A DNA stretch of 64,000 nucleotides from NCBI GenBank assembly GCA_000092065.1, contig CP000589.1; one strand, written 5' to 3'. This document shows, in pieces, positions 1 through 64,000 of this stretch (within the stretch, counting starts at the first letter, position 1; each line of letters begins with the position of its first letter). Both the position numbers and the translations under genes were made by a program. The DNA comes from Ostreococcus lucimarinus. Its lineage: Eukaryota. Below the pieces are notes generated by a model. That model did no database searches. It saw only the letters and a program-made list of their open reading frames with translations, and had not been told where the DNA came from.

Positions 1-90
1 GAGGAAGACGAGGACGAAGACGAGGAAGAGAGTTCAGAGGAAGAAGACGAAGACGAGGACGAGGAAGAAGACGATTCGGAATCAGAATGA
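1..90 (+). CDS. 3' end of an upstream gene entering the window; poly-acidic (Glu/Asp/Ser) C-terminal tail ending with TGA at 88-90
   Basis: Open frame from base 1 translating to EEDEDEDEEESSEEEDEDEDEEEDDSESE followed by a stop; codon usage matches neighbouring genes. Confidence 0.3.
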   Translation, partial: EEDEDEDEEESSEEEDEDEDEEEDDSESE

Positions 91-130
91 AGCGTCGAGA
101 GTTGCATTGCAATGCTAATACCTATCATCA

Positions 131-1807
131 CTAGAGAACGCCAGAGTTGACGAGACTGTCGATGAAGTTTGAGTTGAATTCTGTTTCGCTGAAAATGTCA
201 CTACGCGCGCGCGCGCGCGCTGAAATTTCCTCCCGCTCGGTTCGGCGCATGAGCAACAAGTGCTCGAGCGTTTCGGCGAAGGTCGCCACGCTATCCGCAG
301 TGAAACCTGTCGGGCCGTCGTGTTGGTCGCGTATGATATCGAGAAAAGGTCCGCCAGATGCGTGAGCGACGGGCACCGCGCCTGCCGCCATGTACTCGAC
401 GACACAAATACCGAAATGCTCGTCAATCATGGAGTGAAGGCCGATGGACGCGCGCGACAGCTCGCGCTTGACTTCGTCGTACGACACGTCGACGTGGAAC
501 TGAACGCTATCCTGGAGCTCCAGATCTTTGACACTTTGTTGCAAATCTGCCAAGCGCTCGCGGTCGGCTTCGTCACGGCATCCACCGACGAAGACCAAAA
601 TGGCGTTTTCAATCTTGCTCGATAATGTCTTGAACTTTTTCAAAGCCTTCCAGGCGGCGATTTGAACCACGTGCGCTTTTTCCGGTCGAAACTGCCCCAC
701 GCTAACAACGCGTATCGACGACTTGTCCTTTTTCACCGGCGTCCCGCGCGCGTTCAACCTCGGGCGCGTCAACGGGAGTTTGGACAAGTCTTCGACGTTG
801 CACGGGGGATACACCACCCGTGAATCAACCCGCCACAATGCGTCGATGTGCGATTTAGTCCACGAAGAGTTCACCATCACGCACTTACACGATCGTCCGC
901 ACCACCCGTACACGACGGCAAAGGCGCGGTAATAAAGTACCTTGAGGCCGCTCAAAAACTTGGACGACGCGAACAGGCGGCTGTTGTTGTACATCAGTCT
1001 TCCGCTCTCCACGCGCGCGATCATGTCCCTCGACACCGTCGGATAGTGCACGTACGCCACTGTTTGGCACCCAAACAGATATCGCGCGATCGGATACGTC
1101 GCCGCGTGTCCGACGGTATCCACGAACACATCCGGCGCGAACGTCCACAGCGCCTCGAGCCCGAGCCACGCGCCGCCGATAAACTGCCCCAATATCGTGC
1201 ACCGTTTGTACGTCTCCGCGCGCGCCCATCGCTCACGCGTGAGTCTGATAACGTTTATGGGCGCTCGCAACTCGATCCCGAACCGTTCGCGCGCGCGCGC
1301 GATGAGTTCGTCGCCGTCCTCGACGGGTTCGTCGCCTCGCGCCGACGTCGCGCCCGCGTACACGCAACACGTGACATCCCTTCCCTCCGTCGCTCTCCAT
1401 TCGCGCGTCTCGCGCGCACTGTTCGATCTCACGTCCGACCGCGCGTCCCGGCGCTCGTCCGCGCGCGACATCATCGCCGCCTCGCCTTCCTTCTCCGCCG
1501 CGTCGGCGTCGGCGTCGTCGCCTCGCGCGCCGCGCCGATCGCCATCGAAATCACCTCGCTGCGCCGCCGCGATCGCGGCGAACAGCACGCGTTCGCCGCC
1601 GCCACCGTCCCCACCGCTCGGGTGATAAAATCCAATCACTCTCCCGCGCCCCGCGCCGCGCACGACGCCGCGAACGCGCCGTCGCTGTTTCGCGCTCGTC
1701 TTAAACATCATCGCGACGTGCACGAGCGCGAGCGCGACGCACGCGCACAGCGCGGCGACGACGCGATCGCGCGCGGTCATCGCGTCGCTCGCGACGACGC
1801 GCGTCAT
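131..1807 (-). CDS. ALG11: GDP-Man:Man3GlcNAc2-PP-dolichol alpha-1,2-mannosyltransferase (ALG11, GT4 family)
   Basis: 558-aa ORF. N-terminal signal anchor (VVAALCACVALALVHVAMMF) followed by the ALG11-typical motif GFYHPSGGDGGGGERVLF. C-terminal GT4 retaining glycosyltransferase region (EHFGICVVEYMAAGAVPVAHASGGP). Confidence 0.8.
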   Translation of the reverse strand: MTRVVASDAMTARDRVVAALCACVALALVHVAMMFKTSAKQRRRVRGVVRGAGRGRVIGFYHPSGGDGGGGERVLFAAIAAAQRGDFDGDRRGARGDDADADAAEKEGEAAMMSRADERRDARSDVRSNSARETREWRATEGRDVTCCVYAGATSARGDEPVEDGDELIARARERFGIELRAPINVIRLTRERWARAETYKRCTILGQFIGGAWLGLEALWTFAPDVFVDTVGHAATYPIARYLFGCQTVAYVHYPTVSRDMIARVESGRLMYNNSRLFASSKFLSGLKVLYYRAFAVVYGWCGRSCKCVMVNSSWTKSHIDALWRVDSRVVYPPCNVEDLSKLPLTRPRLNARGTPVKKDKSSIRVVSVGQFRPEKAHVVQIAAWKALKKFKTLSSKIENAILVFVGGCRDEADRERLADLQQSVKDLELQDSVQFHVDVSYDEVKRELSRASIGLHSMIDEHFGICVVEYMAAGAVPVAHASGGPFLDIIRDQHDGPTGFTADSVATFAETLEHLLLMRRTEREEISARARARSDIFSETEFNSNFIDSLVNSGVL

Positions 1808-1833
1808 CGCCGGGTCGCGCGCGACGCGCGCGC

Positions 1834-2577
1834 GTGTGCGCGAGCGCGCGCACCGATCGCATCACTCGGCGTCGCGCATCGATGCGCGCGCGCGCGTCGA
1901 TACGCACGAACGACGCCGCGCGAACGATCGCGCGCACGCTCGCGCGCGCCCGTCGCGTCGACGCGCGCGCGCGCGCGCCGCTCGCGCGCGGGACGGCGGT
2001 GCGCGTCGGTGGCGGCGGCGACGCCATGGGACCGAACGTCACCGTGCGCGCGATCGAGACGGCGAGCGACGCGCAGAGGAAGGACCTGCACGTGGTTTTG
2101 GTGACGCCAAAGATTCCCGGGAACACCGGGTGCATCGCGCGGACGTGCGCGGCGTCGAGGGTGCCGCTGCACTTGGTGGCGCCGCTCGGATTTTCGCTCG
2201 ACGACGCGCAGTTGAAGCGCGCCGGGTTGGACTATTGGAAATCGGTGTGCGTCAAGGTGCACGATGATTGGGATGCGTTTTACGCGTATTGGCGCGAGCT
2301 CGGGGACGAGCGTGGGCGGTTGGTGGCGTTTTCAAAATTCGGCGCGCGGCCGCACGCGGAGGACGGCGCGTATCGACCGGGGGATTGGTTGTTGTTCGGC
2401 GCCGAGACCACGGGGCTGCCAGACGCGGCGATGGAGGCGTGCAAAGCCACGGGGGGGGTGCGTAGAATTCCCATCGACGAAAGTCACGTGAGGAGTTTGA
2501 ATTTGTCCGTGTCGTGCGGCATCGGCGTGTACGAGGCTTTGCGGCAACTCGACGGTTCGCCAACCGTGGACGAATGA
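1834..2577 (+). CDS. SpoU/TrmH-family tRNA (cytidine/uridine-2'-O)-methyltransferase, TrmL-like, with Arg/Ala-rich organellar presequence
   Basis: Colinear similarity to bacterial TrmL: VVLVTPKIPGNTGCIARTCAA ... LKRAGLDYW ... LLFGAETTGLP ... RIPIDESHVRSLNLSVSCGIGVYEA. The first 64 aa are presequence-like. An alternative start ATG at 2026 would give only the catalytic core. Confidence 0.7.
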   Translation: MCASARTDRITRRRASMRARASIRTNDAARTIARTLARARRVDARARAPLARGTAVRVGGGGDAMGPNVTVRAIETASDAQRKDLHVVLVTPKIPGNTGCIARTCAASRVPLHLVAPLGFSLDDAQLKRAGLDYWKSVCVKVHDDWDAFYAYWRELGDERGRLVAFSKFGARPHAEDGAYRPGDWLLFGAETTGLPDAAMEACKATGGVRRIPIDESHVRSLNLSVSCGIGVYEALRQLDGSPTVDE

Positions 2578-2661
2578 AATGAAACTACTGTATCCACATT
2601 GTTGTATTACAAGACGAGTTTTCGCTCGCGATTTCGAAATCCGACGCGCGCGCGCGCGCGC

Positions 2662-3231
2662 TCACGACCCGAGTTTGAACGCGTCGGCGATCAGGGAGTA
2701 ACAGTACCCGACCTTGAACCAGTTGAGAAATTCGAGCCATTTGTTCGTCTCGGCGCTCGCGTAATAAATCCGCGTCACCACCTCAAAAAACGCCACGCTC
2801 AGCGCTCCCGCGACGACGTCGTTGATCCCTATGGCCCCGAAGCTCAGCGTCATGACGTTTGCGAGATAGAACCCAAAGTACGCGCTGATGGCGCGCCAAA
2901 GCGTCACGCGATAATTTCTGCGCTGAAAGTACAGGTTGAACCGCCGCGGCAGCGACGTGAGCACCGACACCAGGCGGGTTTCGCGTTCGGCGCGCGCGAC
3001 GATGGCGTCGCGCGGACGCGACCGCGCGTGGCGACCGCGCGCGATGCCGCTCGAGCGCGCGGACGTCGCGCGCGCGACGAACGACGACGACGAAGCCTCG
3101 ACGCGCCGACGACGCGCGCGCGGGACGGCGACGACGCGCGACGACGCATCGAAGCGTCGCGCGAAGGATTTGGACGCGCTGGACGCGTCGATGCCGACGC
3201 CGCGCATCGCGCTTTCCAGCGCCGCCGTCAT
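2662..3231 (-). CDS. hypothetical membrane protein with transit-peptide-like N-terminus
   Basis: 189-aa ORF. Ser/Arg/Ala-rich N-terminus, then two or three hydrophobic helices with small-residue motifs (GFYLANVMTLSFGAIGINDVVAGALSVAFF). No family recognised. Confidence 0.35.
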   Translation of the reverse strand: MTAALESAMRGVGIDASSASKSFARRFDASSRVVAVPRARRRRVEASSSSFVARATSARSSGIARGRHARSRPRDAIVARAERETRLVSVLTSLPRRFNLYFQRRNYRVTLWRAISAYFGFYLANVMTLSFGAIGINDVVAGALSVAFFEVVTRIYYASAETNKWLEFLNWFKVGYCYSLIADAFKLGS

Positions 3232-3324
3232 CGCGAAGACGAGACGACGCGCGCGAGGCGGCGAGTGAGGCGGCGACGCGGCGGCGCAACCGCCGCGTCG
3301 AGTCGGTTTGGGTTGGGTTGTATT

Positions 3325-4344
3325 TCACGCGCGCGTGGCTGCGTCGTTGTAAAACGCGTACAGCGCGTCTCGCTCACCCATCTTGAGCGATAAGTTAGCG
3401 CGCGCGTAGTGGTCACCGTCTCGCTCGAGGTTGTCGATGATGTCCTCGAGCGAGTGCGCCCGCTCGCACGCGCATCCCTGCTCCTTGGCGCTGAGCGCTT
3501 GATAATGCACGTGAAAGTGATAAAACTGCGGAGGGTAGTGCACGAATACGCGCATTTCTTCCGCATTGACGCCGTAAATGTCTTCGATGACGGCGCGACC
3601 CTTGCGCAGCATCGCTCGAAGCAGCGGCAAATGCTCGGCGCGCGCGTCTCGCAAACTCTTAAAGTCTTCGCGAACGCACAAACCGAGGCAATATAAATCA
3701 GTCACGCTCGAGTGCGCGCGCCAAGTCGCGCGATCGGCGCCGTCGCAATCGGGATGTGTCGTCCATTTCGAGTCAACGTTGAGCAAAAAGTCGTCGTCGC
3801 AATGCAACAACCGCTCGCGTTCCTTTTCCAGACTCAAAATCTTTCGCACCCACGCCGTCGCTTCGCGCGGGATCGAAGCGATATACTTTTCGTGCGCCTT
3901 CGCGTACAACTCGGGTGTTTCTCGCACGCACACCAACTTTTGCGTCGAGCTTCGCGTGATGTGTTTCTTCAGCAACTTCGCCCGGCTCGTCTCGTCGGCG
4001 TCGAGCAAACATCCCGGATACAGCACGTCGCACTCGACGTCTTCGCCGCCGCTCGACGCCGACGTCGACGGCGCGAGCTCCCCGACGTAATACCCGTACT
4101 CTGCCCCGCTATACGGCGCGCGCGAACGCAAACGGATGCGTTCCAGCATCTCGCGCACGCCTCGCTCGTCGTGCGGCAACGGCACGCGCTGCAGCTTCAC
4201 CAATGCGTCGCTCGAGCAATTTGCAAACTGACCGAGAATCACCAATTTCCCCGCCGCATCGCGTCCATCGTTGATGATTTCGCGCACCGTGAACGTGGAC
4301 AAGTCTTCCAGCGCGTGCGGTGGCGCGGCGTCGGCGCGCGACAT
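3325..4344 (-). CDS. DCPS: scavenger mRNA decapping enzyme DcpS (m7GpppX diphosphatase, HIT family)
   Basis: 339-aa ORF. DcpS N- and C-terminal domains with histidine-triad motif FYHFHVHYQ near the C-terminus. Conserved blocks (LLHCDDDFLLNVDSKWT, DLYCLGL). Confidence 0.75.
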   Translation of the reverse strand: MSRADAAPPHALEDLSTFTVREIINDGRDAAGKLVILGQFANCSSDALVKLQRVPLPHDERGVREMLERIRLRSRAPYSGAEYGYYVGELAPSTSASSGGEDVECDVLYPGCLLDADETSRAKLLKKHITRSSTQKLVCVRETPELYAKAHEKYIASIPREATAWVRKILSLEKERERLLHCDDDFLLNVDSKWTTHPDCDGADRATWRAHSSVTDLYCLGLCVREDFKSLRDARAEHLPLLRAMLRKGRAVIEDIYGVNAEEMRVFVHYPPQFYHFHVHYQALSAKEQGCACERAHSLEDIIDNLERDGDHYARANLSLKMGERDALYAFYNDAATRA

Positions 4345-4401
4345 CGCGACCGCGCGCTGAACGCTGTTTAATGACGCGCCACGACGTCATTCAACGACGC
4401 C

Positions 4402-5418
4402 ATGTCGCTCACGATCGCGCGCTGTGTCTCCGCGAACGCGCGCATCACCGCCAACAAACGCAACACATCGCGCGCGAGCGTCCGCGCGCGTCGCAACGCC
4501 GCCAACTCGTCGCGCGGTCTCTCTCGCGCGCGCATTCAGTCGCCGTCTGTGACACGTCAGCATCACCAATCGTCGCGCGGTGCGGTCGCCGCGAACGCGC
4601 TGCCGGCGATGTCGGCGATTCTGAGCACGCACTACGCCCTGCCCGCGCTTTGGGCGGCGTGCGCGCCCGCGGTGGCGCTGGCGTACATCAACCCCATCTA
4701 CTCGTTCAGCATCGGATACGGATTGAGCATTCTGTTCGCTTCGGCGTTCGTGCATCAAGCACTCGTCGCGAGCGGGACGTTCGTGACGACGATGCTCGCG
4801 CTGCACGTCGCGGGCGGCGCGGCGTACGGCGCGCGGTTGGCGGCGTTTTTGTTTTATCGAAGCGTGACGTGGGACGAGTGGCGAGAACGCGCGAAGAACG
4901 CGCCGGAGGCGAACGCGAAGAGTTTCGCCAAGCAAACACTCGTCATCGCGCTGTGCTCGGCGTTGTACGCGATGATGAGTTCGCCGATGATGTGGCACGC
5001 GCAAAACGTGAACGCGGTGAACGCGGCCAAGTACGCGGGCGTCATCGCCGTCGGCTTGGCGCTCGAGTGGGTGGGGTTGATTCTCGAAGCCGTGGCGGAT
5101 CAGCAAAAGTTCAACTACAAAGCCACCGAGGAAGGGAAGACGAAGTGGTGCTCGAAAGGGCTGTATAAGTTTTGCCGTCATCCGAATTATCTCGGCGAGA
5201 TCATGTTCTGGGTGGGGTTGTACGTCGCGGGTTTTCCCGCCATGTTGACGCGACCGATCACGCTCGTGCCGTCTTCGCTCGGTTTACTCTTCATCGTGAA
5301 ACTGATGACGAGCGCGGCGAAGCGTGGGGATAAGAAACAGCTTGAGAAATACGGTGAGGACAACGCGGCATACAAAGCGTGGGTCGAATCGACGTGTTCG
5401 CTCGTTCCTGGAAATTAA
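4402..5418 (+). CDS. DUF1295 / steroid-5-alpha-reductase-like (ICMT-like) polytopic membrane protein
   Basis: Multiple TM helices. C-terminal conserved block KGLYKFCRHPNYLGEIMFWVGLY, typical of the DUF1295 / 3-oxo-5-alpha-steroid 4-dehydrogenase C-terminal domain. The Arg/Ser-rich first 69 aa look like a targeting peptide; alternative start ATG at 4609. Confidence 0.6.
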   Translation: MSLTIARCVSANARITANKRNTSRASVRARRNAANSSRGLSRARIQSPSVTRQHHQSSRGAVAANALPAMSAILSTHYALPALWAACAPAVALAYINPIYSFSIGYGLSILFASAFVHQALVASGTFVTTMLALHVAGGAAYGARLAAFLFYRSVTWDEWRERAKNAPEANAKSFAKQTLVIALCSALYAMMSSPMMWHAQNVNAVNAAKYAGVIAVGLALEWVGLILEAVADQQKFNYKATEEGKTKWCSKGLYKFCRHPNYLGEIMFWVGLYVAGFPAMLTRPITLVPSSLGLLFIVKLMTSAAKRGDKKQLEKYGEDNAAYKAWVESTCSLVPGN

Positions 5419-5474
5419 TACGACGGTCGAATCGACGTGTTCGCTCGTTTGTGGAAATTTGTACTCACATTTTA

Positions 5475-5933
5475 TCACAACTTCCCTTCCTTTCGCAGCT
5501 CCGCCTCTAACTCGGCCACCGCCTTCGCGTCTTCTTCGCTCAAATTATCCAAATCAATCTTCTCCACCTCCTTCTTCGCCTCGGCGCCGTACAGCGCCGC
5601 GTCGTACTTTTCAGGAAACGCCACCTTGGCGATCGTCCCGAAGATGAACACCGCCCCCACCACGGCGCCGTAGAGCGGAATCCCCACCTTCAGGCCGTTG
5701 ATGAACATTTGATCGAATCCCGAGGTGTCGATACCCGCGATCGCCACCTGCGCGACGTCCACGGCGGCGCAGCGCGTCGACACGCGCGCGGGAGTGGATA
5801 ACGCGACGGTGACGCGCCGTTGGGACGGGCGCGCGACGCGCTGGGCGCGCGCGTGGCGCTTGGACGCGCACGACGCGGTCGCACACGATGTGGACGTTCG
5901 GTTCGTACGTTGAGTGGCGCGGATAGCGTGCAT
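5475..5933 (-). CDS. small hypothetical membrane protein with targeting-peptide-like N-terminus and charged C-terminal helix
   Basis: 152-aa ORF. One hydrophobic segment (GIPLYGAVVGAVFIFGTIA) then KE-rich amphipathic tail. Codon usage gene-like. No confident family. Confidence 0.35.
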   Translation of the reverse strand: MHAIRATQRTNRTSTSCATASCASKRHARAQRVARPSQRRVTVALSTPARVSTRCAAVDVAQVAIAGIDTSGFDQMFINGLKVGIPLYGAVVGAVFIFGTIAKVAFPEKYDAALYGAEAKKEVEKIDLDNLSEEDAKAVAELEAELRKEGKL

Positions 5934-6045
5934 GGTGCGCAGGGGATGCGACGACGAATGCCGATGGTGAAGATATTTTTTAGCGTCTAGTCGCAGAGTT
6001 TTATTGATTGAGTTCTATCGCTTGGGCGTCGATCGCGACGTGGTT

Positions 6046-8625
6046 CTAGTCGTGGTCCATCGCAGTCCCATCGGCCGCGGCGCGTTTGGCCGCGGCCTCG
6101 GCTTCGATCTTAGCGTTGAGCGCCGCGTAATCGACGGGCGCGCCGCGGCGGCGCTTGCCGCTCGGCGCGGGGACGTCGGAGTCGGCCGCCGGGCGCTTTT
6201 CGCCCGAAGCGTCGGCGTCGAAATCAGCATCGCCGTCTACGTTCGCGGCGGCTTCGTTTTGTTCCTCGGCAAGACGCTCGAGGAAGGCGATGCGCTCGGC
6301 TTCGGCTTCGGCTTCGCGTTTTTCGCGAATCTCTCGACGCACGCGCAGTTCTTCGTTGAATTCAGCCTTGCTCGCCTCGGCGTCATACTTCTCGGCGTTG
6401 GGTTGGAACAGCGTGCGCACGTGAGCGGCGACAGAGCGACCAAACGCAGACACTGGACCACCCTGAATGCGATAGCCGCCTTCGAGGACGGAAATCACGC
6501 GGCCCTTTGCGTGCGAATTCGCAATCTTCATCAACTCCGTCGTAAGCCATTCGTAGTCTTGCTCTTTCACGCCCAAGTTTACAGGTCCTTGAATGTCATC
6601 CTTGGCGTGAGCGTCAAATCCGGCAGAAATGATGATAAGCTCGGGTTCGAAAGCGTTGATCGCGGGCAAAATCTTCCCCTTCCACACGCGACGCCACGCG
6701 GCGCCTCGCTCGGATTTCTTACCCGTGCCCTCCATGCCGACGTCCAAAACCCACGGTTGCTCGCCCCTGGCCGTGCTCACGCGGTTTTCGGCCTCGACAT
6801 GAATCGGATCTTCGACGACGCCGTCGTCCTCCCAGACCGCGGGCTCCTCCGTGTCCAAATCGTATTCACCCTTGGTGCTCTTCGTCGGCCCGGTGCCCGG
6901 ATAGAAGTGGTGCTGCAGCTCTTTGCGACCGTAACCGTGCACGGAGGCGAACATGACTTCCTCCGGGTCGGTTTCATCGAGCCATGGACGGTACATGTTC
7001 ATGGAGAACGTACCACCACCGATTGGTAATGAGTACTTGAATTGCGGCGCGCTCGGCGCGGTGTTTTGCACGCACGCCTCTGTTCCGTTTCCGTGATGCA
7101 CGTCAAAATCAACCAAAGCGATCCTACGAAGCGTTTTGCGGTGCACGCATCGCGCGTAAGCTGCAGCAACAGCGACGTTGTTTATCAAGCAAAAGCCGTG
7201 CGAACCAGTGCCAATAGGTTCGCTCGGCGTACCCACTGGACCGAGCGGACCGCTGTGGTGTCCGGGTGGACGCACGGCGCAAAAGACTTTATTCGTTTCG
7301 CCGGAGACGATTTTCTCCACTGCCTCGATCGTCGCTCCCGCCGCAGCGAGCGCAGCGTTGAAAGATTGCGAGCATACTGCGGTATCGCCGTCGATAGTGC
7401 CGATCGCTCGCGGAATCACGCGAATGTCAGGTAACTGTTCGCAAATCTTTTGCACTTTTCGCAGATACGCATACTCGTGACAGCGCAGTACATCCGCCCA
7501 CGCCGCTGGTTGCACGTCGGAAACGTATTCAACGTTCATATCTTCAAAATCTTTACCTCGCAAAGTACCGTTCGTGTTGTTAAGCAAGACGTTGAGACGG
7601 TTGACATTCTCTGGCGGCGGTTCATCCGCTGGGAGACGCGTGATGGGTGGACATGAGTGGTGCAAGAAGCACACGTCCGGGGCGATGATGACTCGCTTCA
7701 AATCTTCATCTGCCGCCGAAAGGACGGTAGCTTTCAATAATTTTGCAATCGTCGGTTGACCACGAGCCGCCGCGAGCTCGCCGGGCGTCTGTTGCTGCGC
7801 GTTCTTGTCCTTGGTCAACGCACCGTGAGATTTCAAAAGCAACTCAACACATTTTACGTCGCCTCCTCTTACCGCGCAGTGTAAAGCATTATCTTTGTTG
7901 TCGTTCTTGAGCGTTGGATCCGCACCATTCTTCAACAAGAAATCCACGACGTCGCCGCGACCGTATGCGCACGCCCAGTGCACCGGCCGATTTCGAGTCT
8001 TGTCGCGCAAATTCACATACACCTCCACCGTATCCTCCTCGTTCGGCGGCGTGAACTCGCTCACGAGATGCTGAACGATGGGTAAAACACCGTGCTGCGC
8101 CGCAACGGAAAGTGCCGTGCGTCCGTAATCGTCCTGCGTACACTCATTCTCCACGTGTGGCAACAACGCCTTGACGGCTTCGATGGCGAACGCCTCGTGC
8201 TTCTCGAAACCGCTCATCGCGCACGCGATGTGCATCGGTGGCGAACCTTCCAAAGTGACGTACGCTTTGGCCCCCGCCTCTAATAACGCTTTCAAGCACC
8301 CGATCGAGCCGTAGAGCAGAGCCACGTGCAACGGCGTCAATCCCTCGCGATCCGTACTGTTGACGCTGTACGAACGCCCTGCGTCACCAAACGCGCCGAA
8401 CGCAGGATTTCCATCCCTCTCCTCCTCGTCGTCCTCGTCGTCCTCGGCGTCGGGATTGAAATCTTCTTCATCCGACTCCTCCTCCTCCTCGTCGTCGTCA
8501 TCGTCGTTTCCTTCATCCTTACCCTCGTCGTCGTTCTCGTCTTCGTTTCCTTCAGCCGTCTTTGCCGCCGCGTCGTCGCCCTCCGTCACCACTGGCGGCG
8601 CGATCAACGCCGCGAGCGTCTCCAC
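6046..8625 (-). CDS. class II histone deacetylase (arginase/deacetylase fold) fused to N-terminal acidic region and ankyrin repeats
   Basis: 859-aa ORF. Asp/Glu-rich N-terminus. Ankyrin repeats (GLTPLHVALLYGSIGCLKALLEAGA, NALHCAVRGGDVKCVELLLKSHGA). HDAC catalytic blocks (CAVRPPGHHSG, GFCLINNVAVAAAYAR, IALVDFDVHHGNGTE, GGY). K/R-rich C-terminal tail. Confidence 0.8.
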   Translation of the reverse strand: METLAALIAPPVVTEGDDAAAKTAEGNEDENDDEGKDEGNDDDDDEEEEESDEEDFNPDAEDDEDDEEERDGNPAFGAFGDAGRSYSVNSTDREGLTPLHVALLYGSIGCLKALLEAGAKAYVTLEGSPPMHIACAMSGFEKHEAFAIEAVKALLPHVENECTQDDYGRTALSVAAQHGVLPIVQHLVSEFTPPNEEDTVEVYVNLRDKTRNRPVHWACAYGRGDVVDFLLKNGADPTLKNDNKDNALHCAVRGGDVKCVELLLKSHGALTKDKNAQQQTPGELAAARGQPTIAKLLKATVLSAADEDLKRVIIAPDVCFLHHSCPPITRLPADEPPPENVNRLNVLLNNTNGTLRGKDFEDMNVEYVSDVQPAAWADVLRCHEYAYLRKVQKICEQLPDIRVIPRAIGTIDGDTAVCSQSFNAALAAAGATIEAVEKIVSGETNKVFCAVRPPGHHSGPLGPVGTPSEPIGTGSHGFCLINNVAVAAAYARCVHRKTLRRIALVDFDVHHGNGTEACVQNTAPSAPQFKYSLPIGGGTFSMNMYRPWLDETDPEEVMFASVHGYGRKELQHHFYPGTGPTKSTKGEYDLDTEEPAVWEDDGVVEDPIHVEAENRVSTARGEQPWVLDVGMEGTGKKSERGAAWRRVWKGKILPAINAFEPELIIISAGFDAHAKDDIQGPVNLGVKEQDYEWLTTELMKIANSHAKGRVISVLEGGYRIQGGPVSAFGRSVAAHVRTLFQPNAEKYDAEASKAEFNEELRVRREIREKREAEAEAERIAFLERLAEEQNEAAANVDGDADFDADASGEKRPAADSDVPAPSGKRRRGAPVDYAALNAKIEAEAAAKRAAADGTAMDHD

Positions 8626-9024
8626 GTCGTCCGTCTCACAGCACGCGTGTAATGGCCTGTTTCATTCACACGTGCAGCGTCGTCGACGCACGCGCATCGT
8701 CAGTCACCGCGTCGTTTTCGTGTCGAAATCTTCAACAACGCGAATTCTCGAAATCTCGAGCGAAACGCATCACCGTTCGAGACGTACAGCGCGCGAGGGT
8801 CATCGTCGTCGTCGGAATACATCGATGCGAACATCAGCACGCTTCACGCGCGCGGCGGCACGCGCGACGCTCGGTGCGCGCGAATGTGAGGTCTCGCCTA
8901 GGAGTGTGAGGGATCTTCGCGGCACGCGCGAACTACGAATGAAAACAATTTCGCGATGTACAAGCAACGATGTGGACTAGTTCTTCATGAAAACAATTTC
9001 GCTATGAACAATCAACGGTGTGGA

Positions 9025-10242
9025 CTATTTCTTCGATTTCGTGAGCTGGCCGATTTGGAAGTGGATGATGTCGCCGTCTTTGACGACGTACGCCTTGCCC
9101 TCTTGGCGGTACTTGCCCGCCTCTTTCACCTCAGCCATCGAAGGCTTGGTGGCGATTGCGGCGAAGTCGTCGTACGAACACACTTCAGCCTTGATGAAGC
9201 CCTTCTCGAAATCGGTGTGAATGACGCCAGCGGCTTGAGGAGCGAGAGCACCGTTGTACACGGTCCAGCATCGCACTTCCTTCTCGCCCGCGGTGAAGAA
9301 GTACATGAGATTCAGTTCCTTGTACCCTTGCGTCACCATCTTTGGCAACGCCGATTTCGCGCCTTCGTTTTCTTCGTAAAACGCCGAGCGCAGCGACTCG
9401 TCGTCGCCCAAATCGAACAGCTCTTGTTCAAATTCGACGGAAAACGGAATCATGATACCGCCGCCATGTTGCTGCACCCAGGCGTGAATCTTCGGCAGCC
9501 ACTTGTTCTTTTTGCGTACGTAGTCCCGTTTACTCAGGTTGACGAGATAAATCATCGGTTTGGTGGTCAACAACGCGGGCAGTTTGTCTTTAATCATCTC
9601 CACCTCCGGCGTGTTCCACTCTCCGGTTCGAATCGCCAAGTTATTTTCTAACATTTCCGTGCACCGCGCCATCGTGTCCTTGAACAACGCCGAGAGTTTC
9701 ATCGTCGGGTTCTTCTTGACGTCTCGCTCCTCGTCCGCGATCGCCCGCTTCACCGTCTCCAAATCCTTCAAGCACAGTTCCGCGGTGATGGTTTCCAAAT
9801 CACGCACCGGATCGATCTCATCATCCACGTGCACCACCTCCGGGTCGTCGAACGCTCGCACCACGTGAAATATGCCATCCGTCGCCATGATGTTGCTCAA
9901 GAACGCGTTCCCCAAGCCAGCGCCCGAAGACGCGCCTCGCACCAAGCCCGCGATGTCGGTCACGCTCAGAAACGCTGGATACTCGCTCGCGGGCTTCCAC
10001 ATGGAGACTAATCGATCGTATCGCGCGTCAGGGACCGGGCACCGCGCTTCATTCGGGTCGATGGTGCAGAATGGATAGTTCTCCGCCGCGATGGATTGCT
10101 CGGTCAAGATGTTAAACAGGCTCGACTTGCCGACGTTGGGCAGGCCGACGATGCCCATGCGAAGGTTGTTTCGCACGCGACCGAACTTGGCCGCGCCGAC
10201 GTCGTCGGCGCCGTCGTCGGCGGTTTTCTTTTTCGGCGGCAT
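9025..10242 (-). CDS. OLA1: Obg-like ATPase 1 (OLA1/YchF)
   Basis: Starts MPPKKK as in OLA1. Walker A GIVGLPNVGKSSLFNILT. Full YchF/OLA1 colinear similarity including the C-terminal TGS-like domain. The ORF extends to 10281, but the MPPKK start at 10242 is preferred. Confidence 0.85.
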   Translation of the reverse strand: MPPKKKTADDGADDVGAAKFGRVRNNLRMGIVGLPNVGKSSLFNILTEQSIAAENYPFCTIDPNEARCPVPDARYDRLVSMWKPASEYPAFLSVTDIAGLVRGASSGAGLGNAFLSNIMATDGIFHVVRAFDDPEVVHVDDEIDPVRDLETITAELCLKDLETVKRAIADEERDVKKNPTMKLSALFKDTMARCTEMLENNLAIRTGEWNTPEVEMIKDKLPALLTTKPMIYLVNLSKRDYVRKKNKWLPKIHAWVQQHGGGIMIPFSVEFEQELFDLGDDESLRSAFYEENEGAKSALPKMVTQGYKELNLMYFFTAGEKEVRCWTVYNGALAPQAAGVIHTDFEKGFIKAEVCSYDDFAAIATKPSMAEVKEAGKYRQEGKAYVVKDGDIIHFQIGQLTKSKK

Positions 10243-10307
10243 CGCGGTGCGTCGGCGAGTGGCGGCGGCGGCGCGCGACACTCCGCGACGACGCGCGACG
10301 GACCGTC

Positions 10308-12500
10308 ATGACGCTGGCGCGGCGCGGGGCGCGCGCGATGACGTCGATCGCGTCCACGAGCGCGTCGGCGGCGTCGATCGCGCGCGCACGCGATGGTTTG
10401 CGATTGAATGCGCGACTGGGACGCGCGGTGGATGCGCTTTCGCGGGACGAACACCGCGCGTTTCGCGCGAAGGCGATCGCGTTGGCGCGACAGCGCGTGG
10501 GAATGATGACGTCGTATGATGCGGTCACGGAAGAGGCGCTGCGACGGGCGGTGCGGGACGCGTTCGGGGGCGAGCGAGGGGTTCGCGTAGGACGACGCGT
10601 CTCGCGGCGGTTCGACGCGCTGCGCGAAGCGCTGAAAAGATCGAGCGGCGGACGCGTGGTGAACGCGTTGGAGACGAGCGCGGGTGAATTAGATGCGAAA
10701 CAACTCGATGGACGATCAGCTTCGGAGGTAGGCGCAACGAGAGGGCTGGAGGGCGGCGCGCTCGCTTCGTGGGACGACGACATCGAGTGGGGCGCGCGGT
10801 TAAGCAAGCGAAAGCTGCGTAGAGTGGAATCGCCCGTCGACGTCGAGCGAGCGGGAGAAAAATCGTCGGTGGAGGTGAAATATGACGAACTCGATGCCGC
10901 TGTGTACGCAGTGATGCGAAGTCCGATGACGATGGGGGCATTGAAGAGGATTTTGTACGAGACGCGCGATCGCTTGGGCACGAGTTTCAAGCCGAGGAGC
11001 GTTTTAGATTTTGGGTCGGGGCCGGTCCCGACGACTCTGTTCGCCGTGCGCGCGGTTTTCGGAGATGATGTTGGCACGCATGGCGGGCGTGATACCGATG
11101 TTAAGGTGGCGTTCGTCGATAGCAACCCAGGGATGATGCGTTTTGCGAGACGCGTGACTGGATACGCGAAGAATATAGAGCAAGAACGTCGAACGACCGC
11201 GGCGCTTGAACGCGCGTCGACGACGTCAGAGGACAAAATAGGTGTTAGTGAAGAGCTCAGCGACGTTTTAGACGACGTCGACGCGTCTGTGACGCGAGTA
11301 TTGGACTTTAGCGATTTCGAAGCGGTGGAGGATGAGCGCCACGGGTTTCGGCCCGCGAGCGCGTTGAGATTGAAAACGCCTCACCCTTGGCACGAAAGTG
11401 AAGGCATCCGCACGAGCGCGAGTCTTCGTGGCGCCAATCGACGAGGTGGATTTGACGTCGTTGTTTCGTCGTACGCGCTGGGCGAAATTCCCGATAATCA
11501 CGTCGTCAACGCGCGCGGACGCGAAGTGCGAAATCAACGACAGCTCGACGTAACGATTCGTCAGTTATGGGATAAAGTCGCTCCGGGTGGCATCTTAGTC
11601 TTGGCCGAACCTGGAACACCGCGAGGGAGCTTACTCATTCGTCGCGCGAGAGCGATGCTTCTCGACGTTGCTCGACGCGATATGGAACAGGACGCGCGAA
11701 GACTCGACTTTGAACCGAGCGAAGACGCCGTGGAGGCGTACGTCGTGGCGCCTTGCCAGCACGACAAAGCGTGTCCGCTCAAGGATGTCAACGCTGAGGA
11801 TGGCTTTTCGACGTGGTGCCACTTTCCTCAGCGAACGCTGCGAAGCGCGTACGTGCGAGAAATGAAACATGGCGCCAGACCATACCAGGATGAAAAGTTT
11901 TCATACGTCGTACTGCGCAAGATGCGTCGAAGCGCGGCGCGCAGAGACGCCGAGCGCGCGACGCAAGCCGCTCGCGACGCGCTCGCGGCGCAAAAATCCG
12001 CGACTCCGAACGACGAAAGAAACGGAGACGAAGAAGACGAAGAAGACGAAGACGAAGAATATCACGAAAGTCTCGCGCGCGAGTCTTTCGAGGATTGGTC
12101 GCGCGTCATTCGTCAGCCCATGAAGCGTAAAGGCCACGTCGTCTTTGAGCTCTGCGCCCCCTCTGGCGAACTCGAGCGCGTCACCGTCGCCAGATCTCAC
12201 GGCGATCTCATCGGCCGTGACGGCTACAAGTACGCCCGCAAGCTTCGTTGGGGTGATTTATGGCCCTTCACGCACAAAACCGTCGTCAAACCCGGCGATC
12301 AGCGCGCGTTCGAGCTCGAGGCTTCGCGTTTCGAGAGCGACTTTCTTCGGTCTCTCCGTCGCGACCGCGCCGCGCGTCTCGTCGCGTCTCCCGCGCCTCT
12401 CGACCCGATCGCGCGCGACGAGATCGAGATCGAGCTCGACGACGACGAGCTCGACGACGAGCTCGTCGATCTTTGGAATAGCCGCGCCGGCGCGCGCTAG
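10308..12500 (+). CDS. Rsm22/METTL17-family mitochondrial small-subunit methyltransferase-like protein
   Basis: 730-aa ORF. N-terminal presequence. Class I SAM-methyltransferase-like core (VLDFGSGPVPT ... VVVSSYALGEIP). Cys cluster APCQHDKACPL ... WCHF, reminiscent of the Fe-S-binding motif of Rsm22/METTL17. Confidence 0.55.
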   Translation: MTLARRGARAMTSIASTSASAASIARARDGLRLNARLGRAVDALSRDEHRAFRAKAIALARQRVGMMTSYDAVTEEALRRAVRDAFGGERGVRVGRRVSRRFDALREALKRSSGGRVVNALETSAGELDAKQLDGRSASEVGATRGLEGGALASWDDDIEWGARLSKRKLRRVESPVDVERAGEKSSVEVKYDELDAAVYAVMRSPMTMGALKRILYETRDRLGTSFKPRSVLDFGSGPVPTTLFAVRAVFGDDVGTHGGRDTDVKVAFVDSNPGMMRFARRVTGYAKNIEQERRTTAALERASTTSEDKIGVSEELSDVLDDVDASVTRVLDFSDFEAVEDERHGFRPASALRLKTPHPWHESEGIRTSASLRGANRRGGFDVVVSSYALGEIPDNHVVNARGREVRNQRQLDVTIRQLWDKVAPGGILVLAEPGTPRGSLLIRRARAMLLDVARRDMEQDARRLDFEPSEDAVEAYVVAPCQHDKACPLKDVNAEDGFSTWCHFPQRTLRSAYVREMKHGARPYQDEKFSYVVLRKMRRSAARRDAERATQAARDALAAQKSATPNDERNGDEEDEEDEDEEYHESLARESFEDWSRVIRQPMKRKGHVVFELCAPSGELERVTVARSHGDLIGRDGYKYARKLRWGDLWPFTHKTVVKPGDQRAFELEASRFESDFLRSLRRDRAARLVASPAPLDPIARDEIEIELDDDELDDELVDLWNSRAGAR

Positions 12501-12760
12501 ACGCGCCGGTCTCGCGCGCGCGTCCGCGAAATCAGAAATCTTCAAATCCCGTCTCCCGCCGCGCTCTTTTTCCCCAAGCCCCGGCGCGATCGCGACACAG
12601 CGCGACGCGCGTCGACCTCGCGACGCGTGCGCGCGGACGCGCGAGCGCGCGGACGCGGACGATTCGTCGAGCGACGTCCGACGCGACGCGACGCCCCGAG
12701 CGAGGCCGCGAAGCGCCGCGTCGCGCGACCGGAACGCCGCCCGCCTCCGGTCGGTGATAA

Positions 12761-15418
12761 TTGCGAGCGATGGCGCGCGAAGACGGCGCGCGACGCAAGG
12801 AACGCAAGGACGAGCGCACGGTGGCGATGGAGAAGATGGTGATGGAACTCGCGGCGGCGGCGGCGGTGGTGGATGGGAATAAAACGTCGGTGAGCGAACG
12901 GGCGAGCGGGGCAAGCGGCGGGAGCAGCCTGACGAGGGCGCCGGACGCGGAGCGAGAGCGCGAGGAGGGACAAGCGTTGACGTTGGACGCGTTGGTGATG
13001 GCGAGCGCTGGATCGAATAAAAGAGCGAAGAGCGCGGGCGTTAAAGTGGCGAAACGGAAGAAGATGGAAGATAAGGGGGAGCGAAGGTGGTATTGTTGCT
13101 CGTGCAAGCAGACGCTGACGCCGGAACACTTCGATCCGAATTTGGAGACGTGTCGGTTGTGCTTGGCGAAACGTCGAGCGAAAGATCGGGCGAAGAAACG
13201 ACTTCGAGGGCTTCAGCTCAAGCATCACTTGTTGAGTGCGGATGAGAAAGATGTGGCGGCGTTTTTGTTGGGAGTGTATCATCCGGCGCTCACGCAGCAA
13301 GGGCCGCGATCTTCATCTTTTAACTCCATACAGATGAACGTGCAACGAGCGTCGATGGAAGTGAGCGCATTCGTAGAGGACTTCCGCAGCTTCCTCGAGG
13401 ACAAGCCCAAGGAACAAGCGGACAGATTGGTCCGCACGTTTTTGGGTTTGGACGATGCTGGAGAAAGGCTCACACCTCATCAAGTGATCAACGAGAAGGG
13501 TTCCGCGAAGAGGAATACGATGTCATCCAAAGCGAATAGCGCAAAGGCGACGCACAACTATCGCGCCCCAGCTTCATCGATGGGTGGCCGGCAAGAGTTG
13601 ACGAAGAGCCTGGACACCGTATACGATAAGTACGACGCGCTATTGAAAAACACCAGCGATGATCAAACGTGGGTTCGTTTCGCGGCGGAGAACGAGCAGG
13701 ACACTGATCTGGATGCTGAGAAGGTCAACTATTCCGCACCGATACATGAATCAGCTGCCGAAACCGGCACAAACGAGAAGGATGACGTGTACAGCGCCAT
13801 CATGCACGGCGCGGATCCCACCGTCAGTCATTACCTGTATCAATTCTTGTTCATGAATCAGCCGACAATCGGAGGCGAACACAGCACGATGGTCGTGGAG
13901 AGTGATCTCCCACAGCTTACGGGCCAGCTTCCATTGCGCGCAGTCGATAGCCTTTCGGAAGGGTCCAGCTTAAATGGTGCGACTAATGTGAGCTCGGAAT
14001 CGGACAACGTGTACAACACCTTGGATGAAGAGGAGCTGAACGGCAACGCATACGCGTTCAAGGGCTCGCTCGTGATGGGTTGGATTGGAGGCGCTCGTGA
14101 TGGAAAGAGAGAACTGCTAGCGAAAGAGAACGGTATCCTTCCGGACGATATGCACCCGCAAGCTGTGTTTAGCCATGGAAGACTGTTCGACGCGCGCACG
14201 CCTGGGAAGTTGGTTCCTCTCACCGAGACGGAGAACTTACACGGGTTTTCAGAAGATCTTGCGATTTTCCCCGTCAAGGATTCTTCGTCTGACATCGTTC
14301 GCATTCATATTCCGCCGGGATCTTTCAGCGAGGAGCTCGGTGTGAGAGCGTTGCACGATGGTCACTACATCGATTCTGAACTTCGCCACAGGCGCAACGG
14401 CGGAGCCGAGGTGATCCTATACCCGAACGGTAGAGACGATCGAGAGCGCAACGCAATCGTTATCCTCGGTGCTGTTCATTTACAATGTTTCGTTCGTAGC
14501 GGTACGGCGAAACAGATGCCTATCGGTTGCAACATCCCAGCGCTCTTCATACCGAGCCAAGCGCACGCGAAAGAGATTAGCGATGGCGTAGAGCACATTG
14601 CGCAAGTCAAGGGTACGAAAGCGGCCCGGCAGTTTTTGTCTTCGCTCGCGTACGTACTTGTGCACGGCGAACCAAAGAGCGCTAAGTTTGAGTTTGTCGT
14701 CGAAATGGCGCACATCCTCGCGCTCACGAGAACTTTGGATCTGCTCGAGCGATTGGCGATGTTGGCAAAGTCGTCGCTATCGAGCGATGATTCAGACACT
14801 TCTATCTCCGAAGTAGCGAGATTAGAAGTCTATAAGCCCTCGGATAATTTCTGGCAACACGCCGGTCATACCGACTCTTTTCTTGGAATCCTCCTTTGTC
14901 TTGTTGCGGGATTTATCCGTCTTATCGCTTCGGCTGTGAGCGGAGCGCGACTGAATTATGGATTCTATGCCACGCTCTTGGCCGCGGCCGCGCTTTCGGC
15001 AACGAACCCGAAGACCCGTGTAGACATCAAAAGCATTGCCTTCAACATGCTTTTTATCTGGGCACACGCAGCATCCATGCACTCAGATGATCTGACCAAT
15101 CAAATGACGTCTTACGGCAAGGCGCTGGTCATCACGCTTGCGCTCTCGGCACTGAACGCCTCGCATTCGCGCATGAGCAGCTCGTCAAGCTTTGTGTTAC
15201 CACAGCTCGCCTTTGCCGGAAGTGGCTATAACCCACACACCATTTTCCGCTTTATGAAGCAAGCGTTGCCTCAGGACGGAAGTATACCACAAAACGCGCT
15301 GCGAGCGCACGCCTGGACCGTTCACATCAGTTGCGCACTGCTGGCACCCGCGATCCTCATCTCTTGTATTTCGCAACTTCCAGGTGCACGAGTTCGCTCA
15401 AAATCTAAGCTTGCGTGA
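12761..15418 (+). CDS. large hypothetical protein with N-terminal Cys4 zinc-ribbon-like motif and C-terminal multi-TM region
   Basis: 885-aa ORF. CCSCKQTLTPEHFDPNLETCRLC motif. At least five hydrophobic helices in the last 200 aa. GC content falls sharply inside this gene (start of the low-GC island). No family recognised. Confidence 0.45.
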   Translation: MRAMAREDGARRKERKDERTVAMEKMVMELAAAAAVVDGNKTSVSERASGASGGSSLTRAPDAEREREEGQALTLDALVMASAGSNKRAKSAGVKVAKRKKMEDKGERRWYCCSCKQTLTPEHFDPNLETCRLCLAKRRAKDRAKKRLRGLQLKHHLLSADEKDVAAFLLGVYHPALTQQGPRSSSFNSIQMNVQRASMEVSAFVEDFRSFLEDKPKEQADRLVRTFLGLDDAGERLTPHQVINEKGSAKRNTMSSKANSAKATHNYRAPASSMGGRQELTKSLDTVYDKYDALLKNTSDDQTWVRFAAENEQDTDLDAEKVNYSAPIHESAAETGTNEKDDVYSAIMHGADPTVSHYLYQFLFMNQPTIGGEHSTMVVESDLPQLTGQLPLRAVDSLSEGSSLNGATNVSSESDNVYNTLDEEELNGNAYAFKGSLVMGWIGGARDGKRELLAKENGILPDDMHPQAVFSHGRLFDARTPGKLVPLTETENLHGFSEDLAIFPVKDSSSDIVRIHIPPGSFSEELGVRALHDGHYIDSELRHRRNGGAEVILYPNGRDDRERNAIVILGAVHLQCFVRSGTAKQMPIGCNIPALFIPSQAHAKEISDGVEHIAQVKGTKAARQFLSSLAYVLVHGEPKSAKFEFVVEMAHILALTRTLDLLERLAMLAKSSLSSDDSDTSISEVARLEVYKPSDNFWQHAGHTDSFLGILLCLVAGFIRLIASAVSGARLNYGFYATLLAAAALSATNPKTRVDIKSIAFNMLFIWAHAASMHSDDLTNQMTSYGKALVITLALSALNASHSRMSSSSSFVLPQLAFAGSGYNPHTIFRFMKQALPQDGSIPQNALRAHAWTVHISCALLAPAILISCISQLPGARVRSKSKLA

Positions 15419-15509
15419 GCAAGCGTTGTATGAGATAAGTTTTGGTACCATTACACTCTTTTAACGCTATCATCTACTAAACTGATATTCCGCAAGCTCT
15501 CCAATTGCT

Positions 15510-16553
15510 TCACGTTGCCGCGCCCGTTGTGTACAATTCCATCGCCAAACTCACTAGTGCGATGCTAATGATTATTCGCAGCGGCATCGTCTCGTGTTCG
15601 ATACATACGTGAATGATGGCGACCACGAGCATCGACAGCGCGGACACAAAACATTTGTAAATGTTGTCCAGGTACTTCAGAATGAAAGACACTGCCAACC
15701 CGCCGAACGACAGGACGACCAAACTTACCCAAGCATAAAAGTTGAATCCGGTAAAAAGTCCATTCTTTAACGCTTCTCCTTTCCAAACTATTGGAATCGC
15801 ACCACAAATCACGCCCCAAAAGTACAGTTGCATATTCTGCCAATGAATGCTATCCGTCGCCCCGTCTTGGTTGCTGCCCTTGAGCAGCTTCTCCGACAAC
15901 ACACTCCCGGACGCAGCGATGAACGTGTTTATCACCACAAGCACGTACCCATACACACTCCCGCGTAACTGATTAGAATCTGTGATCTCCGCCGTGACAG
16001 ATCCCAATAATAACAAGAACAGCGCTCTCCACTGCAACGAAGTTAACCGCCGCCCGAGCAGCGTCCACATCAGCACCCCGGTACTTAAAATTTTCAAGTT
16101 ATTCATGATCTGATACGTCGACGGCCCCAGTTCTTGTATGATGAGGAGCATACAGTTATTCGCGACGAAATAGCACAGCGCGGGAAGCGCAAACGAGGTG
16201 AAGCGTTTCGCGCTCCACGTCACTTCTTCGACTCCTCCGCACGCCCGCGACGTCGTCAAAAAGATGAACGACAACACCAGCTTCACCGACTCCATCGTGA
16301 ACGCCAGCACCACGGTATCGTACGGATAATCATCATCACTGTTCCGGCTCAGACTCGCGAATATCGTTCCCGCCACTTGCAGGAACAAGTACGACACCAT
16401 GCTCAACACCTTGATCGACAGCGGCGTTTCCGTCCTTCCGTCGCTCTTCTTCTCGGTCGGCGTCGCATCTCGCGCGAGTTCGCCGTCCGCATCCTTCCCA
16501 TCTCGCGCGAGCAGCGATTCGCGCTCATTCGCGCTCGCGCTCGCGCTCGCCAT
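15510..16553 (-). CDS. nucleotide-sugar transporter (SLC35A/UDP-galactose/CMP-sialic acid transporter family)
   Basis: 347-aa polytopic ORF. Conserved NST blocks (LKILSTGVLMWTLLGRRL, LLLLGSVTA, FALPALCYFVANNCMLLIIQELGPSTYQIMNNLKI). Confidence 0.75.
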   Translation of the reverse strand: MASASASANERESLLARDGKDADGELARDATPTEKKSDGRTETPLSIKVLSMVSYLFLQVAGTIFASLSRNSDDDYPYDTVVLAFTMESVKLVLSFIFLTTSRACGGVEEVTWSAKRFTSFALPALCYFVANNCMLLIIQELGPSTYQIMNNLKILSTGVLMWTLLGRRLTSLQWRALFLLLLGSVTAEITDSNQLRGSVYGYVLVVINTFIAASGSVLSEKLLKGSNQDGATDSIHWQNMQLYFWGVICGAIPIVWKGEALKNGLFTGFNFYAWVSLVVLSFGGLAVSFILKYLDNIYKCFVSALSMLVVAIIHVCIEHETMPLRIIISIALVSLAMELYTTGAAT

Positions 16554-16662
16554 CGCGTCGGTGTCTGCCGCAACGAACGATGGGTGTTACGTCGCGCGAG
16601 CCATCGCGGCAGACGCCGACGCGATTCGCGTCGTTCGCGGACGAAGCGACCGCGCGCGAACC
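16554..16662. promoter_or_regulatory. putative bidirectional promoter between divergently transcribed transporter and methyltransferase genes
   Basis: Only 109 bp separate the start codons at 16553 (minus) and 16663 (plus). This is an inference from gene arrangement only. Confidence 0.3.
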
Positions 16663-17955
16663 ATGGAATGCGTCGATTCTCTCGACGACACCGCGCACGC
16701 GGAGGACGGGCACGAGGAGTACTGCGCGGACACGGCGGTGTCGACGGCGCGCGTCCGGACGCTGCCGAAGACGCGCATCGTCGCGCGAAACGCGTGCGCG
16801 ATCACGGGCGCGAGCGACTTCGAGCCGCTGCTCACGCTGCGAGATTTTCCGGTGGGGATGTACTGCGTCCCGGAGGAGTGGGACGGCGTGGAGTACGTCG
16901 CGGACATGCGATGGTGCGTGAGCAAGAGCTCGGGGGTGATCCAGCTCGCGGAACTCATCGAGGCGGAGACGCTGTATGATTGTCAACACGAGAGCGGCGC
17001 GATCGGAGGACTGTGGAAGCGACATCACGAAGAATTTTGTGAGTTTATCGATGCGTACGGATGTGAGAGCGTGTTGGAGATCGGCAGTGGACACGGACAT
17101 CTGGCGAAGGAGTTTGTCGCGCGAAGACGCGGGAAATGCCGATGGACAATGGTGGAACCGAACTTGCCGAGTTGGTTGCTCACGGGTGATCATCCGAGCG
17201 AAATTCACCCGATCTCGGCGTGGTTTTGTGATTCGTTCGAATTACCGAAAGACGTACCGAAAATCGACGCTGTGGTACATTCGCACACGTTTGAGCACAT
17301 CTACGATTACGACGAGTTTCTTCGCAACGTGGCAAGAATGGAACCCAAGTTTCAAATATTTTCGGTGCCACACCAGCGGGAATGGCTGGCGCGTGGTTGG
17401 CAAAATAGCATCATGTTCGAACACCCGCAACTGTTGACGCCGAAAGCGATCGAGTACATTATGTCACGTCACGGTTTCGAGTTGCAAGGAAAGAAAGTTT
17501 TCGCCGACGGGCACTCAATGTTTTACGCGTTTTCATACGCGGGAAACGCGAGCAAAAGCGAGACATCGCAGCAATCTCTCGATGAGTACGCAGAGAACAA
17601 GCGTCTTTTTCGTAACTGGCTCAAATCCAACGTTGATTTCGTCCAGAATGTGAACGATCGCATCGATGAAGCGACTATGAATGGAGAAAAGCCAACAGTT
17701 TACATGTTTGGGGCGCACATCTTCACGCAGTACCTCGTCAGCTTTGGATTGCGTATATCCGCAGTTGAGGCGATTTTGGATAACGCCGAAGGAAAGCAAG
17801 GAAAGAGACTGTACGGCCTTCCTCTCTTGGTGCACTCTCCGAAAATTCTCTCTAATGTAGAACGACCAATCGTCATCTTACGAGTCGGCGCGTACGCCGA
17901 AGAAATAAAACGCGGCATTCTCGAAGTGAACGCTCGCACGGTCTTTTGGGAGTAA
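16663..17955 (+). CDS. bacterial-type sugar C-methyltransferase (TylC3-like; Methyltransf_13/14 plus C-methyltransferase C-terminal domain)
   Basis: N-terminal Cys-rich Zn-ribbon-like region. SAM motif I VLEIGSGHGHLAKEF. C-terminal domain resembling the C-methyltransferase C-terminal domain (PTVYMFGAHIFTQYLVSFGL). Low GC (about 50%) relative to the window average. The upstream in-frame ORF part (16399-16662) overlaps the transporter gene and is not counted. Confidence 0.6.
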   Translation: MECVDSLDDTAHAEDGHEEYCADTAVSTARVRTLPKTRIVARNACAITGASDFEPLLTLRDFPVGMYCVPEEWDGVEYVADMRWCVSKSSGVIQLAELIEAETLYDCQHESGAIGGLWKRHHEEFCEFIDAYGCESVLEIGSGHGHLAKEFVARRRGKCRWTMVEPNLPSWLLTGDHPSEIHPISAWFCDSFELPKDVPKIDAVVHSHTFEHIYDYDEFLRNVARMEPKFQIFSVPHQREWLARGWQNSIMFEHPQLLTPKAIEYIMSRHGFELQGKKVFADGHSMFYAFSYAGNASKSETSQQSLDEYAENKRLFRNWLKSNVDFVQNVNDRIDEATMNGEKPTVYMFGAHIFTQYLVSFGLRISAVEAILDNAEGKQGKRLYGLPLLVHSPKILSNVERPIVILRVGAYAEEIKRGILEVNARTVFWE

Positions 17956-18025
17956 GGCGGGTACAGACGTTGAACGATTGTGTGTTAGCATAGCTTAGAA
18001 GCTGTAGTACTTACATATTTCAATT

Positions 18026-20347
18026 TCACGCCATGACACTTGTCACACCCCGCGCGGCCCACTCGGCGTCGTACAAATGCGTAAACGCATTGGCCAGCCT
18101 TAAAATGTACATGAAGGGAAAGTTGGGTTCGCTGAGCTTGCTCGCATCGATGCACCCGAACCACACAGCCACAAACAAAGGAAATCCAGCCAAAGCGCTG
18201 CTTACTTGTGCGATGCGCTCATCTTTCGGTACGACGACGTTGTCCAACTTTTGCCTAGAATCATAATACGTGTTGACGAGCACTTCGGCCAATTGTTCAA
18301 AGTCCTCTATGTCACAGCTCTCGACGAGAAGGAACACGATGTCTTCGATACCTTGACCTGGGCGCGCGTACTGCCAATCAATAAAGATTGGTTCGCCGCC
18401 GTTCACTTGATAATCCCAGAATAAATTTGGAAATTTGAGGTCACCGTGAAGAAGCGTTTGCGGAGCTCTTCGAAGTCGCAGCTCGGCGTCCGCAAAGTTT
18501 GCCGCCGCGTGGTCAAACAGCACGAAAACTTGTTCACCGAGCGTATTGAACCATCGATTTCGAAACGTTGCGTAGTGTTCTTGCACGTGCTGTCGCATAT
18601 ACGTGTCATAAACCGATAGCCTTCCCAACGGCGCGCCTCGGAAGTGTGAATGCAACCTCGCCATCGTGTTCACCACCTTGAGGCCGCTTTCAAGACAAAA
18701 GTCTGGCGCTCGATCATACTTTCGTAAATCCTCCATGACGATAGCGCGTGACGTCGGAAGGACGCCGTAGCAGATCGGTACACGTACCGGCATGATACTC
18801 GCAAAATCTTCATAGAACTTACACTCGGTGTCGTGAAGGTTCAAGTGTTCGCTCACCTCCATCAAGACTCCGTGATCAGAGTTTTCTTGCTTCACCACAA
18901 GATGTCTTGAACCGGAGGTCGCCGAAAGAATTTCAGAAATGTAGCCACCGCTTGCTCGAATCGGATACACAACGGATCGTTGACCCAATACTTCGGACAG
19001 TTCGTTAGAAAGGTGCGCCACAGAATTCATCGTCTCCAATAACTCCTCTGGGTCTTCAGCGACATAATTCGCGATAAACGAATCGCTGCCTGACACGTTT
19101 GTATTAACAGAGACGACGTATTGGCATCCCGCTGCGCGTCCGGAAATCAAACCGCATCGAGAGTCCTCGAAGACAATGGAGTTTCCGATCGAGACTCCAA
19201 GTCTTCTCGCCGCTTTCAAGTACGGCTCCGCGTTTGGTTTACCAAATCTCACGTCACTCGCGGAAATAAGCGGTAAATCATCCAATGCAAGATGTTTCAA
19301 CAAAGCTTTGGCGGCGGTTCTGTTGGAATTAGTCACTACGGACACTGGTCCGAGCGCACGACACTTTTGCACAAATTCCACCGCGCCTGGAATTTCTTTG
19401 GTCTTTTCGATGTATCGCAAGAACGCTTCGTCTTTCTGCTCTGACGAAATCTGCAGCTTGAAACGCTGCGCGACTTGGGCGTCAGATTGTCCGCTGATGT
19501 GTTTGAGGAAGAATTCTTCGTCGACAAACGCGCCCATCGGAGCGAGGATCTCGCGCCAAGCCGCGACGTAGGCATCCGTGGTGTCCACAAGAGTACCGTC
19601 CAAATCAAACAAAAATGCATATCCCTGTTTGGACAAGTACTGCTCTAAACACTCAGGCGTACCGATGTTCGAGTATTGGTCCTCAGCGATGACGACGGAG
19701 CTGACGTGCTTGTCTCGCGCGACGTACTCTTTCAAAACGCATGAAACGTACGCCTCGCCGCGCTCAAACTTTCCTTCTTGAGTCAAAATATCCTTCGTCA
19801 ATTCAAGAAATTCTTTTTCACTCGCGAACCAGTACGCTCCAGTGTTCGCGTAAGGACCCACGCGCGACTTCTCCGCGATTTTGGTCACGCGTCCGCCGTC
19901 CCCGCTCGTCTCAACGTATGAATATTTTGCCGCCGTCTCACGCTCACGCGCGGATTCCTCAAAGCACAGGACCGCCGCGCGCACCTCCGGTTGTTTTTCC
20001 AGCGCCCGAAACCGTTCGATGACGTCGCAATGATACACCGCATCGCAGTCCACCAACAGGAGCGACGCGTCGTTTGTCGCCGACACCGTCCCCAGCGCGA
20101 GCGCCGCCGTCTCCGCCGCCCCGACCGTCGCACGCGCCAAGCGCACCGTGGTGAACCCTCGTTCGGGGACGGAATCATCGAAATTCGTCACCACGACGCA
20201 CGTGTCGCGGTTGTCATCGACGCACAGCGCTTCCGTGACGACGTGTATCATCGCCTTGCCGATCACTGGGATGAGCGGCTTGATGTCTTCGTAGCCTTGC
20301 GCTCGGAAGCGCTCGCCGCGTCCACACGCTGGAATGAGGACGCGCAT
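18026..20347 (-). CDS. tri-domain fusion: sugar-phosphate nucleotidyltransferase (MurU/LicC-like) + HAD beta-phosphoglucomutase-like phosphatase + choline-kinase/aminoglycoside-phosphotransferase-like kinase (AmgK-like)
   Basis: 773-aa ORF. N-terminal MRVLIPACGRGERF ... IKPLIPVIGKAMIHV (nucleotidyltransferase GxGxR motif). Central YAFLFDLDGTLVDTT ... SIVFEDSRCGLISGRAAG (HAD motifs I-III). C-terminal LLHGDLKFPNLFW (Brenner motif) and IDWQYARPGQGIEDIVFLLVE (ChoK/APH motif). Confidence 0.7.
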   Translation of the reverse strand: MRVLIPACGRGERFRAQGYEDIKPLIPVIGKAMIHVVTEALCVDDNRDTCVVVTNFDDSVPERGFTTVRLARATVGAAETAALALGTVSATNDASLLLVDCDAVYHCDVIERFRALEKQPEVRAAVLCFEESARERETAAKYSYVETSGDGGRVTKIAEKSRVGPYANTGAYWFASEKEFLELTKDILTQEGKFERGEAYVSCVLKEYVARDKHVSSVVIAEDQYSNIGTPECLEQYLSKQGYAFLFDLDGTLVDTTDAYVAAWREILAPMGAFVDEEFFLKHISGQSDAQVAQRFKLQISSEQKDEAFLRYIEKTKEIPGAVEFVQKCRALGPVSVVTNSNRTAAKALLKHLALDDLPLISASDVRFGKPNAEPYLKAARRLGVSIGNSIVFEDSRCGLISGRAAGCQYVVSVNTNVSGSDSFIANYVAEDPEELLETMNSVAHLSNELSEVLGQRSVVYPIRASGGYISEILSATSGSRHLVVKQENSDHGVLMEVSEHLNLHDTECKFYEDFASIMPVRVPICYGVLPTSRAIVMEDLRKYDRAPDFCLESGLKVVNTMARLHSHFRGAPLGRLSVYDTYMRQHVQEHYATFRNRWFNTLGEQVFVLFDHAAANFADAELRLRRAPQTLLHGDLKFPNLFWDYQVNGGEPIFIDWQYARPGQGIEDIVFLLVESCDIEDFEQLAEVLVNTYYDSRQKLDNVVVPKDERIAQVSSALAGFPLFVAVWFGCIDASKLSEPNFPFMYILRLANAFTHLYDAEWAARGVTSVMA

Positions 20348-20572
20348 ACTTATATTTTCATATAAATCTCCGCGGCGTGGGTCAGATCACGCGCGCGGCG
20401 CCCAGGGGCGCGTAATGACATTTCGTCGGGTGGAGGGTGTTACAAAATAAACGCGCGCGAGCTAAAGCCCGCCGGGCTAAGAATTGGAGTTGCGTCTAAC
20501 TCTTAGACCCCGTCCCGGTGCGTGCGCGGTGAAGTCGCGCCACCGTACACCATCCCTTGATTTCGAGGAAGG

Positions 20573-21208
20573 CTAGCACGTGGGTCCACGCGCCGCGGGC
20601 CGCTCGGGAGGCGCCGGCTTGGCCGCCGCCGAGCCCGCGGCCTCAGCCTCAGCCGCGGCCGCGGCCGCGCGCTTCTCGAGCCAGTCTTTGGCTCGCTCGC
20701 GGTATTTAGCGTTCGCCTCTGTACTAATCTTGTTTGCCGCGTTACAGGCATTGATCATCGTCGTGTTGCCCTCAGAGATTCCGTGACACCAATGCACACC
20801 CATCCCGTCGCGATCCGGCCACGCCGAGTGCCCTAACGATATGCCGCGACGGACGTTGCAGTGGGCGTAGTCCGCCACGTGAAAAATAGATGCCTCAGGA
20901 CTCATTTGTGAACGGGGACTTACGCACGCGACGCTTTTCAATACATCCGTTCCTTGACCCCAAAAAGCATTGGCGCGCGAACTGTGCACGACGTAAAAGG
21001 CGTCGTTGTACTTCCAATACCAGTCCTCGTCAAAGATAAGCGTAGGTTGGACAGCGTCCGTGTCGTGGTTCGTGTCCCGACCGTCCCACAACGTCCTGGC
21101 AAAGTCCACGGGCGGTGGCGCGTACCAAAAGTACTCGGGTCGACCGTGCATGTACCACGAAAAGTGTATGTTTTTCTCCTTCTCCACTTTACGCGCCATG
21201 CAAAGCAA
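20573..21208 (-). pseudogene. truncated tandem paralog (C-terminal half only, no TM anchor) of the downstream 21237-22394 type-II membrane protein; possible pseudogene or truncated soluble paralog
   Basis: 211-aa ORF begins at the position homologous to residue ~190 of the neighbour (LCMARKVEKEKNIHFSWYMHGRPEYFWYAPPPVDF versus LCMARKVEQEKNIHFSWFVRSRPDYFWYGPPPVDF). About 80% nucleotide identity over about 280 bp. Both end in GPTC-stop. Confidence 0.4.
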
Positions 21209-21236
21209 CTTCTGAGCTTTGTCAAAGTGCTTCTAA

Positions 21237-22394
21237 CTAGCACGTCGGTCCCATCGATTGCATCGGCGGGTCGTCGGCGTACGCGTTCAAAGAGCGCCAG
21301 TGGCTTACTTGCGCTCGGTAAACTTTAGTCTCTGACACACTAATTGCCTGGGCACGCTCGCACGGATGTATGTGCCTCTGAAGTGTGTAATCTACGCAAC
21401 TCAGCGTACCTTGTCCTGGCTTTGCGGTTGGCCGAGCCGATCGCTCGAACCCGATTCCCACGGCCCTCGACGCCGCCCCGACGAGGTCTACCACTTTGTG
21501 AAGGGCTGTCTCCGGAGTCATACGTTCAAGGAAGACGTGACCGGTCGCGGGGATCTCAGCTCGGCATGGTAATTTCGACAAAATCGATGACCCTGGGCCC
21601 AGTATACCATCGGCGTGCGAACTGTGCACGGCGTATAAGGCGTCGTTGTACTTGTGACGCCAATCCTCGTCAAAGATGAACGCGTGCGCGCTGTCTGTAC
21701 CCCTACCGTCCCACAACGTCGTGGCAAAGTCCACGGGCGGCGGCCCGTACCAAAAGTAATCGGGTCGACTCCGAACGAACCACGAAAAGTGTATGTTTTT
21801 CTCCTGCTCCACTTTGCGCGCCATGCAAAGCAGCCTTTTGCTCAAATCGAACTGCGCGTACGTCGTCGCCGGCGAAAAGTAGTCGTCTTTTTTCACCTTG
21901 AATCCACGCGCAGCGCAATGCTGTCCCCAAGGATCCTTCGTGTCTAAGTCATAAGCCGAGGCCGTGTAAAACGAAACCGCCACGGGTCGAATGACGTCCA
22001 GCGCGCGTTGCAGCACGTGCGGATACACCTTTGGAAACATCGCCGATCGGTCTCGCCACCCGCTCACGTCTGCGATACTCAGGAGCATGATCGGGTGCAC
22101 GTTCACGCAGCGCTCCGCCATCCAATCCAGCACATTCGTCTTCAAACCCTTGGAGACGTGATCCAACACCATCCCGCGCACCGATCCTCCGATGAGGAAC
22201 GCGACGTCCGCGCGTCCCTCCGCGCACGACTGCGCGCCGAGCGCGTCGCGCCGCGCCGTCGCCGACGCGACGACGATCGCCACCGCCGCGATCAGCGACA
22301 ATAACGACCCAACGCGCGTCCGTCGCGCGCTCCTAGAGCCATCATCGCCGATGAGCGGCGTCGCCTCGTCCGTCATCGCGCCGCGAACACCCAT
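21237..22394 (-). CDS. type-II membrane protein (short cytosolic N-terminus, signal anchor, lumenal domain), lineage-specific; possibly glycosyltransferase-like
   Basis: 385-aa ORF. TM VGSLLSLIAAVAIVVASA. Conserved-looking blocks NIHFSWF, YFWYGPPPVDF, IFDEDW. No named family recognised. Confidence 0.5.
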   Translation of the reverse strand: MGVRGAMTDEATPLIGDDGSRSARRTRVGSLLSLIAAVAIVVASATARRDALGAQSCAEGRADVAFLIGGSVRGMVLDHVSKGLKTNVLDWMAERCVNVHPIMLLSIADVSGWRDRSAMFPKVYPHVLQRALDVIRPVAVSFYTASAYDLDTKDPWGQHCAARGFKVKKDDYFSPATTYAQFDLSKRLLCMARKVEQEKNIHFSWFVRSRPDYFWYGPPPVDFATTLWDGRGTDSAHAFIFDEDWRHKYNDALYAVHSSHADGILGPGSSILSKLPCRAEIPATGHVFLERMTPETALHKVVDLVGAASRAVGIGFERSARPTAKPGQGTLSCVDYTLQRHIHPCERAQAISVSETKVYRAQVSHWRSLNAYADDPPMQSMGPTC

Positions 22395-22455
22395 CGATCA
22401 CGAACCGCGTCGCCGCGCGCGCGACGCGCGTCGGTTTTCGCGTCGCCGCGCGCGC

Positions 22456-22598
22456 GACGCGCGTCGGTTTTCGCGTCGCCGCACCGCGCGCGCGATGGTG
22501 CGTCGCACAGTGCGACGCCGATGCATCGCATCGCGCGCGTCGCCATGTCCTCGGCGCCCCTGCACGACGCGCGCGCGCGCGGAAGGATGTCCGACGCG
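22456..22598 (+). repeat. dispersed duplicate of the 5' UTR / start-codon / transit-peptide region of the S9 peptidase gene (original at 24904-25046), with an extra 31-bp local tandem copy at 22421-22451
   Basis: About 143 bp, about 99% identical to 24904-25046, including atgcatcgcatcgcgcgcgtcgccatgtcctcggcg. Confidence 0.8.
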
Positions 22599-22619
22599 AA
22601 GGATGTCCGACGTATCAAT

Positions 22620-23029
22620 ACGTCGACGGCCCCAGTTCTTGTATGATGAGGAGCATACAGTTATTCGCGACGAAATAGCACAGCGCGGGAAGCGCAAACG
22701 AGGTGAAGCGTTTCGCGCTCCACGTCACTTCTTCGACTCCTCCGCACGCCCGCGACGTCGTCAAAAAGATGAACGACAACACCAGCTTCACCGACTCCAT
22801 CGTGAACGCCAGCACCACGGTATCGTACGGATAATCATCATCACTGTTCCGGCTCAGACTCGCGAATATCGTTCCCGCCACTTGCAGGAACAAGTACGAC
22901 ACCATGCTCAACACCTTGATCGACAGCGGCGTTTCCGTCCTTCCGTCGCTCTTCTTCTCGGTCGGCGTCGCATCTCGCGCGAGTTCGCCGTCCGCATCCT
23001 TCCCATCTCGCGCGAACAGCGGTTCGCGA
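22620..23029 (-). pseudogene. duplicated fragment of the nucleotide-sugar transporter gene (copy of 16114-16523, N-terminal ~145 codons without start codon)
   Basis: About 410 bp nearly identical to 16114-16523. The fragment lacks the first ~10 codons. It is fused in an ORF (22615-23565) to sequence antisense of the GT25 gene, so it is treated as a chimeric pseudogene. Confidence 0.7.
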
Positions 23030-23188
23030 GTCTGGAAAGCGCTTCCGTGCGGTACAAGCGAGTCGCCCCAATAGGAGTAGGTGTAGCCTAGCTGTAGCTG
23101 TAGCTCCGTCGCCGACAAATGTCCGACCGATCGACAGAGACCGACGCGCGTCCGCAGCCGACACTGCGCGCGCCCACGCGACGCGAGA

Positions 23189-24742
23189 ATGAGTGACAAA
23201 GACGCGCAAAGCATCTCTCGCGGCGAGCGCTCGAATTTGCTCGCGCGCAACGCCGCGAACGGCGTCGTTGAGGGTGTTGCGAGCATCCTGGACGAAGAGC
23301 GCGGTGAGACCGACGTGAGCGAGCGATCCCGAGCGAGAACGTCGACGTCGCGAGGATGTCTCGCGAGTGTTGCGCTGATGGCGTGTGCGGTCGGCGCGGG
23401 GATGGCGGTCGCGTCGCGCGGGGGGGTCGACGACGCGAGGACGAGCGCACGAGCTCGCGGCGGTGGGAAATCGACGCTCGGGATCAGTGGAGCGACACGA
23501 GCTCGCGGCGGTGGGAAATCGACGCTCGGGATCAGTGGAGCGACGGGAGTGCGGACGTATATCATAGCAGATACGTCGCCCGGAGACGAGATGGAGAGAT
23601 CTAGGAAAGGACGCGATTACGTGTTCAACCTGTTCAAAACGCACGGTGGTTTGAGCGACGCCGAAGCGCGCAATACTGTGGAAATCTCGAGTGCGACGTT
23701 TCCTTCGCTTTGGCCGGATACCTTCGAGACAGCGCGAAGCGCGACGCACGATGTACTAGCGGGAGCCCTTGCTGCTTCAGAAGCGAACGTTCCAACCAGT
23801 GAGTTGCCGTATCCCATCAGACAGGTTCACGAATCGCAGCTCAATCCACAGCACCGTTGCGTCGGCGAAAAATGCGTATTCCCGTATAACCACCACCTTG
23901 GATGTCTTCTATCTCACATGTCTGTGTGGAAGAAAGCTATTTCGCGAGGTGAGGATCGGTTTGCCGTGTGGGAGCAAGATGGTATGGGGATCGCTTCCGT
24001 GAGCCCGCTTGACTACACAGAGCTCGGACGCCAGCTTCCTCGCGACGCAGATATGGTCTGGCTCCTCCCCATTGGAAGAAGCACCGGTCAATTCGTGAAA
24101 AAGTTCCGCTCAAGGGCGTTTGGCACGTGGGGGAAAGGTACCTGGGGTCTCGTAAAGACAGACTGGTCGCCCGAATCGATGCACACGGCGATGAATTCAA
24201 CGCACGTTTATTTGTACAAGTGGAACAAAATGTGCTCGTGGGCAGGAACGGCAGCTCTCATGTTCACCAAGCAAGGCGTCGAGAAAATTCTTCGGTACAG
24301 TACCGAACACAGTCTCGACATGATCGATGCTTTCCTCATTGGCGGATGCATCCATAAATCGGGAAAGACGAGTCGTCTTTCCTTGAACTGTTATCACGCG
24401 TCGAGCGTGCCAACCAAGAAAGAGCTCCTGGGTGGAATCGTGCCCGATTGGTACACTGACGAAACCGTGGGCGATCGAGCACTTCCTCAAGAGCAGGTTG
24501 ACGCCATGGATCGGGATGACGCCAAGTTCAACTCGCTTGGTTGTCAGCGCGGCGGCGACGAGTTCAAGTCAAAATCTGCCTGGATTCCCACGTCCTGGGC
24601 TGGAGACGACTCCGCGGATTCGTGCGTTCCCTCCTGGAACGCCCCGGTGGACGTGTGCGATGCATCCGTGAAGTATCCACTCGATGGACACAAGTACTCA
24701 TACCTCGGCAGCGCGATGTTGCGTACAAAGCCCGAGCGTTAG
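23189..24742 (+). CDS. glycosyltransferase family 25 (Lic2A/LPS-beta-1,4-galactosyltransferase-like) type-II membrane protein
   Basis: 517-aa ORF. Signal anchor CLASVALMACAVGAGMAVA. GT25 hallmark GCLLSHMSVWKKAISRGEDRFAVWEQD. Internal 48-bp tandem duplication encoding ARGGGKSTLGISGAT twice in the stem. Confidence 0.6.
   Translation: MSDKDAQSISRGERSNLLARNAANGVVEGVASILDEERGETDVSERSRARTSTSRGCLASVALMACAVGAGMAVASRGGVDDARTSARARGGGKSTLGISGATRARGGGKSTLGISGATGVRTYIIADTSPGDEMERSRKGRDYVFNLFKTHGGLSDAEARNTVEISSATFPSLWPDTFETARSATHDVLAGALAASEANVPTSELPYPIRQVHESQLNPQHRCVGEKCVFPYNHHLGCLLSHMSVWKKAISRGEDRFAVWEQDGMGIASVSPLDYTELGRQLPRDADMVWLLPIGRSTGQFVKKFRSRAFGTWGKGTWGLVKTDWSPESMHTAMNSTHVYLYKWNKMCSWAGTAALMFTKQGVEKILRYSTEHSLDMIDAFLIGGCIHKSGKTSRLSLNCYHASSVPTKKELLGGIVPDWYTDETVGDRALPQEQVDAMDRDDAKFNSLGCQRGGDEFKSKSAWIPTSWAGDDSADSCVPSWNAPVDVCDASVKYPLDGHKYSYLGSAMLRTKPER
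23449..23544 (+). repeat. perfect 48-bp tandem duplication inside the GT25 coding region
   Basis: acgagctcgcggcggtgggaaatcgacgctcgggatcagtggagcgac occurs twice consecutively (23449-23496 and 23497-23544). Confidence 0.9.
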
Positions 24743-24968
24743 CGACGCTTGTAAAGAAACAGCCTAGGGGTGCTTGAATCCGGTATTGGGAATTTCCCGA
24801 TACGTATCAAAAACGACTGTTTTCATACTGTTTGCCCATACGAAAAGCCTAATACGTTGATACGCCAATACGGTATCAGCTCGTATCAAGTGCAGCAGGC
24901 CTAGACGCGCGTCGGTTTTCGCGTCGCCGCACCGCGCGCGCGATGGTGCGCGGCACAGTGCGACGCCG

Positions 24969-27761
24969 ATGCATCGCATCGCGCGCGTCGCCATGTCCTC
25001 GGCGCCCCTGCACGACGCGCGCGCGCGCGGAAGGATGTCCGACGCGAAACGCGCGCTCGTCGCGCGCGCGAGAGGCGCGTTCGACGCCGTCGCGGGACGG
25101 CGTCGACGCGTGAACGTCGCGAGCGGTGGTGACGAACGCGGGACGACGACGCGGGAGGACGCGCGCGCGAGCGATGGGGACGACGCGAACGGGTACCGAC
25201 GCCCGCCGGACGCGCTGACGCAGTTCACGGAGCGACCGCAGAGCCCGAACGTGACGGTGTCGCCCGATCGAAGGCGCTTGCTGTATTTGCACAAACCGCC
25301 GCCGCTGCCGGACGTGGCGACGCTCGCGCGAGAGGAGGTGAAACTGGCGGGCGTGCGGATCGATGCGGCGCAAAATTCGACGTCGAGGATGGGACATCAA
25401 ACGAAATTGGCGATCGGAGCGATGCCTGCGAGAGAGGAGGAGATCGGAGCGGCGGAAGATTTCGTCGGGACTCCGGAGAACGCGCTGATTAACTACGTGA
25501 GTTGGTCGCCGGATGGGACAAAGATAGCGTTTACGACGCGCTCGAGCGGAGAACCGGGTGAGCCAGAGCGAGGACCGTTGACACTTTGGATCGCCGACGC
25601 GCACACGCGACAGTGCCGAGTGCTGCTTCCCGATCGTGGGTTGAATACTATTTTTGAGTCGTACAGTTGGTTGAACGACGACGTCATCGTCGCGTGTTGC
25701 ATTCCAGAAAATCGACCCAAGGAAGCGCCGAAGCGACCGCAGACGCCGTTCGGGCCGAGAATTCAAACAAACCGAGGTGGTAACGTGGCACAGGCGCGAA
25801 CGTACGCCGATTTATTGAAAGACTCGCACGATGCGGATTTATTCGATTACTATTGTTCGTCGGAACTCGTGGCGGTGGACGTCTCCACCGGGGCGACGAA
25901 GACTTGGGGTGATGGAAAGGCGAGAATCTACACGCGCTGCGATCCGTCGCCCGACGGAAAATATGCTATCGTCGAAGCCATTCATCGGCCCTACTCGTAC
26001 TCGGTGCCGTGTGGTAGGTTTCCAAAGAAGGTTTGGGTGGCGGACAGCGACGGCAAAGTCGTGCGCGAGGTCGCGGACTTACCTTTGGCCGAGAATGTGC
26101 CCATCGTGCACAACGCCACGCGTAAAGGACCTCGTGCGGTGAACTGGCGTTCGGATAAGAGTGCGTCGTTGTACTGGACCGAGGCGCAAGATGAGGGTGA
26201 TCCGAGAGTCGAAGTCTCCCCTCGAGACGTCACGTACACGGTCGACGTCGGCAAAGATCCTGCGGCGACGCCCAAGACGCTGTTTCAAACTGATTATCGC
26301 TACGGTGGCGTCGCATGGGGCGGCGATGATATGTCGATTTTATATGAGAGTTGGTACAAGACACGCACGTCGCGAGTGTGGGTGACTTCGCCGGGCGACG
26401 CCGATCCGAATGCGACAAAGCGCATGCTTTGGGAGCGCGACTACGAAGACAGTTACAACGCTCCCGGTTCATTTGCTACACGCCGGACGGAAGATGGATC
26501 GTACATTCTGGCGCGTGTCGTCGGACCGACGCCGTTGGGAGAAGGTAAACCCACGGGTCCGGGAGTGAAGCTGTTGTTGCAGGGAGACGGCGCGAATCCA
26601 GAAGGCGATAGACCCTTCATCGACTTGTTCGACGTCGACACCGGCGCCAAGCATCGAATGTGGGAAAGCAAACCGCCGTATTTGGAGCATCCGGGGAGTT
26701 TGATCAGCGATTACGGCGGCCCCGAGGCGGCGCCTGTCACGCTCGAAACTATGCGCATATTGTTCTCTCGAGAGAGCCCGTCGGAGAATTCGCAATTCTT
26801 TTCGCTTCAAATGACCGCCGACGGCTCGCCCGGAAAAGAGGTGAAAATTTCAAATTTCCCTCATCCACATCCCGACTTAAAGGAGCTGCCGAAGGAAATA
26901 ATCAAGTACAAGCGCGACGACGGCGTTGAGCTCAACGGCACGCTGTACACGCCGCCCGGGTACGACGCCGCGCACGATGGTCCGCTACCACTCCTGATGT
27001 GGGCTTATCCACGAGAGTTCAAAACAAAAGAAGCTGCATCGCAGCTACGCGATTCACCGTATCGCTTCACCGGTATCGGCCCATCGAGCGCGTTGGTGTG
27101 GCTTGCGCGTGGATACGCAGTGCTCGACGGGCCGGCGTTGCCCATCATCGGCGAAGGCGAGGGTGTGGAACCGAACGATACGTACGTCGAACAACTCGTC
27201 GCTGGCGCGCGTGCGGCGGTGAACGAAGTCGTTGCGCGCGGTGTCGCGGATCCGGAGCGCATCGCTGTCGGCGGTCACTCGTATGGCGCGTTCATGGCGG
27301 CGAATTTGCTCGCGCACGCACCGGATTTGTTCGCGTGCGCCATCGCGCGAAGCGGGGCATACAATCGAACGCTAACGCCTTTCGGGTTTCAAGCCGAAGA
27401 ACGCACGCTGTGGGAAGCGCCGGAAACGTACAACGCGATGTCACCGTTCATGAACGCGCACAAGATTAAAAAGCCGATTTTATTGATCCACGGCGAGGAG
27501 GATCAAAACAGCGGTACCCATCTCATGCAATCCGAACGCTTCTTCTCCGCTCTCAAGGGTAACGGTGCCGAGGTCAAGCTTGTCATTTTACCGCACGAGT
27601 CTCACGGCTATCGCGCCAAAGAAAGCATCAACCACATGCTCGCCGAGACGTCTGATTGGCTGGACGCGCACTGCGCGCCAGGGGCGAAGAAAGCCGCCGA
27701 GGCGCGCGCGGAGGAAGCCGCCAAGGCGAAGCGCGACGCCGAGGAGATGGTTTCGAAGTAA
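24969..27761 (+). CDS. S9-family serine peptidase, glutamyl-endopeptidase (chloroplast CGEP)-like, with N-terminal targeting peptide
   Basis: 930-aa ORF. Beta-propeller region then alpha/beta-hydrolase domain with catalytic triad context GGHSYGAFMAANLL (GxSxG), LIHGEEDQNSG (Asp), LPHESHGY (His). Confidence 0.8.
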   Translation: MHRIARVAMSSAPLHDARARGRMSDAKRALVARARGAFDAVAGRRRRVNVASGGDERGTTTREDARASDGDDANGYRRPPDALTQFTERPQSPNVTVSPDRRRLLYLHKPPPLPDVATLAREEVKLAGVRIDAAQNSTSRMGHQTKLAIGAMPAREEEIGAAEDFVGTPENALINYVSWSPDGTKIAFTTRSSGEPGEPERGPLTLWIADAHTRQCRVLLPDRGLNTIFESYSWLNDDVIVACCIPENRPKEAPKRPQTPFGPRIQTNRGGNVAQARTYADLLKDSHDADLFDYYCSSELVAVDVSTGATKTWGDGKARIYTRCDPSPDGKYAIVEAIHRPYSYSVPCGRFPKKVWVADSDGKVVREVADLPLAENVPIVHNATRKGPRAVNWRSDKSASLYWTEAQDEGDPRVEVSPRDVTYTVDVGKDPAATPKTLFQTDYRYGGVAWGGDDMSILYESWYKTRTSRVWVTSPGDADPNATKRMLWERDYEDSYNAPGSFATRRTEDGSYILARVVGPTPLGEGKPTGPGVKLLLQGDGANPEGDRPFIDLFDVDTGAKHRMWESKPPYLEHPGSLISDYGGPEAAPVTLETMRILFSRESPSENSQFFSLQMTADGSPGKEVKISNFPHPHPDLKELPKEIIKYKRDDGVELNGTLYTPPGYDAAHDGPLPLLMWAYPREFKTKEAASQLRDSPYRFTGIGPSSALVWLARGYAVLDGPALPIIGEGEGVEPNDTYVEQLVAGARAAVNEVVARGVADPERIAVGGHSYGAFMAANLLAHAPDLFACAIARSGAYNRTLTPFGFQAEERTLWEAPETYNAMSPFMNAHKIKKPILLIHGEEDQNSGTHLMQSERFFSALKGNGAEVKLVILPHESHGYRAKESINHMLAETSDWLDAHCAPGAKKAAEARAEEAAKAKRDAEEMVSK

Positions 27762-27876
27762 TCGATCGCGCGGCGCGCCGCACGCATTTATAGTTTTTCC
27801 TTCACTTACTAACTTAGTTACTACAAACCTACACGCCTACACGCCTACACGCCACACGCCTATCCGGCTATGGGAC

Positions 27877-28749
27877 CTAGCTCCAATCGTCGTCGTCGTC
27901 GTCGCCGAATCCGCTGTCGTCGTCCTCAAACCGATCGCTGTGCTCCGAAGAATCGCTCTCGGTGTCGGGATAATCGTCGAAATAACCCGCCGCGTTACTG
28001 TCCGAGTCCCCGTAATCGCTCTCCGCGTCCTCGTCGTCCGCGACGTCGTGAAAATCTCGTACCCGAATCACCGGCGCGTACCCATCGTCGAAATCGTCGT
28101 CGTCCGAGTCGCGCGCGTCCTCGTCCATCATCTCGTACACATCGTACACCCACTCGTCCTCTCCCTCGCTCGCGCTCGTCGACGTCCTCGCGAACGCCTC
28201 CTCTCCCTCGAACGGCGGCGGTCCCGCCTCCGCGTTCGCCTCGCCTCGACTCGCCAAGTACTCGCGCACCATCGGCGCGCAGTTACACATCAGCGCCGAT
28301 TCCATCGCCCGCGCGCGCTCGAGCGAATCCACCATCGCGTCGTACACGCGCGTCTCGCGTCCCGCGCCGTCGTCCGCCGCCCGCGTCTCCGCGTCGTCTC
28401 GCGCCACGCCCTCCGCCACGCGTCTCGCGCGCCGTCGCCGTTTCCGCGCGCCGCGCGCTTCGGACGTCGCGTCGAGCGCGCCGTCCAGCGCGTCGTCCAG
28501 CGCTCGCGCGAGCGCCGCCGCGCGCGCCGCGTTCGCGCCGCGCGCGCCGTCCCCGAATCCATCGTGCGCCTCGACGACCTCGACGACGACGCGCGCGTGC
28601 GACGCGTCGCCGCGCTTGCGCTTCACGCGGACGTACGACATCGCGCGCGGCGTTTTGAGGTCGTCGACCGTCGCGAGCGACGCGTCGGACGACGACGCGT
28701 CGCCGCGTCGGACGCGTCGATCGTCGCGACCGACCGACCGTCCGCACAC
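27877..28749 (-). CDS. Iwr1-like RNA polymerase II nuclear import protein (acidic, with KRKR NLS)
   Basis: 290-aa ORF. N-terminal VKRKRGD. Acidic C-terminus with Iwr1-domain-like DSDSNAAGYFDDYPDTESDSSE. Alternative start at 28641. Confidence 0.45.
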   Translation of the reverse strand: MCGRSVGRDDRRVRRGDASSSDASLATVDDLKTPRAMSYVRVKRKRGDASHARVVVEVVEAHDGFGDGARGANAARAAALARALDDALDGALDATSEARGARKRRRRARRVAEGVARDDAETRAADDGAGRETRVYDAMVDSLERARAMESALMCNCAPMVREYLASRGEANAEAGPPPFEGEEAFARTSTSASEGEDEWVYDVYEMMDEDARDSDDDDFDDGYAPVIRVRDFHDVADDEDAESDYGDSDSNAAGYFDDYPDTESDSSEHSDRFEDDDSGFGDDDDDDWS

Positions 28750-28967
28750 GCGGGTGTTTCGTACGGGCGCCCCCTAAAACACCCGCGTGTGGAGGGTAGA
28801 CGAACCGACGATTCGGTCAACGACGGCGCGCGGCGCGATTCGGGGCGACGCACGCGAGACACGCGCGCGAACGCCGCCCCGACGCGTCGCGGGGCACCAC
28901 ACGACGCGCGACGATCGCGCGCGGGATTCGACCGAGCGACCGAGCGACGAAGGGCGCGGGCAGAAGA

Positions 28968-28991
28968 CGCGCGCGCGCGCGCGCGCGCGCG
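28968..28991. repeat. (CG)12 dinucleotide microsatellite in the divergent intergenic region between Iwr1-like and MAPK genes
   Basis: Direct reading of cgcgcgcgcgcgcgcgcgcgcgcg. Confidence 0.9.
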
Positions 28992-29066
28992 AGGCGAGGG
29001 ATCGGAGCGCGATCGAAAACGCGCGGGAAAGAGCGGGAAGGCGCGAAAAGGGACGGCGGGTAAGGG

Positions 29067-30491
29067 ATGGACGCGGGACGGCGCGTCGGACGACGCGAGG
29101 AGGCGCGGGAGCGTCGACGACGGGACGCGCGAGGCGCGCGGATGGGAGTCGAGGGCGATTTCGACGAGGAGACGGCGCGACTGAGCGCGCGCGTCGCCGC
29201 GGCGGAACGCCGAGACGCGCTGGGGGGGGGGGGCGCGCGACGAAAGAGAAAGGAGGACGCGGTCGCGGATGCGGCGCGAATTCATCTCTTGGAACCGATC
29301 GATGCGCGGACGCGCGGACGCGAGACCGAACGAGTTCGCGAGCAAACGCCGAGACGAGTGTGGTTGGGACGACACGCGTTCGACGTGGACGAGCGGTACG
29401 ACCCGATCAAGACGATCGGGCGCGGGGCGTACGGGGTGGTGTGCTCGGCGAACAATCGCGTCGCGCCGCTGGGTGCGCGAAATACCGTGGCGATTAAAAA
29501 GTTGACGAATTGCTTCGATTCTCCGGTGGAGGCGCGGCGAGCGCTGCGCGAGGTGCATCTTTTGCGACGGTTGAAGCACGAGAACGTCATTAAACTCGAA
29601 GATATCATGATGCCCGTGGGTGATAACGGGCGCATGGATGACGTGTACTTGGTATACGAGCTCATGGACACCGATTTGCATCAAATCATTCGAAGCAAGC
29701 AAGCGCTGTTGGACGAGCACTGTCAGTACTTCATCTATCAAATCTTGCGCGGATTAAAGTACGTGCACAGCGCCAAAGTATTGCATCGAGACTTGAAGCC
29801 GAGCAATATCTTACTCAACGCCAACTGCGACTTGTGCATATGCGACTTTGGGCTCGCGCGAAGCATGGTGGAACGCGGACGAATGATGACGTCGTACGTC
29901 GTCACGCGATGGTATCGCGCGCCCGAGTTGTTGTTGAATTCAGAAGAGTACGCCGCATCGATCGACATGTGGTCCGTGGGGTGTATTTTGGCCGAAATCA
30001 TCGATCGTAAGCCTTTATTCCCTGGGAAAGATTTCATCCACCAAATGCGACTCATCATCGAAACGTTGGGCTCGCCCGAAGAAGCCGACATGGATTTCAT
30101 CTCGTCGCCGTACGCGCGCAAGTACATCGCCAGTCTTCCTCGCAAACCAAAGGTCGATTTCGCGGTTCTTTATCCCGACGCCAATCCATTGGCGATTGAT
30201 CTTCTCGAGCGCACCTTGGTGTTCGATCCTCAACGAAGAATCAGCGTCGACGACGCCTTGGCGCATCCGTATCTCGCCTCGCTCCACGACGCCTCCATGG
30301 AGCCGACGTACACGCCCGCGGCGGACGACCCGCACTTCAAGTCTCTCGACGAACCCGACGCCCACATTCCGGACGAGTACTTGCGCGAGGCCATTTACAA
30401 TCAAATGCTAGACATGAAGTCGGAGCGAGCGGCGGCCAGAGCGTCGTCGACTTCCTTCGCCTTCGCCCCGCGTGCGCAAGCATTTTTGTAA
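29067..30491 (+). CDS. mitogen-activated protein kinase (ERK-type) with atypical T-S-Y activation-loop motif
   Basis: All kinase subdomains present ([36 protein letters not shown]). MAPK CD domain. Alternative start ATG at 29142. Confidence 0.85.
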
Positions 30492-30575
30492 AAGAAGACT
30501 CAAGACGACAACTTTACATCGACGCGCTCTTCGTGCGTCCTGGAGCGGTCGATCGAGTGGAGCGTCGGCGCGACG

Positions 30576-31403
30576 ATGAAACGGGACGTGGTGGTGACAT
30601 CCGTCGCATTCGCGGGCGCCGCGGTCGCGTGCTCGCTCGTCGCGCTTCGAATAACGCGCAAGATTAGGACAAGGACCGGACTCGATCCTTTCGCTGTCCC
30701 GAATGGTTCTTCGCGCGAAAAAGGCGCGGACGGGCGCAAGGCTGCGCTCGTGCTCACGTCACACCCCGATGATGAGTCGTACTTCTTCGCACCGACGATT
30801 CAAGCGCTGAAAGCGGCGAACGTGGAGACACACTTGGTGTGCCTGAGCGACGGCGGCGCCGGCGGGGACGGAGAGACGAGAAAGAAGGAGTTATTGCGCG
30901 TGAAAGAGCTGTTCGAGCTAGAGGGGATGTGCATCGTGGAGGCAGAAGATTTGATGGACGGCATGACGAACGCGTGGCCGGCGAAGACGGTGATGACGGT
31001 GCTGGACGAGTACACCGGGGGGGCGCCGACGACGTTTGATTACGTGGTGACGTTCGACGCGGGCGGTGTGTCAGGACATTTGAATCACGTTTGCACGTAT
31101 GAAGGTACGAAACAGTGGATTGAGGAGCGGAAAGTTAGCATTTCCAGCGATCGGGGCGGTTGTCCGCAGGTCTGGGTATTAGAGACGACAAACGCGGCAC
31201 GAAAGTTGAGCGGAGCGTTGGATTTCGCGACTTCTTATTTAGAAAGTTTGATCGACTCGCGGCGCGTGTTCGTGCCGAGCGCGTCACCTATGCAAGTTCT
31301 CAAGGCTGTCCGCTTACACGCTTCGCAATTCGTGTGGTATCGTAAGATTTTCGTCGTGTTTTCGAGGTACACGTACATGAACACGTTGCGGCGAATCGAT
31401 TGA
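30576..31403 (+). CDS. PIGL: N-acetylglucosaminyl-phosphatidylinositol de-N-acetylase (PIG-L)
   Basis: N-terminal TM, LVLTSHPDDESYFFAPTI (PIG-L/LmbE HPDDE motif), HLVCLSDGGAGGDGETRKKEL. Confidence 0.75.
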   Translation: MKRDVVVTSVAFAGAAVACSLVALRITRKIRTRTGLDPFAVPNGSSREKGADGRKAALVLTSHPDDESYFFAPTIQALKAANVETHLVCLSDGGAGGDGETRKKELLRVKELFELEGMCIVEAEDLMDGMTNAWPAKTVMTVLDEYTGGAPTTFDYVVTFDAGGVSGHLNHVCTYEGTKQWIEERKVSISSDRGGCPQVWVLETTNAARKLSGALDFATSYLESLIDSRRVFVPSASPMQVLKAVRLHASQFVWYRKIFVVFSRYTYMNTLRRID

Positions 31404-31449
31404 TTGTCATCTGATTCTTTTATCGGAAATTTACAGAACGCAAAATCAC

Positions 31450-33318
31450 TCAAACCCACCCGTTCGTGATCGATCTACTAGGTGGCCAATCTCTCGGGTC
31501 CGCGATCGGTAATCGCCAGAATCCTATCGAGCCATCGTAAGAGCCGCTAAACACCGTCGTCGCGTTGCGCCCGGCGCTTGTCAAAACGCGAACGGCGTCG
31601 TGATGACCTTGGAACACTCCGACGCACTCAAACTCGGTCTCCGGTTGCACGCCCCATAACCTCACGGTGGTGTCGTACGAGCCGGAAACCAAGTGGCCGC
31701 CCATGACGCACAGCGCCAGCACGGCTTCGGTGTGGCCGTTGATGATGTGCTTGCAGCTGAAAGTTTCTAAATCCCACACGCGAATAGTCTTGTCCCAAGA
31801 TCCGCTGTACAGGTGTCTATCATCCACCGTCAAAACACGCACGTTGTCACCGTGGCCCTTGAGTTCTTGAACGCACTCGAACGTCGCCGCGTTCCACACG
31901 CGGACGTTGGTGTCGTCTGAACCACTAAATACAAACGGCCCGATGGCGCGGTTGCTCGACGTCGCTTGCCTACGCGGAAAGCACGCCAAAGCACGAACCG
32001 CATCGCGGTGTCCTTTCAACGTTTTCACCAAATCCGTTCCCGCGGACGGACCGACATCGGCTGTGTACGCGGGCCAGACGCGCACGGTTCTGTCGTACGA
32101 TCCGCTAAAGACGTAATCATTCACCGTCACCAACGTGCGCACGGGACCGTTGTGACCTCGAAGAACCTTGAGCAACTCGAGCGACTCTATGTCGTACGCA
32201 CGAATGGTGTGATCGTAAGATGCCGTGTACAGTGTCGTATCGTTGTACACTTGAAGCGCCCGCACGGCGTCTGTGTGGCCGGGAAGATAGGTGATTCTTC
32301 GGTACGTGCTCAGGTTCCACACCCGCACGGTGCAATCGTACGAACCACTAAATAATTTGTCGTGCTTTACGCACACCGCTAAACACAACACCGGCCGCGT
32401 GTGCTCTTCTAGAACTTGTACGCAGCGTCGACTCGAAATGTCCCACGCCCGAATCGTCTTGTCTGCCGAAGCGCTAAACAACGTCGTCGCTGTCGTGTCC
32501 ACGCCCCAAACGATTTCGTCGTGTCCCTCTGCGATGGTGTACACCGGATGCTGATCATCGCTCGCATCCGCGGTCGACGCGTTCGCGGCGCCACCTGCGG
32601 AAGGCGCGAGCTCTTGATCCGCCGACGGAAGCCCAGCGAAATCGCTATTCTGTCTATGAATATCCACCACCGCCTTGTCGTGCAGGGGCGCAAGAGGCCG
32701 CAACGCGCTCAGCTCTGCCGGCGCCCACGACTGAATGGCGGTGCGAATCGCGTGGTTGGGAATCAACTCCAAGTGTCGCAACCGCACCCCGGTCACCGGA
32801 CACGTGCGATGGCCCTGGTCGAGCCATCGTTGAATCGCCGGTCTATCGTACGTGTGCCCGGTGGCGATCATCACCGGATCTTGCATCAACTCCATCGTGA
32901 TCGGACATTGAAAATGCGCGGGAATCTCCACCTGTAAGCTCGGCGTCGACTTCCGTTTCTCCTCGTCCTCGAGTTCGAGATCACCGTCCCCGGGCGGTTT
33001 CCCGTCTCGATCCGAAGGCTTTCGTCGTCCGCTCGCCTTTGGCGACTCCGCCGTCGACCGTCCTCCCTCCTCTCCATCGCCCTCTCCGCTCCCTCCCGCC
33101 TCGACCCCGCACTCCATCCCGCACGTCTCATCCTCGCTTCGTCGCGCTTCCTCTCCCGTCGCGTCGCTCGCGCGTTCCGCCCGCCGCTCGCCCTGCGCCT
33201 CGCCCACCGCGTCTTGAAACACGTCGTCCCCGCTGCTCTCGGAATCCATCCCTCGTCTCCCTCGCGGCGCGTCCATCATCTCCTGATCCGTCGACCGTCG
33301 CGTCGCGTCGCGATCCAT
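31450..33318 (-). CDS. U-box E3 ubiquitin ligase with C-terminal WD40 repeat propeller
   Basis: 622-aa ORF. U-box FQCPITMELMQDPVMIATGHTYDRPAIQRWL. At least 7 WD40 repeats (GH ... WD-like spacing: VRVW, IRVWD, VRLW). Confidence 0.8.
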   Translation of the reverse strand: MDRDATRRSTDQEMMDAPRGRRGMDSESSGDDVFQDAVGEAQGERRAERASDATGEEARRSEDETCGMECGVEAGGSGEGDGEEGGRSTAESPKASGRRKPSDRDGKPPGDGDLELEDEEKRKSTPSLQVEIPAHFQCPITMELMQDPVMIATGHTYDRPAIQRWLDQGHRTCPVTGVRLRHLELIPNHAIRTAIQSWAPAELSALRPLAPLHDKAVVDIHRQNSDFAGLPSADQELAPSAGGAANASTADASDDQHPVYTIAEGHDEIVWGVDTTATTLFSASADKTIRAWDISSRRCVQVLEEHTRPVLCLAVCVKHDKLFSGSYDCTVRVWNLSTYRRITYLPGHTDAVRALQVYNDTTLYTASYDHTIRAYDIESLELLKVLRGHNGPVRTLVTVNDYVFSGSYDRTVRVWPAYTADVGPSAGTDLVKTLKGHRDAVRALACFPRRQATSSNRAIGPFVFSGSDDTNVRVWNAATFECVQELKGHGDNVRVLTVDDRHLYSGSWDKTIRVWDLETFSCKHIINGHTEAVLALCVMGGHLVSGSYDTTVRLWGVQPETEFECVGVFQGHHDAVRVLTSAGRNATTVFSGSYDGSIGFWRLPIADPRDWPPSRSITNGWV

Positions 33319-33613
33319 GTCGCGCCTCGATCGAGCGCCGCGCGCCTCGATCGCGCGTCGCGCTTCGTCCGCGCGCGTCGATCGCTCGACGTCGAATCGA
33401 GATCGCGTTCGAAATTCGCGTCGCGATCTTCGCCGTCACCGTCGCGATCGACGCCGCGTTCGCCCGTTCGGCGGCGCCCTCGATCGCTGGAGAACCGACG
33501 CGCGCTTTCCGACCGCGCGCGACGCTCGAGCCGTCGCGCGCGTCGCCGTGTCGCGCGCGCGTGGCGGAGCCGTTAACACGCGGCGCCCATTCGTGTGCGC
33601 AAACAGTCTCATT

Positions 33614-33623
33614 GTATATATAG
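33614..33623 (+). promoter_or_regulatory. TATA-like element (tgtatatata) about 110 bp upstream of the 33734 start codon in the divergent intergenic region
   Basis: Only AT-rich motif in an otherwise GC-rich spacer between divergent genes starting at 33318 (minus) and 33734 (plus). Confidence 0.25.
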
Positions 33624-33733
33624 TTAGTAGAATGCTATCAATCGCGCTTCAATACGGAGTCGGCGCCGCGACGCGAACGGACACCGCGACGTCTCGAGTC
33701 TCGAGAGTCACGAGGTCGAGAGCGCGACGCGCC

Positions 33734-35338
33734 ATGACGAGCGGCGGAGGAAAGCGACGACGAGCGACGGCGCGCGACGCGCGAGCGCGATGGCGCGTCG
33801 CGCACCGCGCGTGGATGGTGGTGGTGGCGGCGACGGCGGCGAGCGCGGCGCGCGGACGGCGAAGGTGGAGGCGGACGCGCGACGACGCAAACGCGAGGGA
33901 CGAGACGACGTCGAACTTGACGATGTCGGACGTGTGTCTGTACTCGCCGGCGACGATCGAACGCGCGAGATCGGCGCTGCCGCGAACGGCGAGCACGTGG
34001 CGAGGGACGGTGAGCGTGGCGGTGTTGGCGGATTTGAAAACGCCCGGCGACGCGCTCGACTTGAGCGCGATGGCGAGCGAGTTGGAGGGAGACGCGGGAC
34101 GAATCGCGATCACGATGGTGGAGGCGCTACCGGAGTACGAGAATAGATTTCCAGTGAACTTTTTGCGCAACTTGGCGCGGGAGAAGTGCGTCGCGGAGCT
34201 CGGAGCGAAGTACGTGTTGGCACACGACGTCGATTTCGAAGTCTTTGTTGCGCCCGACGAGGACGCGTTTTTGAACGACGTGCGAAACGTTTTGGGGAAG
34301 CGGAGCGGCGAAAAGGTACGCCGCGCGCTGGTCGTGCCGGCGTTTCAACTTCATGCGGTGTGGTCACAACGAGTGAACGCGAAGAGAGATGCGATTCTGA
34401 ACGCGCGGCGGGTGCAAAGACAAACAAAGTCTCGCCGCAACGAAGGCAAAGACGACGACGAGTCCATCGACGCCGTCGTGGACAGTATCGCAACCAAGGG
34501 TGATGTACGACGACTAAATCCGATGTCTCTATACGAGACGCTCGTTGAAAGAGACCGAACTCGAACGGTCGACTCAAAAGCGACCGCAATAAATCTGACG
34601 CTTCCGTATTCCACGCGCGAGCGCCTCGATCGCCTCGTTCGCGAGCGTCGACTTGCGAACGGTTTCCAAATCAATTACTTTCCGATCGCGCACGCGCCGA
34701 CAAACTACACGGCATGGTTTGAGAACACCACCACTGGTGCGGACTCAACGTATCGCGTCGCGACTCCGAAGCATCCGTGGTACTACGAGCCTTACGTCAT
34801 CGTTCGCGCAGATCTTGCGTTGCCTTTCGATGAGTCTTTCGTGCAGTACGGCTTCAACAAGATTTCATTCGTTCACGAACTCGCCGCGGCGGGATTCGAC
34901 TTCCACGTTACGAAGAACGCTCACACTGTCCATACGAACACACACCCGACGCGTGCAATGGCAAACATGCAAGGACAAGACTTGGCGCGTTGTCGCGCGC
35001 ACCCTGCAGCGTCGAACGATTTTAGAATCGCTCGAGTCGGGCACTCATGCATTCCAGCTTTTTTACGCCGAATGGAGTGCGCGTACGGTTTTACCTTGGA
35101 TGACTTAGAATTCGGTGGCGTATCGAATGCGCCGCCGCCCGATGATTTGCTTTTTCGCCTACAGTCGGATGATAACATCGTCTGCTTTGGGGGATGCATC
35201 ACGGATTTAGAAGATGCGCCGCGCACGCCGGCTACCGTCACCGTGCGAGGCGGACGATTCGTCGGCGTGACGCAAGGCTCAGACGCTCGTCGGCGTAAAC
35301 GGGGCCCTTGTGAGCGCTTTGACGTAGCTTTACAGTAG
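33734..35338 (+). CDS. type-II membrane glycosyltransferase-like protein (DxD motif; possibly GT49/LARGE-B4GAT1-like)
   Basis: Signal anchor AWMVVVAATAASAA. AHDVDFEVF (DxD). Block PKHPWYYEPYVIVRADLALPFDESFVQYGFNKISFVHEL. The upstream in-frame Arg-rich ORF part (33317-33733) is not counted. Confidence 0.45.
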   Translation: MTSGGGKRRRATARDARARWRVAHRAWMVVVAATAASAARGRRRWRRTRDDANARDETTSNLTMSDVCLYSPATIERARSALPRTASTWRGTVSVAVLADLKTPGDALDLSAMASELEGDAGRIAITMVEALPEYENRFPVNFLRNLAREKCVAELGAKYVLAHDVDFEVFVAPDEDAFLNDVRNVLGKRSGEKVRRALVVPAFQLHAVWSQRVNAKRDAILNARRVQRQTKSRRNEGKDDDESIDAVVDSIATKGDVRRLNPMSLYETLVERDRTRTVDSKATAINLTLPYSTRERLDRLVRERRLANGFQINYFPIAHAPTNYTAWFENTTTGADSTYRVATPKHPWYYEPYVIVRADLALPFDESFVQYGFNKISFVHELAAAGFDFHVTKNAHTVHTNTHPTRAMANMQGQDLARCRAHPAASNDFRIARVGHSCIPAFLRRMECAYGFTLDDLEFGGVSNAPPPDDLLFRLQSDDNIVCFGGCITDLEDAPRTPATVTVRGGRFVGVTQGSDARRRKRGPCERFDVALQ

Positions 35339-35415
35339 GAAAGTATGTTTATTGGAAAAATACAAGACGTCTTACAAAGAGTACGAGACTCGCTACAGGT
35401 CGCTATAGGTGGCTA

Positions 35416-36801
35416 TCATCGAAGGTAGATGGATGGCGAAAACGGCGCAGCCGAAGCCGCTTCGTTGTACTTCGGCCTCGTCGGCGTCGCGCACGCGCCT
35501 TCCCTCAGTCCCGTCAGAATCGGAAACTCGCTCACATCTACCCCTCGTAAAAGCTCCTCAGCTTGCTCGTACATGCTGGTGTTGGCCCGGTTCACGGTTC
35601 GCATCAAATCCAACGCGTCAACATTTTGCGCAACTCCAGTGGAATCGTCTTTCGTCTTAGTTTGCTTACCTCCCCTTCGGAACAGGTGGGAAAGACGTGT
35701 GTTACGAGTTTTTCTTGGCTTGTCCGGTGACACGAACGCTTGCAAATCCTCGATGGAGCTGATGCCTGGCATCTTTGGCATTTGAATCGAAGACGCGTCC
35801 ATACTCACGTTAGGCGGGAAGTGCGGCAGCTTGATCTTCGTCACGTTGGATAAACCCTCCACAGCGGCGATAGCGACGCCAGATGGGAGCATCGATTTAC
35901 CCGGCGATGTGATGCCGATACCTTGATACGCGCCTTCGGGTGTCGAAGTGGCTTCCAACACTGGTGACGTCGTCACCAACGGCGTGTTCGTCGTCGTGCC
36001 TCCAAAGTCTTCAAAAATCTCGCTAATCTTGAACGGGCTCTCACCCGCGTATCTCGTCGGCGTGGGCACGTCCGAGTACGGCGACGCGAAAATGTTGGCG
36101 CTAATGCCACCAGGCGGATTCGAAGCCTCACCTTCTGACGCATCAAACATGTTCGCGCGAATGTCCGAAATCGGCTCTGAGACGCGTCGCCTCGCCCCAG
36201 AGCGCGACGCTCTCGAGGACTTCTTTCGCTTGCTCATATCGACACCACCACGCTGAGACGGTGTCATGTAGTACTGCGGTATGTTGATACGCGACGAATT
36301 CAATGCCAAAGCCTTGCGCGTGTTATTCGACTTCTTGATCGAGCCAGACTTCCCCGACTTGGAATGCTCGCGCTGCTCCGCCGCCGCGAGCGCGGGGAAC
36401 CCTTGATTCAACGCTTGGTCCACCTTGCGCTTCAACGTGGAGTTCCAGTGATTTTTAATCGCGTTATCGGTGCGTCCTTTGAAAGACTTGGCGATTTCCG
36501 CCCAGCGATTGCCGTACTGTGCGTGCGCGATGATCAACTGACGGTCCTCGTCTGCGCTCCACTCCTCGCGCTTGATCTCCGGGTCGAGGTGGTTGTACCA
36601 TCTCTCGCGGCATTGCTTCCCGATTCTCCCAGGAAGCTCGCCCGCGATTTTGGACCATCGCTTCGCCCCGAGTTCGGTGACGAGCTCGATGATTCGCGCG
36701 TCCTCCTCCGCGGTCCACGGCCCTTTCACCAGTTCGGGGTTGAGCACTTTTTGCCACCTGTGCAAGCACTGCACGTCGGTGCGGCTATCGCTAAAGTACA
36801 C
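35416..36801 (-). CDS. 3R-type (c-Myb-like) MYB transcription factor; first exon probably missing from this ORF
   Basis: ORF begins inside Myb repeat R1 ([22 protein letters not shown]), followed by complete R2 and R3 ([37 protein letters not shown]). Confidence 0.7.
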
Positions 36802-37715
36802 CGCTGCGCGCGTCGAGAAAACACAAACTCATCGTCAGTAACCGTGAAACACGCGAGCAATCACACAAACACCGTCCTCGTCGTCCGAACGAGTGCGAAA
36901 GAGCACGACATCAACCGCCGCGCTCGAGCGTCCCGACGCTCGTTCACGCGCGCTTCGCCGAGGGATCTCGCGGTCGCTCGCGTACCAATCTTCTTCCAAT
37001 TCCTCCCCCCGTACACCGCCACCGCGCCGCGCAACAATTCATCCTACGAACGCAATCACCCCACGTCAGTCTCTTTCGCCGCCCTCTTTCACCGCAAACG
37101 GCGCATTCGCGTCGCGTAAATCCGCATCCAAATTCAAATTCAAATTTCAAATTTTAACGCACCTCCTCGGGTGTCCATCCTCCTTTGGCGCTTCTCCGCG
37201 TCGGTCCTCCGATCTTCCTGCTCGCGACGCGCGCACGGCGCGAAAGTCAGTAAATCATTCTCGCGTTTCGCGCTCGTCGCGACGACGCACCCATCACCGA
37301 ACGCGCGCGGCGCGAGTCGGTCGTTCGAATGCGGTCGCGATGCGCCGGCGTCGCGACGCGTCGCTTTCTTCGCCGCTTTCCGACTTCCGGACGCGCTCGC
37401 GCGACCGCTCGATCGCGCGCCGGATTTCTTTTTCGTCTTTCGCGGCGACGGCGGCGACGGCGAGCGTCCGCGCGCGGGCTTCGTCGCGCGGCGCGCGCGG
37501 GCGACCATCTTCGTGCGCCGCGAACTGCGGGCGGCGTCGCGTCGTTCGGCTTCACTACGCGTCCCGTTTCATAAATGTTTTTAATACGCGTGTCACTGTA
37601 TGCGCAGCTCCGAGTTGTCTGATCGTGTACCACGCGCGGAGTCAACCGCGCGCCGAGTCGCCGCGCGACCGCGCGACACGGCGACGCGCGCGCGACGGCC
37701 CGGTCCGGTCCGCGC

Positions 37716-38696
37716 ATGACCGTCGAACCGTCGTCGAGCGATGGCGACGCCCGTTTGATGAAAGTCGCCGTCGACGATGACGCGCGCGAAGATGCGAAAG
37801 ATGCGACGACGCGGGACGATTCATGTCGCAGCGGCGCTTCGACGACGGACGACGCGCTCGCGGCGTTCGCGCACGACGAGCTCGATCGCGCGAAGACGAC
37901 GATCGCGCGATTACGGTTGGAGAAGCACGCGCTCGTGATGGGGAACAAGCGAGAGGGCGAGGCGAGAGCGAGGGCGGAGGTCGAGGCGAGAGCGCGCGCG
38001 GAGGCTGAGGCGAAGGCGTTGGCGGCGGAACGCGGGGCGTTGACTGAGCGTGAACGGGCGTTGCGAGCGTTCGTCGAGGATAAGAAGGCGCATGATGAAG
38101 CGTTGCGTCGGGCGAGGGAGGAGTGCGCGCGGTTGACGGTGGCCTTAGAGTCAGAACGAGCGGACATGGAGCGGGCGTTCGCGGCGAGGACGGGGGCGAT
38201 GCGCGCCGAGTGCGACGCGCGCGTGGCCAAGGCGAAGAAACAAGCGGAATCGACGATGACGGCGCGCATGGAGCGATCTGTAAAGAGAATTTTGGCGCAG
38301 AATAGGAAAATGAGCGATGAGCTTCGCGTGCAGGTGAATGAGACAGACGCGTTGCATCGGCGCTTCGCCAAGGCGAACGCCGAGGCGGAGAGCTTGCGCC
38401 GACGCGCGGCCGCGGCGGATGACGTCGAACGCGAGCGCGCGGAGCTCGGGGCGATGCGAGCGAGGGACCTACGACGAGCAGAGGAGAAAATCACGACGCT
38501 CGAGCGCGGTATCCGCGAACTCATGGAAGCGTTCGAGACGCAAAAGCTCGAGTGGGAACGGGAGACGAACGATTTGCGACGCGCCAACGATGAGGAAGTA
38601 ACGCACCTTAAACGTTCGCTGGCGTTGAAATCGCGCGAGTTGGTCAACATCAGGCGCTTAGCGAAAGAGGTAGTGTGTCATTATGAAGACTTGTAA
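37716..38696 (+). CDS. coiled-coil protein (hypothetical)
   Basis: 326-aa ORF with continuous heptad-like E/R/A/L-rich sequence. Preferred over the overlapping antisense Ala/Ser/Arg low-complexity ORF (37247-38650 minus) on codon-usage grounds. Confidence 0.4.
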   Translation: MTVEPSSSDGDARLMKVAVDDDAREDAKDATTRDDSCRSGASTTDDALAAFAHDELDRAKTTIARLRLEKHALVMGNKREGEARARAEVEARARAEAEAKALAAERGALTERERALRAFVEDKKAHDEALRRAREECARLTVALESERADMERAFAARTGAMRAECDARVAKAKKQAESTMTARMERSVKRILAQNRKMSDELRVQVNETDALHRRFAKANAEAESLRRRAAAADDVERERAELGAMRARDLRRAEEKITTLERGIRELMEAFETQKLEWERETNDLRRANDEEVTHLKRSLALKSRELVNIRRLAKEVVCHYEDL

Positions 38697-38816
38697 GTGT
38701 ATCTAATTCATCAATCGTTTCATTACATGTTGGTCAAACCGCCGTCGCGCTGCGCTCGGTCAAAAAAAATCAATGCGTCGCGCGGCCGCGATTGATTCTG
38801 TAAAAATATATCATTC

Positions 38817-39650
38817 TCACCAGTGGTGATTGAGAAATCGGCCGCCGTGTCCACCGCCGATTGCGGCGTGATGCTCGGCGTCTTGCGTCACGTTCTCCGT
38901 CTCCACCACGGTGCCGTCCGGTAAAGTTCTTCGACTCACCGTGCGCGTTCGTCGAACGCCATCCGCGCCAATCGTCGTCGTCGTCGAAGTCGACGTTGAC
39001 CACGTCGCCCCTCGTCCTCCGAACGCCGTCGACGATGAAACCGCGCCTCCCATCCGACCCCCTCCACCGTCTCCGCCGAACCCATCGCCGAACCATCCGT
39101 CCAACGAATCGACGTCTTCAAAAATCGACCGTCGCCGTCGAAAAACCGAATCGGCGCGCTCCATCGCGAACGGATCCCGTCCGAACGATCCAAACGTCCC
39201 CATCCCTCGCCCACCGCGCGTCCCGTGCGCGTCGTCCCCGAACACTCGCCGGAACGTCTCGAACGGGTCAAAAAAGTATCCTCGTCCATCGAAATCATCC
39301 TCATTCGTCGTCGTCCGCCCTTCGTCTCGGCGTTCGCCTCGCCTCGCCTCGTTCCCGTCCTCGTCGGCTTCCTCGTCTTCCTCGCGCCCTCGTCGCGCGC
39401 GTCCCTCCGCGAATCCGAATCCACGCGCGCGATCGTACCGCGCGCGTCGCTCTTCGTCTCGCACCGCCTCGTACGCGCGCGACGCGCGCTCGAACGCGTC
39501 GCGGCCGTTCGGATTCTTGTCGGGATGCCACCGCACGGCTTGTCGACGATACGCGCGACGAATCTCGTCGAACGGGGCGTCGCGCGCGACGCCCAGGACG
39601 TCGTACGCGCACGCGCGGTCGTCGTGCGCGCGCGGGGTCTCGCGCGACAT
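38817..39650 (-). CDS. DnaJ/Hsp40 J-domain protein with Gly-rich C-terminus
   Basis: J domain YDVLGVARDAPFDEIRRAYRRQAVRWHPDKNPN ... AYEAVRDEERRARYD with HPD motif. Gly/Phe-rich region downstream. Confidence 0.7.
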   Translation of the reverse strand: MSRETPRAHDDRACAYDVLGVARDAPFDEIRRAYRRQAVRWHPDKNPNGRDAFERASRAYEAVRDEERRARYDRARGFGFAEGRARRGREEDEEADEDGNEARRGERRDEGRTTTNEDDFDGRGYFFDPFETFRRVFGDDAHGTRGGRGMGTFGSFGRDPFAMERADSVFRRRRSIFEDVDSLDGWFGDGFGGDGGGGRMGGAVSSSTAFGGRGATWSTSTSTTTTIGADGVRRTRTVSRRTLPDGTVVETENVTQDAEHHAAIGGGHGGRFLNHHW

Positions 39651-39756
39651 CGACGCCGCGGACTCGACGCGACGGTTTGTGATGATTCGCGACGCGCGCG
39701 GCGCGAATGCTCGGAACGGAACGGAACGGAATGGAATAGATTACACGTAGATTACG

Positions 39757-41586
39757 TCACGACGACGACGCGGACGCGACGACGGGCCGCGCGCGCGCCA
39801 GGGCGTCGGGAACGATGACCTCGGCGGTGACGTCGTCGAATTCGGGTTCGCCCAACCGTCGACGAACCATGCGATATAAATCAGGATTGGCGTCGATGCG
39901 CGGCTGAAACAACGAATCGCTCGCGCCGAAATACTTTGGCGATTTGAGCATCTTGTCGATCATGCGATGGACCCACGGAGCCATGACGCGAAGGACGAAA
40001 CGCACGACGGTGGTGGGGATGAAACGCATCTTGACGTCGGCGTGGACGACGATGTCGCCGCGGGTGCGGATGGATTTTGAACCGGCGACGGGCGGGAGCG
40101 CGCGCATGCGCATGCCGCAATTGCCGACGAATTCGATGCGCTTGCGCGATTTGGCGGACGGTGGCGCGCCCGAACCCAGGTCGTCGCCCGATTTGTTGGT
40201 TCGAGTGATTAATATCGCACACGAATGCGGGACTTCTGATTCGAAATCATCCATGCCGGGGATGTTCAAGTGATCGTACGCTCGCGTCGGCGGTTGACCG
40301 ACGTACGTGGAATCGATGACGATGATTTTGTCTCGAGCGCTCAGCGGCCAGGGAAGCCAAATGGCGGAGTATACGACCAAGTGCGTGAGCCCGCGAACGA
40401 GCATTATGGACGTTTCTATGGCATAGACGTTCCAAAGCGTCATTAAATCCCACTCGCGCGCGATGGCGACGAGTCTATGCGGCGGCGCGTCAAACGTCGC
40501 GCTCAGTTTGATGCTGTGCACCGTTCCGCCTTTGAAGCGTCCGTAATATATCACCAAACGCTCGTCCAAATCAGGGTCGGCCTCGAACGTTTCTTGCACC
40601 ACCCCCGGGACGCCAGCGGTTCCACGCACGCTGCTTTCACCTCCGCTCTCGCTCCCGCTCAACGGATCTGGTTGCGTCGCGATGACGGCGCCGTCGCTCG
40701 AACTCACGCTACCGCTCCTCGAGTGTCTGCTTCGTCTCCGACGTCCATACCGAGGCGCCAACGGGTCTTCTTCACCGTCCGACATCGACGCGCGCGAACT
40801 CGCAAGATCGGTGAGTTCGCCAAAATCAATCACGCCTCGTTTCTCCCTATCCGTCCGTCCTAAACTCACCTCGACTTCGGCGCCCGACTGTCGCAAACTT
40901 CTCCGAGCGTCGTTCGCGCCCCCACGCTCGAAATCCACGCTCGAAGCCCACTGTCGACTCAACCCTCGCCCTAAATCTATGCTCGACGTCCGTCGACTCC
41001 CGCTCTCGCTCGCTCGCATCCGCCCGAAATCCACGCTCGACGTCCTCCGCATCCCAAAGTCCACGCTCGACGCTCGCCGGCTGTGATTCGCTCCAATGAT
41101 GACCTCCGCGTCCACCTCCACGCTCGCCTGTCGCCGATGATGCGCCGCTCGCTTCGCCCCCTTATCCACCGGTTTCCACCCATCGTGATGTTCCTCTAAT
41201 TCAACGTCGTTCAGCGCGATCGCTTGTTCGTACACGTCCCGCCACGCCTCGCGTCGACGCGTCGACGCCTCGTCCCGCGCGCTCCCCGTCGCGTCCTCCC
41301 GCGCCACCATCCACAGCGCCGCCTCGAGCTCGCCGAGCGCCGCCAACCGTTCGGCATCGTTCGCGCACGCGTCCACCGTCGTCAGCGCGTCCGCGCGGCC
41401 GATCCACTCGCGCCGCGCGCGCGCGACGTCGAAATTCGCGTCGCATCGCACGTCGTCGTCCCAATCGATCTCGAACGCGTCGTGACGCGCGTCGTGGAAC
41501 GCGTCGTGGAGCGCGTCGACGTCGGCGTCGGCGCGCGCGACCGCGTCTCCATCGTCGGCGCGCGGTCTGCAGCAGCGCGCGCCCAT
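39757..41586 (-). CDS. hypothetical protein with N-terminal MGxxCC dual-acylation motif, triple RRxSSVDFG repeats and a C-terminal START/SRPBCC-like domain
   Basis: Starts MGARCCRP (myristoylation Gly2 plus Cys5/6). Repeats RASSVDFG / RTSSVDFG / ASSVDFE. C-terminal about 250 aa of mixed beta/alpha character (VIYYGRFKGGTVHSIKLSATFDAPPHRLVAIAREWDLMTLWN). The ORF extends to 41733, but the MGARCC start is preferred. Confidence 0.45.
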   Translation of the reverse strand: MGARCCRPRADDGDAVARADADVDALHDAFHDARHDAFEIDWDDDVRCDANFDVARARREWIGRADALTTVDACANDAERLAALGELEAALWMVAREDATGSARDEASTRRREAWRDVYEQAIALNDVELEEHHDGWKPVDKGAKRAAHHRRQASVEVDAEVIIGANHSRRASSVDFGMRRTSSVDFGRMRASESGSRRTSSIDLGRGLSRQWASSVDFERGGANDARRSLRQSGAEVEVSLGRTDREKRGVIDFGELTDLASSRASMSDGEEDPLAPRYGRRRRSRHSRSGSVSSSDGAVIATQPDPLSGSESGGESSVRGTAGVPGVVQETFEADPDLDERLVIYYGRFKGGTVHSIKLSATFDAPPHRLVAIAREWDLMTLWNVYAIETSIMLVRGLTHLVVYSAIWLPWPLSARDKIIVIDSTYVGQPPTRAYDHLNIPGMDDFESEVPHSCAILITRTNKSGDDLGSGAPPSAKSRKRIEFVGNCGMRMRALPPVAGSKSIRTRGDIVVHADVKMRFIPTTVVRFVLRVMAPWVHRMIDKMLKSPKYFGASDSLFQPRIDANPDLYRMVRRRLGEPEFDDVTAEVIVPDALARARPVVASASSS

Positions 41587-42191
41587 GACGGGCGCGCGTC
41601 GCGCGATGGCGCGTCGCGCGCGCCGCGCGTTCGTTAAATACGGTGATTGATAGCGTTCGCGCGCGCGCGAGGCATCGCGCGACCGCACACGCGCGCGCGA
41701 CGCGCCGTCGCGAGCGAACGCGCGAGGGAACATGCGCGCGATTACGATGGAGGTCCCGGTCGACGCCGCGGCGCCGCGGCGCGCGCGCGCGAGCGAGACG
41801 ACGAAGGAAACGATGCGCGCGCGGGTCAGGGTTGCGCGCGCGCGGTGCGGGACGACGAACGCGCGAGACGGCGCGCGCGACGTCGCCGCGCGCGCGGGAC
41901 GACGCGTGGAGGTGCGTGTGATATCGCGCGATCGCGCGCGCGCGCGACGACCGGCGGAGAGACGCGGAAAGGGCGATCGGAGGCGCGGCGGTGCGCGACG
42001 CTGGTGGTGGGTTGAGGGTTAGAGCGCGAGGGCGCGCGACGGCGTCGAATTCGGTTCGCGACGAAGACGATGGACGCCGATGCGCGGCGATGCGAACGCG
42101 GGAAAACGCACGAGACTGACGGTGTGAATTGTGGTCGTTCGCGCTGACGCAGACGCGGGCGTCGTCGGATGCGATTCCGGATTCGTTTAAG

Positions 42192-42776
42192 ATGCCGTTT
42201 CGACCGTCGCCGAACGGGAACAAGGGCAAGGGATTTTTAGAGTTGTGGTTCGGCAGGGACGAGGCGAACGAGGGTAAGATACGACCGGCGCCCTATTTGC
42301 GAATCTTGGCGGTGATACCGTTCGTGATTCCGTTGATGGGGACGATTGCGTTCACGCACAGCGCGTACGAGTTTTTGCCGCTGTTCAAGCACGCGATGTT
42401 CATCTTCGCCCCGGCGATGCAGCTCTTTTACGGGAACTCGTTCATTCCGTTCATGACCTTCTTCGCGCTGTTCTTGCTCGTCGTGCGTAACGAGAAGATT
42501 CCGTACTTTGTGCGGTATTGCACCATGCAAGCCATCTTGCTCGACATCTGTTGCATGCTCGGCGGTTTGATCATGCAATACATGCCGATTTTCATAATGG
42601 TGAGCTGGGTCGGCGAGTGGATGGAGCTTTGGATCTTCGTCAACTCGTTCTTCGCGCTCGGGTACTCCATTTTCAACGCCCTTCAGGGTTTGATCCCCGA
42701 AGCGCCGCTGATCTCCGAAGCCGTGTACGCGCAAGTCCAGGAAGCTCGCGACACGGGGTACATGGAGGAGGAGTGA
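42192..42776 (+). CDS. TIC20: Tic20-family chloroplast inner-envelope translocon protein
   Basis: Four TM helices. Tic20 signature LFLLVVRNEKIPYFVRYCTMQAILLDICCMLGGL (compare YLGVVRN...YVRFNAMQAVVLD). Confidence 0.7.
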   Translation: MPFRPSPNGNKGKGFLELWFGRDEANEGKIRPAPYLRILAVIPFVIPLMGTIAFTHSAYEFLPLFKHAMFIFAPAMQLFYGNSFIPFMTFFALFLLVVRNEKIPYFVRYCTMQAILLDICCMLGGLIMQYMPIFIMVSWVGEWMELWIFVNSFFALGYSIFNALQGLIPEAPLISEAVYAQVQEARDTGYMEEE

Positions 42777-43041
42777 GCGCGCGCTTCGACGACGCGAGTA
42801 GGCCAACCCATTTTCTTAGTAGCTTGAAAACATTGACACTGACACACACACACCTCTCGCCGGCGCGTTCGTCGTTCCATCGCGTTTCGCCCGCGCTTTC
42901 GCGCCCGAGCGCGGTTCGGCCGAACTGGATAAAGTCGCGCGCGTCGCAGATATTTCTCACCACCGTCCTCGCGTAATCGCCGCATCCGTCACAACACGCC
43001 GCGACGCACCGCGCGCGACCGGTTCGCGTGAAAGCGTAATC

Positions 43042-44316
43042 ATGCACGCCTTCGCGCCGTTCGCCAACGCCTCGGCGACGCCCACGGTTCGTCAAACGAC
43101 GTCGAAGCGTCAACAGACGTCATCGCGCTCGAACGCGATCGCGCGCGTCGTTCGCGCGAATGCGCGGTCGAACGACGCCGAAGACGCGGTCGGCGATGCG
43201 ACGACGCGTCGTCGAGCGATCGCGACGCTGTTCGCGGGTGCGGTAGGCACCGCGGGGGCGGTCGGGAGCGCCAAGGCGGACGTGCAAGATTACCTGTCAA
43301 ACTTGCTCGTCGAAAAGCCGCCGCCGCCGAAACGGGAAATTTTGCTCCCGGATCTCGAGGTCAAGCCGTTGACTCGAGAAGAGGGGTACCGAGGAACGAC
43401 GGGGGCGAACAAATCCAAGGCGCAGATCGAGTTTGCGCAGTTTATCGCGCCGATCATCGAGGAGAATATTGATATGGACTTTGGGTCGTACTTCCGATTG
43501 GCGTTGGCGGATTTGGGGACGTTCTCCGTCGTCGGTAAGAAGAATGGGTTGAACGGAAGCATTCGATTCGAACTCGACCGTCCGGAAAATGCTGGATTGA
43601 AGCCGGCGTTCAATTCGATCGAAAAGATTAAAAAGGCTGTGGACGCGAAGACGACGCAGCCGATTACGTACGCGGATTTGATCGCCATCGTTCCGCATTT
43701 TGCGGCTCGCAGACAGTTCAAGGCGGATTACATGGAGGAAGTCGGGGACGATAAGAACTACGAGTTCTTGTTCATCGGCACCAACCCGTTCTTGGGGGCG
43801 AAAATTCGCATCGGTCGCCGTGACGCCGACGGTCCCGATCCCGAAGGTTTGATTCCGCTCGTCGACGGCAACGCCGAGGATTTCATCGCCTGGTTCCGTC
43901 GCATGGGTCTCGGTCCGAACGAACTCGCCGCGCTCGCGCCGTACATCTACGAGGATCGTCAAAAAGGTATCGATATTTGTGCCCAAGACGGCACGTGCGC
44001 GCGTTTGCTCGACGTGTACGAGACGCAGCGCATTTTGGGCAAGCGCGCCCCGGGGCCGGCGGTGACCATCATCAAGAACCTCAAGCAATGCACCGATCAG
44101 TGCATTCCGGGCGGTCCGCTGAGCGTCGCCCCGGCGCAGCTCGATCCGCTCTACGTCGACTACGCCTTCATCAAGGGTGGCGGCGAGATCCCGCGCATCT
44201 CCGCCTCGGGCGCGTACCCGGGCTCGATTTACGACAGCGGCAGCAAGTTGGCCATGCAACTTCGCGCGTCTCAGGCCGAACAGCGCGCGCAGGCCGCCGC
44301 CGCCGCCGGTAACTAA
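43042..44316 (+). CDS. thylakoid-lumen targeted (twin-arginine) protein, peroxidase-like (TL29/APX4-like) - tentative
   Basis: Bipartite presequence with Tat motif TRRRAIATLFAGAVG. Weak class-I-peroxidase-like blocks (SYFRLALADLGTF). Otherwise no catalytic His/Arg recognised. Confidence 0.4.
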   Translation: MHAFAPFANASATPTVRQTTSKRQQTSSRSNAIARVVRANARSNDAEDAVGDATTRRRAIATLFAGAVGTAGAVGSAKADVQDYLSNLLVEKPPPPKREILLPDLEVKPLTREEGYRGTTGANKSKAQIEFAQFIAPIIEENIDMDFGSYFRLALADLGTFSVVGKKNGLNGSIRFELDRPENAGLKPAFNSIEKIKKAVDAKTTQPITYADLIAIVPHFAARRQFKADYMEEVGDDKNYEFLFIGTNPFLGAKIRIGRRDADGPDPEGLIPLVDGNAEDFIAWFRRMGLGPNELAALAPYIYEDRQKGIDICAQDGTCARLLDVYETQRILGKRAPGPAVTIIKNLKQCTDQCIPGGPLSVAPAQLDPLYVDYAFIKGGGEIPRISASGAYPGSIYDSGSKLAMQLRASQAEQRAQAAAAAGN

Positions 44317-44438
44317 TCGCATCGCGTTCTCTCACGATTCAAGTTTCGTTTTACACGCTATTCTTCAAACATTGAATTTCAATCAAACGCTCGCTCGCCG
44401 TCTACGCCCGGCCCTCGCCCGGCCCTCGCCTCGCCTCG

Positions 44439-44918
44439 CTACTCCGGCGGCGGATACTTCGCCACCTCCTCCCTCACCCTCCGCTCGTACTTCGCCCTAT
44501 CCGTCGTGTACGTCACGTACGCATCGCTCTGCGCCGGCGACTTCTCGTTCGGATTATCCAGCAGTTCCTGTATCCCCAGCGCCACCTGCTTCACCGTCAC
44601 GCTCGGCCGCCACCCCTCGTCCTCGTTCAGAATGCTCAGGCACACCGTCCCGCTCGGGTACACGTTCGGGTGATAAAATCCCGCAGGAAATTTACACTTC
44701 ATCGGCTTGGCCGGGTACTCCCTCGGGAACTCCATCGTCAGCGGCACGAACGCGCCCTCCCAGCGCGTCCCGCGCGCGCCCGGTATCGAGCACCGCCATC
44801 GAAACAGATTCGTCTCCCCGCTCGCCGTTTTCTCGGGACGCGCGAAGAATCCGGGCGGGTGGTCGCGACGCCAGTTTCGGCGCTCCTCGCCCAGGCGCGC
44901 GAGGGCGACCGACGCCAT
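44439..44918 (-). CDS. UBC9: SUMO-conjugating enzyme E2 (UBC9/SCE1)
   Basis: [24 protein letters not shown] ... [15 protein letters not shown] (active-site Cys) ... [18 protein letters not shown]; near-colinear with UBC9. Confidence 0.85.
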
Positions 44919-45018
44919 CGCGCGTCGCGACGTGACGACGCGACGAATCGATTCTCGATGCAATCGGTCGTCGGCGCGCCGATCGGCGCGTCGCGCGCGG
45001 CAGAGCGCGCCGCGCGCG

Positions 45019-47247
45019 ATGGCGCGAGGGGCGCACGCGCGGACGCGCTCGATGCGCGCGCTCGCGGTGACGCTGACGCTGACGCTGTCGCGATGGCGCG
45101 TCGGCGCGGCGATGACGACCGACGGTTTGACGTCGTCGGATCACCGATCGCGACGCGCGCGCGGCGACGAGGACGCGCGACGCGCGCGCGGTCGTCCGGC
45201 GACGTGGACGGCGTGCGCGGGTCCGTCGCGCGCGGCGCTCGAGCTCGCGTGGCGCGCGGAGACGCACGCGTCGGTGTACGCGACGCCGCTCGCGGAGGAC
45301 GTCGACCGGGACGGACGAGGCGCGGCGGTGACGCAGACGACGAGCGCGCGCGTTCGAGCGCACGACGGCGCGACGGGAATCGATTTAGACGGCGAGAGCT
45401 GGGGCGCGCGACTCGGCGCGGCGTCTCGGGGAGGCGTGGTGAGGATCGGGGAGGCGTACGCGAGCGCGTCGCTGGCGGGCGAGGCGAGGACGTTCGACGG
45501 CGAGCGAACGCGCGCGGTCGCGCGATTAGCGCCGCTGGCGATGGCGGTGGATTGGTTCGGTGACGATGGATCGGGGAAGAGCGACGCGGGCGATCCGCGC
45601 GAGGTTGAGCGGAGACACGAGGCGAGACGACGCGCGCCGGGATCGAGGCGGTTGTTGGACGTCGAAGACGAAGACGAAGAGGAAGAGCCGACGACGATGA
45701 GCGCGGAGGAAGAGGCGAGGAGCGATCGCGGTTGGGACGCGATCGATAGTGGCGGTGATTCGACGCGCGATGTCGCGAGTGGGTCCGTCGAGGCGCGGCG
45801 AGCGGTGGACGGACGAGTCTTCGTGGACGCGCACGCGTTGTGCACGCCCGCCGTCGGCGACGTGGACGGTGACGGCGAACCCGAGCTCGTGCTCGCGGTG
45901 TCGTATTATTTCGATTCTTCCGTGCGCTTTGAAGACGACGTCGATCCGAAGCAGTACGCCGCGACGGCGTTGGTCGTGTTGAACGGCGAGGACTTGTCCA
46001 CCAAGCGCTCGATCGCGCTCGATCAGAGCGCGGCGACGGCGCTGTTCAAAGCCAGAGCGTACGCCCCGCCGACGCTCGTCGATGTCGACGGCGATGGACG
46101 ATTGGACATCGTGATCGGCACGTACGCTGGCGTTTTGCACGTCGTGGACGGCGTTTCGGGGAATCCCTTGCCGGGATGGCCTCGACGGCTCGGACAGATG
46201 GAAGCGCAAGTCACCGCCGCGGACGTCGACTCGGATGGTGACATCGAACTCATCGCGTGCGACGTTCGCGGGACGGTGGCGGTGTTTAAATCGAACGGCG
46301 TCGAGCTTTGGAACAAGCACGTCGAGTCTCGGATTGCCGTCGCGGCGAGCGTAGGAGACGTCGACGGCGACGACGAAATCGAAATCGTCGTCGGCGACAC
46401 CTCTGGCGCCGTGCACGCGTTTCGCGCCAAAGACGGCACCGCACGCGAGCACTGGCCGGTGTACGTGGGCGATAAAATTCTCGCCCCGATCGTGCTCACG
46501 AAACTTCGTCAAACAAAACGCGGGCTCGATGTCATCGTCGCCACGCACGACGGCGTGGTGCACGTGCTCGAGGGCCGAAGTCGATGCCGCGACGTCTTTG
46601 ATATCGCCGAAAAGATTTACGCCGCGCCGTTTGTCACCTCTTTTGCCGGCTTCGGCGAACTCGACGTGATAATTTCCACGATGGAGGGTCACGTGCGCTC
46701 GTTCAAGGCGAAAGGGTCAAAGTTTAATGCGTTGGCGTTGACGTCGAGCGATCACGTGTCTCGCTACGATTATTTCGGTGTGGCGCTGTACGATCGCACT
46801 TATCGCGTCATTCGTGGAACGTACGTTGATGTGGTTTATGAAATCATCGATAGACGCGTGCTCGATCACGCCAAGGCGAGGAAATCGTCGCTCGCGCCGT
46901 ACAAGGTTGCGATTACGGTGACGAGTTTGGATGGTTTCAAGAAGATCGTCTCCGCTCGACACGATCGCGCCGGTCGGTACACGCTTCGGGTGGGCGTTCC
47001 ATCGACGAAAACGCGCGGGGAGATCCGAGTGCGCGTTCAAGATGTCAACTTGATCGCCGACGAAGACGCGTATTCGGTTTCGTTTCACGAAAATTACGAG
47101 ATCGCCTTGAAATGGCTCGTCGCCCTACCGTTTCTTCTCGCGAGCGCGGCGGCGATTCGGCGCGCGAGCGAAGACGCGCTCGAGATGGATGTCTTTGGCG
47201 CGTCAGCCTCGATTCCAACCACCACGAAGGGGATGCACGAGGAATAG
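45019..47247 (+). CDS. DEX1 (DEFECTIVE IN EXINE FORMATION 1)-like FG-GAP/calcium-binding repeat membrane protein
   Basis: Signal peptide [12 protein letters not shown]. Multiple FG-GAP/Ca-binding repeats ([62 protein letters not shown]). C-terminal [16 protein letters not shown]. Confidence 0.65.
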
Positions 47248-47255
47248 TAGTAGCT

Positions 47256-47861
47256 TTAGTTGTTCGTATATTGCACGTATGTATCCATTGACATGAATTC
47301 ATGTCCATTCTCGGCAGCCATCTCTTGCGTCTCGTCCCAAGGACACCCGCGCTCACGCGCGTACTTCAAACATTCCAACTCTCCATCCATGGCGGCAAGT
47401 GCGCACGTCCACTCGTTCCAGGGACATCCATTCTCGTGCGCGTACTTCAAACACTCCAATTGTCCGCTCCGGGCGGCATTCATGCACGTCCTCTCGTCCC
47501 AAGGACAGCCGTGCTCGTGCGCGTACTTCAAACATTCCAAATGTCCATTCCGGGTGGCGTAATAGCACGTCCTCCAGTCCCAAGGACACTCGCGCTCGTG
47601 CGCGTACTTCAAACACTTCAAATGCCCATTCATGGCGGCATTCGCAGACGTCCATTCGTTCCACGGAAAGTCGAGTCGCCGCGCCTCCTTCAGCTGCTCG
47701 AGATAGCCAAGTTCCGCGAGTTTTGAGCAAACTAAGCCGTCTGCATCGCGCTGCGGTCCGCGAGATACATTCTCGAGGCAAGTCTCGAGGCAATCGTGAG
47801 TCTGACTGGCCCGGCGCTTGATCAATTCGCGCAAACGCGCGTATGGGTCCTTCTTAGCCAT
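47256..47861 (-). CDS. ankyrin-like repeat protein with 33-aa 'GHLECLKYAHExGCPW(D/N)E(W/R)TC' repeats
   Basis: 201-aa ORF with five tandem 33-residue repeats, also visible as about 99-bp nucleotide tandem repeats at 47300-47700. Confidence 0.55.
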   Translation of the reverse strand: MAKKDPYARLRELIKRRASQTHDCLETCLENVSRGPQRDADGLVCSKLAELGYLEQLKEARRLDFPWNEWTSANAAMNGHLKCLKYAHERECPWDWRTCYYATRNGHLECLKYAHEHGCPWDERTCMNAARSGQLECLKYAHENGCPWNEWTCALAAMDGELECLKYARERGCPWDETQEMAAENGHEFMSMDTYVQYTNN

Positions 47862-48251
47862 GTGTTTGAGAGTCGCGATGTGACCACCGACGTCGTTCTC
47901 GCGCGAGATCGAATACGCGACGGGATCAAACGCGCGCGACGACGAACGAGCGTCGACGTAAACGGGCGTTCGTACATGTAATTACATCACGCTTGAAACC
48001 GTTCGCGCCGAGCGGAGCCGGCGGTATCACGTAAAACATCAAAAAATTAAACAAAATACGTCGAGCGAGCGGCTCGCCAAAGCTCGCGCGCGATAATCGA
48101 CGCCGCCACCGAACGTTAAAACGTCCGTTTCGCGACGGCGCGTCACATCTCACGCGCGAGTTCACGCACGCTCACCCGAACGCTCGCGCCGATCTCTCGA
48201 GATCGCGTCGCGACGGTTAACCCAACAGCTTCTTGTAATTGTAATAGACGG

Positions 48252-48725
48252 TTAACCCAACAGCTTGACGATTTTCGCTTCGTTATCCGCCGCGCCGTCC
48301 CCGTTGCGTTCGACGACGTTTCCATCGCGATCCACCAAAAACTTACACGCAAAGTTCCATCGCACGTCGGATTCATCCCCCGACGCCTTTTTCAAGAACG
48401 TCCACACCGGCGACGCGTCCGCGCCGTTCACGTTCGTCTTCGCCGTCACCGTCGGCGCCGTCTCGAATTCTTGCTTCGCCACGAACGCCGCGATGTCCTC
48501 CGCCTTCGCCAGCTCCTGTCCCCCGAACTGCCCGCTCGGCGTGAGCACGACGACTAAATCCGGCGAGTACTTGTTCGACAAGTCGCGCAGCGCCGCGTAC
48601 TCGCGCTTCGTCGCGCCTCACCTGCTCGCGACGTTCGTCACGAGCACGACTTTGCCCTTCATCGATGCAAACTCGATCGTCGAGCCGTCGAGCGCGGGCG
48701 CGCGCAGGTCGTGGAACGCCGCCAT
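48252..48725 (-). CDS. GPX: glutathione peroxidase, selenocysteine-containing (in-frame TGA = Sec at 48618-48620)
   Basis: Two same-frame ORFs separated only by one TGA. Upstream ends ...KGKVVLVTNVASR-TGA, downstream continues GATKREYAALRDLSNKYSPDLVVVLTPSGQFGGQE ... WNFACKFLVDRDGNVVER. The TGA sits exactly at the GPX catalytic Sec/Cys position (NVAS[Q/R]-U-G-x-T); catalytic Gln (GQFG) and Trp-Asn (WNF) are conserved. Alternative upstream start at 48815 would add a presequence. Confidence 0.7.
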
Positions 48726-48818
48726 CGCGCGCGTGACTCTTCCGCGCGCGCGCTTCGAGCGAGCGACGCGCGCGGGCGCGAACGAGCGAGCGAACGCGCC
48801 GAGCGCTCGCGTCATACT

Positions 48819-49508
48819 ATGACGCCGACGCCGATCTTCGGCCGCGTGTTCCTCGGCGCGCGCGCGCCGACGCGCGCGGACGCGCGGCTCGCGTGCGAGC
48901 ACGGACTGCGGTGCGGGCACAACTACCCGAGCGAGCTCGTCGGGACGTCGGACTGCGACGAGGAGGCGCCGGGACAGCGCGCGAGGTTGGAGGGACAGCG
49001 ACGACGGTCGTGGGCGATAGATCGCACGCGCGCGCGCGTCGGACGCGGCGCGCGCGCGTACGAACGCGCGGTGAAAGCGCTGAAGTCGTGGGAGCACTTC
49101 GATCTCGGTTGGGCGCGCGTGTCGCGAGAGAGCGGCACCGCGGTCGGGGACGCGGTGTGCGTCGAGGCGCGCGTGGCGGGCGTGTGGATGCGGAATCCGC
49201 TGCGCATCGTCGAGCTTCGCGAGCGGGAGAAGCGCGCGAGCGGAGGCGCGTCGTCGTCGTCCGGGGCGAGGGCGAAGGCGCGGTTCGCGTTCGCGCACGG
49301 GACGCTCGGCGGGCACTTGCTCGCGGGGGAGGAGCGGTTCTCGGTGGAGCTCGCGGAGGACGGCGAAGTGTTTTACGAGGCCTACGCGTTCAGCAGGCCC
49401 GCGCACGCGCTGAGCGTGGTGAGTTATCCGTTCGTGCGATTGTTGCAAAAGCGGTTTCACTGGGATTCGTCGCGGGCGATGCGTAAAATCTTGAGCGAGG
49501 CGGAGTAG
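48819..49508 (+). CDS. DUF1990/UPF0548-family protein
   Basis: About 230 aa with blocks VKALKSWEHFDLGWARV and FAFAHGTLGGHLLAGEERFSVE, characteristic of DUF1990. The ORF extends upstream to 48711, but MTPTPIFG at 48819 is the preferred start. Confidence 0.45.
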   Translation: MTPTPIFGRVFLGARAPTRADARLACEHGLRCGHNYPSELVGTSDCDEEAPGQRARLEGQRRRSWAIDRTRARVGRGARAYERAVKALKSWEHFDLGWARVSRESGTAVGDAVCVEARVAGVWMRNPLRIVELREREKRASGGASSSSGARAKARFAFAHGTLGGHLLAGEERFSVELAEDGEVFYEAYAFSRPAHALSVVSYPFVRLLQKRFHWDSSRAMRKILSEAE

Positions 49509-49595
49509 GACGGAGCCTCGGTCAACTCGTACTGTAGATGGTTATAAATAATATGCGGTGTTTAGATTCTTCCCATCGACGCGCTCGCGATGCGA

Positions 49596-51620
49596 TTAGA
49601 TGGAGTGCGTGCGACGTATTCGTGTGGCATCGTACGACGCGCGCTTGGAAGCGTCCTTGAGCACCGCGTACGCCTCGGCGACGCGCTTGAAGAGCGCCTC
49701 AGACGCCGGCCGAACGGCGTCGCTCGGCGCCTTGTCGGGATGAAACTTCAGCGCGAGCGACTTGTACGCCTTACTCACGTCCGCCTTAGTCGCGCGGGAA
49801 CTCACACCGAGCACGGCGTAGTGCTCGCACGACGTTGCACCGTTCTTCACCTTGCGCTGCGCCTCGCGCAACTTCATCGCGCAGTCGTCGCCCATGTGCG
49901 GCGCGAGTTCCTCCAAATCTTTCATCGCCATCGGCCAGTCGCCCATGGACAAGTAAGCATCCGCTCGGCGCTGTAACGCGCGAATGTACGTGTCATCGAA
50001 CGTGCGAGAGACGCAGCACTCCATGACGGCGTCGCAAAACTTGCCCATGGCTTGAAGCGCGGCGGCTTTGTTCGCGTGAAGCACGGCGCGGAACGCTTGG
50101 TCATCGAAATCGATCGCCAAAGCATCAGCGTACGCTTGAAGCGCCGCATCGTACGCTTTGGCGTGAAAATTTTGATTACCCCGCACCTTGAGTTGTTCCG
50201 CTTGTTCTCGCAACGCACTGAGACGTTTCTTTGGCGACGGTCGCGTCGGCGTTCGCTGACGTCGCGGCGAAGGCTTCGCCTTTTGCGGAGTTTCACGCTT
50301 TGGTGGCGACGCTTTCGATGGTGTCGTCGTTGCCTTCGTTTCTGGAGAACTCGCGCGTCTGGGCGAGGACGCCTTACGGGGTGAGGCATCCGTGGCGAAC
50401 CTGACGAGCTTGGCGCGTTCTTGCTTCCACGACGCCTTGTGCAGGGCGAAAGCCTCACGCTCGCGTTCGAGCTCCTTCATGACCGCCGCTAACTTCGCAC
50501 TCAACGCCGAAGAATCACTATTATTCGAGTTTACACGCGAGCGAAGCGCGTCCAACTCCGAACGCGTCGCCGAGAGTTCCTTCTTACGAATGGCCTCGAT
50601 TTCTCGCGCTTTGCGCGCCTCCGCCCTGGCGCCCGCCAAAGCGTCGCGCAACTCGGCGTTCTCCGCCTTTAAGTCAGCCTGCGACGCGGTGACTTCTACG
50701 GACTCTTTCAAGGCGCGAACTTCATCCTTTTTCGACGCAAACGCGCTGACGAGCTTGGCGTTCTGCGACGCCATCTCCGCGAGCGCGTTTCTCGCCGACT
50801 TTCGCCCGTTGTCCAACTCTTGGCACTTCGCCGTCAGAGCCCCAACCTCTCTCTCCGCCGCCTCCGCGCGCTCGCGCATCAACTTCAGCGCGTTCTCAAA
50901 ATCCGTCCTCAGCGTCGCCTCGATCGCCTCGACGTCCGATCGTCTATACCGCGGCGAAGACGACGACGGCGACACTTTCCCCTCGCGCGCCGAACCGCTC
51001 GGCGACGCGTCCATCATCTCCCGATCCCCCGACGCGACGACGCCCCCCTCCGACCTCTCCCGTCGCCCTCCATTCGAATTTTTCACCCCACTTCGCATCA
51101 CCGCCGCCACCGTGCTCGCCGCTCGCGCCCGCATCGTCCGTCCTCCCTCGCGCTCCGCTCGCTCCGCCTCGCGAACCGCTCGCGCCACCGCGTCTTCCAT
51201 CCACGTCATCGTCTCCCGCCCCATCCCTCGCTCGCGTCCGACCGTCGCGCGCGAACCGTTTGTTGCATCGCGCGCCTCGCTCGTTCGTCCGTCTCGAGGT
51301 CGCGTCGCGCCGTTCGCGTCGTCGTCGTCGTCGCCGCGTCTCGCGTCGCCGTCCTTCGACCCCCTCGCCGCCGCGTCCGTTCGCATCCCATCCCGCGTCG
51401 CGTCGCGCTCGACGCCGCGATTCGTGAGATCGCGCATCGAGCGCGTGACTTTGCGCTGCAGCGCGCGCTCGGCGTCTCGAGCGCGGACGCGTGCGCGTTC
51501 GATCGCGCGGTCGATGGCGGTGGATGAACCGACACCGTTCGACGCGATGATGTTTGCGCTTCGCGCGTCGTCGTCGTCGCCGCGCGGGGACGCGCGACGG
51601 AACGTCGAGACGGAGGGCAT
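49596..51620 (-). CDS. TPR-repeat and C-terminal J-domain co-chaperone (DNAJC7/TPR2-like) with N-terminal coiled coil
   Basis: TPR repeats (LKVRGNQNFHAKAYDAALQAYADALAID ...). C-terminal J domain HYAVLGVSSRATKADVSKAYKSLALKFHPDKAP ... YAVLKDASKRASYD. Confidence 0.75.
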   Translation of the reverse strand: MPSVSTFRRASPRGDDDDARSANIIASNGVGSSTAIDRAIERARVRARDAERALQRKVTRSMRDLTNRGVERDATRDGMRTDAAARGSKDGDARRGDDDDDANGATRPRDGRTSEARDATNGSRATVGRERGMGRETMTWMEDAVARAVREAERAEREGGRTMRARAASTVAAVMRSGVKNSNGGRRERSEGGVVASGDREMMDASPSGSAREGKVSPSSSSPRYRRSDVEAIEATLRTDFENALKLMRERAEAAEREVGALTAKCQELDNGRKSARNALAEMASQNAKLVSAFASKKDEVRALKESVEVTASQADLKAENAELRDALAGARAEARKAREIEAIRKKELSATRSELDALRSRVNSNNSDSSALSAKLAAVMKELEREREAFALHKASWKQERAKLVRFATDASPRKASSPRRASSPETKATTTPSKASPPKRETPQKAKPSPRRQRTPTRPSPKKRLSALREQAEQLKVRGNQNFHAKAYDAALQAYADALAIDFDDQAFRAVLHANKAAALQAMGKFCDAVMECCVSRTFDDTYIRALQRRADAYLSMGDWPMAMKDLEELAPHMGDDCAMKLREAQRKVKNGATSCEHYAVLGVSSRATKADVSKAYKSLALKFHPDKAPSDAVRPASEALFKRVAEAYAVLKDASKRASYDATRIRRTHSI

Positions 51621-51811
51621 TTTTACCGGCGCCCTCGCCGCGCGTCGCGCGCGCGCGGCTCGGGGCGCGTCGTGGAGTGCGGCGCGCGCGATCGATGTCG
51701 GTTCGTCGACTCAACGGGAAAAATCGGCGAGAGTTTGCGTGAATTGGCGAGGAAATGACTGAGCGTTTGCGACGCGCGAGGGTCTGCGTCTATCGCATCG
51801 CGCGACGCGCG

Positions 51812-53140
51812 CTACGACGCGCCCGCGCGCTGATCCACGAGCTTGGATTTGAGACCGACCTTTTCGTACTCCCTCTTCGTCGTCTCGATCGCGCGCGGGC
51901 TGGAATCGCGGAGGAATTCGCGCTCGCGGTCGGAGACGGCTTCGACGGCGACGGCGCGGAGACGCGTGTCAATCTTCAATCCAGCGTACGGGTCGCGCTT
52001 GGCGCCGGAGGCGTTCTGCTTTGTCGTCGTGCCGTTGTGGTGCGCGATCGTCGACGCGTCGACGCGCGCGGCCGATGCGTCGCTCGGCGGCTCGGCGCGA
52101 GACAGCGATTCGCTTCTCGAGACGCTGGGCGAAGCCGCGAAGAAGTCTTCGTCGGACGCGCCCGAATTGTTGCGCATAGAGCCCAGATCAGAGTCGGTGG
52201 GCTTCTTCCTCGGACGCGCGTGCCAATCGAAGGGTAAGCCCTCGGGTGGGAAATATCTAGACTTGCTAAATTGTTGCTCGCTGCGTTTCATCAAGTGCCA
52301 GCCCCACGCGCTCTGCGTCCGCCACCACAATCCGATCGCGACAGCCGCGACGCCGGTGACGATGGAACACGTCACCGTGGAGTACCAAAACTTCAACCAC
52401 GCGCTCAACGTGAGCGTGGTGAGAAACATCGGCACCCCGTACGTGAACATCCGAAACGCTTTTCGCCAATCCGCCTCGCATCGCGTCTCCCAATACCTCT
52501 CGAACGACCTCTGCGGCTGCGGCGGCGTGTCTCCCGGCGCGTACGACAGCGCAAATTTACGACACGCGTATAAAAACTCCGCCTCCTCGTCCTCGCTGAC
52601 GTACGACTTCCCATTCCTCAAAATATTACTCAACATGAACGAACACAGCACCATGGCGTTCAACATCAACGCCACCGTCACCGCCGTGGCTCCCGCGTAC
52701 GCCGCGATCAACGCCTCGCTCTGAAACGCCTTCACCGTCGGATCGCTGAACTGCAATTCCACCAGCGCCACGACCGCGAATCCACTGATCAACGCGCTCA
52801 GGTTCGACGTCGTTCGCAGTTGTTCGCCCTTCTCCTCCACGTCCCGTCTATTCTTCTCCGCGTACCGATTCCACACCCATCGCGCGTTCTCCAGCACGCG
52901 CTGCTCGACGTCTTGTCGTCGCCACTTCCGCTGCTCGTCCCTGTGGACGTGCTCGAGCTCCCACCAGTCGCGCTCTTCGACGCGAAATTCCAAATCTTCG
53001 CGTCGCCACTGTCGCTCTTCTTTCCGCCATTGTCGGTCCTCTTCGCGCCACGCGCGCGCGAGCGACGTGTCCAACGCGGTGAGAAACGCGGTGGCGGCGT
53101 CGCCGACGTCTCCGGCGCCGACGCCGGCGAACGACGGCAT
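51812..53140 (-). CDS. ORAI: Orai-family calcium release-activated calcium channel subunit
   Basis: TM1 pore helix TSNLSALISGFAVVALVELQF matches Orai TM1 (SALLSGFAMVAMVEVQL), including the selectivity Glu. Four TM helices in total. The ORF extends to 53503, but the first ~120 aa look non-coding. Confidence 0.65.
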   Translation of the reverse strand: MPSFAGVGAGDVGDAATAFLTALDTSLARAWREEDRQWRKEERQWRREDLEFRVEERDWWELEHVHRDEQRKWRRQDVEQRVLENARWVWNRYAEKNRRDVEEKGEQLRTTSNLSALISGFAVVALVELQFSDPTVKAFQSEALIAAYAGATAVTVALMLNAMVLCSFMLSNILRNGKSYVSEDEEAEFLYACRKFALSYAPGDTPPQPQRSFERYWETRCEADWRKAFRMFTYGVPMFLTTLTLSAWLKFWYSTVTCSIVTGVAAVAIGLWWRTQSAWGWHLMKRSEQQFSKSRYFPPEGLPFDWHARPRKKPTDSDLGSMRNNSGASDEDFFAASPSVSRSESLSRAEPPSDASAARVDASTIAHHNGTTTKQNASGAKRDPYAGLKIDTRLRAVAVEAVSDREREFLRDSSPRAIETTKREYEKVGLKSKLVDQRAGAS

Positions 53141-53297
53141 GCAGCGCGCGCGTCGTCGAATGCCGACGATGCGATAAAACCCAAACCATATATATAATAA
53201 TCTAAACCCTCTATGTATGTATATCGCGAACACGCGCGCGACGCGAATGCGGACGCGCGGTTCGGCCGGCGCGCGCGCCCGCACACGCGCGCGCGCC

Positions 53298-53570
53298 ATG
53301 TCCACCACCGTCGCGCTGCGCCACGCGCGACGATGCGCGAAAACTCTCTTCGCCCGCACCGCCGCCCGCGCGAACACCGCGGCGTCGCAGGCGTCGATCG
53401 ACGCGTTCATGGAAAAGTTTGACGTCGCGAAGACGAGCCCGACGATGGACCGTCCGAGCACGCCCACGACGTTCGCGAGCGCGCCGGTCGAGGAGAGCGC
53501 CAAGGGAACGGCGGATAAGTTGAAGCTGAATTTCTACCTCCCGCACGAGGTGGCGCACGACGAGGAGGAG
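53298..53570 (+). CDS. ATP5D: mitochondrial F1 ATP synthase delta subunit (bacterial epsilon homolog), exon 1
   Basis: Presequence MSTTVALRHARRCAKTLF ... then KLKLNFYLPHEVAHDEEEV matching the delta-subunit N-terminal beta-sandwich (KLQFALPHET...SEV). Frame changes before the conserved downstream block, which implies a GT donor at 53571. Confidence 0.55.
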
Positions 53571-53811
53571 GTGCGCGAGCGATGCGAGACGCGATGGGAC
53601 GGTGATCGCCCGATGGGGTTGCGGCCAACGAGTGGAAGGCGTGGGTTTGACCCGAACGCGAAGGAGACGCGCGCGAACGCGCGACGAGGCGCGGGTCGGA
53701 CGCGGCGCGCGCGGAACGATCGCGCGATGGTGGGATGGTGGCGCGCGGCGAGCGATGACGCGGGATCTCGGAGCGATGACTGACGGAACGACGAGCGTCG
53801 CGCGCGCGCAG

Positions 53812-54162
53812 GTGGACATGGTGCTCGTGCCGGCGACGACGGGGGACTTTGGAATCTTACCGGGACACGTGCCGACGGTTTCGCAGCTGCGACCGGGGGT
53901 GGTGAGCGTGCATTTGAACGATAAAGACGTGAAGAAATACTTCGTCAGCAGTGGATTCGCGTTCGTGCACGCGGATTCGACGGCGGATATTTGCGCCATC
54001 GAGGCGGTGCCGGTGGAGCAACTCGACGGGGACGCGGTGAGGAAAGGGTTGGCCGAGCATCAGGCGAAATTTACGAACGCGAAGGATGATTTCGAAAAGG
54101 CGAACGCGCAAATCGGTATCGATGTGTGCAACGCCATGGTGGCTGCGCTCGACGCCAAGTAG
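53812..54162 (+). CDS. ATP5D: mitochondrial F1 ATP synthase delta subunit, exon 2
   Basis: VDMVLVPATTGDFGILPGHVPTVSQLRPGVVSVH ... matching the delta/epsilon conserved core (GVLANHVP...L.PGVV.V). AG acceptor at 53810-53811. Phase-0 intron 53571-53811 (241 bp, GT...AG). Confidence 0.55.
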   Translation: MDMVLVPATTGDFGILPGHVPTVSQLRPGVVSVHLNDKDVKKYFVSSGFAFVHADSTADICAIEAVPVEQLDGDAVRKGLAEHQAKFTNAKDDFEKANAQIGIDVCNAMVAALDAK

Positions 54163-54212
54163 AGAGAAGTGTAAAGGAATATCGTTAAAAATGTACGTTG
54201 AACGGATTCGGC

Positions 54213-56675
54213 TCAGCCGGCGGCGCTCGCGATGACGATGGAACGGTCGGCACCGTTTACACCGCTCTTTTTCTTCCGCAACAACGCCAACTCGTCGTGC
54301 AACATCGTTAGTTCGTGCGTGTACGCGTCCTTGTGCGCGATGAACATCTTTAGCTCGCTTCGCAAGCCTTTGATTTGACGCGACTTTTCCTTGATGTGCG
54401 CGTGCGTCTCTCGTAGCTCCTCAAACGCTCGAGGTCCGGGTTGACGGGACAACACCACGCGAAGTTCGGCGAGTACTTTTGTTTTCTCGCTAATCAGAAT
54501 GTCTTTCGTCGTCACTTCTTCCGTTTTCGTGATCAGTTTGCGCTGCAACATTTGAACTTTCTGAATCAACTCGTACATAGTCGGATCGCTGCCTTTGAGC
54601 TGTCGCCAACGATGGACATTCATCGGATTCTCGAGTTCCTCGCTGAGTGCCTTAACTTTTGTGCGTTCGTGGAGAAGTTCGCGACCAAGCGTTTGGACTT
54701 CGTGCTTCAACGCATCGATGCTTGCCGCCGCTTCTCGCAGGGACGTGAGTTCTTGCGCGTGCGACGCCAATCTGAGCTTCAACGTTTTAATCTCGCGAAC
54801 GCGCTCACGATACTCGGCTTGGCCTTGATTCAAAATTTTCTGCTGAACCTTGACTTTCTCGTAAAGTAGCGCGCATTCTTGATTCCGCTGCACAAGTTGT
54901 GCGTTGAGAACGTCACGATCACGCTTGATGACATCGAGCTGCTTGCGATGCGCCTCGCGACTTTCTCGCAACGACGCCACAGATGAGCGTAGCGTCTTCG
55001 ATTCATCACTCGTATGCTTCAGAGACTCTTGCGTCTCGCGAAGCGTCGAGTTTAGCTTATCATTCTGTCGTCGTAGAGCATCGTGTTCTTTGTCCAACTT
55101 GCGATGCTCGAAACGCTCGCCCGCGATGACGGCGTCCTTCATTCTAAGTTCCTCGTGCAAACCTTCCATCGCCACAGTCTTGGCCTTGAAATCGCGTTTG
55201 ATCTCCGCAATTTGTGACTGGGCCTCGACGAGAGACTTTGATTGTTGATTGCGTTCCGCGCACACGACGTCGTACGCGTGCTCGGCTTGCTTAATTTTGC
55301 TTTCTGCATCTTGTAATTCTTGCCGTAAATCAACGATTTGAGACTGTCGATCATGAACGTCATCCTCCAACTTTTCCTGACGACGCACCGCCGCCGCGAT
55401 GTCCGCCAATAACTTTGCACGTTCTTGATCGAGACTTTTTATCTGCATCTCTTGCTTAACTTGTTCGCGTTTGTAACTCTTGATTTCGTTTTCGAGTGTT
55501 TGACGCTGCGCCTCATGAATACGCAGCAAATCTTGTTGCCGACTTGTGGCGTTCTGCGCCTGCGTAGTCGTCTTCAGAAGGACATCGCGCTCGCGCATAA
55601 GATCTTCTTTTCGCCTTTGCTCGTTATCTAAGTCTCTTTTTTGTTGCTCGAGACGTTGTTTGAGTAATTGAATCTCGCGCTTGAGCGCATTCTTTGCGTC
55701 GTCTGCGTTCAATTTCGTTTGCTCCGCCGCGCGGAGTTTAGACTCTAGTTGAGTGGACTTTTTTAAAGTACTCTCCTTTTCACGCTCGAGCGTTTTGATT
55801 TCATCGTTCAACGCTCGAATTTCGTGCATCTTGGCCGTGTTTGCATCCTCAGCACTCTTATTACTCGCGCGAGCTTCGTCAAGTTCGCGATGAAGCTTGT
55901 CAGATTTGCTCGCTAACACGTTCAACTCTTTCTGAGCCGCCTCTGTCCGTCGCTCTTGCAAACAAGTATCTTTTTCTAGCTTGATAATCATTTCGTCAGC
56001 CTTTGTTATCCTCGCTTTATACTCTCTGATCTCAATGTCGCGTTCTTCAGAGCGTTCCTGTACCTCGCGCATCTCGCGCTCGAGACGTTCCTTCGTGCGC
56101 TTTTGCCGCTCCACCTCCATCGCACTCGCGTGCGACAGATCACGTGCATTTTGTAATTCTACGTCTAAATCTAATTTCGTCGATTCAGCCTTTCTCGTTC
56201 GCTCCGATAGCTTATCGATATCCTCCCTGAGCCTGATGGTTTGCTCGAGTAATTCATCTCGTTCGGCGGTGAGACTCTCCTTGGCGCTCAGTAACGATTC
56301 AATCTCGCGCGAGTTCGCCCTTCGCGCACTCGCGCGCTCCATAAACAACCCATCACTGGTCGTCGTTTCGCAACCCCCTAGCTTGTCTTCATCTCGTGTC
56401 AGCCGTTCAATTTCCATCTTCAATTCGCTCGCCTCGCGCTTACTCGCCAACTCGCTCTCGTGCGATTCATCCACCATCGCCCACGCCTTCTCTAACTCTT
56501 CTTTGAGCGCATCGATGGTTGATTGATCTTCCCGCGACAAATCCAGCGTCATCATCATTTTCCTCGCCTGTCCGCGACACTCCTCCGCGAGCGTCGCGCA
56601 CTTTGCCGTCAACGCTCGCTCGCGCTCCGCGGCGTCCGCGAGCGCGGCCCTCACCTTATCGCACTCTTCTCGCAC
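54213..56675 (-). CDS. long coiled-coil protein, CFAP58/CCDC147-like (cilia/flagella-associated) - tentative
   Basis: 820-aa almost entirely coiled coil. C-terminal block ENPMNVHRWRQLKGSDPTMYELIQKVQMLQRKLITKTEEV ... LSRQPGP resembles the conserved CFAP58 C-terminal motif. Confidence 0.5.
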   Translation of the reverse strand: MREECDKVRAALADAAERERALTAKCATLAEECRGQARKMMMTLDLSREDQSTIDALKEELEKAWAMVDESHESELASKREASELKMEIERLTRDEDKLGGCETTTSDGLFMERASARRANSREIESLLSAKESLTAERDELLEQTIRLREDIDKLSERTRKAESTKLDLDVELQNARDLSHASAMEVERQKRTKERLEREMREVQERSEERDIEIREYKARITKADEMIIKLEKDTCLQERRTEAAQKELNVLASKSDKLHRELDEARASNKSAEDANTAKMHEIRALNDEIKTLEREKESTLKKSTQLESKLRAAEQTKLNADDAKNALKREIQLLKQRLEQQKRDLDNEQRRKEDLMRERDVLLKTTTQAQNATSRQQDLLRIHEAQRQTLENEIKSYKREQVKQEMQIKSLDQERAKLLADIAAAVRRQEKLEDDVHDRQSQIVDLRQELQDAESKIKQAEHAYDVVCAERNQQSKSLVEAQSQIAEIKRDFKAKTVAMEGLHEELRMKDAVIAGERFEHRKLDKEHDALRRQNDKLNSTLRETQESLKHTSDESKTLRSSVASLRESREAHRKQLDVIKRDRDVLNAQLVQRNQECALLYEKVKVQQKILNQGQAEYRERVREIKTLKLRLASHAQELTSLREAAASIDALKHEVQTLGRELLHERTKVKALSEELENPMNVHRWRQLKGSDPTMYELIQKVQMLQRKLITKTEEVTTKDILISEKTKVLAELRVVLSRQPGPRAFEELRETHAHIKEKSRQIKGLRSELKMFIAHKDAYTHELTMLHDELALLRKKKSGVNGADRSIVIASAAG

Positions 56676-57073
56676 CTTGACCGCGCGCGCGTCGTCGCGC
56701 GGTAATTTTGATATCGCCTGTGCGCGCGCGCGACGTCACGGCCGCGGTCAGTGCGTCGATCGCATCGTCTCGACGGTTCGCAGACTCGCCGAGAGCTTCC
56801 TAATATAGCACCCGCGCGAGACGAAAGCGTGGGACGCCGACGCGCGCCGCACGCGCCTCGACGAACGCGTCCTCGTCATAATCACCAAGCGAGGTATCTC
56901 CTTCATCTAAGCTCGCTGTTTCGTCGTCGTCCGCGTCGTCTGCGTCCAAACTCATCGCGCGGCGTTGTGGGGGTTTGACGATTAATATCGCCGTGAAAAG
57001 AAAGGAGGTGCCCGGGTTGTTGCGCGAGCGCGCCAGACGCGACGACTCGTGCGCACGAAACGGGTTTCAAAGG

Positions 57074-59257
57074 TTAAAATCCATCTAGTCCGCGAGCAAA
57101 AGCTAAATCATCGAATTCGCGCGCGAGAGCGGCCACGGCGGTTCGGTCGATGCCGGGATTGCGGGAGAGCGTCGCGGCGAACGTGCGAGACGAGGACGAT
57201 TCCGCGAGACGGCGGACGGCGACGGCGGTGAGGTCACAGTCGGAGACGTCGAGCGTGTGCAAGTGAGGGAGATTGGGGAGAATATCGGTGATGGCGTCGA
57301 TGCCGTCATCGCCGATGTGGTTTCCGCGGAGGCTGAGGATCTCGAGGGGAGTAGGCGACGCGCCGGCGGCGGCGGCGGCGACGTCGAAGGCTTCGGTAAA
57401 ATCGTACGTGCCGCGCCATGAGATGACGTTCATGGACAGATCGCAACACTTTAGCATAGGAAAGTGACCATTTTGGAAGAGATTGGCCAGCGCTGGCATC
57501 GCCGAGTCGCCGATTCCGTTCGAACCAAGACGAAGAGTCTCGAGGCGACGCAGCGTTTTCAGCCCTCGAGGCGCTTCGCACAACCAAATCAATCCGTTAT
57601 CTCCTAGAGAACAACCACTCAGATCCAAGATCACGAGTGATTTCCCTATGGTTTCGAGATATGTAGAAAGCTCGGCCGCGCCGTTGGCGTCAAAACAATC
57701 GTTGCCGCTCAGATCGAGGTTTCGTAATTGTTCGCACCGCGCCACGAGTCTTGAAGCGACGTCGGCGCCGCCAATCGCGGACACGCCAACGTTCGCCAGA
57801 CGAAGCTCGCGCAAGCCAACAAATTCGATGTCACAGATTGATTTTATGCCTTCGTCGCCGATTGGGCAGAAGCTTACTTCGAAACATTCCAACTCGCGTG
57901 CGAGAGCGGGCGGAGGAAACCACGACTGTCGAAGCGCGACAATGGCTTGAGCGTTCAATCGGTCGCAACGGCTGAACTTTAAGCTCTTCAATCGACTGAC
58001 CCACGAGTTTGCAACGTTTCCACTCGAATTCGTCATCGCGTGCAAAATTTCCTCGTCGACATCCTCACCGATAATCTCCAAATCGCGCACGTCCGATTCG
58101 CAGAGAAAATCTCCCAAGGCGCGCCATCCGTCGACATCGAGCCAAGTTTCGCACAACTTCAACCTAATTAGCTTCACTCGTGACGCGTGTTTCGCAAACA
58201 CGTCGAGCAAACAACGAAGCGTGTCTTGATGTATTCTAAACGGCCCTTTCGCGTTAATCTCCAGACTCTCGATCGCGCCTCCGTGCGTCTCGAGTGTTGA
58301 ACACAAGTCATCAGCAAAGCGCTCCGTAAACGCGTCCGCGGGTGTGATCTTGAGCACGTTTAATTCAGCATCAAACCACTCACGAGCGCGTTTCGGCATT
58401 CTTGCTCGAATTTGCCCGCGCGCGCCGCACCCACCGCGTGTGATTTCGAACAAACAAGGTCGACCTTCCAACGATTCTTTGCGAGCGAGCTCGTCGAAAT
58501 CCGCCACGGGAATCAGCGTTGCGGTCCACCCACCGGCTACGATTGCCTCGTACAGCGCCCGATCCACGTGCGCCCAACGCGACACGTACGCGAGTAAAAG
58601 CATCCCATTATCACGCTCGAGCTTTGTGTGCACGACGTCTAACACATCGCGCGCCGATGCCTCGCTGTACACCACGTCGCTCGCGACGACGAGTGGAAAC
58701 GTTTTTCTCGCGAAATCATCTGCGTCCCCTCGCCCCCACTCCAGCGTCCCCGCCGTCGCGCTCCCGAGCGACGTCAATACATTGTCATCTACAAAGTTTC
58801 GATTCATCTCGATCGATCGCCGTAGATCGCTCGCGACGTCGGCGTTTCCGTCCGTCAGCGTCGTCTCGCGCGCGGCGCCGCTCAGCCAGCACAGCATCCC
58901 AGGCGTCCCCAGCCCCGCGCCGAGCTCGAGCACGCGCGAGCGCTCGACCACGATCGAGTATCCTTCGTCGCTGGCTAAATACGCGCAGAGCGCTGGGAGA
59001 GCGCGCCAGGCGACGCGTCCAGTCTCGTCGCACTCGGCGGTTGAAGTGTCTTCTGGAAAGAGTTTCGGACGCCGCGTGCGCACGCGCACGACTCCGCGAG
59101 GGGTTTTGAAGGCGTGCACGTCGACAATATCATCGTCGGCGCCGTCGGACGCGGTCGGGGTCATTTCTGTGCTGTCATGGAGTCGGCGCGGGAGGCGCGC
59201 TGTGCCTCGGCGGTTGGACGCTCGGCGGCGAGTGGCTACTCTACGTTTGTGATACAA
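57074..59257 (-). CDS. protein-lysine-methyltransferase-like (Methyltransf_16/METTL21-FAM86-like) domain fused to RNI-like leucine-rich repeats
   Basis: N-terminal VLELGAGLGTPGML ... PLVVASDVVY (class I MTase motifs I and post-I). C-terminal about 350 aa of RNI-type LRRs (LDLSGNDCFDANGAAEL, LDLSGCSLGDNGLIWL, LRLGSNGIGDSAMPALANL). Confidence 0.55.
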   Translation of the reverse strand: MYHKRRVATRRRASNRRGTARLPRRLHDSTEMTPTASDGADDDIVDVHAFKTPRGVVRVRTRRPKLFPEDTSTAECDETGRVAWRALPALCAYLASDEGYSIVVERSRVLELGAGLGTPGMLCWLSGAARETTLTDGNADVASDLRRSIEMNRNFVDDNVLTSLGSATAGTLEWGRGDADDFARKTFPLVVASDVVYSEASARDVLDVVHTKLERDNGMLLLAYVSRWAHVDRALYEAIVAGGWTATLIPVADFDELARKESLEGRPCLFEITRGGCGARGQIRARMPKRAREWFDAELNVLKITPADAFTERFADDLCSTLETHGGAIESLEINAKGPFRIHQDTLRCLLDVFAKHASRVKLIRLKLCETWLDVDGWRALGDFLCESDVRDLEIIGEDVDEEILHAMTNSSGNVANSWVSRLKSLKFSRCDRLNAQAIVALRQSWFPPPALARELECFEVSFCPIGDEGIKSICDIEFVGLRELRLANVGVSAIGGADVASRLVARCEQLRNLDLSGNDCFDANGAAELSTYLETIGKSLVILDLSGCSLGDNGLIWLCEAPRGLKTLRRLETLRLGSNGIGDSAMPALANLFQNGHFPMLKCCDLSMNVISWRGTYDFTEAFDVAAAAAGASPTPLEILSLRGNHIGDDGIDAITDILPNLPHLHTLDVSDCDLTAVAVRRLAESSSSRTFAATLSRNPGIDRTAVAALAREFDDLAFARGLDGF

Positions 59258-59309
59258 AACTATCGCCTAAAATCTACGTGCGATCGTGAAAAAAGTGCGT
59301 CTGTGACGC

Positions 59310-60392
59310 TCATTCGAAACAAAACGGTAAGGTGATGACGGACTCGGCATCGCGAGCCGGAAATTTCAACTCCAACAGCGCGCTCGCGATGTCGAGCATG
59401 ATGGCGTCGCGAATGTCCGTCTCACTCGGGAGCTCGGGCAAAGGAATCGGCGTCAGGGTATCGCACGTCCATCGTAGATTGGTCACCGCACCATCTGGAG
59501 CTACGGTGAGCGCGGCGCAAACCATGCCGCTCGCTCGGGGAAGCTCGACGAGACGTCCGTACAGTTCCCCGAGCGCGCCCTCGAGCGTCGGCGACGCGTC
59601 CTCCTCCGTCAATGCGCCAGAAAACGACGGTTCGGGGTCTTTAAACCATCCGTGTAGTACCAACCTTCCGTGCCTCGGATCTTGAGTCCCGAAAACTTCA
59701 GTGACGCCGTGCGGTAGGCGCGGGTCGAACGCCACGAGACGCCCAAACGTCGGCGCGATGGTCTCCATGATTTGCGACCGCTCGACGACCTCGCCGGCGT
59801 CAAAATTCTTCCAATAATTCAATCGCTCGGGGCGCATTATTTGCGTTTCACCGCCCCTAAAATGTGCGCCGTACGACCCATCCTCCGCGTCGTTCTTTGT
59901 CAAACTGAGCACGAAGGCCCACGGTCCGTGCGGCACATCGGCGTGCAACTCTTGCCGCATCCCGTGCACGTAACACGACATCCACACCGGCGTGATCGCC
60001 GAGCATCCCAACTCTCTCCGTCCGTACTCCAACAGCGCCTTTTCCAACTCGCCGTACCGCTCGGCGCCGAAATAGTCCTCCGCGGGCGTTCGCAGCAGCG
60101 TGTACTGATTCGGCACGTGCCAGTAATCCCACACGAACCGCTCCGGATCCACGCGCAGCGGATCGCGCGTGCGTCCATCGTACACGGCGCGCAAATCGTT
60201 CGCGAAATCGCTCACGAAGCCATCGACGACGCGCCAGTGCGTCGGTTTTTCCGCGATTTCCACGTCGAACCCAGCGTCCGCGTCGTCCTCGTTCGTCGCC
60301 CTTCGCGTCCCGCGCGCGCGCCGCGAGCGACGGCGCGTGCGCACCGTCGTTCCCGACGCGCGCGCGCGCGCGACGCTCGACAGCGCCGACAT
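59310..60392 (-). CDS. hypothetical protein, possible 2-oxoglutarate/Fe(II)-dependent oxygenase-like fold
   Basis: 360-aa ORF. Candidate HxD...H iron-binding arrangement (HADVPHG ... RLPHGVTEV) within a predicted beta-rich core. Weak evidence. Confidence 0.35.
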   Translation of the reverse strand: MSALSSVARARASGTTVRTRRRSRRARGTRRATNEDDADAGFDVEIAEKPTHWRVVDGFVSDFANDLRAVYDGRTRDPLRVDPERFVWDYWHVPNQYTLLRTPAEDYFGAERYGELEKALLEYGRRELGCSAITPVWMSCYVHGMRQELHADVPHGPWAFVLSLTKNDAEDGSYGAHFRGGETQIMRPERLNYWKNFDAGEVVERSQIMETIAPTFGRLVAFDPRLPHGVTEVFGTQDPRHGRLVLHGWFKDPEPSFSGALTEEDASPTLEGALGELYGRLVELPRASGMVCAALTVAPDGAVTNLRWTCDTLTPIPLPELPSETDIRDAIMLDIASALLELKFPARDAESVITLPFCFE

Positions 60393-60489
60393 GCGCGCCG
60401 GCGTGCGCGGTTTCGTCGCGGTTTCGTCGATCCTTTACATCAATTCGCGACGCACCGCGCGGCGTCGCGTCGCGCGCCCGTCGCGCGCG

Positions 60490-61314
60490 ATGCCGCCCAA
60501 GGGAAAGACGAATCTCCTCGCCGCGCGCATCAAGCGCGTGATGCAAAAGGACGAGGACGTGGGAAAGATCGCCGGCCCGGCGCCGATCGTCATGGGCAAG
60601 GCGTTGGAATTATTCGTCAAGCAGCTCGTGACGACGGCGAACGACGTCGCGGTGCTGCACGGGAGCAAGACGGTGAACGGGAGTCACCTGAAGGGCGCGG
60701 TGGCGATGGTGCCCGAGGCGTTCGATTTTTTGAGCGACATCGTGGAGAAGGCGAAGGATTTGGGACCGCCGCCGGATCTGCGCGCGGTGGAGGCGGAACT
60801 CAAGGCGGCGGTGGGGGGGAAAGGGAAGAAACGAGGGAAAAAGGAAGCGCAGGGAAGCTTGGGGGACTTGGATTTCGGCGGTGGGTCGTTGGATGCGGAT
60901 GATGGAGAGGATGAGACGGCGTCCGCGAAGCGGAAATCAAAGGCGAAAACCAAGGCGAAGCCGAAAGCCAAAGGACGAGCGAAGAAGGTTAAGAAGGAGG
61001 AGGATTTCATCGACGACGATGACGAGGAGTTCGTGGATGAAATGAGTGAAACTGATGAAGAATTTGATGCCGATGCGCCCGTGGAGCCGAGGGAGAAGCC
61101 GACGCGCGCGAGGTCGTCTCGCGCGACTCCGAAGAAGTACGTGGACGATTTCGTCGACGAAGACGAAGAAGACGAGGAGGCGCCAGTGAATCCCAGCGCA
61201 AAGGTGAAGGAGGAGCCCGTCGGTAATTTAGGCTCGCTTGATGTTCCGTTCGCTGGTGGATCGCTCGCGGCGGCGGCGCCAGACGTGGGCGAAGACGAGG
61301 ACGATTACGACTAA
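60490..61314 (+). CDS. histone-fold CBF/NF-Y-type protein, NC2alpha (DRAP1)/POLE4-like, with long acidic/lysine-rich tail
   Basis: MPPKGKTNLLAARIKRVMQKDEDVGKIAGPAPIVMGKALELFVKQLVTTANDVAVLHGSKTVNGSHLK is the H2A-like histone fold of NC2alpha/NF-YC. K-rich then D/E-rich C-terminus. The ORF extends upstream to 60169 (not counted). Confidence 0.6.
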   Translation: MPPKGKTNLLAARIKRVMQKDEDVGKIAGPAPIVMGKALELFVKQLVTTANDVAVLHGSKTVNGSHLKGAVAMVPEAFDFLSDIVEKAKDLGPPPDLRAVEAELKAAVGGKGKKRGKKEAQGSLGDLDFGGGSLDADDGEDETASAKRKSKAKTKAKPKAKGRAKKVKKEEDFIDDDDEEFVDEMSETDEEFDADAPVEPREKPTRARSSRATPKKYVDDFVDEDEEDEEAPVNPSAKVKEEPVGNLGSLDVPFAGGSLAAAAPDVGEDEDDYD

Positions 61315-61451
61315 TAAAGACTGGGCGCGACTAGCTCTAGCGACCGCGTGTGTACAATCATGTTGATTAAGAAATATGAATCTTCACTAGCGCTGGATAT
61401 GAAACAAGGAAAGATTCTAGCCGTATGTGCTGCGCAATTATGCTGCGAGCT

Positions 61452-61487
61452 GTGCGTGCGTGCGTGCGTGCGTGCGTGTGTGCGTGC
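61452..61487. repeat. (GTGC)n tetranucleotide microsatellite in the convergent 3' intergenic/UTR region
   Basis: gtgcgtgcgtgcgtgcgtgcgtgcgtgtgtgcgtgc between the stops at 61314 and 61507. Confidence 0.9.
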
Positions 61488-61506
61488 TTTGGTGGGGCGC
61501 GAGCCC

Positions 61507-63228
61507 TCACGAGCGCGACTTCTCCAGACTCTTCGGTCGTAGTTGACTACCGTTGCGCGTGTTGATCTTCCAATCCATCTGATCGAGATTGACTGAAAAG
61601 AATGGGTGAGCCACCGCCTGATTCGACGTCAAGCGTCGCTTGGGGTCGAAATTGAGCAAGCGACTAATCAAATCGTAAAACAACTCTCGCGCCTCGCCCG
61701 CGAGCTGCTTGTCGATCAAGTTTCGAACGATGCCCGTTTTCCCGAGCGCGGCGTACGACTCGTTGTCAGTTTGATCATTTGGCCAATTCAACGATCCGTT
61801 GGTCGTGAAAAACTCGCTGTGCTTGTCCTTGGGCGCGCGTCTCGCGACGGCGACGGGGATGGCGCTTTCGAGGGCGTGTTGCATCATGGCCAAGTGCTCG
61901 AGGTTATCGTGGGTTTGAAATAACGCTTCACCCGTGAGAAGCTCGATCATTATGCATCCGATGGACCACATGTCGCACGGATACGACCAACCGAGGCCAA
62001 GAATGATTTCAGGGGCGCGGTAGTGTCGCGTCGATACTACGGCGCTGTGATGCCGTTCGACAAACGTCGTGCTCCCAAAATCAATCAAGCGAATCGTATG
62101 ATCGACTGGGACGCGATACGTGGCGTTTTCGAGGTACGAACTCGACATCAAGAGAATATTCTCGGGCTTCAAGTCCGTGTGCACGAGTCCGAGCGTGTGC
62201 AAGTATCGCACCGCTACGAGCGTCTGCTCGCAAAAGCTCTGCACCGTCTTCGGATGAAATGGCTTGTATCGATTCGATCGCAAAAAGTCATACAGACTCG
62301 GTCCGCACTTATCAAACACCATGCACACGTGTCCTTGATAATCGAACGCCCGCCTGAGCGCGATGCAATTGAACCGTTCGCCATCCCTCCGCGACGCGTC
62401 GCCCTCGGCGAGCGTCTTCAAGACTTCGATTTCCACCATCGCCGCGTCGCGATACTTTTGTACGTTTCGAATCACCTTGATCGCGCAGCGTCGCTCGGAT
62501 ATCGCGTCCCAGCATTCCAAAACCCTACCGAAAGTCCCCTCGCCGAGCAAAGAGATGATCTTGTACTCATTCGTCAGCGCGTCCCCGAGCGCGTATCGCA
62601 GGTGCCCATCGGCGTCGTTCGCTCGTCCCGCTCTCGCCCGCGTCGTCTTCTTTTCCATCTCCACGTTTCCCTCGATGTAAAACCGGGTCAGCTTGGTGCG
62701 TTTCGAGCGTGCATCGATCGTCGCCACCGCGGGCGGCGTATCTCCGTACGGCGTCCCCGTCATCGCGTCGCTCGACACCGTCGCCCCCCCCCGACGTCGC
62801 CTTATCTCCGACGCCTCCCGTCCCTCAAACAACACCTGCACCGCGCCCCCCTCCCCGCCCTCGCTCGACGTCGACGCCCCCGACGACGACTTCGACGATC
62901 GTCTCGAGCTCATCCCTCGCGTCGTCGTCGTCCCCGATCGCTTCCGTTTCCCTCCCTTCGTCGTCGGCGCCTTTTCCTCGCGTCCCGCGTCGTCCCGCGT
63001 CTCCATCGTCTTCCCCCCCTCTCCCATCGCGTTCGCCGTCTTCGCCCTCCGCCGCGCGCTCGCGCGCTTCCCGAGATCTCCCCCCATCGTCACCTCGCAC
63101 CCCGACGTCCCCGTCGTCGCGCTTCGCGTCGCCGTCGTCGATCGCGTCGCGCGTCCGCCGTCTCGAATCGCTCTCGCGTCGTCTCGAATCGCGCCTCCCG
63201 CGCGCGCGCGCCGCGTCGTCCCGCCCAT
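61507..63228 (-). CDS. LAMMER/CLK dual-specificity protein kinase with N-terminal RS/low-complexity region
   Basis: Kinase subdomains (HTDLKPENILL, DFGSTTF, STRHYRAPEIILGLGWSYPCDMWSIGCIM). LAMMER-like EHLAMMQHAL motif. Confidence 0.8.
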   Translation of the reverse strand: MGGTTRRARAGGAIRDDARAIRDGGRATRSTTATRSATTGTSGCEVTMGGDLGKRASARRRAKTANAMGEGGKTMETRDDAGREEKAPTTKGGKRKRSGTTTTRGMSSRRSSKSSSGASTSSEGGEGGAVQVLFEGREASEIRRRRGGATVSSDAMTGTPYGDTPPAVATIDARSKRTKLTRFYIEGNVEMEKKTTRARAGRANDADGHLRYALGDALTNEYKIISLLGEGTFGRVLECWDAISERRCAIKVIRNVQKYRDAAMVEIEVLKTLAEGDASRRDGERFNCIALRRAFDYQGHVCMVFDKCGPSLYDFLRSNRYKPFHPKTVQSFCEQTLVAVRYLHTLGLVHTDLKPENILLMSSSYLENATYRVPVDHTIRLIDFGSTTFVERHHSAVVSTRHYRAPEIILGLGWSYPCDMWSIGCIMIELLTGEALFQTHDNLEHLAMMQHALESAIPVAVARRAPKDKHSEFFTTNGSLNWPNDQTDNESYAALGKTGIVRNLIDKQLAGEARELFYDLISRLLNFDPKRRLTSNQAVAHPFFSVNLDQMDWKINTRNGSQLRPKSLEKSRS

Positions 63229-63694
63229 CGCGCCGCGGGCGTCCGCCGACGCGTCTCCGCCGTCGAGCGCGCGCGGTCGAGTCGCCCGCGCGTCGTCGCG
63301 CGCGTCGTCGTGCGCGGATAACGTCGACTAATCCAAAGCCGCGGTGCGGCGCGCGCGCGCCGTCGGGCGAATCCGCGTCCGCACTGTTTGCGCATACGCA
63401 TATGGCTCGATCGACGCGTCGATGGAAAAATCGCGATCGATCGACGACGCGAGGTTCGCGATCGATCGCGCGAAGTGGGTCGATCCGTCGATCGCGCCGT
63501 CGCGCGCGACGGTTCGCGTCGCCGAGGCTGACGCGCGGCCGCAGTGCGCGACGACGCGCGCTGCGATCGCTACTTTCGAGGGCTCGAGGTCGTTCGACGA
63601 GATCGCGCGAGCGAGCTGTCCCTCCTTCGCGTCCTCGCGTCCTCGCGACGACGCGACGATGCGACGACGACGACGCGCGCGCGCGGCGACGGCG

Positions 63695-64000
63695 ATGGCG
63701 ATGGCGATGGCGATGGCGACGGCGACGGCGACGCGCGCGAGGGCGCTGGAGACGGACGCGGTGATGAGGGCGATCGACGAACGGGCGTTCGCGACGGAGG
63801 AGGGCGCGAGGCTGGCGTTCACGCACGACGTGGACGCCGAGCGGCGAGCGATCGACGCGAGCGGCGCGGGCGTGGACAGCGATGGGAAAGGGAACCCGGG
63901 AATGATTTACGCGCGCGTGTTCGACGGGAACGGCGCGTCGGGGTTTCGGTTGGGCGGGGAGGACGCGCTGTGCGTCGCGCTGAGAGCGCCGCCCGAGGCG
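63695..64000 (+). CDS. 5' part of a gene running off the window end, beginning with (GCGATG)4(GCGACG)3 hexanucleotide repeat encoding MAMAMAMATATAT
   Basis: Open frame to the window edge with gene-like codon usage (…IDERAFATEEGARLAFTHDVDAERRAID…). No family recognised. Confidence 0.25.
   Translation, partial: MAMAMAMATATATRARALETDAVMRAIDERAFATEEGARLAFTHDVDAERRAIDASGAGVDSDGKGNPGMIYARVFDGNGASGFRLGGEDALCVALRAPPEA

What the first reader, a model, noticed from the sequence alone, without database searches (positions are those of the whole stretch)
13300..24900. Low-GC compositional island carrying a cell-surface glycan biosynthesis gene set
GC content drops from about 70% (e.g. 1861-1920) to about 48-52% (e.g. 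17281-17340) between roughly 13.3 and 24.9 kb and returns to about 70% at the S9 peptidase gene. Within this stretch sit, consecutively: a nucleotide-sugar transporter, a bacterial-type (TylC3-like) sugar C-methyltransferase, a nucleotidyltransferase-HAD-kinase fusion, two tandem type-II membrane paralogs, and a GT25 (Lic2A-like) glycosyltransferase. The block also contains several recent duplications. This combination - foreign composition, bacterial-flavoured sugar-activation enzymes, a Golgi transporter, glycosyltransferases and structural instability - resembles the low-GC 'outlier' regions of Mamiellophyceae thought to encode variable surface glycans involved in virus susceptibility. It may represent an undescribed modified-sugar pathway acquired horizontally.
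Basis: partly seen in the sequence, partly recalled or inferred. Interest (0 to 1): 0.85.

Follow-up and report, generated by a model that had tools for sequence, protein, structure and literature searches.

The report
Mobile surface-glycan gene island, Ostreococcus
A 9.5-kb block of sugar-activating, sugar-methylating, sugar-transporting and glycosyltransferase genes sits between two housekeeping genes of the tiny marine alga Ostreococcus lucimarinus. It differs between wild strains, two of its genes lie on the 'viral immunity' chromosome in a sister species, and giant viruses carry four of the same enzyme families as a cluster.

Summary
The window is Ostreococcus lucimarinus, from a collinear 671-kb chromosome, not an outlier chromosome. 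The GC dip is real but modest: 55.6% against 61.3%, not 70% falling to 50%. Its left 2 kb belongs to a vertically inherited, fast-evolving gene.

Synteny defines the true island as about 15.42-24.97 kb. Other Ostreococcus lineages have unk882 directly next to the S9 peptidase. Here six genes lie between them:
- an SLC35 nucleotide-sugar transporter (NST);
- a TylC3/TcaB9-type methyltransferase homologue (MT);
- a nucleotidyltransferase-HAD-kinase fusion (FUS);
- a DUF7796-like type-II membrane protein plus a truncated copy (parA, parB);
- a GT25-fold transferase.

The GT25 segment is a 2.3-kb insertion bracketed by a 145-nt duplication. It is present or absent among >99%-identical wild strains.

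The MT-FUS pair is orthologous to ostta19g00460/470 on the O. tauri small outlier chromosome, where it is down-regulated in virus-resistant lines. The full-length fusion has essentially no bacterial relatives but many in giant-virus genomes. There it clusters with MT, GT25 and DUF7796 genes near the capsid gene.

Verdict: an outlier-chromosome-type glycan cassette relocated to a standard chromosome, and not a recent bacterial import. The sugar it makes is unknown.

The parts
10308..12500 (+). Left flank: Rsm22-type mitochondrial ribosome methyltransferase. Housekeeping and syntenic.
   Evidence: PF09243, 5.8e-47. The order HDAC-YchF-Rsm22-unk882-S9 is kept in other Ostreococcus lineages.
12770..15418 (+). 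unk882: an 882-aa protein with no family match, a Cys-rich N-terminal motif and a multi-TM C-terminus. Low GC (54.9%) but NOT part of the insertion: it is vertically inherited and fast-evolving.
   Evidence: No Pfam or NCBIfam hit. Orthologues at 38-43% identity directly abut the S9 gene in L257-L262, L264, L265 and L320. These orthologues are 2-5 GC points below their loci in every lineage.
15510..16553 (-). NST: SLC35-type Golgi nucleotide-sugar transporter, 347 aa. First gene of the inserted island.
   Evidence: PF04142, 9.3e-41. TIGR00803, 77.5 bits, above its cut-off. Absent from this site in other Ostreococcus lineages. dN/dS 0.59 against L256.
16660..17955 (+). MT: cytosolic class-I SAM methyltransferase homologous over its full length to NDP-hexose 3-C-methyltransferases (TylC3/TcaB9/MtmC type).
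   Evidence: Profile against solved structures: 4rv9 4e-24, TcaB9 8e-17, KijD1 5e-14. 68% identical to the O. tauri chr19 orthologue. dN/dS 0.11. The Zn-ribbon cysteines are lost.
18026..20347 (-). FUS: 773-aa fusion of a sugar-1-phosphate-type nucleotidyltransferase, a HAD (beta-PGM/sugar-phosphatase type) domain and an APH/EcKL-type kinase. Convergent with MT.
   Evidence: Pfam. Profile against solved structures. Catalytic motifs of all three domains are invariant across algal and viral homologues. 62% identical to O. tauri ostta19g00470. dN/dS 0.26.
20573..21199 (-). parB: a truncated copy (C-terminal 208 aa only) of the type-II membrane protein family.
   Evidence: It aligns only to the C-terminal half of full-length relatives. 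Sister strains L254 and L256 carry a full-length B-type gene here.
21237..22394 (-). parA: a 385-aa type-II membrane protein of an Ostreococcus-restricted family, probably a remote DUF7796 relative.
   Evidence: Only 18 homologues, all at least 40% identical. hhalign against giant-virus DUF7796 gives P=0.002-0.004, with four invariant motifs in register. A family member lies next to FUS in L333 as well. dN/dS 0.87.
22406..22471 (.). 33-nt x2 tandem repeat upstream of parA. It overlaps the start of the 145-nt repeat.
   Evidence: Also two copies in L254.
22456..22600 (.). Left copy of the 145-nt direct repeat that brackets the GT25 segment.
   Evidence: 99% identical to 24904-25048. L254 has one copy joining 22600 to 24904, i.e. 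an empty site.
22618..23028 (-). 411-nt fragment copied from the 5' part of the island's own NST gene (16113-16523). A pseudogene piece inside the inserted GT25 segment.
   Evidence: 300 nt at 100% identity and 411 nt at 99.3%. The translation matches NST residues from about 11 to 147.
23189..24742 (+). GT25-related type-II glycosyltransferase, 517 aa. The usual E-D-D motif reads E-Q-D-G.
   Evidence: Pfam GT25: 18.4 bits, below the 24-bit cut-off. 10 of 29 family members hit GT25, best 3.9e-8. hhalign against viral GT25: 66% probability, E 5.8e-5. AF2 pLDDT is >90 for residues 120-505, and the top 15 Foldseek PDB hits are all GT25: COLGALT1 (3.4e-7) and 210-aa beta-1,4-galactosyltransferases.
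23448..23543 (+). 48-nt x2 tandem repeat encoding a 16-aa unit in the stem region of the GT25-like protein. Copy number varies between strains.
   Evidence: One copy in P0303, two in the window, and a further 12-aa duplication in L255.
24904..25048 (.). Right copy of the 145-nt direct repeat. It includes the first 80 nt of the S9 coding sequence.
24969..27761 (+). Right flank: S9 prolyl-oligopeptidase-family peptidase. Housekeeping and syntenic.
   Evidence: PF00326, 2.6e-29. 81-85% identical orthologues lie directly after unk882 in other lineages. dN/dS 0.04.

Best explanation
Window 15,419-24,968 is a lineage-specific insertion into a collinear, standard chromosome of Ostreococcus lucimarinus. 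[quoted passage not shown]

Inferred mechanism:
1. In the cytosol, the three-domain enzyme FUS turns a sugar or sugar phosphate into a nucleotide-activated sugar. The HAD domain removes or moves a phosphate, the kinase makes the sugar-1-phosphate, and the nucleotidyltransferase adds NMP.
2. The TylC3/TcaB9-type methyltransferase methylates that sugar, probably as an NDP-4-keto intermediate made by a dehydratase encoded elsewhere.
3. The SLC35 transporter imports the product into the Golgi.
4. Type-II membrane transferases (the GT25-fold protein and the DUF7796-like paralogues) attach it to surface glycoconjugates.

The cassette moves between genomic sites in different Ostreococcus lineages. 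It keeps rearranging by duplication, truncation and insertion, so wild strains differ in which transferases they carry. Four of its enzyme families (FUS, MT, GT25, DUF7796) occur as a cluster in many giant viruses, so it is an old module shared between these algae and Nucleocytoviricota.

Shown: the insertion, the polymorphism, the orthology to O. tauri SOC genes, the family and fold assignments, and the viral clustering.
Inferred: the order of the reactions, the identity of the sugar, surface display, and an effect on virus adsorption.
For: Organism and site. The YchF protein is identical to O. lucimarinus XP_001419688.1, on a 670,853-bp contig. The SOC is about 150 kb.

Insertion. In nine metagenome loci of other Ostreococcus lineages (S9 81-85% identical) the order is HDAC-YchF-Rsm22-unk882-S9, with none of NST, MT, FUS, parA/B or GT25-like between them.

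Polymorphism.
- L254 (S9 99.9%) has a single copy of the 145-nt repeat joining window 22600 to 24904. L255 is filled like the window.
- L256 and L266 lack the GT25 segment.
- L254 and L256 carry a full-length B paralogue.
- The repeat number in the GT25-like stem varies.

Mobility. FUS homologues lie on O. tauri chr19, beside Ku and PAP_fibrillin in L333, and in transposon- or ORFan-rich contexts in L012 and L334.

Link to virus resistance. The O. tauri orthologues ostta19g00460/470, with the adjacent GT25 (480) and TPT transporter (490), have log2FC of -1.3 to -2.6 in OtV5-resistant lines (PMC5082852 S2 Table).

Functional genes. dN/dS is 0.11 for MT and 0.26 for FUS. dS (0.08-0.17) is similar to the flanks (0.13-0.14). 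Catalytic motifs of all three FUS domains are invariant.

Enzymology.
- The nucleotidyltransferase domain is closest to sugar-1-P nucleotidyltransferases (4evw 2.7e-24, then UGPase, GlmU, ManC, RmlA).
- The HAD domain is closest to sugar phosphatases and beta-PGM.
- MT is full-length homologous to NDP-hexose 3-C-methyltransferases.
- The GT25 fold is supported.

Topology. FUS and MT lack TM segments, while parA and the GT25-like protein have one N-terminal TM (sequence).

Module conservation.
- In 80 giant-virus loci carrying FUS, recurrent neighbours are MT (21 loci, median 0.64 kb away), GT25 (19), DUF7796 (12, median 0.17 kb), GT11, HtrL, DegT aminotransferase and the NCLDV capsid gene.
- 33 of 80 MT-anchored viral loci have FUS, or unfused nucleotidyltransferase + HAD genes, within 5 kb.
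- A bacterial MT homologue is translationally coupled to a nucleotidyltransferase-APH fusion.
Against: - No biochemical or expression data exist for this locus. The expression link comes from orthologues in another species, and the effect there is modest (2- to 6-fold).
- No 4,6-dehydratase or ketoreductase lies in the island, so a C-methyl branched sugar is not demonstrated. The algal MT subgroup has lost the Zn-ribbon cysteines of TcaB9-type enzymes.
- The kinase domain has no close characterised relative, so its substrate could be a non-sugar.
- DUF7796 homology of the paralogues is statistically weak (P about 0.002-0.004; the AF2 model failed with pLDDT 37).
- parA evolves almost neutrally (dN/dS 0.87) and parB is truncated. 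Either diversifying selection or decay would explain this.
- The first Asp of the GT25 metal-binding motif is replaced (E-Q-D-G), so activity is uncertain.
- An origin from the SOC of O. lucimarinus itself was not tested, because chr18 was not available to me.
Confidence: 0.6

Rival explanations
1. Recent horizontal acquisition of a bacterial sugar-pathway operon, with the low GC a remnant of the donor's composition.
For: MT has many bacterial homologues at about 40% identity over 91% of its length. A bacterial homologue sits in a polysaccharide operon next to a nucleotidyltransferase-kinase fusion. GT25 is a family known from bacterial LPS synthesis. The NST-MT-FUS block is 53.4% GC against about 61% for the flanks.
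Against: - Among 185,579 bacterial and archaeal species genomes, the full-length fusion occurs on one 16-30 kb contig binned as 'bacterium'.
- Algal homologues at 49-79% identity, sitting at several genomic sites, show the genes are old in Mamiellophyceae.
- dS of the island genes equals that of the flanking genes against the L256 lineage.
- NST is a eukaryotic SLC35 transporter.
- In the NJ tree the algal MT clade is sister (100% bootstrap) to a group holding a cryptophyte transcript and a giant-virus MAG, not to the bacterial clade.
- The vertically inherited neighbour unk882 is just as GC-poor, and 53% is the GC of the alga's own SOC.
Confidence: 0.07
2. The cassette (MT, FUS, DUF7796-like, GT25-like) entered the Mamiellophyceae ancestor from a giant virus, or went from alga to virus. 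It is in effect an anciently endogenised viral glycosylation module that now shapes host surface glycans.
For: - The only abundant full-length relatives of FUS outside the algae are on giant-virus contigs: at least 80 loci and 168 candidates, on contigs up to 421 kb, with the NCLDV capsid gene within 10 kb in 9 loci.
- The same four families cluster there.
- MT relatives up to 41% identical occur on viral contigs.
- One giant-virus MAG groups with the sister clade of the algal MT.
Against: - Identity to viral FUS is only 26-31%. Viral loci average 30% GC.
- There are no viral hallmark genes in or near the island.
- The FUS-adjacent viral MTs are the most distant branch of the MT tree.
- No outgroup exists to root the FUS tree, so the direction is undetermined.
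- IMG/VR binning can include host DNA.
- This rival is compatible with the best explanation as its deep history.
Confidence: 0.2
3. The pathway activates a phospho-alcohol head group (phosphocholine, phosphoethanolamine or similar, LicA/LicC-like) rather than a sugar. MT methylates that head group, and the transferases add it to glycans or lipids.
For: Source annotations of distant homologues read 'choline kinase' and 'CTP:phosphocholine cytidylyltransferase'. The kinase profile weakly touches choline kinase 4r77 (E 0.19). A PAP2_C (sphingomyelin-synthase-type) gene lies next to FUS in L008. LicC-type enzymes share the NTP_transferase fold (my knowledge).
Against: - The nucleotidyltransferase domain scores best with sugar-1-P nucleotidyltransferases, and the HAD domain with sugar phosphatases and beta-PGM.
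- MT is full-length homologous to NDP-sugar C-methyltransferases and keeps the E-H pair aligned to the TcaB9/MtmC 'HEH'.
- Viral neighbours include a DegT-type NDP-ketosugar aminotransferase and several glycosyltransferases.
- An SLC35 nucleotide-sugar transporter is part of the island.
Confidence: 0.12
4. There is no meaningful island. The GC dip is ordinary gene-to-gene variation, and the genes are a chance neighbourhood.
For: GC is spiky throughout the window (sd 6.6 points). Other stretches are nearly as low. The lowest-GC gene is an unrelated CFAP58-like coiled-coil gene. Half of the island (paralogues and GT25 segment) has near-normal GC.
Against: - Synteny shows a discrete 9.5-kb insertion.
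- MT-FUS adjacency is conserved in O. tauri and in giant viruses.
- A paralogue sits next to FUS in L333 too.
- Island genes differ in GC and GC3 from the other genes of the window (p=0.003 and 0.009).
Confidence: 0.03

Closest known systems
Small outlier chromosome (SOC) of Mamiellophyceae, specifically the O. tauri chr19 block ostta19g00460-00490 (C-methyltransferase, 'aminoglycoside phosphotransferase', GT25, triose-phosphate-type transporter). Yau et al. 2016, PMC5082852; Blanc-Mathieu et al. 2017, PMC5498103.
   Same: - Orthologous MT (68% identity) and FUS (62%) in the same convergent arrangement.
- A GT25-type transferase and a sugar transporter are adjacent.
- GC about 50-53%.
- Lack of synteny between species, recent duplications and strain polymorphism.
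   Different: - Here the cassette lies on a 671-kb collinear chromosome between housekeeping genes, not on the SOC.
- The transporter is SLC35/PF04142 rather than TPT/PF03151.
- The GT25-like protein is only distantly related to ostta19g00480 (21% identity over 97 aa).
- DUF7796-like paralogues lie next to FUS instead of GT25.
- Published SOC dynamics describe translocations from standard chromosomes onto the SOC. An SOC-type cassette residing in a standard chromosome is the reverse situation.
AmgK / MurU / MupP salvage route to UDP-MurNAc in Pseudomonas: anomeric sugar kinase of the APH fold, sugar-1-P uridylyltransferase, HAD sugar-6-P phosphatase (my knowledge of the pathway).
   Same: The same three enzyme classes, and the same logic: dephosphorylate, re-phosphorylate at C1, then add a nucleotide. 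The HAD domain gives a sub-threshold hit to the MupP model (7.6e-12).
   Different: Here the three activities are fused in one polypeptide in the order nucleotidyltransferase-HAD-kinase. No equivalog cut-off is reached (45 vs 359 bits for MupP). The kinase has no detectable specific similarity to AmgK or NahK. The substrate is unknown.
TylC3 / TcaB9 / MtmC / KijD1 NDP-hexose 3-C-methyltransferases of actinomycete antibiotic pathways.
   Same: Full-length collinear homology: N-terminal domain, class-I SAM domain and C-terminal PF08484-type domain. The E-H pair aligns with the 'HEH' of MtmC.
   Different: Identity is under 25%. Three of the four Zn-ribbon cysteines are missing in the algal and bacterial subgroup. 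No partner 4,6-dehydratase lies in the island. The host is a eukaryote and the context is a Golgi glycosylation pathway.
Glycosylation gene clusters of giant viruses (Megavirinae-type clusters that decorate capsid fibrils; my knowledge).
   Same: Clusters of nucleotide-sugar enzymes and glycosyltransferases lie near the capsid gene. They include FUS, MT, GT25, DUF7796, GT11, GT4 and a DegT aminotransferase.
   Different: I found no description of the three-domain fusion or of its link to a C-methyltransferase in the papers searched. The algal copy is chromosomal, has host-like GC, and is joined to a eukaryotic Golgi transporter.
Hypervariable cell-surface islands of marine bacteria (Prochlorococcus genomic islands, O-antigen clusters), as compared with SOCs by Moreau et al. 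2012 (PMC3491373).
   Same: A low-GC, strain-variable block of sugar-modifying genes, thought to be selected by viruses.
   Different: This is in a eukaryotic nuclear genome. The variation arises from duplication and template-switch-like rearrangement (145-nt target duplication, captured 411-nt NST fragment), not from phage or integrase-mediated exchange.

Membership tests
Mamiellophyceae SOC-type hypervariable glycan region | GC content several points below the genome average | tested here: met
   The NST-MT-FUS block is 53.4% against 61% for the flanks. The O. lucimarinus genome is 60% and its SOC 53%. The paralogue and GT25 segments are only 58-60%.
Mamiellophyceae SOC-type hypervariable glycan region | Located on the small outlier chromosome | tested here: not met
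   The contig is 670,853 bp, against an SOC of about 150 kb. The flanking gene order is conserved across Ostreococcus and partly in more distant Mamiellales.
Mamiellophyceae SOC-type hypervariable glycan region | Enriched in glycosyltransferases, methyltransferases, sugar transporters and sugar-nucleotide enzymes | tested here: met
   Four of the six genes have such an assignment, and the paralogue pair may too.
Mamiellophyceae SOC-type hypervariable glycan region | No synteny between species; presence/absence and rearrangement between strains | tested here: met
   Absent at this site in other lineages. Empty and filled alleles and a truncated paralogue among >98.6%-identical strains.
Mamiellophyceae SOC-type hypervariable glycan region | Expression changes with virus resistance | not testable with these tools
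   Literature only, and only for the O. tauri orthologues: log2FC -1.29 (MT) and -1.90 (FUS).
TylC3/TcaB9 NDP-hexose C-methyltransferases | Three-domain architecture with full-length sequence homology | tested here: met
   Profile positions 7-363 align to chain residues 11-393 of 4rv9 (4e-24), and likewise to TcaB9 and KijD1. PF08484 is present in many family members.
TylC3/TcaB9 NDP-hexose C-methyltransferases | N-terminal CxxC...CxxC zinc site | tested here: not met
   The window protein keeps one Cys of four. The FUS-adjacent giant-virus MTs keep all four.
TylC3/TcaB9 NDP-hexose C-methyltransferases | Conserved active-site Glu-His pair | tested here: met
   'FEH' (E254 nearly invariant, H255 invariant) aligns with 'HEH' of MtmC. 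The catalytic role of that pair is from my memory of the TcaB9 literature.
TylC3/TcaB9 NDP-hexose C-methyltransferases | Acts on an NDP-4-keto-6-deoxyhexose | not testable with these tools
   No dehydratase lies in the island. DegT aminotransferases, which use the same class of substrate, are neighbours in 7 viral loci.
Glycosyltransferase family 25 | Pfam PF01755 at the gathering score | tested here: not met
   18.4 bits against a cut-off of 24. 10 of 29 family members match at E up to 0.01, best 3.9e-8.
Glycosyltransferase family 25 | GT25-type GT-A fold | tested here: met
   The AF2 model has pLDDT >90 over residues 120-505. The top 15 Foldseek PDB hits are all GT25: COLGALT1 (3.4e-7) and 8xkd-type galactosyltransferases with TM about 0.5 normalised to the target.
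Glycosyltransferase family 25 | E-D-D metal/nucleotide motif | tested here: inconclusive
   The window has E-Q-D-G and the family consensus is E-S-D-G. The invariant first Asp of the viral GT25 set aligns with Gln.
SLC35 nucleotide-sugar transporters | PF04142 / TIGR00803 above the cut-off, multi-TM | tested here: met
   140 bits against 27, and 77.5 against 55.85.
DUF7796 (PF25072) | Pfam model at the gathering score | tested here: not met
   parA scores 15.2 bits against 27. The L333 member scores 13.1 bits.
DUF7796 (PF25072) | Profile-profile homology and shared invariant motifs | tested here: inconclusive
   hhalign gives P=0.0019 over 146 columns and P=0.0042 over 190 columns. The G-R, R-P(D), N-D and P-E-T motifs are in register. 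Both families lie next to FUS.
AmgK-MurU-MupP type salvage activation | Equivalog-level match to any of the three enzymes | tested here: not met
   The MupP model scores 45 bits against a cut-off of 359. There is no AmgK or MurU hit. Only the enzyme classes and the logic are shared.
Bacterial horizontal transfer candidate | Closest relatives outside the lineage are bacterial | tested here: not met
   FUS: one doubtful contig in the bacterial and archaeal genome set against at least 80 giant-virus loci. MT: the sister group holds a cryptophyte and a giant-virus MAG, with bacteria one node further out.

The most novel reading that the evidence does not exclude
The MT-FUS-DUF7796-GT25 module makes one particular methylated (possibly C-branched) sugar epitope that both Mamiellophyceae cells and many giant viruses display. 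The alga's copy is the determinant of a surface glycan that prasinoviruses recognise or mimic. Because the cassette hops between the outlier chromosome and standard chromosomes, and gains or loses transferases by template-switch rearrangements, it acts as a mobile, population-level switch of virus susceptibility. It would also be a direct trace of ancient gene exchange between giant viruses and their algal hosts.
Probability: 0.2. Interest if true: 0.85.

Novelty: new variant of a known kind. Interest (0 to 1): 0.62.

Why it matters
Resistance of marine picoalgae to prasinoviruses is linked to the hypervariable small outlier chromosome and its glycosyltransferases, but no specific glycan pathway or receptor has been pinned down.

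This locus offers a compact, defined candidate:
- two conserved cytosolic enzymes under purifying selection;
- a dedicated Golgi transporter;
- fast-evolving, strain-variable transferases.

Its orthologues are known to be turned down in resistant O. tauri. The locus also shows that such cassettes are not confined to the outlier chromosome, and that natural populations segregate filled and empty alleles. These alleles could be correlated with virus host range.

The conservation of four of its enzyme families as a cluster next to capsid genes in many giant viruses suggests shared glycan chemistry between virus and host. That makes questions of mimicry, receptor identity and the direction of gene flow directly testable.

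Tried and rejected
- Structure prediction of parA from its shallow family alignment failed (pLDDT 37), so no fold search was done for it. A profile of giant-virus DUF7796 proteins found nothing among solved structures, and no paper mentions DUF7796.
- The kinase-domain profile found no solved relative better than E=0.01, so the kinase substrate class could not be narrowed.
- NCBIfam gave only sub-threshold matches for FUS, and none for MT, parA or unk882.
- I considered that the distant FUS homologues named 'bacterium' or 'HAD hydrolase' were bacterial. I rejected this because the scan of bacterial and archaeal genomes returned one full-length locus, identical to the single named contig. Viral contigs with capsid genes hold many.
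- I considered the bacterial nucleotidyltransferase-APH fusion next to MT in L010 as the direct ancestor of FUS. tblastn found no similarity at 1e-4, so it is only an analogue.
- I considered the second low-GC patch (54-56.5 kb) as a second island and rejected it. It is a Lys/Glu-rich CFAP58-type coiled-coil gene.
- I considered unk882 as part of the island and rejected it on synteny.
- No tRNA genes or inverted repeats mark the island borders.
- A search for papers describing the fusion or the cassette in giant viruses found nothing relevant.
- A first attempt at a bootstrapped tree timed out. The tree used is a simple NJ tree on Kimura distances, so deep nodes should be treated with caution.

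Full report
**Shorthand.** NST is the nucleotide-sugar transporter gene. MT is the methyltransferase. FUS is the nucleotidyltransferase-HAD-kinase fusion. parA and parB are the two type-II membrane paralogues. unk882 is the 882-aa gene of unknown family left of the island. S9 is the peptidase gene to its right. SOC is the small outlier chromosome.

**1. What the window is.**
The YchF-type GTPase at 9025-10242(-) is identical to O. lucimarinus CCE9901 XP_001419688.1, on a 670,853-bp contig. The O. lucimarinus genome is 60% GC, and its SOC (chr18) is about 150 kb at 53% GC (PMC3491373 Tables 1-2; PMC5082852 Table 1). The window averages 60.3% GC. Its genes around the finding are housekeeping: an ankyrin-HDAC, YchF, Rsm22, an S9 peptidase and a protein kinase. 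Their order is conserved in other Ostreococcus lineages. The finding therefore lies on a standard, collinear chromosome.

**2. The observation.**
- *GC.* It is spiky everywhere: 500-bp windows range 48-77%, sd 6.6 points. The flagged 13300-24900 is 55.6% against 61.3% for the rest. That makes it the lowest 11.6-kb stretch, but only marginally.
- *By block*: NST-MT-FUS 53.4%, paralogues 60.1%, GT25 segment 58.2%, unk882 54.9%, flanks 61.0 and 61.4%.
- *By gene.* The six island genes have lower GC (0.564 vs 0.614, p=0.003) and lower GC3 (0.668 vs 0.741, p=0.009) than the other 35. NST, FUS and MT rank 2nd to 4th lowest of 41 genes.
- *Other low patch.* The lowest gene is an unrelated CFAP58-type coiled-coil gene whose low GC comes from its amino-acid composition.
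- *Conclusion.* The dip is real, but it is 5-8 points, not 20.
- *Duplications* are all confirmed.

**3. Where the island really is.**
I scanned metagenome contigs with the S9 peptidase and compared its surroundings.
- *Other Ostreococcus lineages.* In nine loci from at least three lineages (S9 81-85% identical; locus GC 55-61%) the order is HDAC-YchF-Rsm22-unk882-S9-kinase. unk882 ends a few hundred bases before S9. None of NST, MT, FUS, parA/B or GT25-like is present.
- *More distant relatives* (S9 58-62% identical) have Rsm22 next to S9.
- *The island* is therefore an insertion of about 9.5 kb (15,419-24,968) specific to the O. lucimarinus lineage.
It is vertically inherited but fast-evolving: 38-43% identity where its neighbours keep 57-85%. 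It is 2-5 GC points below its surroundings in every lineage. Low GC at this site is therefore not a signature of foreign DNA.

**4. Variation among close strains.**
- *Same arrangement.* Contigs L001-L006 (99.8-100% identical) share the window's arrangement.
- *Empty site.* L254 (S9 99.9%) aligns to 21227-22600 and to 24904 onward, with the 145-nt repeat present once. It lacks 22601-24903. L255 is filled like the window.
- *Sister lineage.* L256 and L266 (S9 98.6-98.8%) also lack the GT25 segment. L254 and L256 carry a full-length B-type paralogue where the window has only its C-terminal 208 codons.
- *What was inserted.* The 2,303-nt segment holds the GT25-like gene and a 411-nt, 99-100% identical piece of the island's own NST gene. 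It is bracketed by a 145-nt target duplication that includes the first 80 nt of the S9 coding sequence.
- *Likely mechanism.* This looks like a template-switching or repair-type rearrangement. That is an inference.
- *Repeat variation.* The 16-aa stem repeat of the GT25-like protein occurs in one copy in P0303 and two in the window. L255, which also has two, adds a 12-aa duplication.
- *Age.* dS against L256 is similar for island genes (0.08-0.17) and flanks (0.13-0.14). The island therefore predates that split.

**5. What the genes are.**
- *NST.* An SLC35 nucleotide-sugar transporter.
- *MT, family.* A profile of the family matches the NDP-hexose 3-C-methyltransferases MtmC (4e-24), TcaB9 (8e-17) and KijD1 (5e-14) over their full length. 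Many members carry PF08484.
- *MT, active site.* A Glu-His pair aligns with the 'HEH' of MtmC. The zinc-ribbon cysteines are lost in the algal and bacterial subgroup.
- *FUS, domains.* Residues 1-240 are closest to sugar-1-phosphate nucleotidyltransferases (4evw 2.7e-24, then UGPase, GlmU, ManC and RmlA). Residues 244-445 are closest to HAD sugar phosphatases and beta-phosphoglucomutase. The C-terminal 320 residues are a divergent APH/EcKL-type kinase with no close solved relative.
- *FUS, motifs.* The signature motifs of all three domains are invariant or nearly so across algal and viral homologues: GxGxR...K; DxDGT...K...ED; K...E...HGDxKxxN...DWQ.
- *parA/parB.* A family with only 18 detectable members, each with an N-terminal membrane anchor. 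Pfam DUF7796 is hit weakly (15 bits).
- *parA/parB against viral DUF7796.* Profile-profile comparison with bona fide giant-virus DUF7796 proteins gives P=0.002-0.004 over 146-190 columns, with four invariant motifs in register. The structure model failed.
- *GT25-like, sequence evidence.* Sub-threshold in Pfam. It belongs to a very small family: 56 representatives among 1.84 billion proteins, of which 10 of 29 hit GT25.
- *GT25-like, fold evidence.* A confident model has only GT25 structures as its top 15 PDB matches. Its E-D-D motif reads E-Q-D-G.
- *Selection* (dN/dS): S9 0.04, MT 0.11, FUS 0.26, NST 0.59, parA 0.87. The core enzymes are conserved and the membrane components evolve fast.

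**6. Relatives elsewhere in the algae.**
- *Homologues.* FUS has homologues at 49-79% identity in many marine contigs and in O. tauri.
- *O. tauri.* FUS and MT are adjacent and convergent on CAID01000019.2 (chromosome 19, the SOC; locus GC 50.4%). A GT25 gene and a TPT transporter lie next to them.
- *Virus resistance.* Yau et al. 2016 list exactly these genes, ostta19g00460, 470, 480 and 490, as down-regulated in OtV5-resistant lines: log2FC -1.29, -1.90, -2.56 and -1.24.
- *Other lineages.* FUS lies beside Ku and PAP_fibrillin with a 32%-identical parA-family gene next to it in L333. In L012 it sits among Mutator, reverse-transcriptase and FkbM fragments as a frameshifted pseudogene. In L013 it sits among GT90 and FUT8-like genes.
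- *Conclusion.* The cassette changes genomic address between lineages.
- *Published background.* SOC hypervariability and translocations between the SOC and standard chromosomes are documented (PMC5498103; PMC13390643). Gene-content variation on standard chromosomes was found to be rare in O. tauri: 3 insertions and 10 deletions among 13 strains.

**7. Relatives outside the algae.**
- *Bacteria and archaea.* Among 185,579 species genomes, only one contig carries the full-length fusion. It is identical to the single 'bacterium'-labelled metagenome contig.
- *Giant viruses.* IMG/VR holds at least 80 full-length relatives at 26-31% identity, with 168 candidates. Many are on giant-virus MAGs up to 421 kb, with mean locus GC of 30%. 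The NCLDV major capsid gene lies within 10 kb in nine loci.
- *Neighbours of viral FUS.* MT homologues in 21 loci (median 0.64 kb away), GT25 in 19 loci (4.8e-16) and DUF7796 in 12 loci (median 0.17 kb; 2.4e-14). HtrL/YibB, GT11, GT4, GT7 and a DegT-type aminotransferase also recur.
- *Scan anchored on MT.* 33 of 80 viral loci had FUS, or separate nucleotidyltransferase and HAD genes, within 5 kb.
- *MT relatives.* They reach about 41% identity both in bacteria and on viral contigs.
- *NJ tree.* The Ostreococcus clade (100% bootstrap) joins other eukaryote transcripts (100%). It is then sister (100%) to a group containing a Hemiselmis transcript and a giant-virus MAG. Bacteria plus some viral contigs form the next clade (87%).
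- *Bacterial analogue.* In a gammaproteobacterial MAG, MT overlaps by 4 nt a nucleotidyltransferase-APH fusion in a polysaccharide operon.
- *Conclusion.* The MT + nucleotidyltransferase (+HAD +kinase) module is a conserved functional unit. Its three-domain fused form is shared essentially only by Mamiellophyceae and giant viruses. The direction of transfer cannot be decided from these data.

**8. How it most likely works.**
- *Shown.* Enzyme classes, intact motifs, purifying selection on MT and FUS, membrane anchors on parA and the GT25-like protein and none on MT or FUS, conserved clustering.
- *Inferred, cytosolic steps.* The HAD domain dephosphorylates, or isomerises, a sugar phosphate. 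The kinase makes the sugar-1-phosphate. The nucleotidyltransferase makes the NDP-sugar. This is the logic of the MupP-AmgK-MurU route.
- *Inferred, modification and display.* MT methylates the sugar, by analogy with TcaB9 at C3 of an NDP-4-keto intermediate. NST carries the product into the Golgi. The GT25-fold and DUF7796-like type-II proteins transfer it to surface glycoconjugates.
- *Inferred, population level.* Loss, gain and rapid divergence of the transferases then change the displayed glycan. The O. tauri expression data suggest that the pathway is characteristic of the virus-susceptible state.
- *Main alternative chemistry.* Activation of a phospho-alcohol head group (LicA/LicC-like). 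I rate it lower because the nucleotidyltransferase, HAD, MT and neighbouring genes all point to sugars.

**9. Novelty and verdict.**
The kind is known: a low-GC, variable block of glycan genes tied to virus resistance in Mamiellophyceae. I did not find the following described:
- an SOC-type cassette inserted in a standard chromosome, with segregating filled and empty alleles in wild populations;
- the recognition that MT-FUS, with GT25 and DUF7796-type genes, is a conserved module of giant-virus genomes, so that the 'bacterial' flavour of the fusion is really a giant-virus connection.

Interest is moderate to high because the locus gives a small, testable candidate pathway for the virus-relevant surface glycan.

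Noticed in passing
window 54213-56558 (-): A 781-aa protein with a CFAP58 central coiled-coil domain (PF21771, 6.5e-44) in Ostreococcus, a genus described as lacking flagella. It is the lowest-GC gene of the window (50.8%, GC2 0.34), which explains the second low-GC patch at 54-56.5 kb.
   Followed up: partly
window 12770-15418 (+): unk882 is a syntenic but very fast-evolving gene with no family match (38-43% identity between Ostreococcus lineages, against 57-85% for its neighbours). It has a Cys-rich N-terminal motif and a multi-TM C-terminus, and is consistently GC-poorer than its surroundings. The island inserted right at its 3' end.
   Followed up: partly
window, e.g. 1501-2000, 12501-13000, 16501-17000, 22001-22500, 28001-29000, 41501-42000, 45001-45500: Sharp GC spikes of 70-77% recur at gene 5' ends and in divergent intergenic regions, so the window alternates between about 55% gene bodies and about 70-75% starts.
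   Followed up: no
L010 1-17137 (Gammaproteobacteria MAG, GCA_035287225.1): A bacterial polysaccharide operon in which the MT homologue (42% identity) overlaps by 4 nt an NTP_transf_3+APH fusion. It is preceded by GT2, HAD Hydrolase_3, GatZ/KbaZ-like and cupin (PMI-like) genes. This is an uncharacterised pathway with the same enzyme logic as the algal cassette.
   Followed up: partly
L012 10073-12388: A FUS homologue (64-76% identity) is split over three reading frames, i.e. a pseudogene. It is surrounded by Mutator transposase, reverse transcriptase and FkbM-methyltransferase fragments, which is a decaying copy in an SOC-like context.
   Followed up: partly
L008/L009/L014 (one ~30-kb contig, 39% GC, labelled 'bacterium'): This is the only 'bacterial' carrier of the three-domain fusion. 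It also encodes two cytosine DNA methylases, a phage tail-collar domain protein, PAP2_C, a DUF7796 protein, UDP-glucose dehydrogenase and an epimerase. Its cellular or viral nature is unclear.
   Followed up: partly
L013, L256, L265 (NCBI assembly GCA_014466335.1): One NCBI assembly holds contigs of at least two different picoalgae: O. lucimarinus-like contigs at 55-58% GC and a 45.8%-GC contig with a 58%-identical FUS. It looks like a mixed or metagenomic assembly.
   Followed up: no
giant-virus loci L094-L173 (e.g. L155 4515-6194; L100 7433-8584): In giant-virus genomes the FUS gene often lies within 10 kb of the major capsid protein gene and of a DegT/DnrJ/EryC1 sugar aminotransferase. This suggests a capsid-decoration gene cluster.
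   Followed up: partly
window 27870-28749, both strands: A 70-75% GC stretch carries long overlapping ORFs on both strands (262 aa Arg/Pro-rich on +, 290 aa Asp-rich on -). There is no Pfam hit for the minus-strand ORF, and which one is the real gene was not resolved.
   Followed up: no

What the first reader, a model, noticed from the sequence alone, without database searches (positions are those of the whole stretch)
16663..17955. Bacterial-type NDP-sugar C-methyltransferase-like gene, divergent from a nucleotide-sugar transporter with a 109-bp shared spacer
Architecture (Cys-rich N-terminus, GSGHG SAM motif, C-terminal C-methyltransferase-like domain) is typical of bacterial TylC3-like enzymes in O-antigen/antibiotic sugar clusters and unusual for a eukaryote. 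It is head-to-head with the SLC35-type transporter (start codons at 16553 and 16663), suggesting co-regulation from a bidirectional promoter. That would link production of a methylated nucleotide sugar to its import into the Golgi.
Basis: partly seen in the sequence, partly recalled or inferred. Interest (0 to 1): 0.6.

Follow-up and report, generated by a model that had tools for sequence, protein, structure and literature searches.

The report
Sugar-nucleotide methyltransferase gene cluster in Ostreococcus
This tiny green alga carries a real methyltransferase gene, shared with bacteria and giant viruses, that sits beside an enzyme for making an activated sugar and a Golgi sugar transporter, so it probably helps build a methylated cell-surface sugar, although its O. 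tauri counterpart has already been published.

Summary
The gene is real: 16663-17955 (+), 430 aa, head-to-head with an SLC35A-type transporter across 109 bp. It is not a canonical TylC3 enzyme. It belongs to a large uncharacterised family of about 380 aa found in bacteria, giant viruses, phages and some algae. This family shares the three-domain fold and the catalytic His/Glu residues of the NDP-sugar 3-C-methyltransferases MtmC, TcaB9 and KijD1 at about 18% identity. It lacks their Cys4 zinc site and has no conserved link to a 4,6-dehydratase.

The conserved partner is the convergent downstream gene (18026-20347), not the transporter. That gene fuses a nucleotidyltransferase, a HAD phosphatase and an APH-type kinase. 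The pairing recurs in other Mamiellales, including O. tauri chromosome 19, and in giant-virus genomes. In 65 of 80 bacterial loci a nucleotidyltransferase-kinase fusion sits directly upstream of the methyltransferase.

The O. tauri orthologues, published as "C-methyltransferase" and "aminoglycoside phosphotransferase", fall together with a GT25 and a transporter in virus-resistant lines. The 109-bp spacer is ordinary for this compact genome, and the transporter adjacency is not conserved.

Best reading: a cytosolic module that activates and methylates a sugar for a Golgi glycan. The sugar and the methylated atom remain unknown.

The parts
16663..17955 (+). Methyltransferase CDS, 430 aa. No hydrophobic segment or signal peptide, so it is presumably cytosolic.
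   Evidence: ORF. The same product is called on L001 and L002. Pfam Methyltransf_23 scores 3e-13. AF2 model pLDDT 89. Whole-length fold match to MtmC/TcaB9/KijD1. No TM-like window.
16768..16977 (+). N-terminal beta-rich domain (about residues 36-105). It corresponds to the Zn-binding domain of TcaB9 and MtmC but lacks the four Cys ligands. Residues 1-35 are a non-conserved acidic extension with low pLDDT.
   Evidence: Alignments to MtmC. Family alignment A1 shows no CxxC pairs. No PF08421 hit even at E<=10. pLDDT profile.
17065..17484 (+). Class I SAM-binding Rossmann domain (residues 135-274). It includes motif I, GSGHG (17083-17097), the invariant HSHxFEH (residues 206-212) and the invariant FEH (residues 252-254, 17416-17424).
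   Evidence: Pfam. Invariant columns. H212, E253 and H254 align with TcaB9 H181, E224 and H225.
17602..17910 (+). C-terminal Rossmann-like domain (residues 314-416), equivalent to the nucleotide-sugar-binding domain of TcaB9-type enzymes.
   Evidence: PF08484 sub-threshold at E=0.01, 16 bits. Aligned through to the C-terminus with MtmC and TcaB9. Fold match covers 411-419 columns.
16554..16662 (.). 109-bp GC-rich (70%) spacer between the divergent start codons. A shared promoter region is presumed, not shown.
   Evidence: Sequence. Spacer-length comparison.
15510..16553 (-). SLC35A-type nucleotide-sugar transporter, 347 aa, multi-pass membrane protein.
   Evidence: Pfam Nuc_sug_transp 9e-41 and TIGR00803. 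Best PDB relatives are CMP-sialic acid transporters, 5.7e-33. Hydrophobic segments.
18026..20347 (-). Trifunctional enzyme, 773 aa, convergent with the methyltransferase with 70 bp between the stops. Domains: sugar-1-P nucleotidyltransferase (19628-20347), HAD-IA beta-phosphoglucomutase-like phosphatase (19013-19627), APH/EcKL-fold small-molecule kinase (18029-19012).
   Evidence: Pfam and NCBIfam. PDB sequence hits. Kinase-domain model pLDDT 94, with a generic APH fold whose matches include MTR kinase, NahK and LicA. Pairing with the methyltransferase is conserved.

Best explanation
The gene encodes a cytosolic, SAM-dependent methyltransferase that acts on a nucleotide-activated sugar. It belongs to an uncharacterised, zinc-less sister family of the TylC3/TcaB9/MtmC sugar C-methyltransferases.

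Proposed pathway:
1. The convergent neighbour, a fusion of nucleotidyltransferase, HAD phosphatase and APH-type kinase, converts a sugar phosphate or free sugar into sugar-1-phosphate and then into an NDP-sugar. This is the same logic as MupP/AmgK/MurU or HddA/GmhB/HddC.
2. The methyltransferase binds that NDP-sugar in its C-terminal domain and SAM in its middle domain. It transfers a methyl group using the invariant His/Glu pair.
3. The product is imported into the Golgi or ER by an SLC35 transporter, possibly the divergent neighbour, and built into a cell-surface glycan.

Shown here: the fold, the conserved catalytic residues, the domain content of the neighbours, and the conserved gene pairing across Mamiellales, giant viruses and bacteria.

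Inferred: the substrate class, the order of steps, the role of the transporter, and the surface-glycan destination.

Unresolved: which sugar, which nucleotide, and whether carbon or oxygen is methylated. I put C-methylation at roughly 40% and O-methylation at roughly 45%.
For: Fold and homology:
- AF2 model with pLDDT 89.
- Only MtmC, TcaB9 and KijD1 match over the whole length, with E 1e-22 to 1e-19 and TM 0.70-0.78. The next hits, at 6e-8, cover the methyltransferase core only.
- Family profile against the PDB: MtmC 8e-15, TcaB9 5.5e-8, KijD1 1.4e-7, aligned end to end. TcaB9 H181, E224 and H225 fall on invariant H212, E253 and H254.

Gene association:
- The methyltransferase is convergent with the trifunctional gene in this window, in L003-L005 (63-71% identity) and in O. 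tauri chromosome 19.
- The trifunctional gene is directly adjacent to family methyltransferases in giant-virus loci L168, L171, L172, L178 and L097/L098.
- In 65 of 80 bacterial loci a 524-aa nucleotidyltransferase+APH fusion lies immediately upstream, at a median of -18 bp. It is accompanied by a KdsC-like phosphatase (56 loci), a GatZ-like protein (46) and a cupin mannose-6-P-isomerase-like protein (40).
- L008-L010 carry a translationally coupled nucleotidyltransferase that is 26% identical to the window's nucleotidyltransferase domain (E 1e-22).
- Cyanophage S-SKS1 has the methyltransferase near a nucleotidyltransferase, an APH kinase, a phosphoheptose isomerase and a transaldolase.

Sugar chemistry of the neighbour: the nucleotidyltransferase domain's best families are sugar-1-P nucleotidylyltransferases, and the HAD domain's best are beta-PGM and sugar phosphatases.

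Localisation: neither the methyltransferase nor the trifunctional protein has a signal peptide or an N-terminal membrane anchor.

Expression: the O. tauri orthologues ostta19g00460 and ostta19g00470, plus a GT25 and a TPT transporter, are all expressed and co-repressed in OtV5-resistant lines (PMC5082852 S2 Table).
Against: - No member of this family has been characterised, and NCBIfam has no model for it.
- Similarity to the characterised C-methyltransferases is remote, and the Zn site is missing.
- The eukaryotic trifunctional protein is not an orthologue of the bacterial nucleotidyltransferase-kinase fusion. hhalign gives only 67% probability, over the nucleotidyltransferase domain alone.
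- The kinase fold does not distinguish sugar anomeric kinases from choline kinases.
- The giant-virus methyltransferases that sit next to a trifunctional gene form a distant branch of the family, so the pairing may have arisen more than once.
- The transporter adjacency is not conserved.
Confidence: 0.6

Rival explanations
1. It is a true TylC3/TcaB9-type enzyme. It would C-3-methylate an NDP-4-keto-6-deoxyhexose through an enolate, producing a branched-chain deoxysugar.
For: All characterised proteins with this three-domain fold do this chemistry. The catalytic His/Glu pair and H181 equivalent are invariant. The O. tauri orthologue is annotated 'C-methyltransferase'.
Against: There is no Zn Cys4 site and no PF08421 hit, and PF08484 is below threshold. 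No 4,6-dehydratase or other source of a keto-sugar was found in the window. None is among the conserved genes of 80 bacterial loci, whose core is phosphatase, GatZ-like, cupin and nucleotidyltransferase-kinase. TcaB9 Y222 is replaced by Met or Asn.
Confidence: 0.15
2. The module makes a non-sugar head group. The APH-type kinase and LicC-like nucleotidyltransferase would activate choline, ethanolamine or a similar alcohol, and the methyltransferase would methylate that CDP-linked or phospho-linked compound.
For: JGI names some trifunctional homologues 'choline kinase' or 'CTP:phosphocholine cytidylyltransferase'. LicA and the choline kinases are among the structural matches of the kinase domain.
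Against: The nucleotidyltransferase's best family matches are sugar-1-P nucleotidylyltransferases. The HAD domain matches sugar phosphatases and beta-PGM. Bacterial and phage partners are sugar-phosphate enzymes: GatZ-like, cupin PMI-like, KdsC-like, SIS/phosphoheptose isomerase, ribulose-P epimerase and transaldolase. The methyltransferase's only whole-length relatives act on NDP-sugars. The neighbour is a nucleotide-sugar transporter.
Confidence: 0.08
3. The methyltransferase and the transporter are adjacent only by chance of gene packing. The transporter is a general Golgi carrier unrelated to the methyltransferase product, and the two genes are not co-regulated.
For: Spacers of 100 bp or less are the norm for divergent pairs here. 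The adjacency is missing in O. tauri, where GT25 and a TPT-type carrier are nearby instead, and in L005. In L003 a paralogous transporter lies about 8 kb away. The O. tauri protein closest to this transporter is only 41% identical and sits on a 1.07-Mb contig, not chromosome 19.
Against: It is the only intact nucleotide-sugar transporter gene in 64 kb. It shares the lower-GC block with the methyltransferase and the trifunctional gene. An SLC35-family carrier lies within 8 kb of the pair in three different Mamiellales genomes. The O. tauri carrier is co-repressed with the pair.
Confidence: 0.45
4. The gene is bacterial contamination, an assembly artefact or a dead relic.
For: The family is bacterial-type. 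GC is slightly lower than in the flanking genes.
Against: The gene lies between clearly eukaryotic genes (Ank-HDAC, Rsm22, Prp19, Myb, protein kinase) on the same sequence. The arrangement recurs in two independent assemblies. The ORF is intact and all 47 family-invariant residues are kept. GC3 of 0.66 resembles the neighbours. Orthologues exist across Mamiellales, and the O. tauri one is transcribed.
Confidence: 0.01

Closest known systems
MtmC, TcaB9, KijD1 and TylC3-type NDP-4-keto-hexose 3-C-methyltransferases (PDB 4rv9, 3ndi, 5t64)
   Same: They share the three-domain architecture (N-terminal small domain, class I SAM domain, C-terminal nucleotide-sugar-binding Rossmann-like domain) with TM 0.70-0.78. 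They also share SAM motif I and equivalents of TcaB9 H181, E224 and H225.
   Different: Identity is only 16-19%. The four Zn-ligand cysteines are absent and there is no PF08421 hit. PF08484 is below the gathering score. TcaB9 Y222 is not conserved. No 4,6-dehydratase partner is present. The gene context differs (nucleotidyltransferase, kinase and phosphatase instead of deoxysugar genes), and the host is a eukaryote or giant virus.
O. tauri ostta19g00460 ('C-methyltransferase') and ostta19g00470 ('aminoglycoside phosphotransferase') on chromosome 19, the small outlier or 'viral immunity' chromosome (Yau et al. 2016, PMC5082852)
   Same: They are orthologues: the methyltransferase is about 69% identical and the trifunctional enzyme 62%. 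They show the same convergent arrangement.
   Different: In O. tauri the pair sits on the outlier chromosome next to a GT25 and a TPT-type transporter. Here it sits on an ordinary chromosome of an O. lucimarinus-like genome, next to a Nuc_sug_transp-type transporter. Neither protein has been characterised biochemically.
MupP/AmgK/MurU (Pseudomonas MurNAc recycling) and HddA/GmhB/HddC (GDP-heptose) activation trios
   Same: They combine the same three activities: a HAD phosphatase, a kinase and a sugar-1-P nucleotidyltransferase that turn a sugar phosphate into an NDP-sugar. AmgK also has the APH fold (the pathway logic is from established knowledge).
   Different: Here the three activities are fused into one polypeptide. 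All NCBIfam scores are far below the equivalog cut-offs (MupP 45 against 359, MurU 22 against 250). HddA is a GHMP kinase, not an APH-fold kinase. The substrate is unknown.
SLC35A1-type CMP-sialic acid and UDP-sugar transporters (PDB 6i1r, 6oh2), for the divergent neighbour
   Same: Pfam Nuc_sug_transp scores 140 bits, the full-length alignment to maize and mouse CMP-sialic acid transporters scores 5.7e-33, and the protein is multi-pass.
   Different: The substrate cannot be read from the sequence. The closest named algal relatives are only about 41-47% identical.

Membership tests
TylC3/TcaB9/MtmC-type NDP-4-keto-hexose C-methyltransferases | Three-domain fold: N-terminal domain, SAM Rossmann domain, C-terminal NDP-sugar-binding domain | tested here: met
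   Foldseek of the AF2 model (pLDDT 89) gives whole-length hits only to MtmC, TcaB9 and KijD1, with E 1e-22 to 1e-19 and TM 0.70-0.78.
TylC3/TcaB9/MtmC-type NDP-4-keto-hexose C-methyltransferases | N-terminal Cys4 zinc-binding motif (Pfam PF08421, Methyltransf_13) | tested here: not met
   No PF08421 hit even at E<=10. The MtmC CxxC...CxxC positions are C-A-I-T and S-K-S-S in the query. No conserved Cys pairs appear in 29 family members.
TylC3/TcaB9/MtmC-type NDP-4-keto-hexose C-methyltransferases | C-terminal domain PF08484 (Methyltransf_14) above Pfam's gathering score | tested here: not met
   16.0 bits against a cut-off of 23.5, E=0.01. Some family members do reach it in precomputed Pfam.
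TylC3/TcaB9/MtmC-type NDP-4-keto-hexose C-methyltransferases | Catalytic residues equivalent to TcaB9 H181, E224 and H225, plus SAM motif I | tested here: met
   H212, E253 and H254 are invariant in A1 and align to those residues. GSGHG is at 141-145. TcaB9 Y222 is not conserved.
TylC3/TcaB9/MtmC-type NDP-4-keto-hexose C-methyltransferases | Genomic association with an NDP-hexose 4,6-dehydratase or other source of the keto-sugar substrate | tested here: not met
   None was found among the 16 larger ORFs between 6 and 37 kb of the window that were scanned against Pfam or carry precomputed Pfam calls. None is among the conserved neighbours in 80 bacterial loci. An epimerase-type SDR occurs in only 19 of them.
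TylC3/TcaB9/MtmC-type NDP-4-keto-hexose C-methyltransferases | Demonstrated C-methylation of an NDP-sugar | not testable with these tools
   This needs an enzyme assay with product NMR or MS.
Uncharacterised ~380-aa zinc-less methyltransferase family (bacteria, giant viruses, phages, algae) | Full-length alignment at 35-45% identity with the family's invariant residues (e.g. HSHxFEH, NFEH, FGAHIFxQ, KRLYG) | tested here: met
   370 hits, with bacterial members at E 1e-70 to 1e-93. All 47 invariant columns are present in the query.
Uncharacterised ~380-aa zinc-less methyltransferase family (bacteria, giant viruses, phages, algae) | Adjacent sugar-1-P nucleotidyltransferase, usually with an APH-type kinase and a HAD phosphatase | tested here: met
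   Window gene 18026-20347. 65 of 80 bacterial loci. Viral loci. Phage S-SKS1.
SLC35A nucleotide-sugar transporters (neighbouring gene) | PF04142 above threshold and full-length similarity to solved CMP-sialic acid transporters | tested here: met
   140 bits against a cut-off of 27. 6i1r scores 5.7e-33 over residues 63-341.
Co-regulated divergent gene pair with a bidirectional promoter | Divergent arrangement conserved in related genomes | tested here: not met
   O. tauri has GT25 and a TPT-type carrier instead. In L005 the upstream gene is not a detectable transporter homologue. In L003 a 39-46% identical transporter lies about 8 kb away. The arrangement is found only in contigs about 99% identical to the window.
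Co-regulated divergent gene pair with a bidirectional promoter | Correlated expression and overlapping transcription start regions | not testable with these tools
   No expression data exist for this genome. The indirect O. tauri data show the orthologous cluster co-repressed in resistant lines.

The most novel reading that the evidence does not exclude
The methyltransferase and the trifunctional enzyme form a portable two-gene module. It has moved between giant viruses and Mamiellales and makes a so far undescribed methylated, possibly branched-chain, nucleotide sugar by a route that needs no 4,6-dehydratase. The resulting surface glycan would be a determinant of prasinovirus susceptibility. 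That would explain why the O. tauri copy lies on the 'viral immunity' chromosome and is repressed in resistant cells.
Probability: 0.2. Interest if true: 0.7.

Novelty: new member of a known kind. Interest (0 to 1): 0.4.

Why it matters
Surface glycans of Mamiellales are thought to control infection by prasinoviruses, but almost none of the sugars or enzymes are known. This locus offers a compact, testable three-gene route (activate, methylate, import) whose O. tauri orthologues already respond to virus resistance.

The methyltransferase family is also very widespread in marine bacteria (Pelagibacter, Prochlorococcus, Synechococcus), cyanophage and giant viruses, and no member has been characterised. 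Identifying its product once would therefore annotate thousands of genes.

As a genome observation it is an orthologue of an already published gene, not a surprise.

Tried and rejected
- NCBIfam gave no hit for the methyltransferase or for the kinase domain.
- Profile-profile comparison of the eukaryotic trifunctional protein with the bacterial nucleotidyltransferase-kinase fusion found only a weak nucleotidyltransferase-domain match (67% probability). I therefore do not call them orthologues.
- tblastn of the other conserved bacterial operon genes (GatZ-like, cupin, KdsC-like, SIS, ribulose-P epimerase) against the window found nothing.
- I tried to identify the kinase's substrate class. The PDB profile search gave only weak hits to YihE and MTR kinase. 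The fold search gave a generic APH fold, with MTR kinase, NahK, LicA and choline kinases all at similar scores. This was inconclusive.
- Literature searches for the operon, for TcaB9-like enzymes in giant viruses and for the O. tauri gene identifiers found nothing beyond Yau et al. 2016.
- The plasmid search was uninformative.
- The AFDB50 fold library was unavailable.
- A first NJ tree was corrupted by truncated extractions. It was redone after filtering.
- I rejected contamination or pseudogene status, and I rejected treating the 109-bp spacer as meaningful in itself.
Full report
**The observation.** The window is a gene-dense, intron-poor eukaryotic sequence of about 60% GC. An ORF at 16663-17955 (+) encodes 430 aa. 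Independent gene callers on two metagenome contigs that carry the identical protein call the same product. On the opposite strand, 15510-16553 encodes a 347-aa protein that hits Pfam Nuc_sug_transp at 9e-41. Its best solved relatives are CMP-sialic acid transporters at 5.7e-33. The two ATGs are 109 bp apart. GSGHG sits at residues 141-145, and all ten cysteines lie in residues 3-189.

**Which organism.** A 223-aa protein named "predicted protein [Ostreococcus lucimarinus CCE9901]" is encoded exactly at 22615-23286 of the window. In the public record it lies on a 670,853-bp contig. The window is therefore O. lucimarinus CCE9901 or a strain more than 99% identical. The chromosome is an ordinary one, because the small outlier chromosome of that species is only about 150 kb (PMC5082852). 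The flanking genes are housekeeping types: ankyrin-HDAC, YchF, Rsm22, Prp19-like, Myb and a protein kinase.

**What the methyltransferase is.**
- By Pfam only the generic Methyltransf_23 domain passes. The C-methyltransferase C-terminal domain PF08484 scores 16 bits against a cut-off of 23.5, and the zinc domain PF08421 is not detected at all. NCBIfam has no model for it.
- Against PDB sequences the single protein finds only MtmC, a D-mycarose 3-C-methyltransferase (E 3.8e-4, full length). A profile of 29 family members finds MtmC at 8e-15, TcaB9 at 5.5e-8 and KijD1 at 1.4e-7, again end to end.
- An AlphaFold model (pLDDT 89, pTM 0.88) matches only these three enzymes over its whole length, with E 1e-22 to 1e-19, TM 0.70-0.78 and 16-19% identity. 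Every other hit, from 6e-8 down, covers the SAM domain alone.
- TcaB9's H181, E224 and H225 align with H212, E253 and H254, which are invariant in the family.
- The four zinc-ligand cysteines are replaced, and no conserved Cys pairs exist anywhere in the family.

The protein is thus a remote, zinc-less relative of the TylC3-type enzymes. It is a member of their fold superfamily but not of their family.

**The family and its relatives.** The search returned 370 homologues. After close relatives at 55-98% identity come about 380-aa proteins at 35-45% identity. A scan of one genome per prokaryotic species confirmed 171 loci. They include Campylobacter concisus, Arcobacter, Wolinella, Legionella, Chlorobium, Pelagibacteraceae, Prochlorococcus, Synechococcus, many CPR bacteria and one DPANN archaeon. 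A viral scan confirmed 104 loci, including giant-virus MAGs. Cyanophage S-SKS1 also has a copy.

In a neighbour-joining tree of 175 sequences the window groups with 11 other sequences (37 of 37 bootstraps). Some of these are named Mamiellales sequences or algal transcripts, and the rest are unnamed metagenome sequences. The sister clade holds giant-virus MAG sequences, the cryptophyte Hemiselmis and unnamed sequences (35 of 37). The two clades together are separated from the bacterial bulk in 37 of 37 replicates. "Bacterial-type" is therefore right for the family as a whole. The immediate relatives, however, are algal and giant-viral.

**The conserved partner.** The gene convergent with the methyltransferase (18026-20347, 773 aa) fuses three domains:
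- A sugar-1-phosphate nucleotidyltransferase. Its best NCBIfam matches are archaeal GlmU, AglF and RmlA, all below cut-off.
- A HAD-IA phosphatase of the beta-phosphoglucomutase or sugar-phosphatase type.
- An APH/EcKL-fold kinase.

The same convergent pair occurs in relatives at 63-71% identity (L003-L005) and in O. tauri. Proteins of about 800 aa with the same three domains, at about 30% identity, lie in giant-virus contigs. In giant-virus loci L168, L171, L172, L178 and L097/L098 they sit directly beside a family methyltransferase. Those viral methyltransferases form a distant branch of the family, so the pairing is either ancient or has arisen more than once.

In bacteria, clustering of the neighbours in 80 loci gave these counts:
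- A 524-aa nucleotidyltransferase+APH-kinase fusion immediately upstream in 65 loci (median -18 bp).
- A KdsC-like phosphatase in 56 loci.
- A GatZ/KbaZ-like protein in 46.
- A cupin mannose-6-P-isomerase-like protein in 40.
- Ribulose-phosphate 3-epimerase in 9 and a SIS isomerase in 7.

Other arrangements are a methyltransferase with HAD and nucleotidyltransferase genes (L058 and several viral loci) or a translationally coupled nucleotidyltransferase that is 26% identical to the window's nucleotidyltransferase domain. In cyanophage S-SKS1 the methyltransferase lies near a nucleotidyltransferase-RibB fusion, an APH kinase, a phosphoheptose isomerase and a transaldolase.

The eukaryotic fusion is not an orthologue of the bacterial one, since hhalign finds only a weak nucleotidyltransferase match. 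The functional theme is nevertheless constant: this methyltransferase travels with the enzymes that turn a sugar phosphate into an NDP-sugar. No 4,6-dehydratase belongs to the conserved set.

**How it most likely works.** Neither the methyltransferase nor the trifunctional enzyme has a signal peptide or an N-terminal anchor. I infer the following cytosolic sequence:
1. A sugar phosphate is converted to sugar-1-phosphate by phosphatase plus anomeric kinase, or by kinase then phosphatase as in the heptose pathway.
2. The sugar-1-phosphate is converted to an NDP-sugar.
3. The methyltransferase methylates the NDP-sugar using the invariant His/Glu pair.
4. An SLC35 carrier imports the product for use by Golgi glycosyltransferases.

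The sugar, the nucleotide and the methylated atom are not determined. The fold precedent favours C-methylation next to a carbonyl. The absence of any enzyme that would generate a keto-sugar argues for a different substrate or for O-methylation. The kinase-domain model (pLDDT 94) is a generic APH fold. Its matches include the anomeric sugar kinases MTR kinase and NahK, but also LicA and the choline kinases.

**The transporter and the spacer.** The 109-bp spacer is not distinctive. In a crude gene set for the window the divergent spacers are -2, -2, 57, 65, 74, 96, 100, 425 bp and larger. The head-to-head arrangement is seen only in contigs about 99% identical to the window. In O. tauri the pair is flanked by a GT25 and a TPT-type carrier. 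In L003 a 39-46% identical Nuc_sug_transp gene lies about 8 kb away, and in L005 no homologue of this transporter is detectable.

Three points still favour a functional link:
- An SLC35-family carrier lies within 8 kb of the pair in three genomes.
- This is the only intact transporter gene of that type in the 64 kb.
- The unknown 882-aa ORF, the transporter, the methyltransferase and the trifunctional gene form a mildly lower-GC block, 53-55% against 57-61% for the neighbours.

I rate a real functional link to this particular transporter as about even odds.

**Comparison with the literature.** Yau et al. 2016 (PMC5082852) list four adjacent genes on chromosome 19 of O. tauri: ostta19g00460 "C-methyltransferase", ostta19g00470 "aminoglycoside phosphotransferase", ostta19g00480 GT25 and ostta19g00490 triose-phosphate transporter. 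This order is the same as in locus L179. All four are under-transcribed in OtV5-resistant lines, with log2 fold changes of -1.29, -1.90, -2.56 and -1.24. The gene was therefore already annotated and published, and its cluster is co-regulated. No biochemical work was found.

This analysis adds four things:
- The family is a distinct zinc-less one.
- Its conserved partner is the activation enzyme.
- The pair is shared with giant viruses.
- In the O. lucimarinus-type genome the pair sits on a normal chromosome beside a different transporter.

**Verdict.** The gene is a new member, an orthologue, of a known but uncharacterised kind. Interest is moderate (0.4). It is a good experimental lead for algal and viral glycobiology, but it is not a surprise to a specialist.

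Noticed in passing
window 16113-16523 and 22618-23028: A 411-bp direct repeat at 99.5% identity. Codons 11-147 of the transporter gene are duplicated about 6.5 kb away. There they form the 3' end of ORF 22615-23565 (-). From the ATG at 23286 this ORF equals the annotated 223-aa 'predicted protein' of O. lucimarinus CCE9901. It looks like a recent chimeric or truncated gene fragment. Recombination between the two copies would delete the methyltransferase and the trifunctional gene.
   Followed up: partly
window 23443-23544: The N-terminal part of ORF 22615-23565 contains a tandem 48-bp (16-aa) repeat, VAPLIPSVDFPPPRAR. It shows up as offset self-matches in blastn.
   Followed up: no
window 16663-17955: There is a strong 5' to 3' composition gradient inside the methyltransferase CDS. 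GC3 is 0.92 and 0.90 in the first 300 nt and 0.52-0.66 afterwards. The GC-rich part covers the non-conserved N-terminal extension and adjoins the 70%-GC spacer.
   Followed up: no
window 12770-15418 (+): An 882-aa ORF with no Pfam hit even at E<=1 and two TM-like segments near the C-terminus. It lies tail-to-tail with the transporter in the same lower-GC block (about 13-20 kb, 53-55% GC). It could belong to the same glycan cluster, for example as an unrecognised glycosyltransferase.
   Followed up: partly
L179 (O. tauri CAID01000019.2) against the window: The methyltransferase/trifunctional pair lies on the small outlier 'viral immunity' chromosome in O. tauri. In this O. lucimarinus-type genome it lies on an ordinary 671-kb chromosome among housekeeping genes. 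The module has therefore moved between chromosome types within the genus.
   Followed up: partly
L097/L098, 10001-16290 (giant-virus contig, 361 kb): A 643-aa protein with a family methyltransferase domain and a weak PF08421 (Zn domain) hit is flanked by two different nucleotidyltransferase-HAD-kinase genes (801 and 627 aa), amid many glycosyltransferases.
   Followed up: no
L181 (Synechococcus phage S-SKS1), 8037-14011: The phage gene annotated '3,4-dihydroxy-2-butanone 4-phosphate synthase' is a fusion of a nucleotidyltransferase (homologous to the window's nucleotidyltransferase domain, E 5e-22) with a RibB domain. An APH-type kinase, a phosphoheptose isomerase and a transaldolase follow it. 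This hints that some family members act on a heptose-derived or rearranged sugar.
   Followed up: partly
alignment A1; window methyltransferase residues 206-212, 252-254, 284-285: The family has an unusual number of invariant or nearly invariant His and Glu residues (HSHxFEH, FEH, H284, H352, H121/H122). These might form a metal site absent from TcaB9.
   Followed up: no
L094-L096: A trifunctional homologue labelled 'HAD family hydrolase [bacterium]' in NCBI lies in a contig with TBP-like, DNA methylase and Collar-domain genes typical of giant viruses. This is probably a mis-binned viral contig.
   Followed up: no

What the first reader, a model, noticed from the sequence alone, without database searches (positions are those of the whole stretch)
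18026..20347. Single polypeptide fusing nucleotidyltransferase, HAD phosphatase/mutase and choline-kinase-like kinase domains (MurU-MupP-AmgK-like)
The 773-aa ORF has, in order: a GxGxR sugar-1-phosphate nucleotidyltransferase domain (MRVLIPACGRGERF...KPLIPV) resembling MurU/LicC; a beta-phosphoglucomutase-type HAD domain (DLDGTL ... FEDS); and an aminoglycoside-phosphotransferase/choline-kinase fold (HGDLKFPN, IDWQYA...DIVFLLVE) resembling anomeric sugar kinases such as AmgK/NahK. In Pseudomonas the separate enzymes MupP (HAD), AmgK (kinase) and MurU (uridylyltransferase) form a salvage route sugar-6-P -> sugar -> sugar-1-P -> UDP-sugar. A three-domain fusion would carry out a complete salvage/activation route for an (amino)sugar on one protein. 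I am not aware of this as a described architecture. Its location next to a sugar C-methyltransferase and a nucleotide-sugar transporter supports a dedicated NDP-sugar pathway.
Basis: partly seen in the sequence, partly recalled or inferred. Interest (0 to 1): 0.8.

Follow-up and report, generated by a model that had tools for sequence, protein, structure and literature searches.

The report
Three-enzyme sugar-activating fusion, alga and giant viruses
This green-alga gene fuses a sugar kinase, a phosphatase and a nucleotidyltransferase into one protein that probably makes an activated sugar for surface glycans; the same fusion occurs in Ostreococcus and in hundreds of giant-virus genomes, but nobody has tested it biochemically.

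Summary
Window 18026-20347 (-) is an uninterrupted 773-aa ORF. It has NTP_transferase (aa 4-234), HAD_2 (246-411) and APH/EcKL kinase (557-697) domains, all above Pfam thresholds. The catalytic residues I checked in each domain are invariant or nearly invariant in 48 homologues.

The architecture is not unique. An Ostreococcus tauri orthologue (62% identity) lies on chromosome 19, the "viral immunity" chromosome. Its gene block is down-regulated in virus-resistant lines. About 250 giant-virus metagenomic contigs encode 27-33% identical full-length relatives. The best 80 matches from 185,579 prokaryotic species genomes cover only one domain.

A TylC3-like methyltransferase gene is a recurrent neighbour in both alga and viruses. 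A nucleotide-sugar transporter gene lies next to it in the window.

The MurU/MupP/AmgK analogy works as pathway logic only, not as orthology. The MupP and beta-PGM models fail their cut-offs, the MurU match is N-terminal only, and the kinase fold does not indicate a substrate.

Most likely this is a cytosolic enzyme that moves a phosphate from C6 to C1 of a sugar (HAD plus kinase) and then nucleotidylates it. The order of steps and the sugar are unresolved.

I rate it a new variant of a known kind, of moderate interest.

The parts
18026..20347 (-). Complete 773-aa ORF encoding the nucleotidyltransferase-HAD-kinase fusion. There is no N-terminal extension before the first beta-strand of the nucleotidyltransferase domain, so it is presumably cytosolic.
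19628..20347 (-). Sugar-1-phosphate nucleotidyltransferase domain (aa 1-240) with GxGxR, K23, D100/D102 and E159-K160. It belongs to the same subfamily as PDB 4evw and a stand-alone Cryobacterium gene.
19013..19627 (-). HAD-IA (C1-cap, DxD) phosphohydrolase domain (aa 241-445). Motifs I-IV are invariant, and an invariant Asp289 sits at the position of beta-PGM Arg49.
18029..19012 (-). APH/choline-kinase/EcKL-fold small-molecule kinase domain (aa 446-773) with K486, E508, HGDxKxxN and DWQ.
16399..17955 (+). TylC3/MtmC-like SAM methyltransferase gene. The real start is probably near 16663, because the same gene is called at 430 aa in a metagenome contig. It is a recurrent neighbour of the fusion gene in O. 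tauri and in 18 of 80 giant-virus loci.
15510..16553 (-). Nucleotide-sugar transporter (SLC35A-type), the presumed importer of the NDP-sugar product into the Golgi.
20573..22394 (-). Two tandem paralogous ORFs (20573-21208 and 21237-22394). The second has a sub-threshold Pfam DUF7796 match; the first has no Pfam match. Membership of the pathway is uncertain.
23189..24742 (+). 517-aa ORF with a weak GT25 match. GT25 genes flank the orthologue in O. tauri and recur in the viral loci.

Best explanation
The gene encodes a cytosolic trifunctional enzyme that makes a nucleotide-activated sugar for Golgi or surface glycan synthesis. All three domains appear active. The HAD and kinase domains form the tightly linked core, since two-domain HAD+kinase proteins exist without the nucleotidyltransferase. 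Together they most likely move a phosphate from a non-anomeric position to C1 at the cost of one ATP, replacing a phosphomutase. My committed order is: sugar-6-P to free sugar (HAD phosphatase), then to sugar-1-P (anomeric kinase), then to NDP-sugar + PPi (nucleotidyltransferase). The product is then probably modified by the linked TylC3-like methyltransferase, imported by the adjacent nucleotide-sugar transporter and used by neighbouring glycosyltransferases. The module is shared between picoplanktonic green algae and giant viruses, and in O. tauri it belongs to the gene block expressed in the virus-susceptible state. Shown: the domains, the conserved catalytic residues, the distribution and the gene linkage. 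Inferred: the substrate class, the order of steps, the nucleotide and the cellular role. My estimates are about 0.75 that the product is an NDP-sugar and about 0.35-0.4 for the phosphatase-first order.
Against: No substrate is identified. The kinase fold is equally close to choline, homoserine, antibiotic and sugar kinases, and its best PDB sequence hit is marginal (E 0.03). No equivalog-level model is met for any domain. The phosphatase-first order creates a free-sugar intermediate. The de novo precedents I know run kinase first through a bisphosphate: the heptose pathway (own knowledge) and AcbU/AcbJ/AcbR in acarbose synthesis (PMC9200736). Two mostly basic kinase positions (598 and 750) and R/K343 in the HAD domain could bind a second phosphate. 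Gene linkage is recurrent but not universal: no neighbour occurs in more than 22 of 80 viral loci, and some algal homologues lack the methyltransferase neighbour.
Confidence: 0.55

Rival explanations
1. Kinase-first bisphosphate route. The kinase phosphorylates C1 of a sugar-6-phosphate (or 7-phosphate). The HAD domain removes the distal phosphate from the bisphosphate, and the nucleotidyltransferase activates the sugar-1-P. This is the logic of HddA/GmhB/HddC and HldE/GmhB in heptose synthesis and of AcbU/AcbJ/AcbR in GDP-valienol synthesis.
For: This is the only demonstrated de novo use of a kinase + HAD phosphatase + nucleotidyltransferase triad that I found (PMC9200736; the heptose pathway from established knowledge). 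HddC-type structures (6jq8, 5xhw) match the nucleotidyltransferase profile at 2e-9 to 6e-9. R/K343 follows motif II, where beta-PGM holds its distal-phosphate residues, and K/R598 and K/R750 in the kinase are 85-90% basic. All intermediates stay phosphorylated. CbbY, a bisphosphate phosphatase, is in the same HAD subgroup.
Against: The residue aligned with the distal-phosphate Arg49 of beta-PGM is an invariant Asp289. That alignment used a beta-PGM sequence recalled from memory, and identity is low. To my knowledge no APH-fold kinase is known to take a sugar phosphate. GmhB and HddA belong to other subfamilies or folds, so this is analogy only.
Confidence: 0.23
2. The HAD domain is an inorganic pyrophosphatase (BT2127/PpaX-like) that pulls the reversible nucleotidyltransferase reaction. 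The protein would be kinase + pyrophosphorylase + pyrophosphatase acting on a free sugar.
For: BT2127 inorganic pyrophosphatase structures are among the three best PDB matches of the HAD domain (E about 1e-15). The NCBIfam inorganic diphosphatase and PpaX models hit at 1.8e-17 and 1.7e-9. A Cryobacterium operon pairs a related HAD with the same nucleotidyltransferase subfamily and has no kinase.
Against: BT2127's key Glu47 falls in an insertion that this family lacks. The scores are far below the equivalog cut-offs (63.6 against 245). HAD+kinase proteins without a nucleotidyltransferase domain are common, which fits poorly with a pyrophosphatase whose partner is the nucleotidyltransferase.
Confidence: 0.08
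3. The HAD domain is a beta-phosphoglucomutase-type mutase. The kinase makes sugar-6-P from free sugar, the HAD domain converts it to sugar-1-P, and the nucleotidyltransferase activates it.
For: The best NCBIfam hit is the PGMB-YqaB subfamily (6.5e-25). D8, D10, T16, K76, K145, E169 and D170 of beta-PGM are conserved. The Cryobacterium HAD + nucleotidyltransferase operon without a kinase would make sense with a mutase.
Against: The beta-PGM equivalog scores 56.7 bits against a cut-off of 189.4. Arg49 is replaced by an invariant Asp and His20 by an invariant Tyr, which removes the distal phosphate site that a mutase needs.
Confidence: 0.06
4. A LicA/LicC-type module activates a non-sugar alcohol (choline, ethanolamine or a polyol) as a CDP-alcohol for phospho-decoration of glycans or lipids. 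The HAD domain would supply or regulate the alcohol.
Against: LicC (1jyk) matches only the first ~65 positions of the nucleotidyltransferase profile at 1.7e-5, against 1e-10 to 1e-25 for sugar-1-P enzymes. No LicD-type transferase appeared among the annotated genes or the 20 most frequent viral neighbour clusters, all of which I scanned with Pfam. The most frequent immediately adjacent viral neighbour cluster shows no similarity to the PAP2_C protein, and I did not count PAP2_C genes across the viral loci.
Confidence: 0.07

Closest known systems
MupP / AmgK / MurU MurNAc salvage route of Pseudomonas (three separate proteins)
   Same: It uses the same three enzyme superfamilies (HAD phosphatase, APH-fold kinase, NTP_transferase) and the same net chemistry: sugar-6-P to sugar to sugar-1-P to UDP-sugar (PMC5371407, PMC5371409).
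   Different: Here the three are fused in one polypeptide, in an alga and in giant viruses that have no peptidoglycan recycling. The MupP equivalog model fails (45 against 359 bits). MurU matches only at the N-terminus. The kinase is no closer to the AmgK-like 3csv or to NahK than to choline kinases.
HddA/GmhB/HddC and HldE/GmhB heptose nucleotide pathways; AcbU/AcbJ/AcbR (GDP-valienol)
   Same: These are kinase + HAD phosphatase + nucleotidyltransferase triads that replace a mutase. HldE shows that a kinase-nucleotidyltransferase fusion occurs in nature (own knowledge).
   Different: The kinases there belong to other folds (GHMP and PfkB, from my own knowledge), and GmhB is a different HAD subfamily. 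Those routes run through a bisphosphate, which is not shown here.
PDB 4evw, Vibrio cholerae 'nucleoside-diphosphate-sugar pyrophosphorylase', and a Cryobacterium stand-alone homologue
   Same: This is the closest relative of the nucleotidyltransferase domain (E 1e-25). The Cryobacterium protein is 29% identical with shared GxGxRF, TxGAAET, DCD, YSYV and EK motifs, and it sits in an operon with a HAD_2 gene.
   Different: These are single-domain proteins with no kinase. The only paper in the library that mentions 4evw is about a crystallisation-prediction server, not its function.
Ostreococcus tauri ostta19g00470 ('aminoglycoside phosphotransferase')
   Same: It is the orthologue: 62% identity, the same three domains, and methyltransferase, GT25 and transporter neighbours. 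It is listed as down-regulated in virus-resistant lines.
   Different: It lies on the small outlier chromosome 19, whereas the window gene is flanked by housekeeping genes. Its function has not been tested, and the gene identifier appears in no main text in the library.
Bifunctional L-fucokinase/GDP-fucose pyrophosphorylase (FKP) and LicCA fusions
   Same: Both are natural kinase-nucleotidyltransferase fusions for salvage activation (own knowledge).
   Different: FKP uses a GHMP kinase. Neither has a HAD domain.

Membership tests
Pfam NTP_transferase (PF00483), sugar-1-P nucleotidyltransferases | Score above the gathering threshold; GxGxR loop, catalytic Lys, acidic metal ligands, E-K sugar-phosphate motif | tested here: met
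   37.7 bits against 21.2. G9, G11, R13, K23, D100, D102 and K160 are invariant and E159 is 98% conserved. PDB profile hits range from 1e-25 to 1e-10.
HAD superfamily, subfamily IA (HAD_2 / TIGR01509) | Motifs I-IV (DxDGT, T/S, K, E-D) and scores above the cut-offs | tested here: met
   HAD_2 scores 79.7 against 23.8 and TIGR01509 scores 56.9 against 29.4. D248, D250, T252, K370, E394 and D395 are invariant and T339 is >=90% conserved.
APH / EcKL small-molecule kinase fold | Score above threshold; beta3 Lys, alphaC Glu, HxDxxxxN catalytic loop, Mg-binding Asp | tested here: met
MupP (MurNAc-6-P phosphatase, NF009696) | Equivalog HMM score above the curated cut-off | tested here: not met
   45.4 bits against a cut-off of 359.
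beta-phosphoglucomutase (TIGR01990) | Equivalog score above the cut-off; distal phosphate site (Arg49, Ser116, Lys117, Asn118) and His20 | tested here: not met
   56.7 bits against 189.4. Arg49 is replaced by an invariant Asp289 and His20 by an invariant Tyr260 (using a beta-PGM sequence recalled from memory).
MurU (MurNAc-1-P uridylyltransferase) | Full-length similarity to MurU greater than to other nucleotidyltransferases | tested here: not met
   4y7t matches only profile positions 1-54 at E 5.4e-6, far weaker than 4evw, UGPase, GMPP, RmlA and GlmU. That 4y7t is MurU is from my own knowledge.
AmgK / NahK anomeric sugar kinases | Specific sequence or structural similarity above that to other APH-fold kinases; phosphorylation at C1 of a free sugar | tested here: inconclusive
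LicA / LicC phosphocholine activation | Choline-kinase and CTP:phosphocholine cytidylyltransferase similarity; LicD-type transferase nearby | tested here: inconclusive
BT2127-type HAD inorganic pyrophosphatase (NF053653) | Equivalog score above the cut-off; cap Glu47 | tested here: not met
   63.6 bits against 245. Glu47 lies in an insertion absent from this protein.

The most novel reading that the evidence does not exclude
The fusion is a self-contained, mutase-independent synthase for a rare nucleotide sugar, perhaps a methyl-branched, methylated or amino sugar made together with the linked TylC3-like methyltransferase. That sugar would decorate both the algal surface and giant-virus capsids. 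The module would have moved horizontally between giant viruses and picoalgae, and its product would be part of the glycan that decides virus susceptibility, since the O. tauri block is switched down in resistant cells.
Probability: 0.22. Interest if true: 0.8.

Novelty: new variant of a known kind. Interest (0 to 1): 0.55.

Why it matters
Nucleotide sugars are normally made by separate mutases and pyrophosphorylases. A single polypeptide that carries a sugar from a common phosphate ester, or from the free sugar, to its activated form would be a compact portable cassette. That is the kind of gene a virus or a hypervariable host chromosome would trade.

The family links two topics that currently lack biochemistry. 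One is the glycan genes of the Mamiellales "viral immunity" chromosome. The other is the large uncharacterised glycosylation gene sets of uncultured giant viruses.

Identifying the product would give a concrete candidate for a virus-receptor or camouflage sugar. It could also give a useful one-enzyme tool for chemoenzymatic NDP-sugar synthesis.

Tried and rejected
**Bacterial origin of the distant homologues.** I rejected this. The contigs carry TBP, a Ski2-like helicase, RNB, NCLDV major capsid protein and viral rhodopsin genes. Many are named GVMAG in IMG/VR.

**Substrate from conserved neighbours.** No neighbour is universal; the maximum is 22 of 80 viral loci.

**Shared DUF7796 neighbour in alga and virus.** The Pfam hits are weak and pairwise BLAST shows no similarity, so I do not claim it.

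**The frequent downstream viral neighbour as a PAP2_C protein.** The most frequent immediately adjacent viral cluster shows no similarity to the one annotated PAP2_C gene.

**HAD Asp289 as the equivalent of BT2127 Glu47.** The alignment places Glu47 in an insertion, so this is rejected.

**Direction of gene transfer.** A neighbour-joining tree rooted with the Cryobacterium pair puts the algal clade as sister to all viral sequences. This is uninformative and could reflect long-branch effects.

**A strong low-GC island.** The dip is modest: gene GC 0.534 and GC3 0.615.

**Organism identity.** A search with the flanking peptidase gave no named close relative.

**Other attempts.** The afdb50 fold library was unavailable. 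BFVD has no three-domain match. Literature searches for the fusion and for ostta19g00470 found no study of either, and the single paper mentioning 4evw concerns crystallisation prediction, not function.
Full report
**1. The observation**

Pfam finds three non-overlapping domains above their gathering thresholds:
- NTP_transferase, aa 4-234, E 2.3e-9
- HAD_2, aa 246-411, E 3.9e-22
- APH, aa 557-689, E 1.5e-10, and EcKL, aa 579-697, E 6.4e-10

The identical protein was called in two independent public assemblies. Close homologues are colinear and 762-776 aa long. A frameshift or chimeric-assembly artefact is therefore very unlikely.

AlphaFold2 models are confident. The kinase domain alone has pLDDT 92.4 and pTM 0.91. 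The full length has pLDDT 92.1 and pTM 0.78, which suggests a defined inter-domain arrangement. The first beta-strand of the nucleotidyltransferase starts at residue 2, so there is no targeting peptide. I infer a cytosolic protein.

**2. Are all three domains active?**

I aligned 48 full-length relatives, 14 from the algal group and 34 distant ones at 28-34% identity. The catalytic signatures of each domain are invariant or at least 90% conserved:
- Nucleotidyltransferase: G9-x-G11-x-R13, K23, D100, D102, E159-K160
- HAD: D248-x-D250-G-T252, T339/N342, K370, E394-D395
- Kinase: K486, E508, H634-G-D636-x-K638-xx-N641, D657-W-Q659

All three activities therefore appear to be under selection. None of the domains looks degenerate.

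**3. Distribution**

The architecture is not unique to this window. The database search returned 118 relatives, nearly all with the same three domains. They fall into two groups.

*Group one: algal (49-100% identity).* This group includes the only organism-named member, O. tauri "Aminoglycoside phosphotransferase" at 62% identity. That gene lies on CAID01000019.2, chromosome 19, the small outlier chromosome. It sits next to a Methyltransf_23 gene, two GT25 genes and a TPT transporter. The neighbour order identifies it as ostta19g00470 in S2 Table of Yau et al. 2016. There the block ostta19g00460 (C-methyltransferase, log2FC -1.29), 00470 (-1.90), 00480 (GT25, -2.56) and 00490 (TPT, -1.24) is down-regulated in OtV5-resistant lines. 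The gene identifier appears in no main text in the library.

*Group two: giant viruses (27-33% identity, about 800 aa).* One NCBI record names a member "HAD family hydrolase [bacterium]", but the evidence points to giant viruses:
- The contigs carry TBP, DNA methyltransferases, a Ski2-like helicase, dUTPase, an RNB nuclease and many glycosyltransferases.
- An IMG/VR scan found 253 loci, many named GVMAG, on contigs up to 421 kb.
- NCLDV major capsid protein genes lie within a few kb in 9 of 80 loci, and viral rhodopsins in 8 of 80.

A scan of one genome for each of 185,579 bacterial and archaeal species included kinase-specific peptide patterns.

A profile of the kinase domain searched against 1.84 billion representative proteins gave 223 hits at E<=1e-30. 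Most listed hits are 760-860 aa with the kinase at about aa 450-800, as in the three-domain form. The five 549-638 aa hits I scanned are HAD+kinase proteins without a nucleotidyltransferase domain, and one 1321-aa hit is a nucleotidyltransferase-HAD-kinase-kinase protein. BFVD, which holds UniProt viral proteins, has no three-domain match, so the viral members are so far known only from metagenomes.

A neighbour-joining tree of the nucleotidyltransferase+HAD region, rooted with a Cryobacterium gene pair, makes the algal clade monophyletic and sister to all viral sequences. The direction of transfer is unresolved.

**4. Surroundings in the window**

Moving from the gene through its downstream flank (lower coordinates) lie two genes:
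- A methyltransferase at 16399-17955 (+), probably starting near 16663. It matches Methyltransf_23 at 5e-13 and aligns over its full length, weakly, with D-mycarose 3-C-methyltransferase MtmC (4rv9, E 5e-4).
- An SLC35A-type nucleotide-sugar transporter at 15510-16553 (-), Pfam 9e-41.

The methyltransferase is homologous to a viral protein family (E 3e-21 over about 390 aa). That family occurs in 18 of 80 viral loci at a median distance of 640 bp from the fusion gene. The fusion + methyltransferase pair therefore recurs in the window, in O. tauri and in viruses.

On its upstream side (higher coordinates) are two tandem paralogous ORFs of unknown function, one with a sub-threshold DUF7796 match, and a weak GT25-like ORF.

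Other recurrent viral neighbours are also glycan enzymes: GT4-like, GT25, GT11, RXYLT1/GT47-like, a NanM-like sugar O-methyltransferase and an NAD epimerase/dehydratase. None is universal.

The island at about 12.7-24.9 kb is flanked by ordinary housekeeping genes. On one side are ALG11, HDAC, YchF and Rsm22. On the other are a chloroplast glutamyl endopeptidase, a protein kinase, PIG-L and Prp19. Its GC dip is modest. It contains exact recent duplications.

**5. What each domain resembles**

*Nucleotidyltransferase.* The closest structure is 4evw, a Vibrio cholerae "NDP-sugar pyrophosphorylase" (E 1e-25). The only paper in the library that mentions 4evw concerns a crystallisation-prediction server, not its function. 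Next come UGPase, GDP-mannose pyrophosphorylases, RmlA and GlmU at 1e-10 to 1e-13. MurU (4y7t), LicC (1jyk) and UDP-glucose pyrophosphorylases of the GalU type match only the N-terminal nucleotide loop. A stand-alone member of the 4evw subfamily in Cryobacterium inferilacus is 29% identical (E 2e-22). It sits in an operon GtrA / HAD_2 / large membrane protein / GT2 / nucleotidyltransferase, and its HAD is 29% identical to the HAD domain here.

*HAD.* The domain belongs to subfamily IA with a C1 cap. Its best hits are the PGMB-YqaB subfamily, sugar phosphatases, glycerol-3-phosphatase and the BT2127 pyrophosphatase, all far below equivalog cut-offs; MupP scores 45 against 359 and beta-PGM 57 against 189. 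I aligned it with L. lactis beta-PGM, using a sequence recalled from memory. The catalytic core is kept, but Arg49, the distal phosphate clamp, is an invariant Asp289, and His20 is an invariant Tyr. This argues against mutase chemistry. BT2127's Glu47 falls in an insertion that is absent here.

**6. Mechanism**

The robust conclusion, at about 0.75, is that the protein produces a nucleotide-activated sugar in the cytosol for Golgi or surface glycan synthesis. It rests on the sugar-1-P-type nucleotidyltransferase, the adjacent nucleotide-sugar transporter and the glycosyltransferase- and methyltransferase-rich neighbourhoods in three independent genomic settings.

The existence of HAD+kinase proteins without the nucleotidyltransferase suggests that these two domains are the functional core. 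A phosphatase and a kinase in one pathway make sense if they act on different positions. Net, they would move a phosphate to C1 at the cost of ATP, bypassing a mutase.

Two orders are possible. Kinase-first runs through a bisphosphate, as in the heptose nucleotide pathways and AcbU/AcbJ/AcbR, where V7P goes to V1,7PP, then V1P, then GDP-valienol (PMC9200736).

I commit to phosphatase-first at about 0.35-0.4, for two reasons. From my own knowledge, the characterised APH-fold kinases that feed nucleotidyltransferases (NahK, AmgK) take free sugars. And the HAD cap carries an invariant Asp where a second phosphate would sit.

The case is weak. R/K343 and the mostly basic positions 598 and 750 could serve a bisphosphate. 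I give kinase-first about 0.23. Lesser rivals are the HAD domain as a pyrophosphatase that pulls the nucleotidyltransferase reaction (0.08), the HAD domain as a mutase (0.06), and a LicA/LicC-like CDP-alcohol module (0.07).

The identity of the sugar, the nucleotide and the role of the methyltransferase are all inferred, not shown.

**7. Comparison with what is known, and novelty**

All three domain families and the pathway logic are known. Kinase-nucleotidyltransferase fusions (HldE, FKP, LicCA) are known from the literature (own knowledge). I found no description of a nucleotidyltransferase-HAD-kinase fusion or of any member's activity. The gene is, however, already in public annotations and in one published expression table.

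I therefore rate it a new variant of a known kind.

The added value found here has three parts. The family is shared between picoalgae and a large set of uncultured giant viruses and was not found as a three-domain protein in prokaryote genomes. It travels with a TylC3-like methyltransferase. In O. tauri it belongs to the block expressed in the virus-susceptible state.

**8. Verdict**

Interest is 0.55. The finding is a concrete, testable candidate for a virus-host glycan precursor enzyme, but it is built from familiar parts and has no identified substrate.

Noticed in passing
window 16113-16412 and 22618-22917; 22456-22600 and 24904-25048; 20573-21208 and 21237-22394: There are recent segmental duplications inside the glycan-gene island. 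A 300-nt stretch covering the 5' end of the nucleotide-sugar transporter gene is copied at 100% identity 6.5 kb away. A 145-nt repeat is 99% identical. Two tandem paralogous ORFs of unknown function share blocks of 79-90% identity.
   Followed up: partly
window 12700-24900 against its flanks: The glycan island is flanked by housekeeping genes (Rsm22 at 10308-12500; chloroplast glutamyl endopeptidase at 24969-27761), whereas the O. tauri orthologous block lies on the small outlier chromosome 19. The GC dip is only modest: gene GC 0.534 and GC3 0.615, against 0.57-0.64 and 0.67-0.80 for most of the genes outside the island that I measured.
   Followed up: partly
window 54213-56675 (-) and 24969-27761 (+): A CFAP58 (cilia/flagella-associated) homologue (Pfam 7.5e-44) suggests a flagellated organism. 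The flanking S9 peptidase has no named Ostreococcus or Micromonas relative; its best named hit is Coccomyxa at 53%. The source appears to be an unidentified green picoalga rather than Ostreococcus.
   Followed up: partly
window 12761-15418 (+): An 885-aa ORF (TTG start) has no Pfam match. It sits next to the transporter gene, and the same gene (882 aa) occupies the same position in a metagenome contig.
   Followed up: no
L002 / L003 (contigs carrying P0062): The NCBI protein named 'HAD family hydrolase [bacterium]' lies on a contig with TBP, two cytosine DNA methyltransferases, a PAP2_C gene and a Collar-domain gene. It looks like a giant-virus contig binned as a bacterium.
   Followed up: partly
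viral loci L008-L087: In 9 of 80 viral loci an NCLDV major capsid protein gene lies near the fusion gene (median 3.7 kb, minimum 60 bp). In 8 of 80 a viral rhodopsin is nearby, which hints at alga-infecting relatives of the Mimiviridae.
   Followed up: partly
P0143, P0146, P0147, P0164, P0189; P0139: There are architectural variants of the family: complete HAD+kinase proteins without the nucleotidyltransferase domain (549-638 aa), and one 1321-aa nucleotidyltransferase-HAD-kinase-kinase protein.
   Followed up: partly
L109 (Cryobacterium inferilacus) 274-6724: A bacterial operon reads GtrA / HAD_2 / LPG_synthase_TM-like 715-aa membrane protein / GT2 / 4evw-type nucleotidyltransferase / 605-aa unknown. 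It carries the nucleotidyltransferase and HAD relatives as separate genes and has no kinase.
   Followed up: partly
window 33317-35338 (+), 30576-31403 (+), 131-1807 (-): Other glycan genes lie elsewhere in the window: a GT49 'dystroglycan-type' glycosyltransferase (4e-29), PIG-L GlcNAc-PI de-N-acetylase (8.5e-23) and ALG11 mannosyltransferase (1e-68).
   Followed up: no
BFVD hit A0A1V0SE67 (Indivirus ILV1) and L004 14407-16290: A separate family of about 630-aa nucleotidyltransferase-domain proteins in giant viruses is the best BFVD match to the full-length model. In one viral contig a 627-aa gene with a weak NTP_transf_3 hit, possibly of that family, lies 2 kb from the three-domain gene. Its C-terminal part is uncharacterised.
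   Followed up: no
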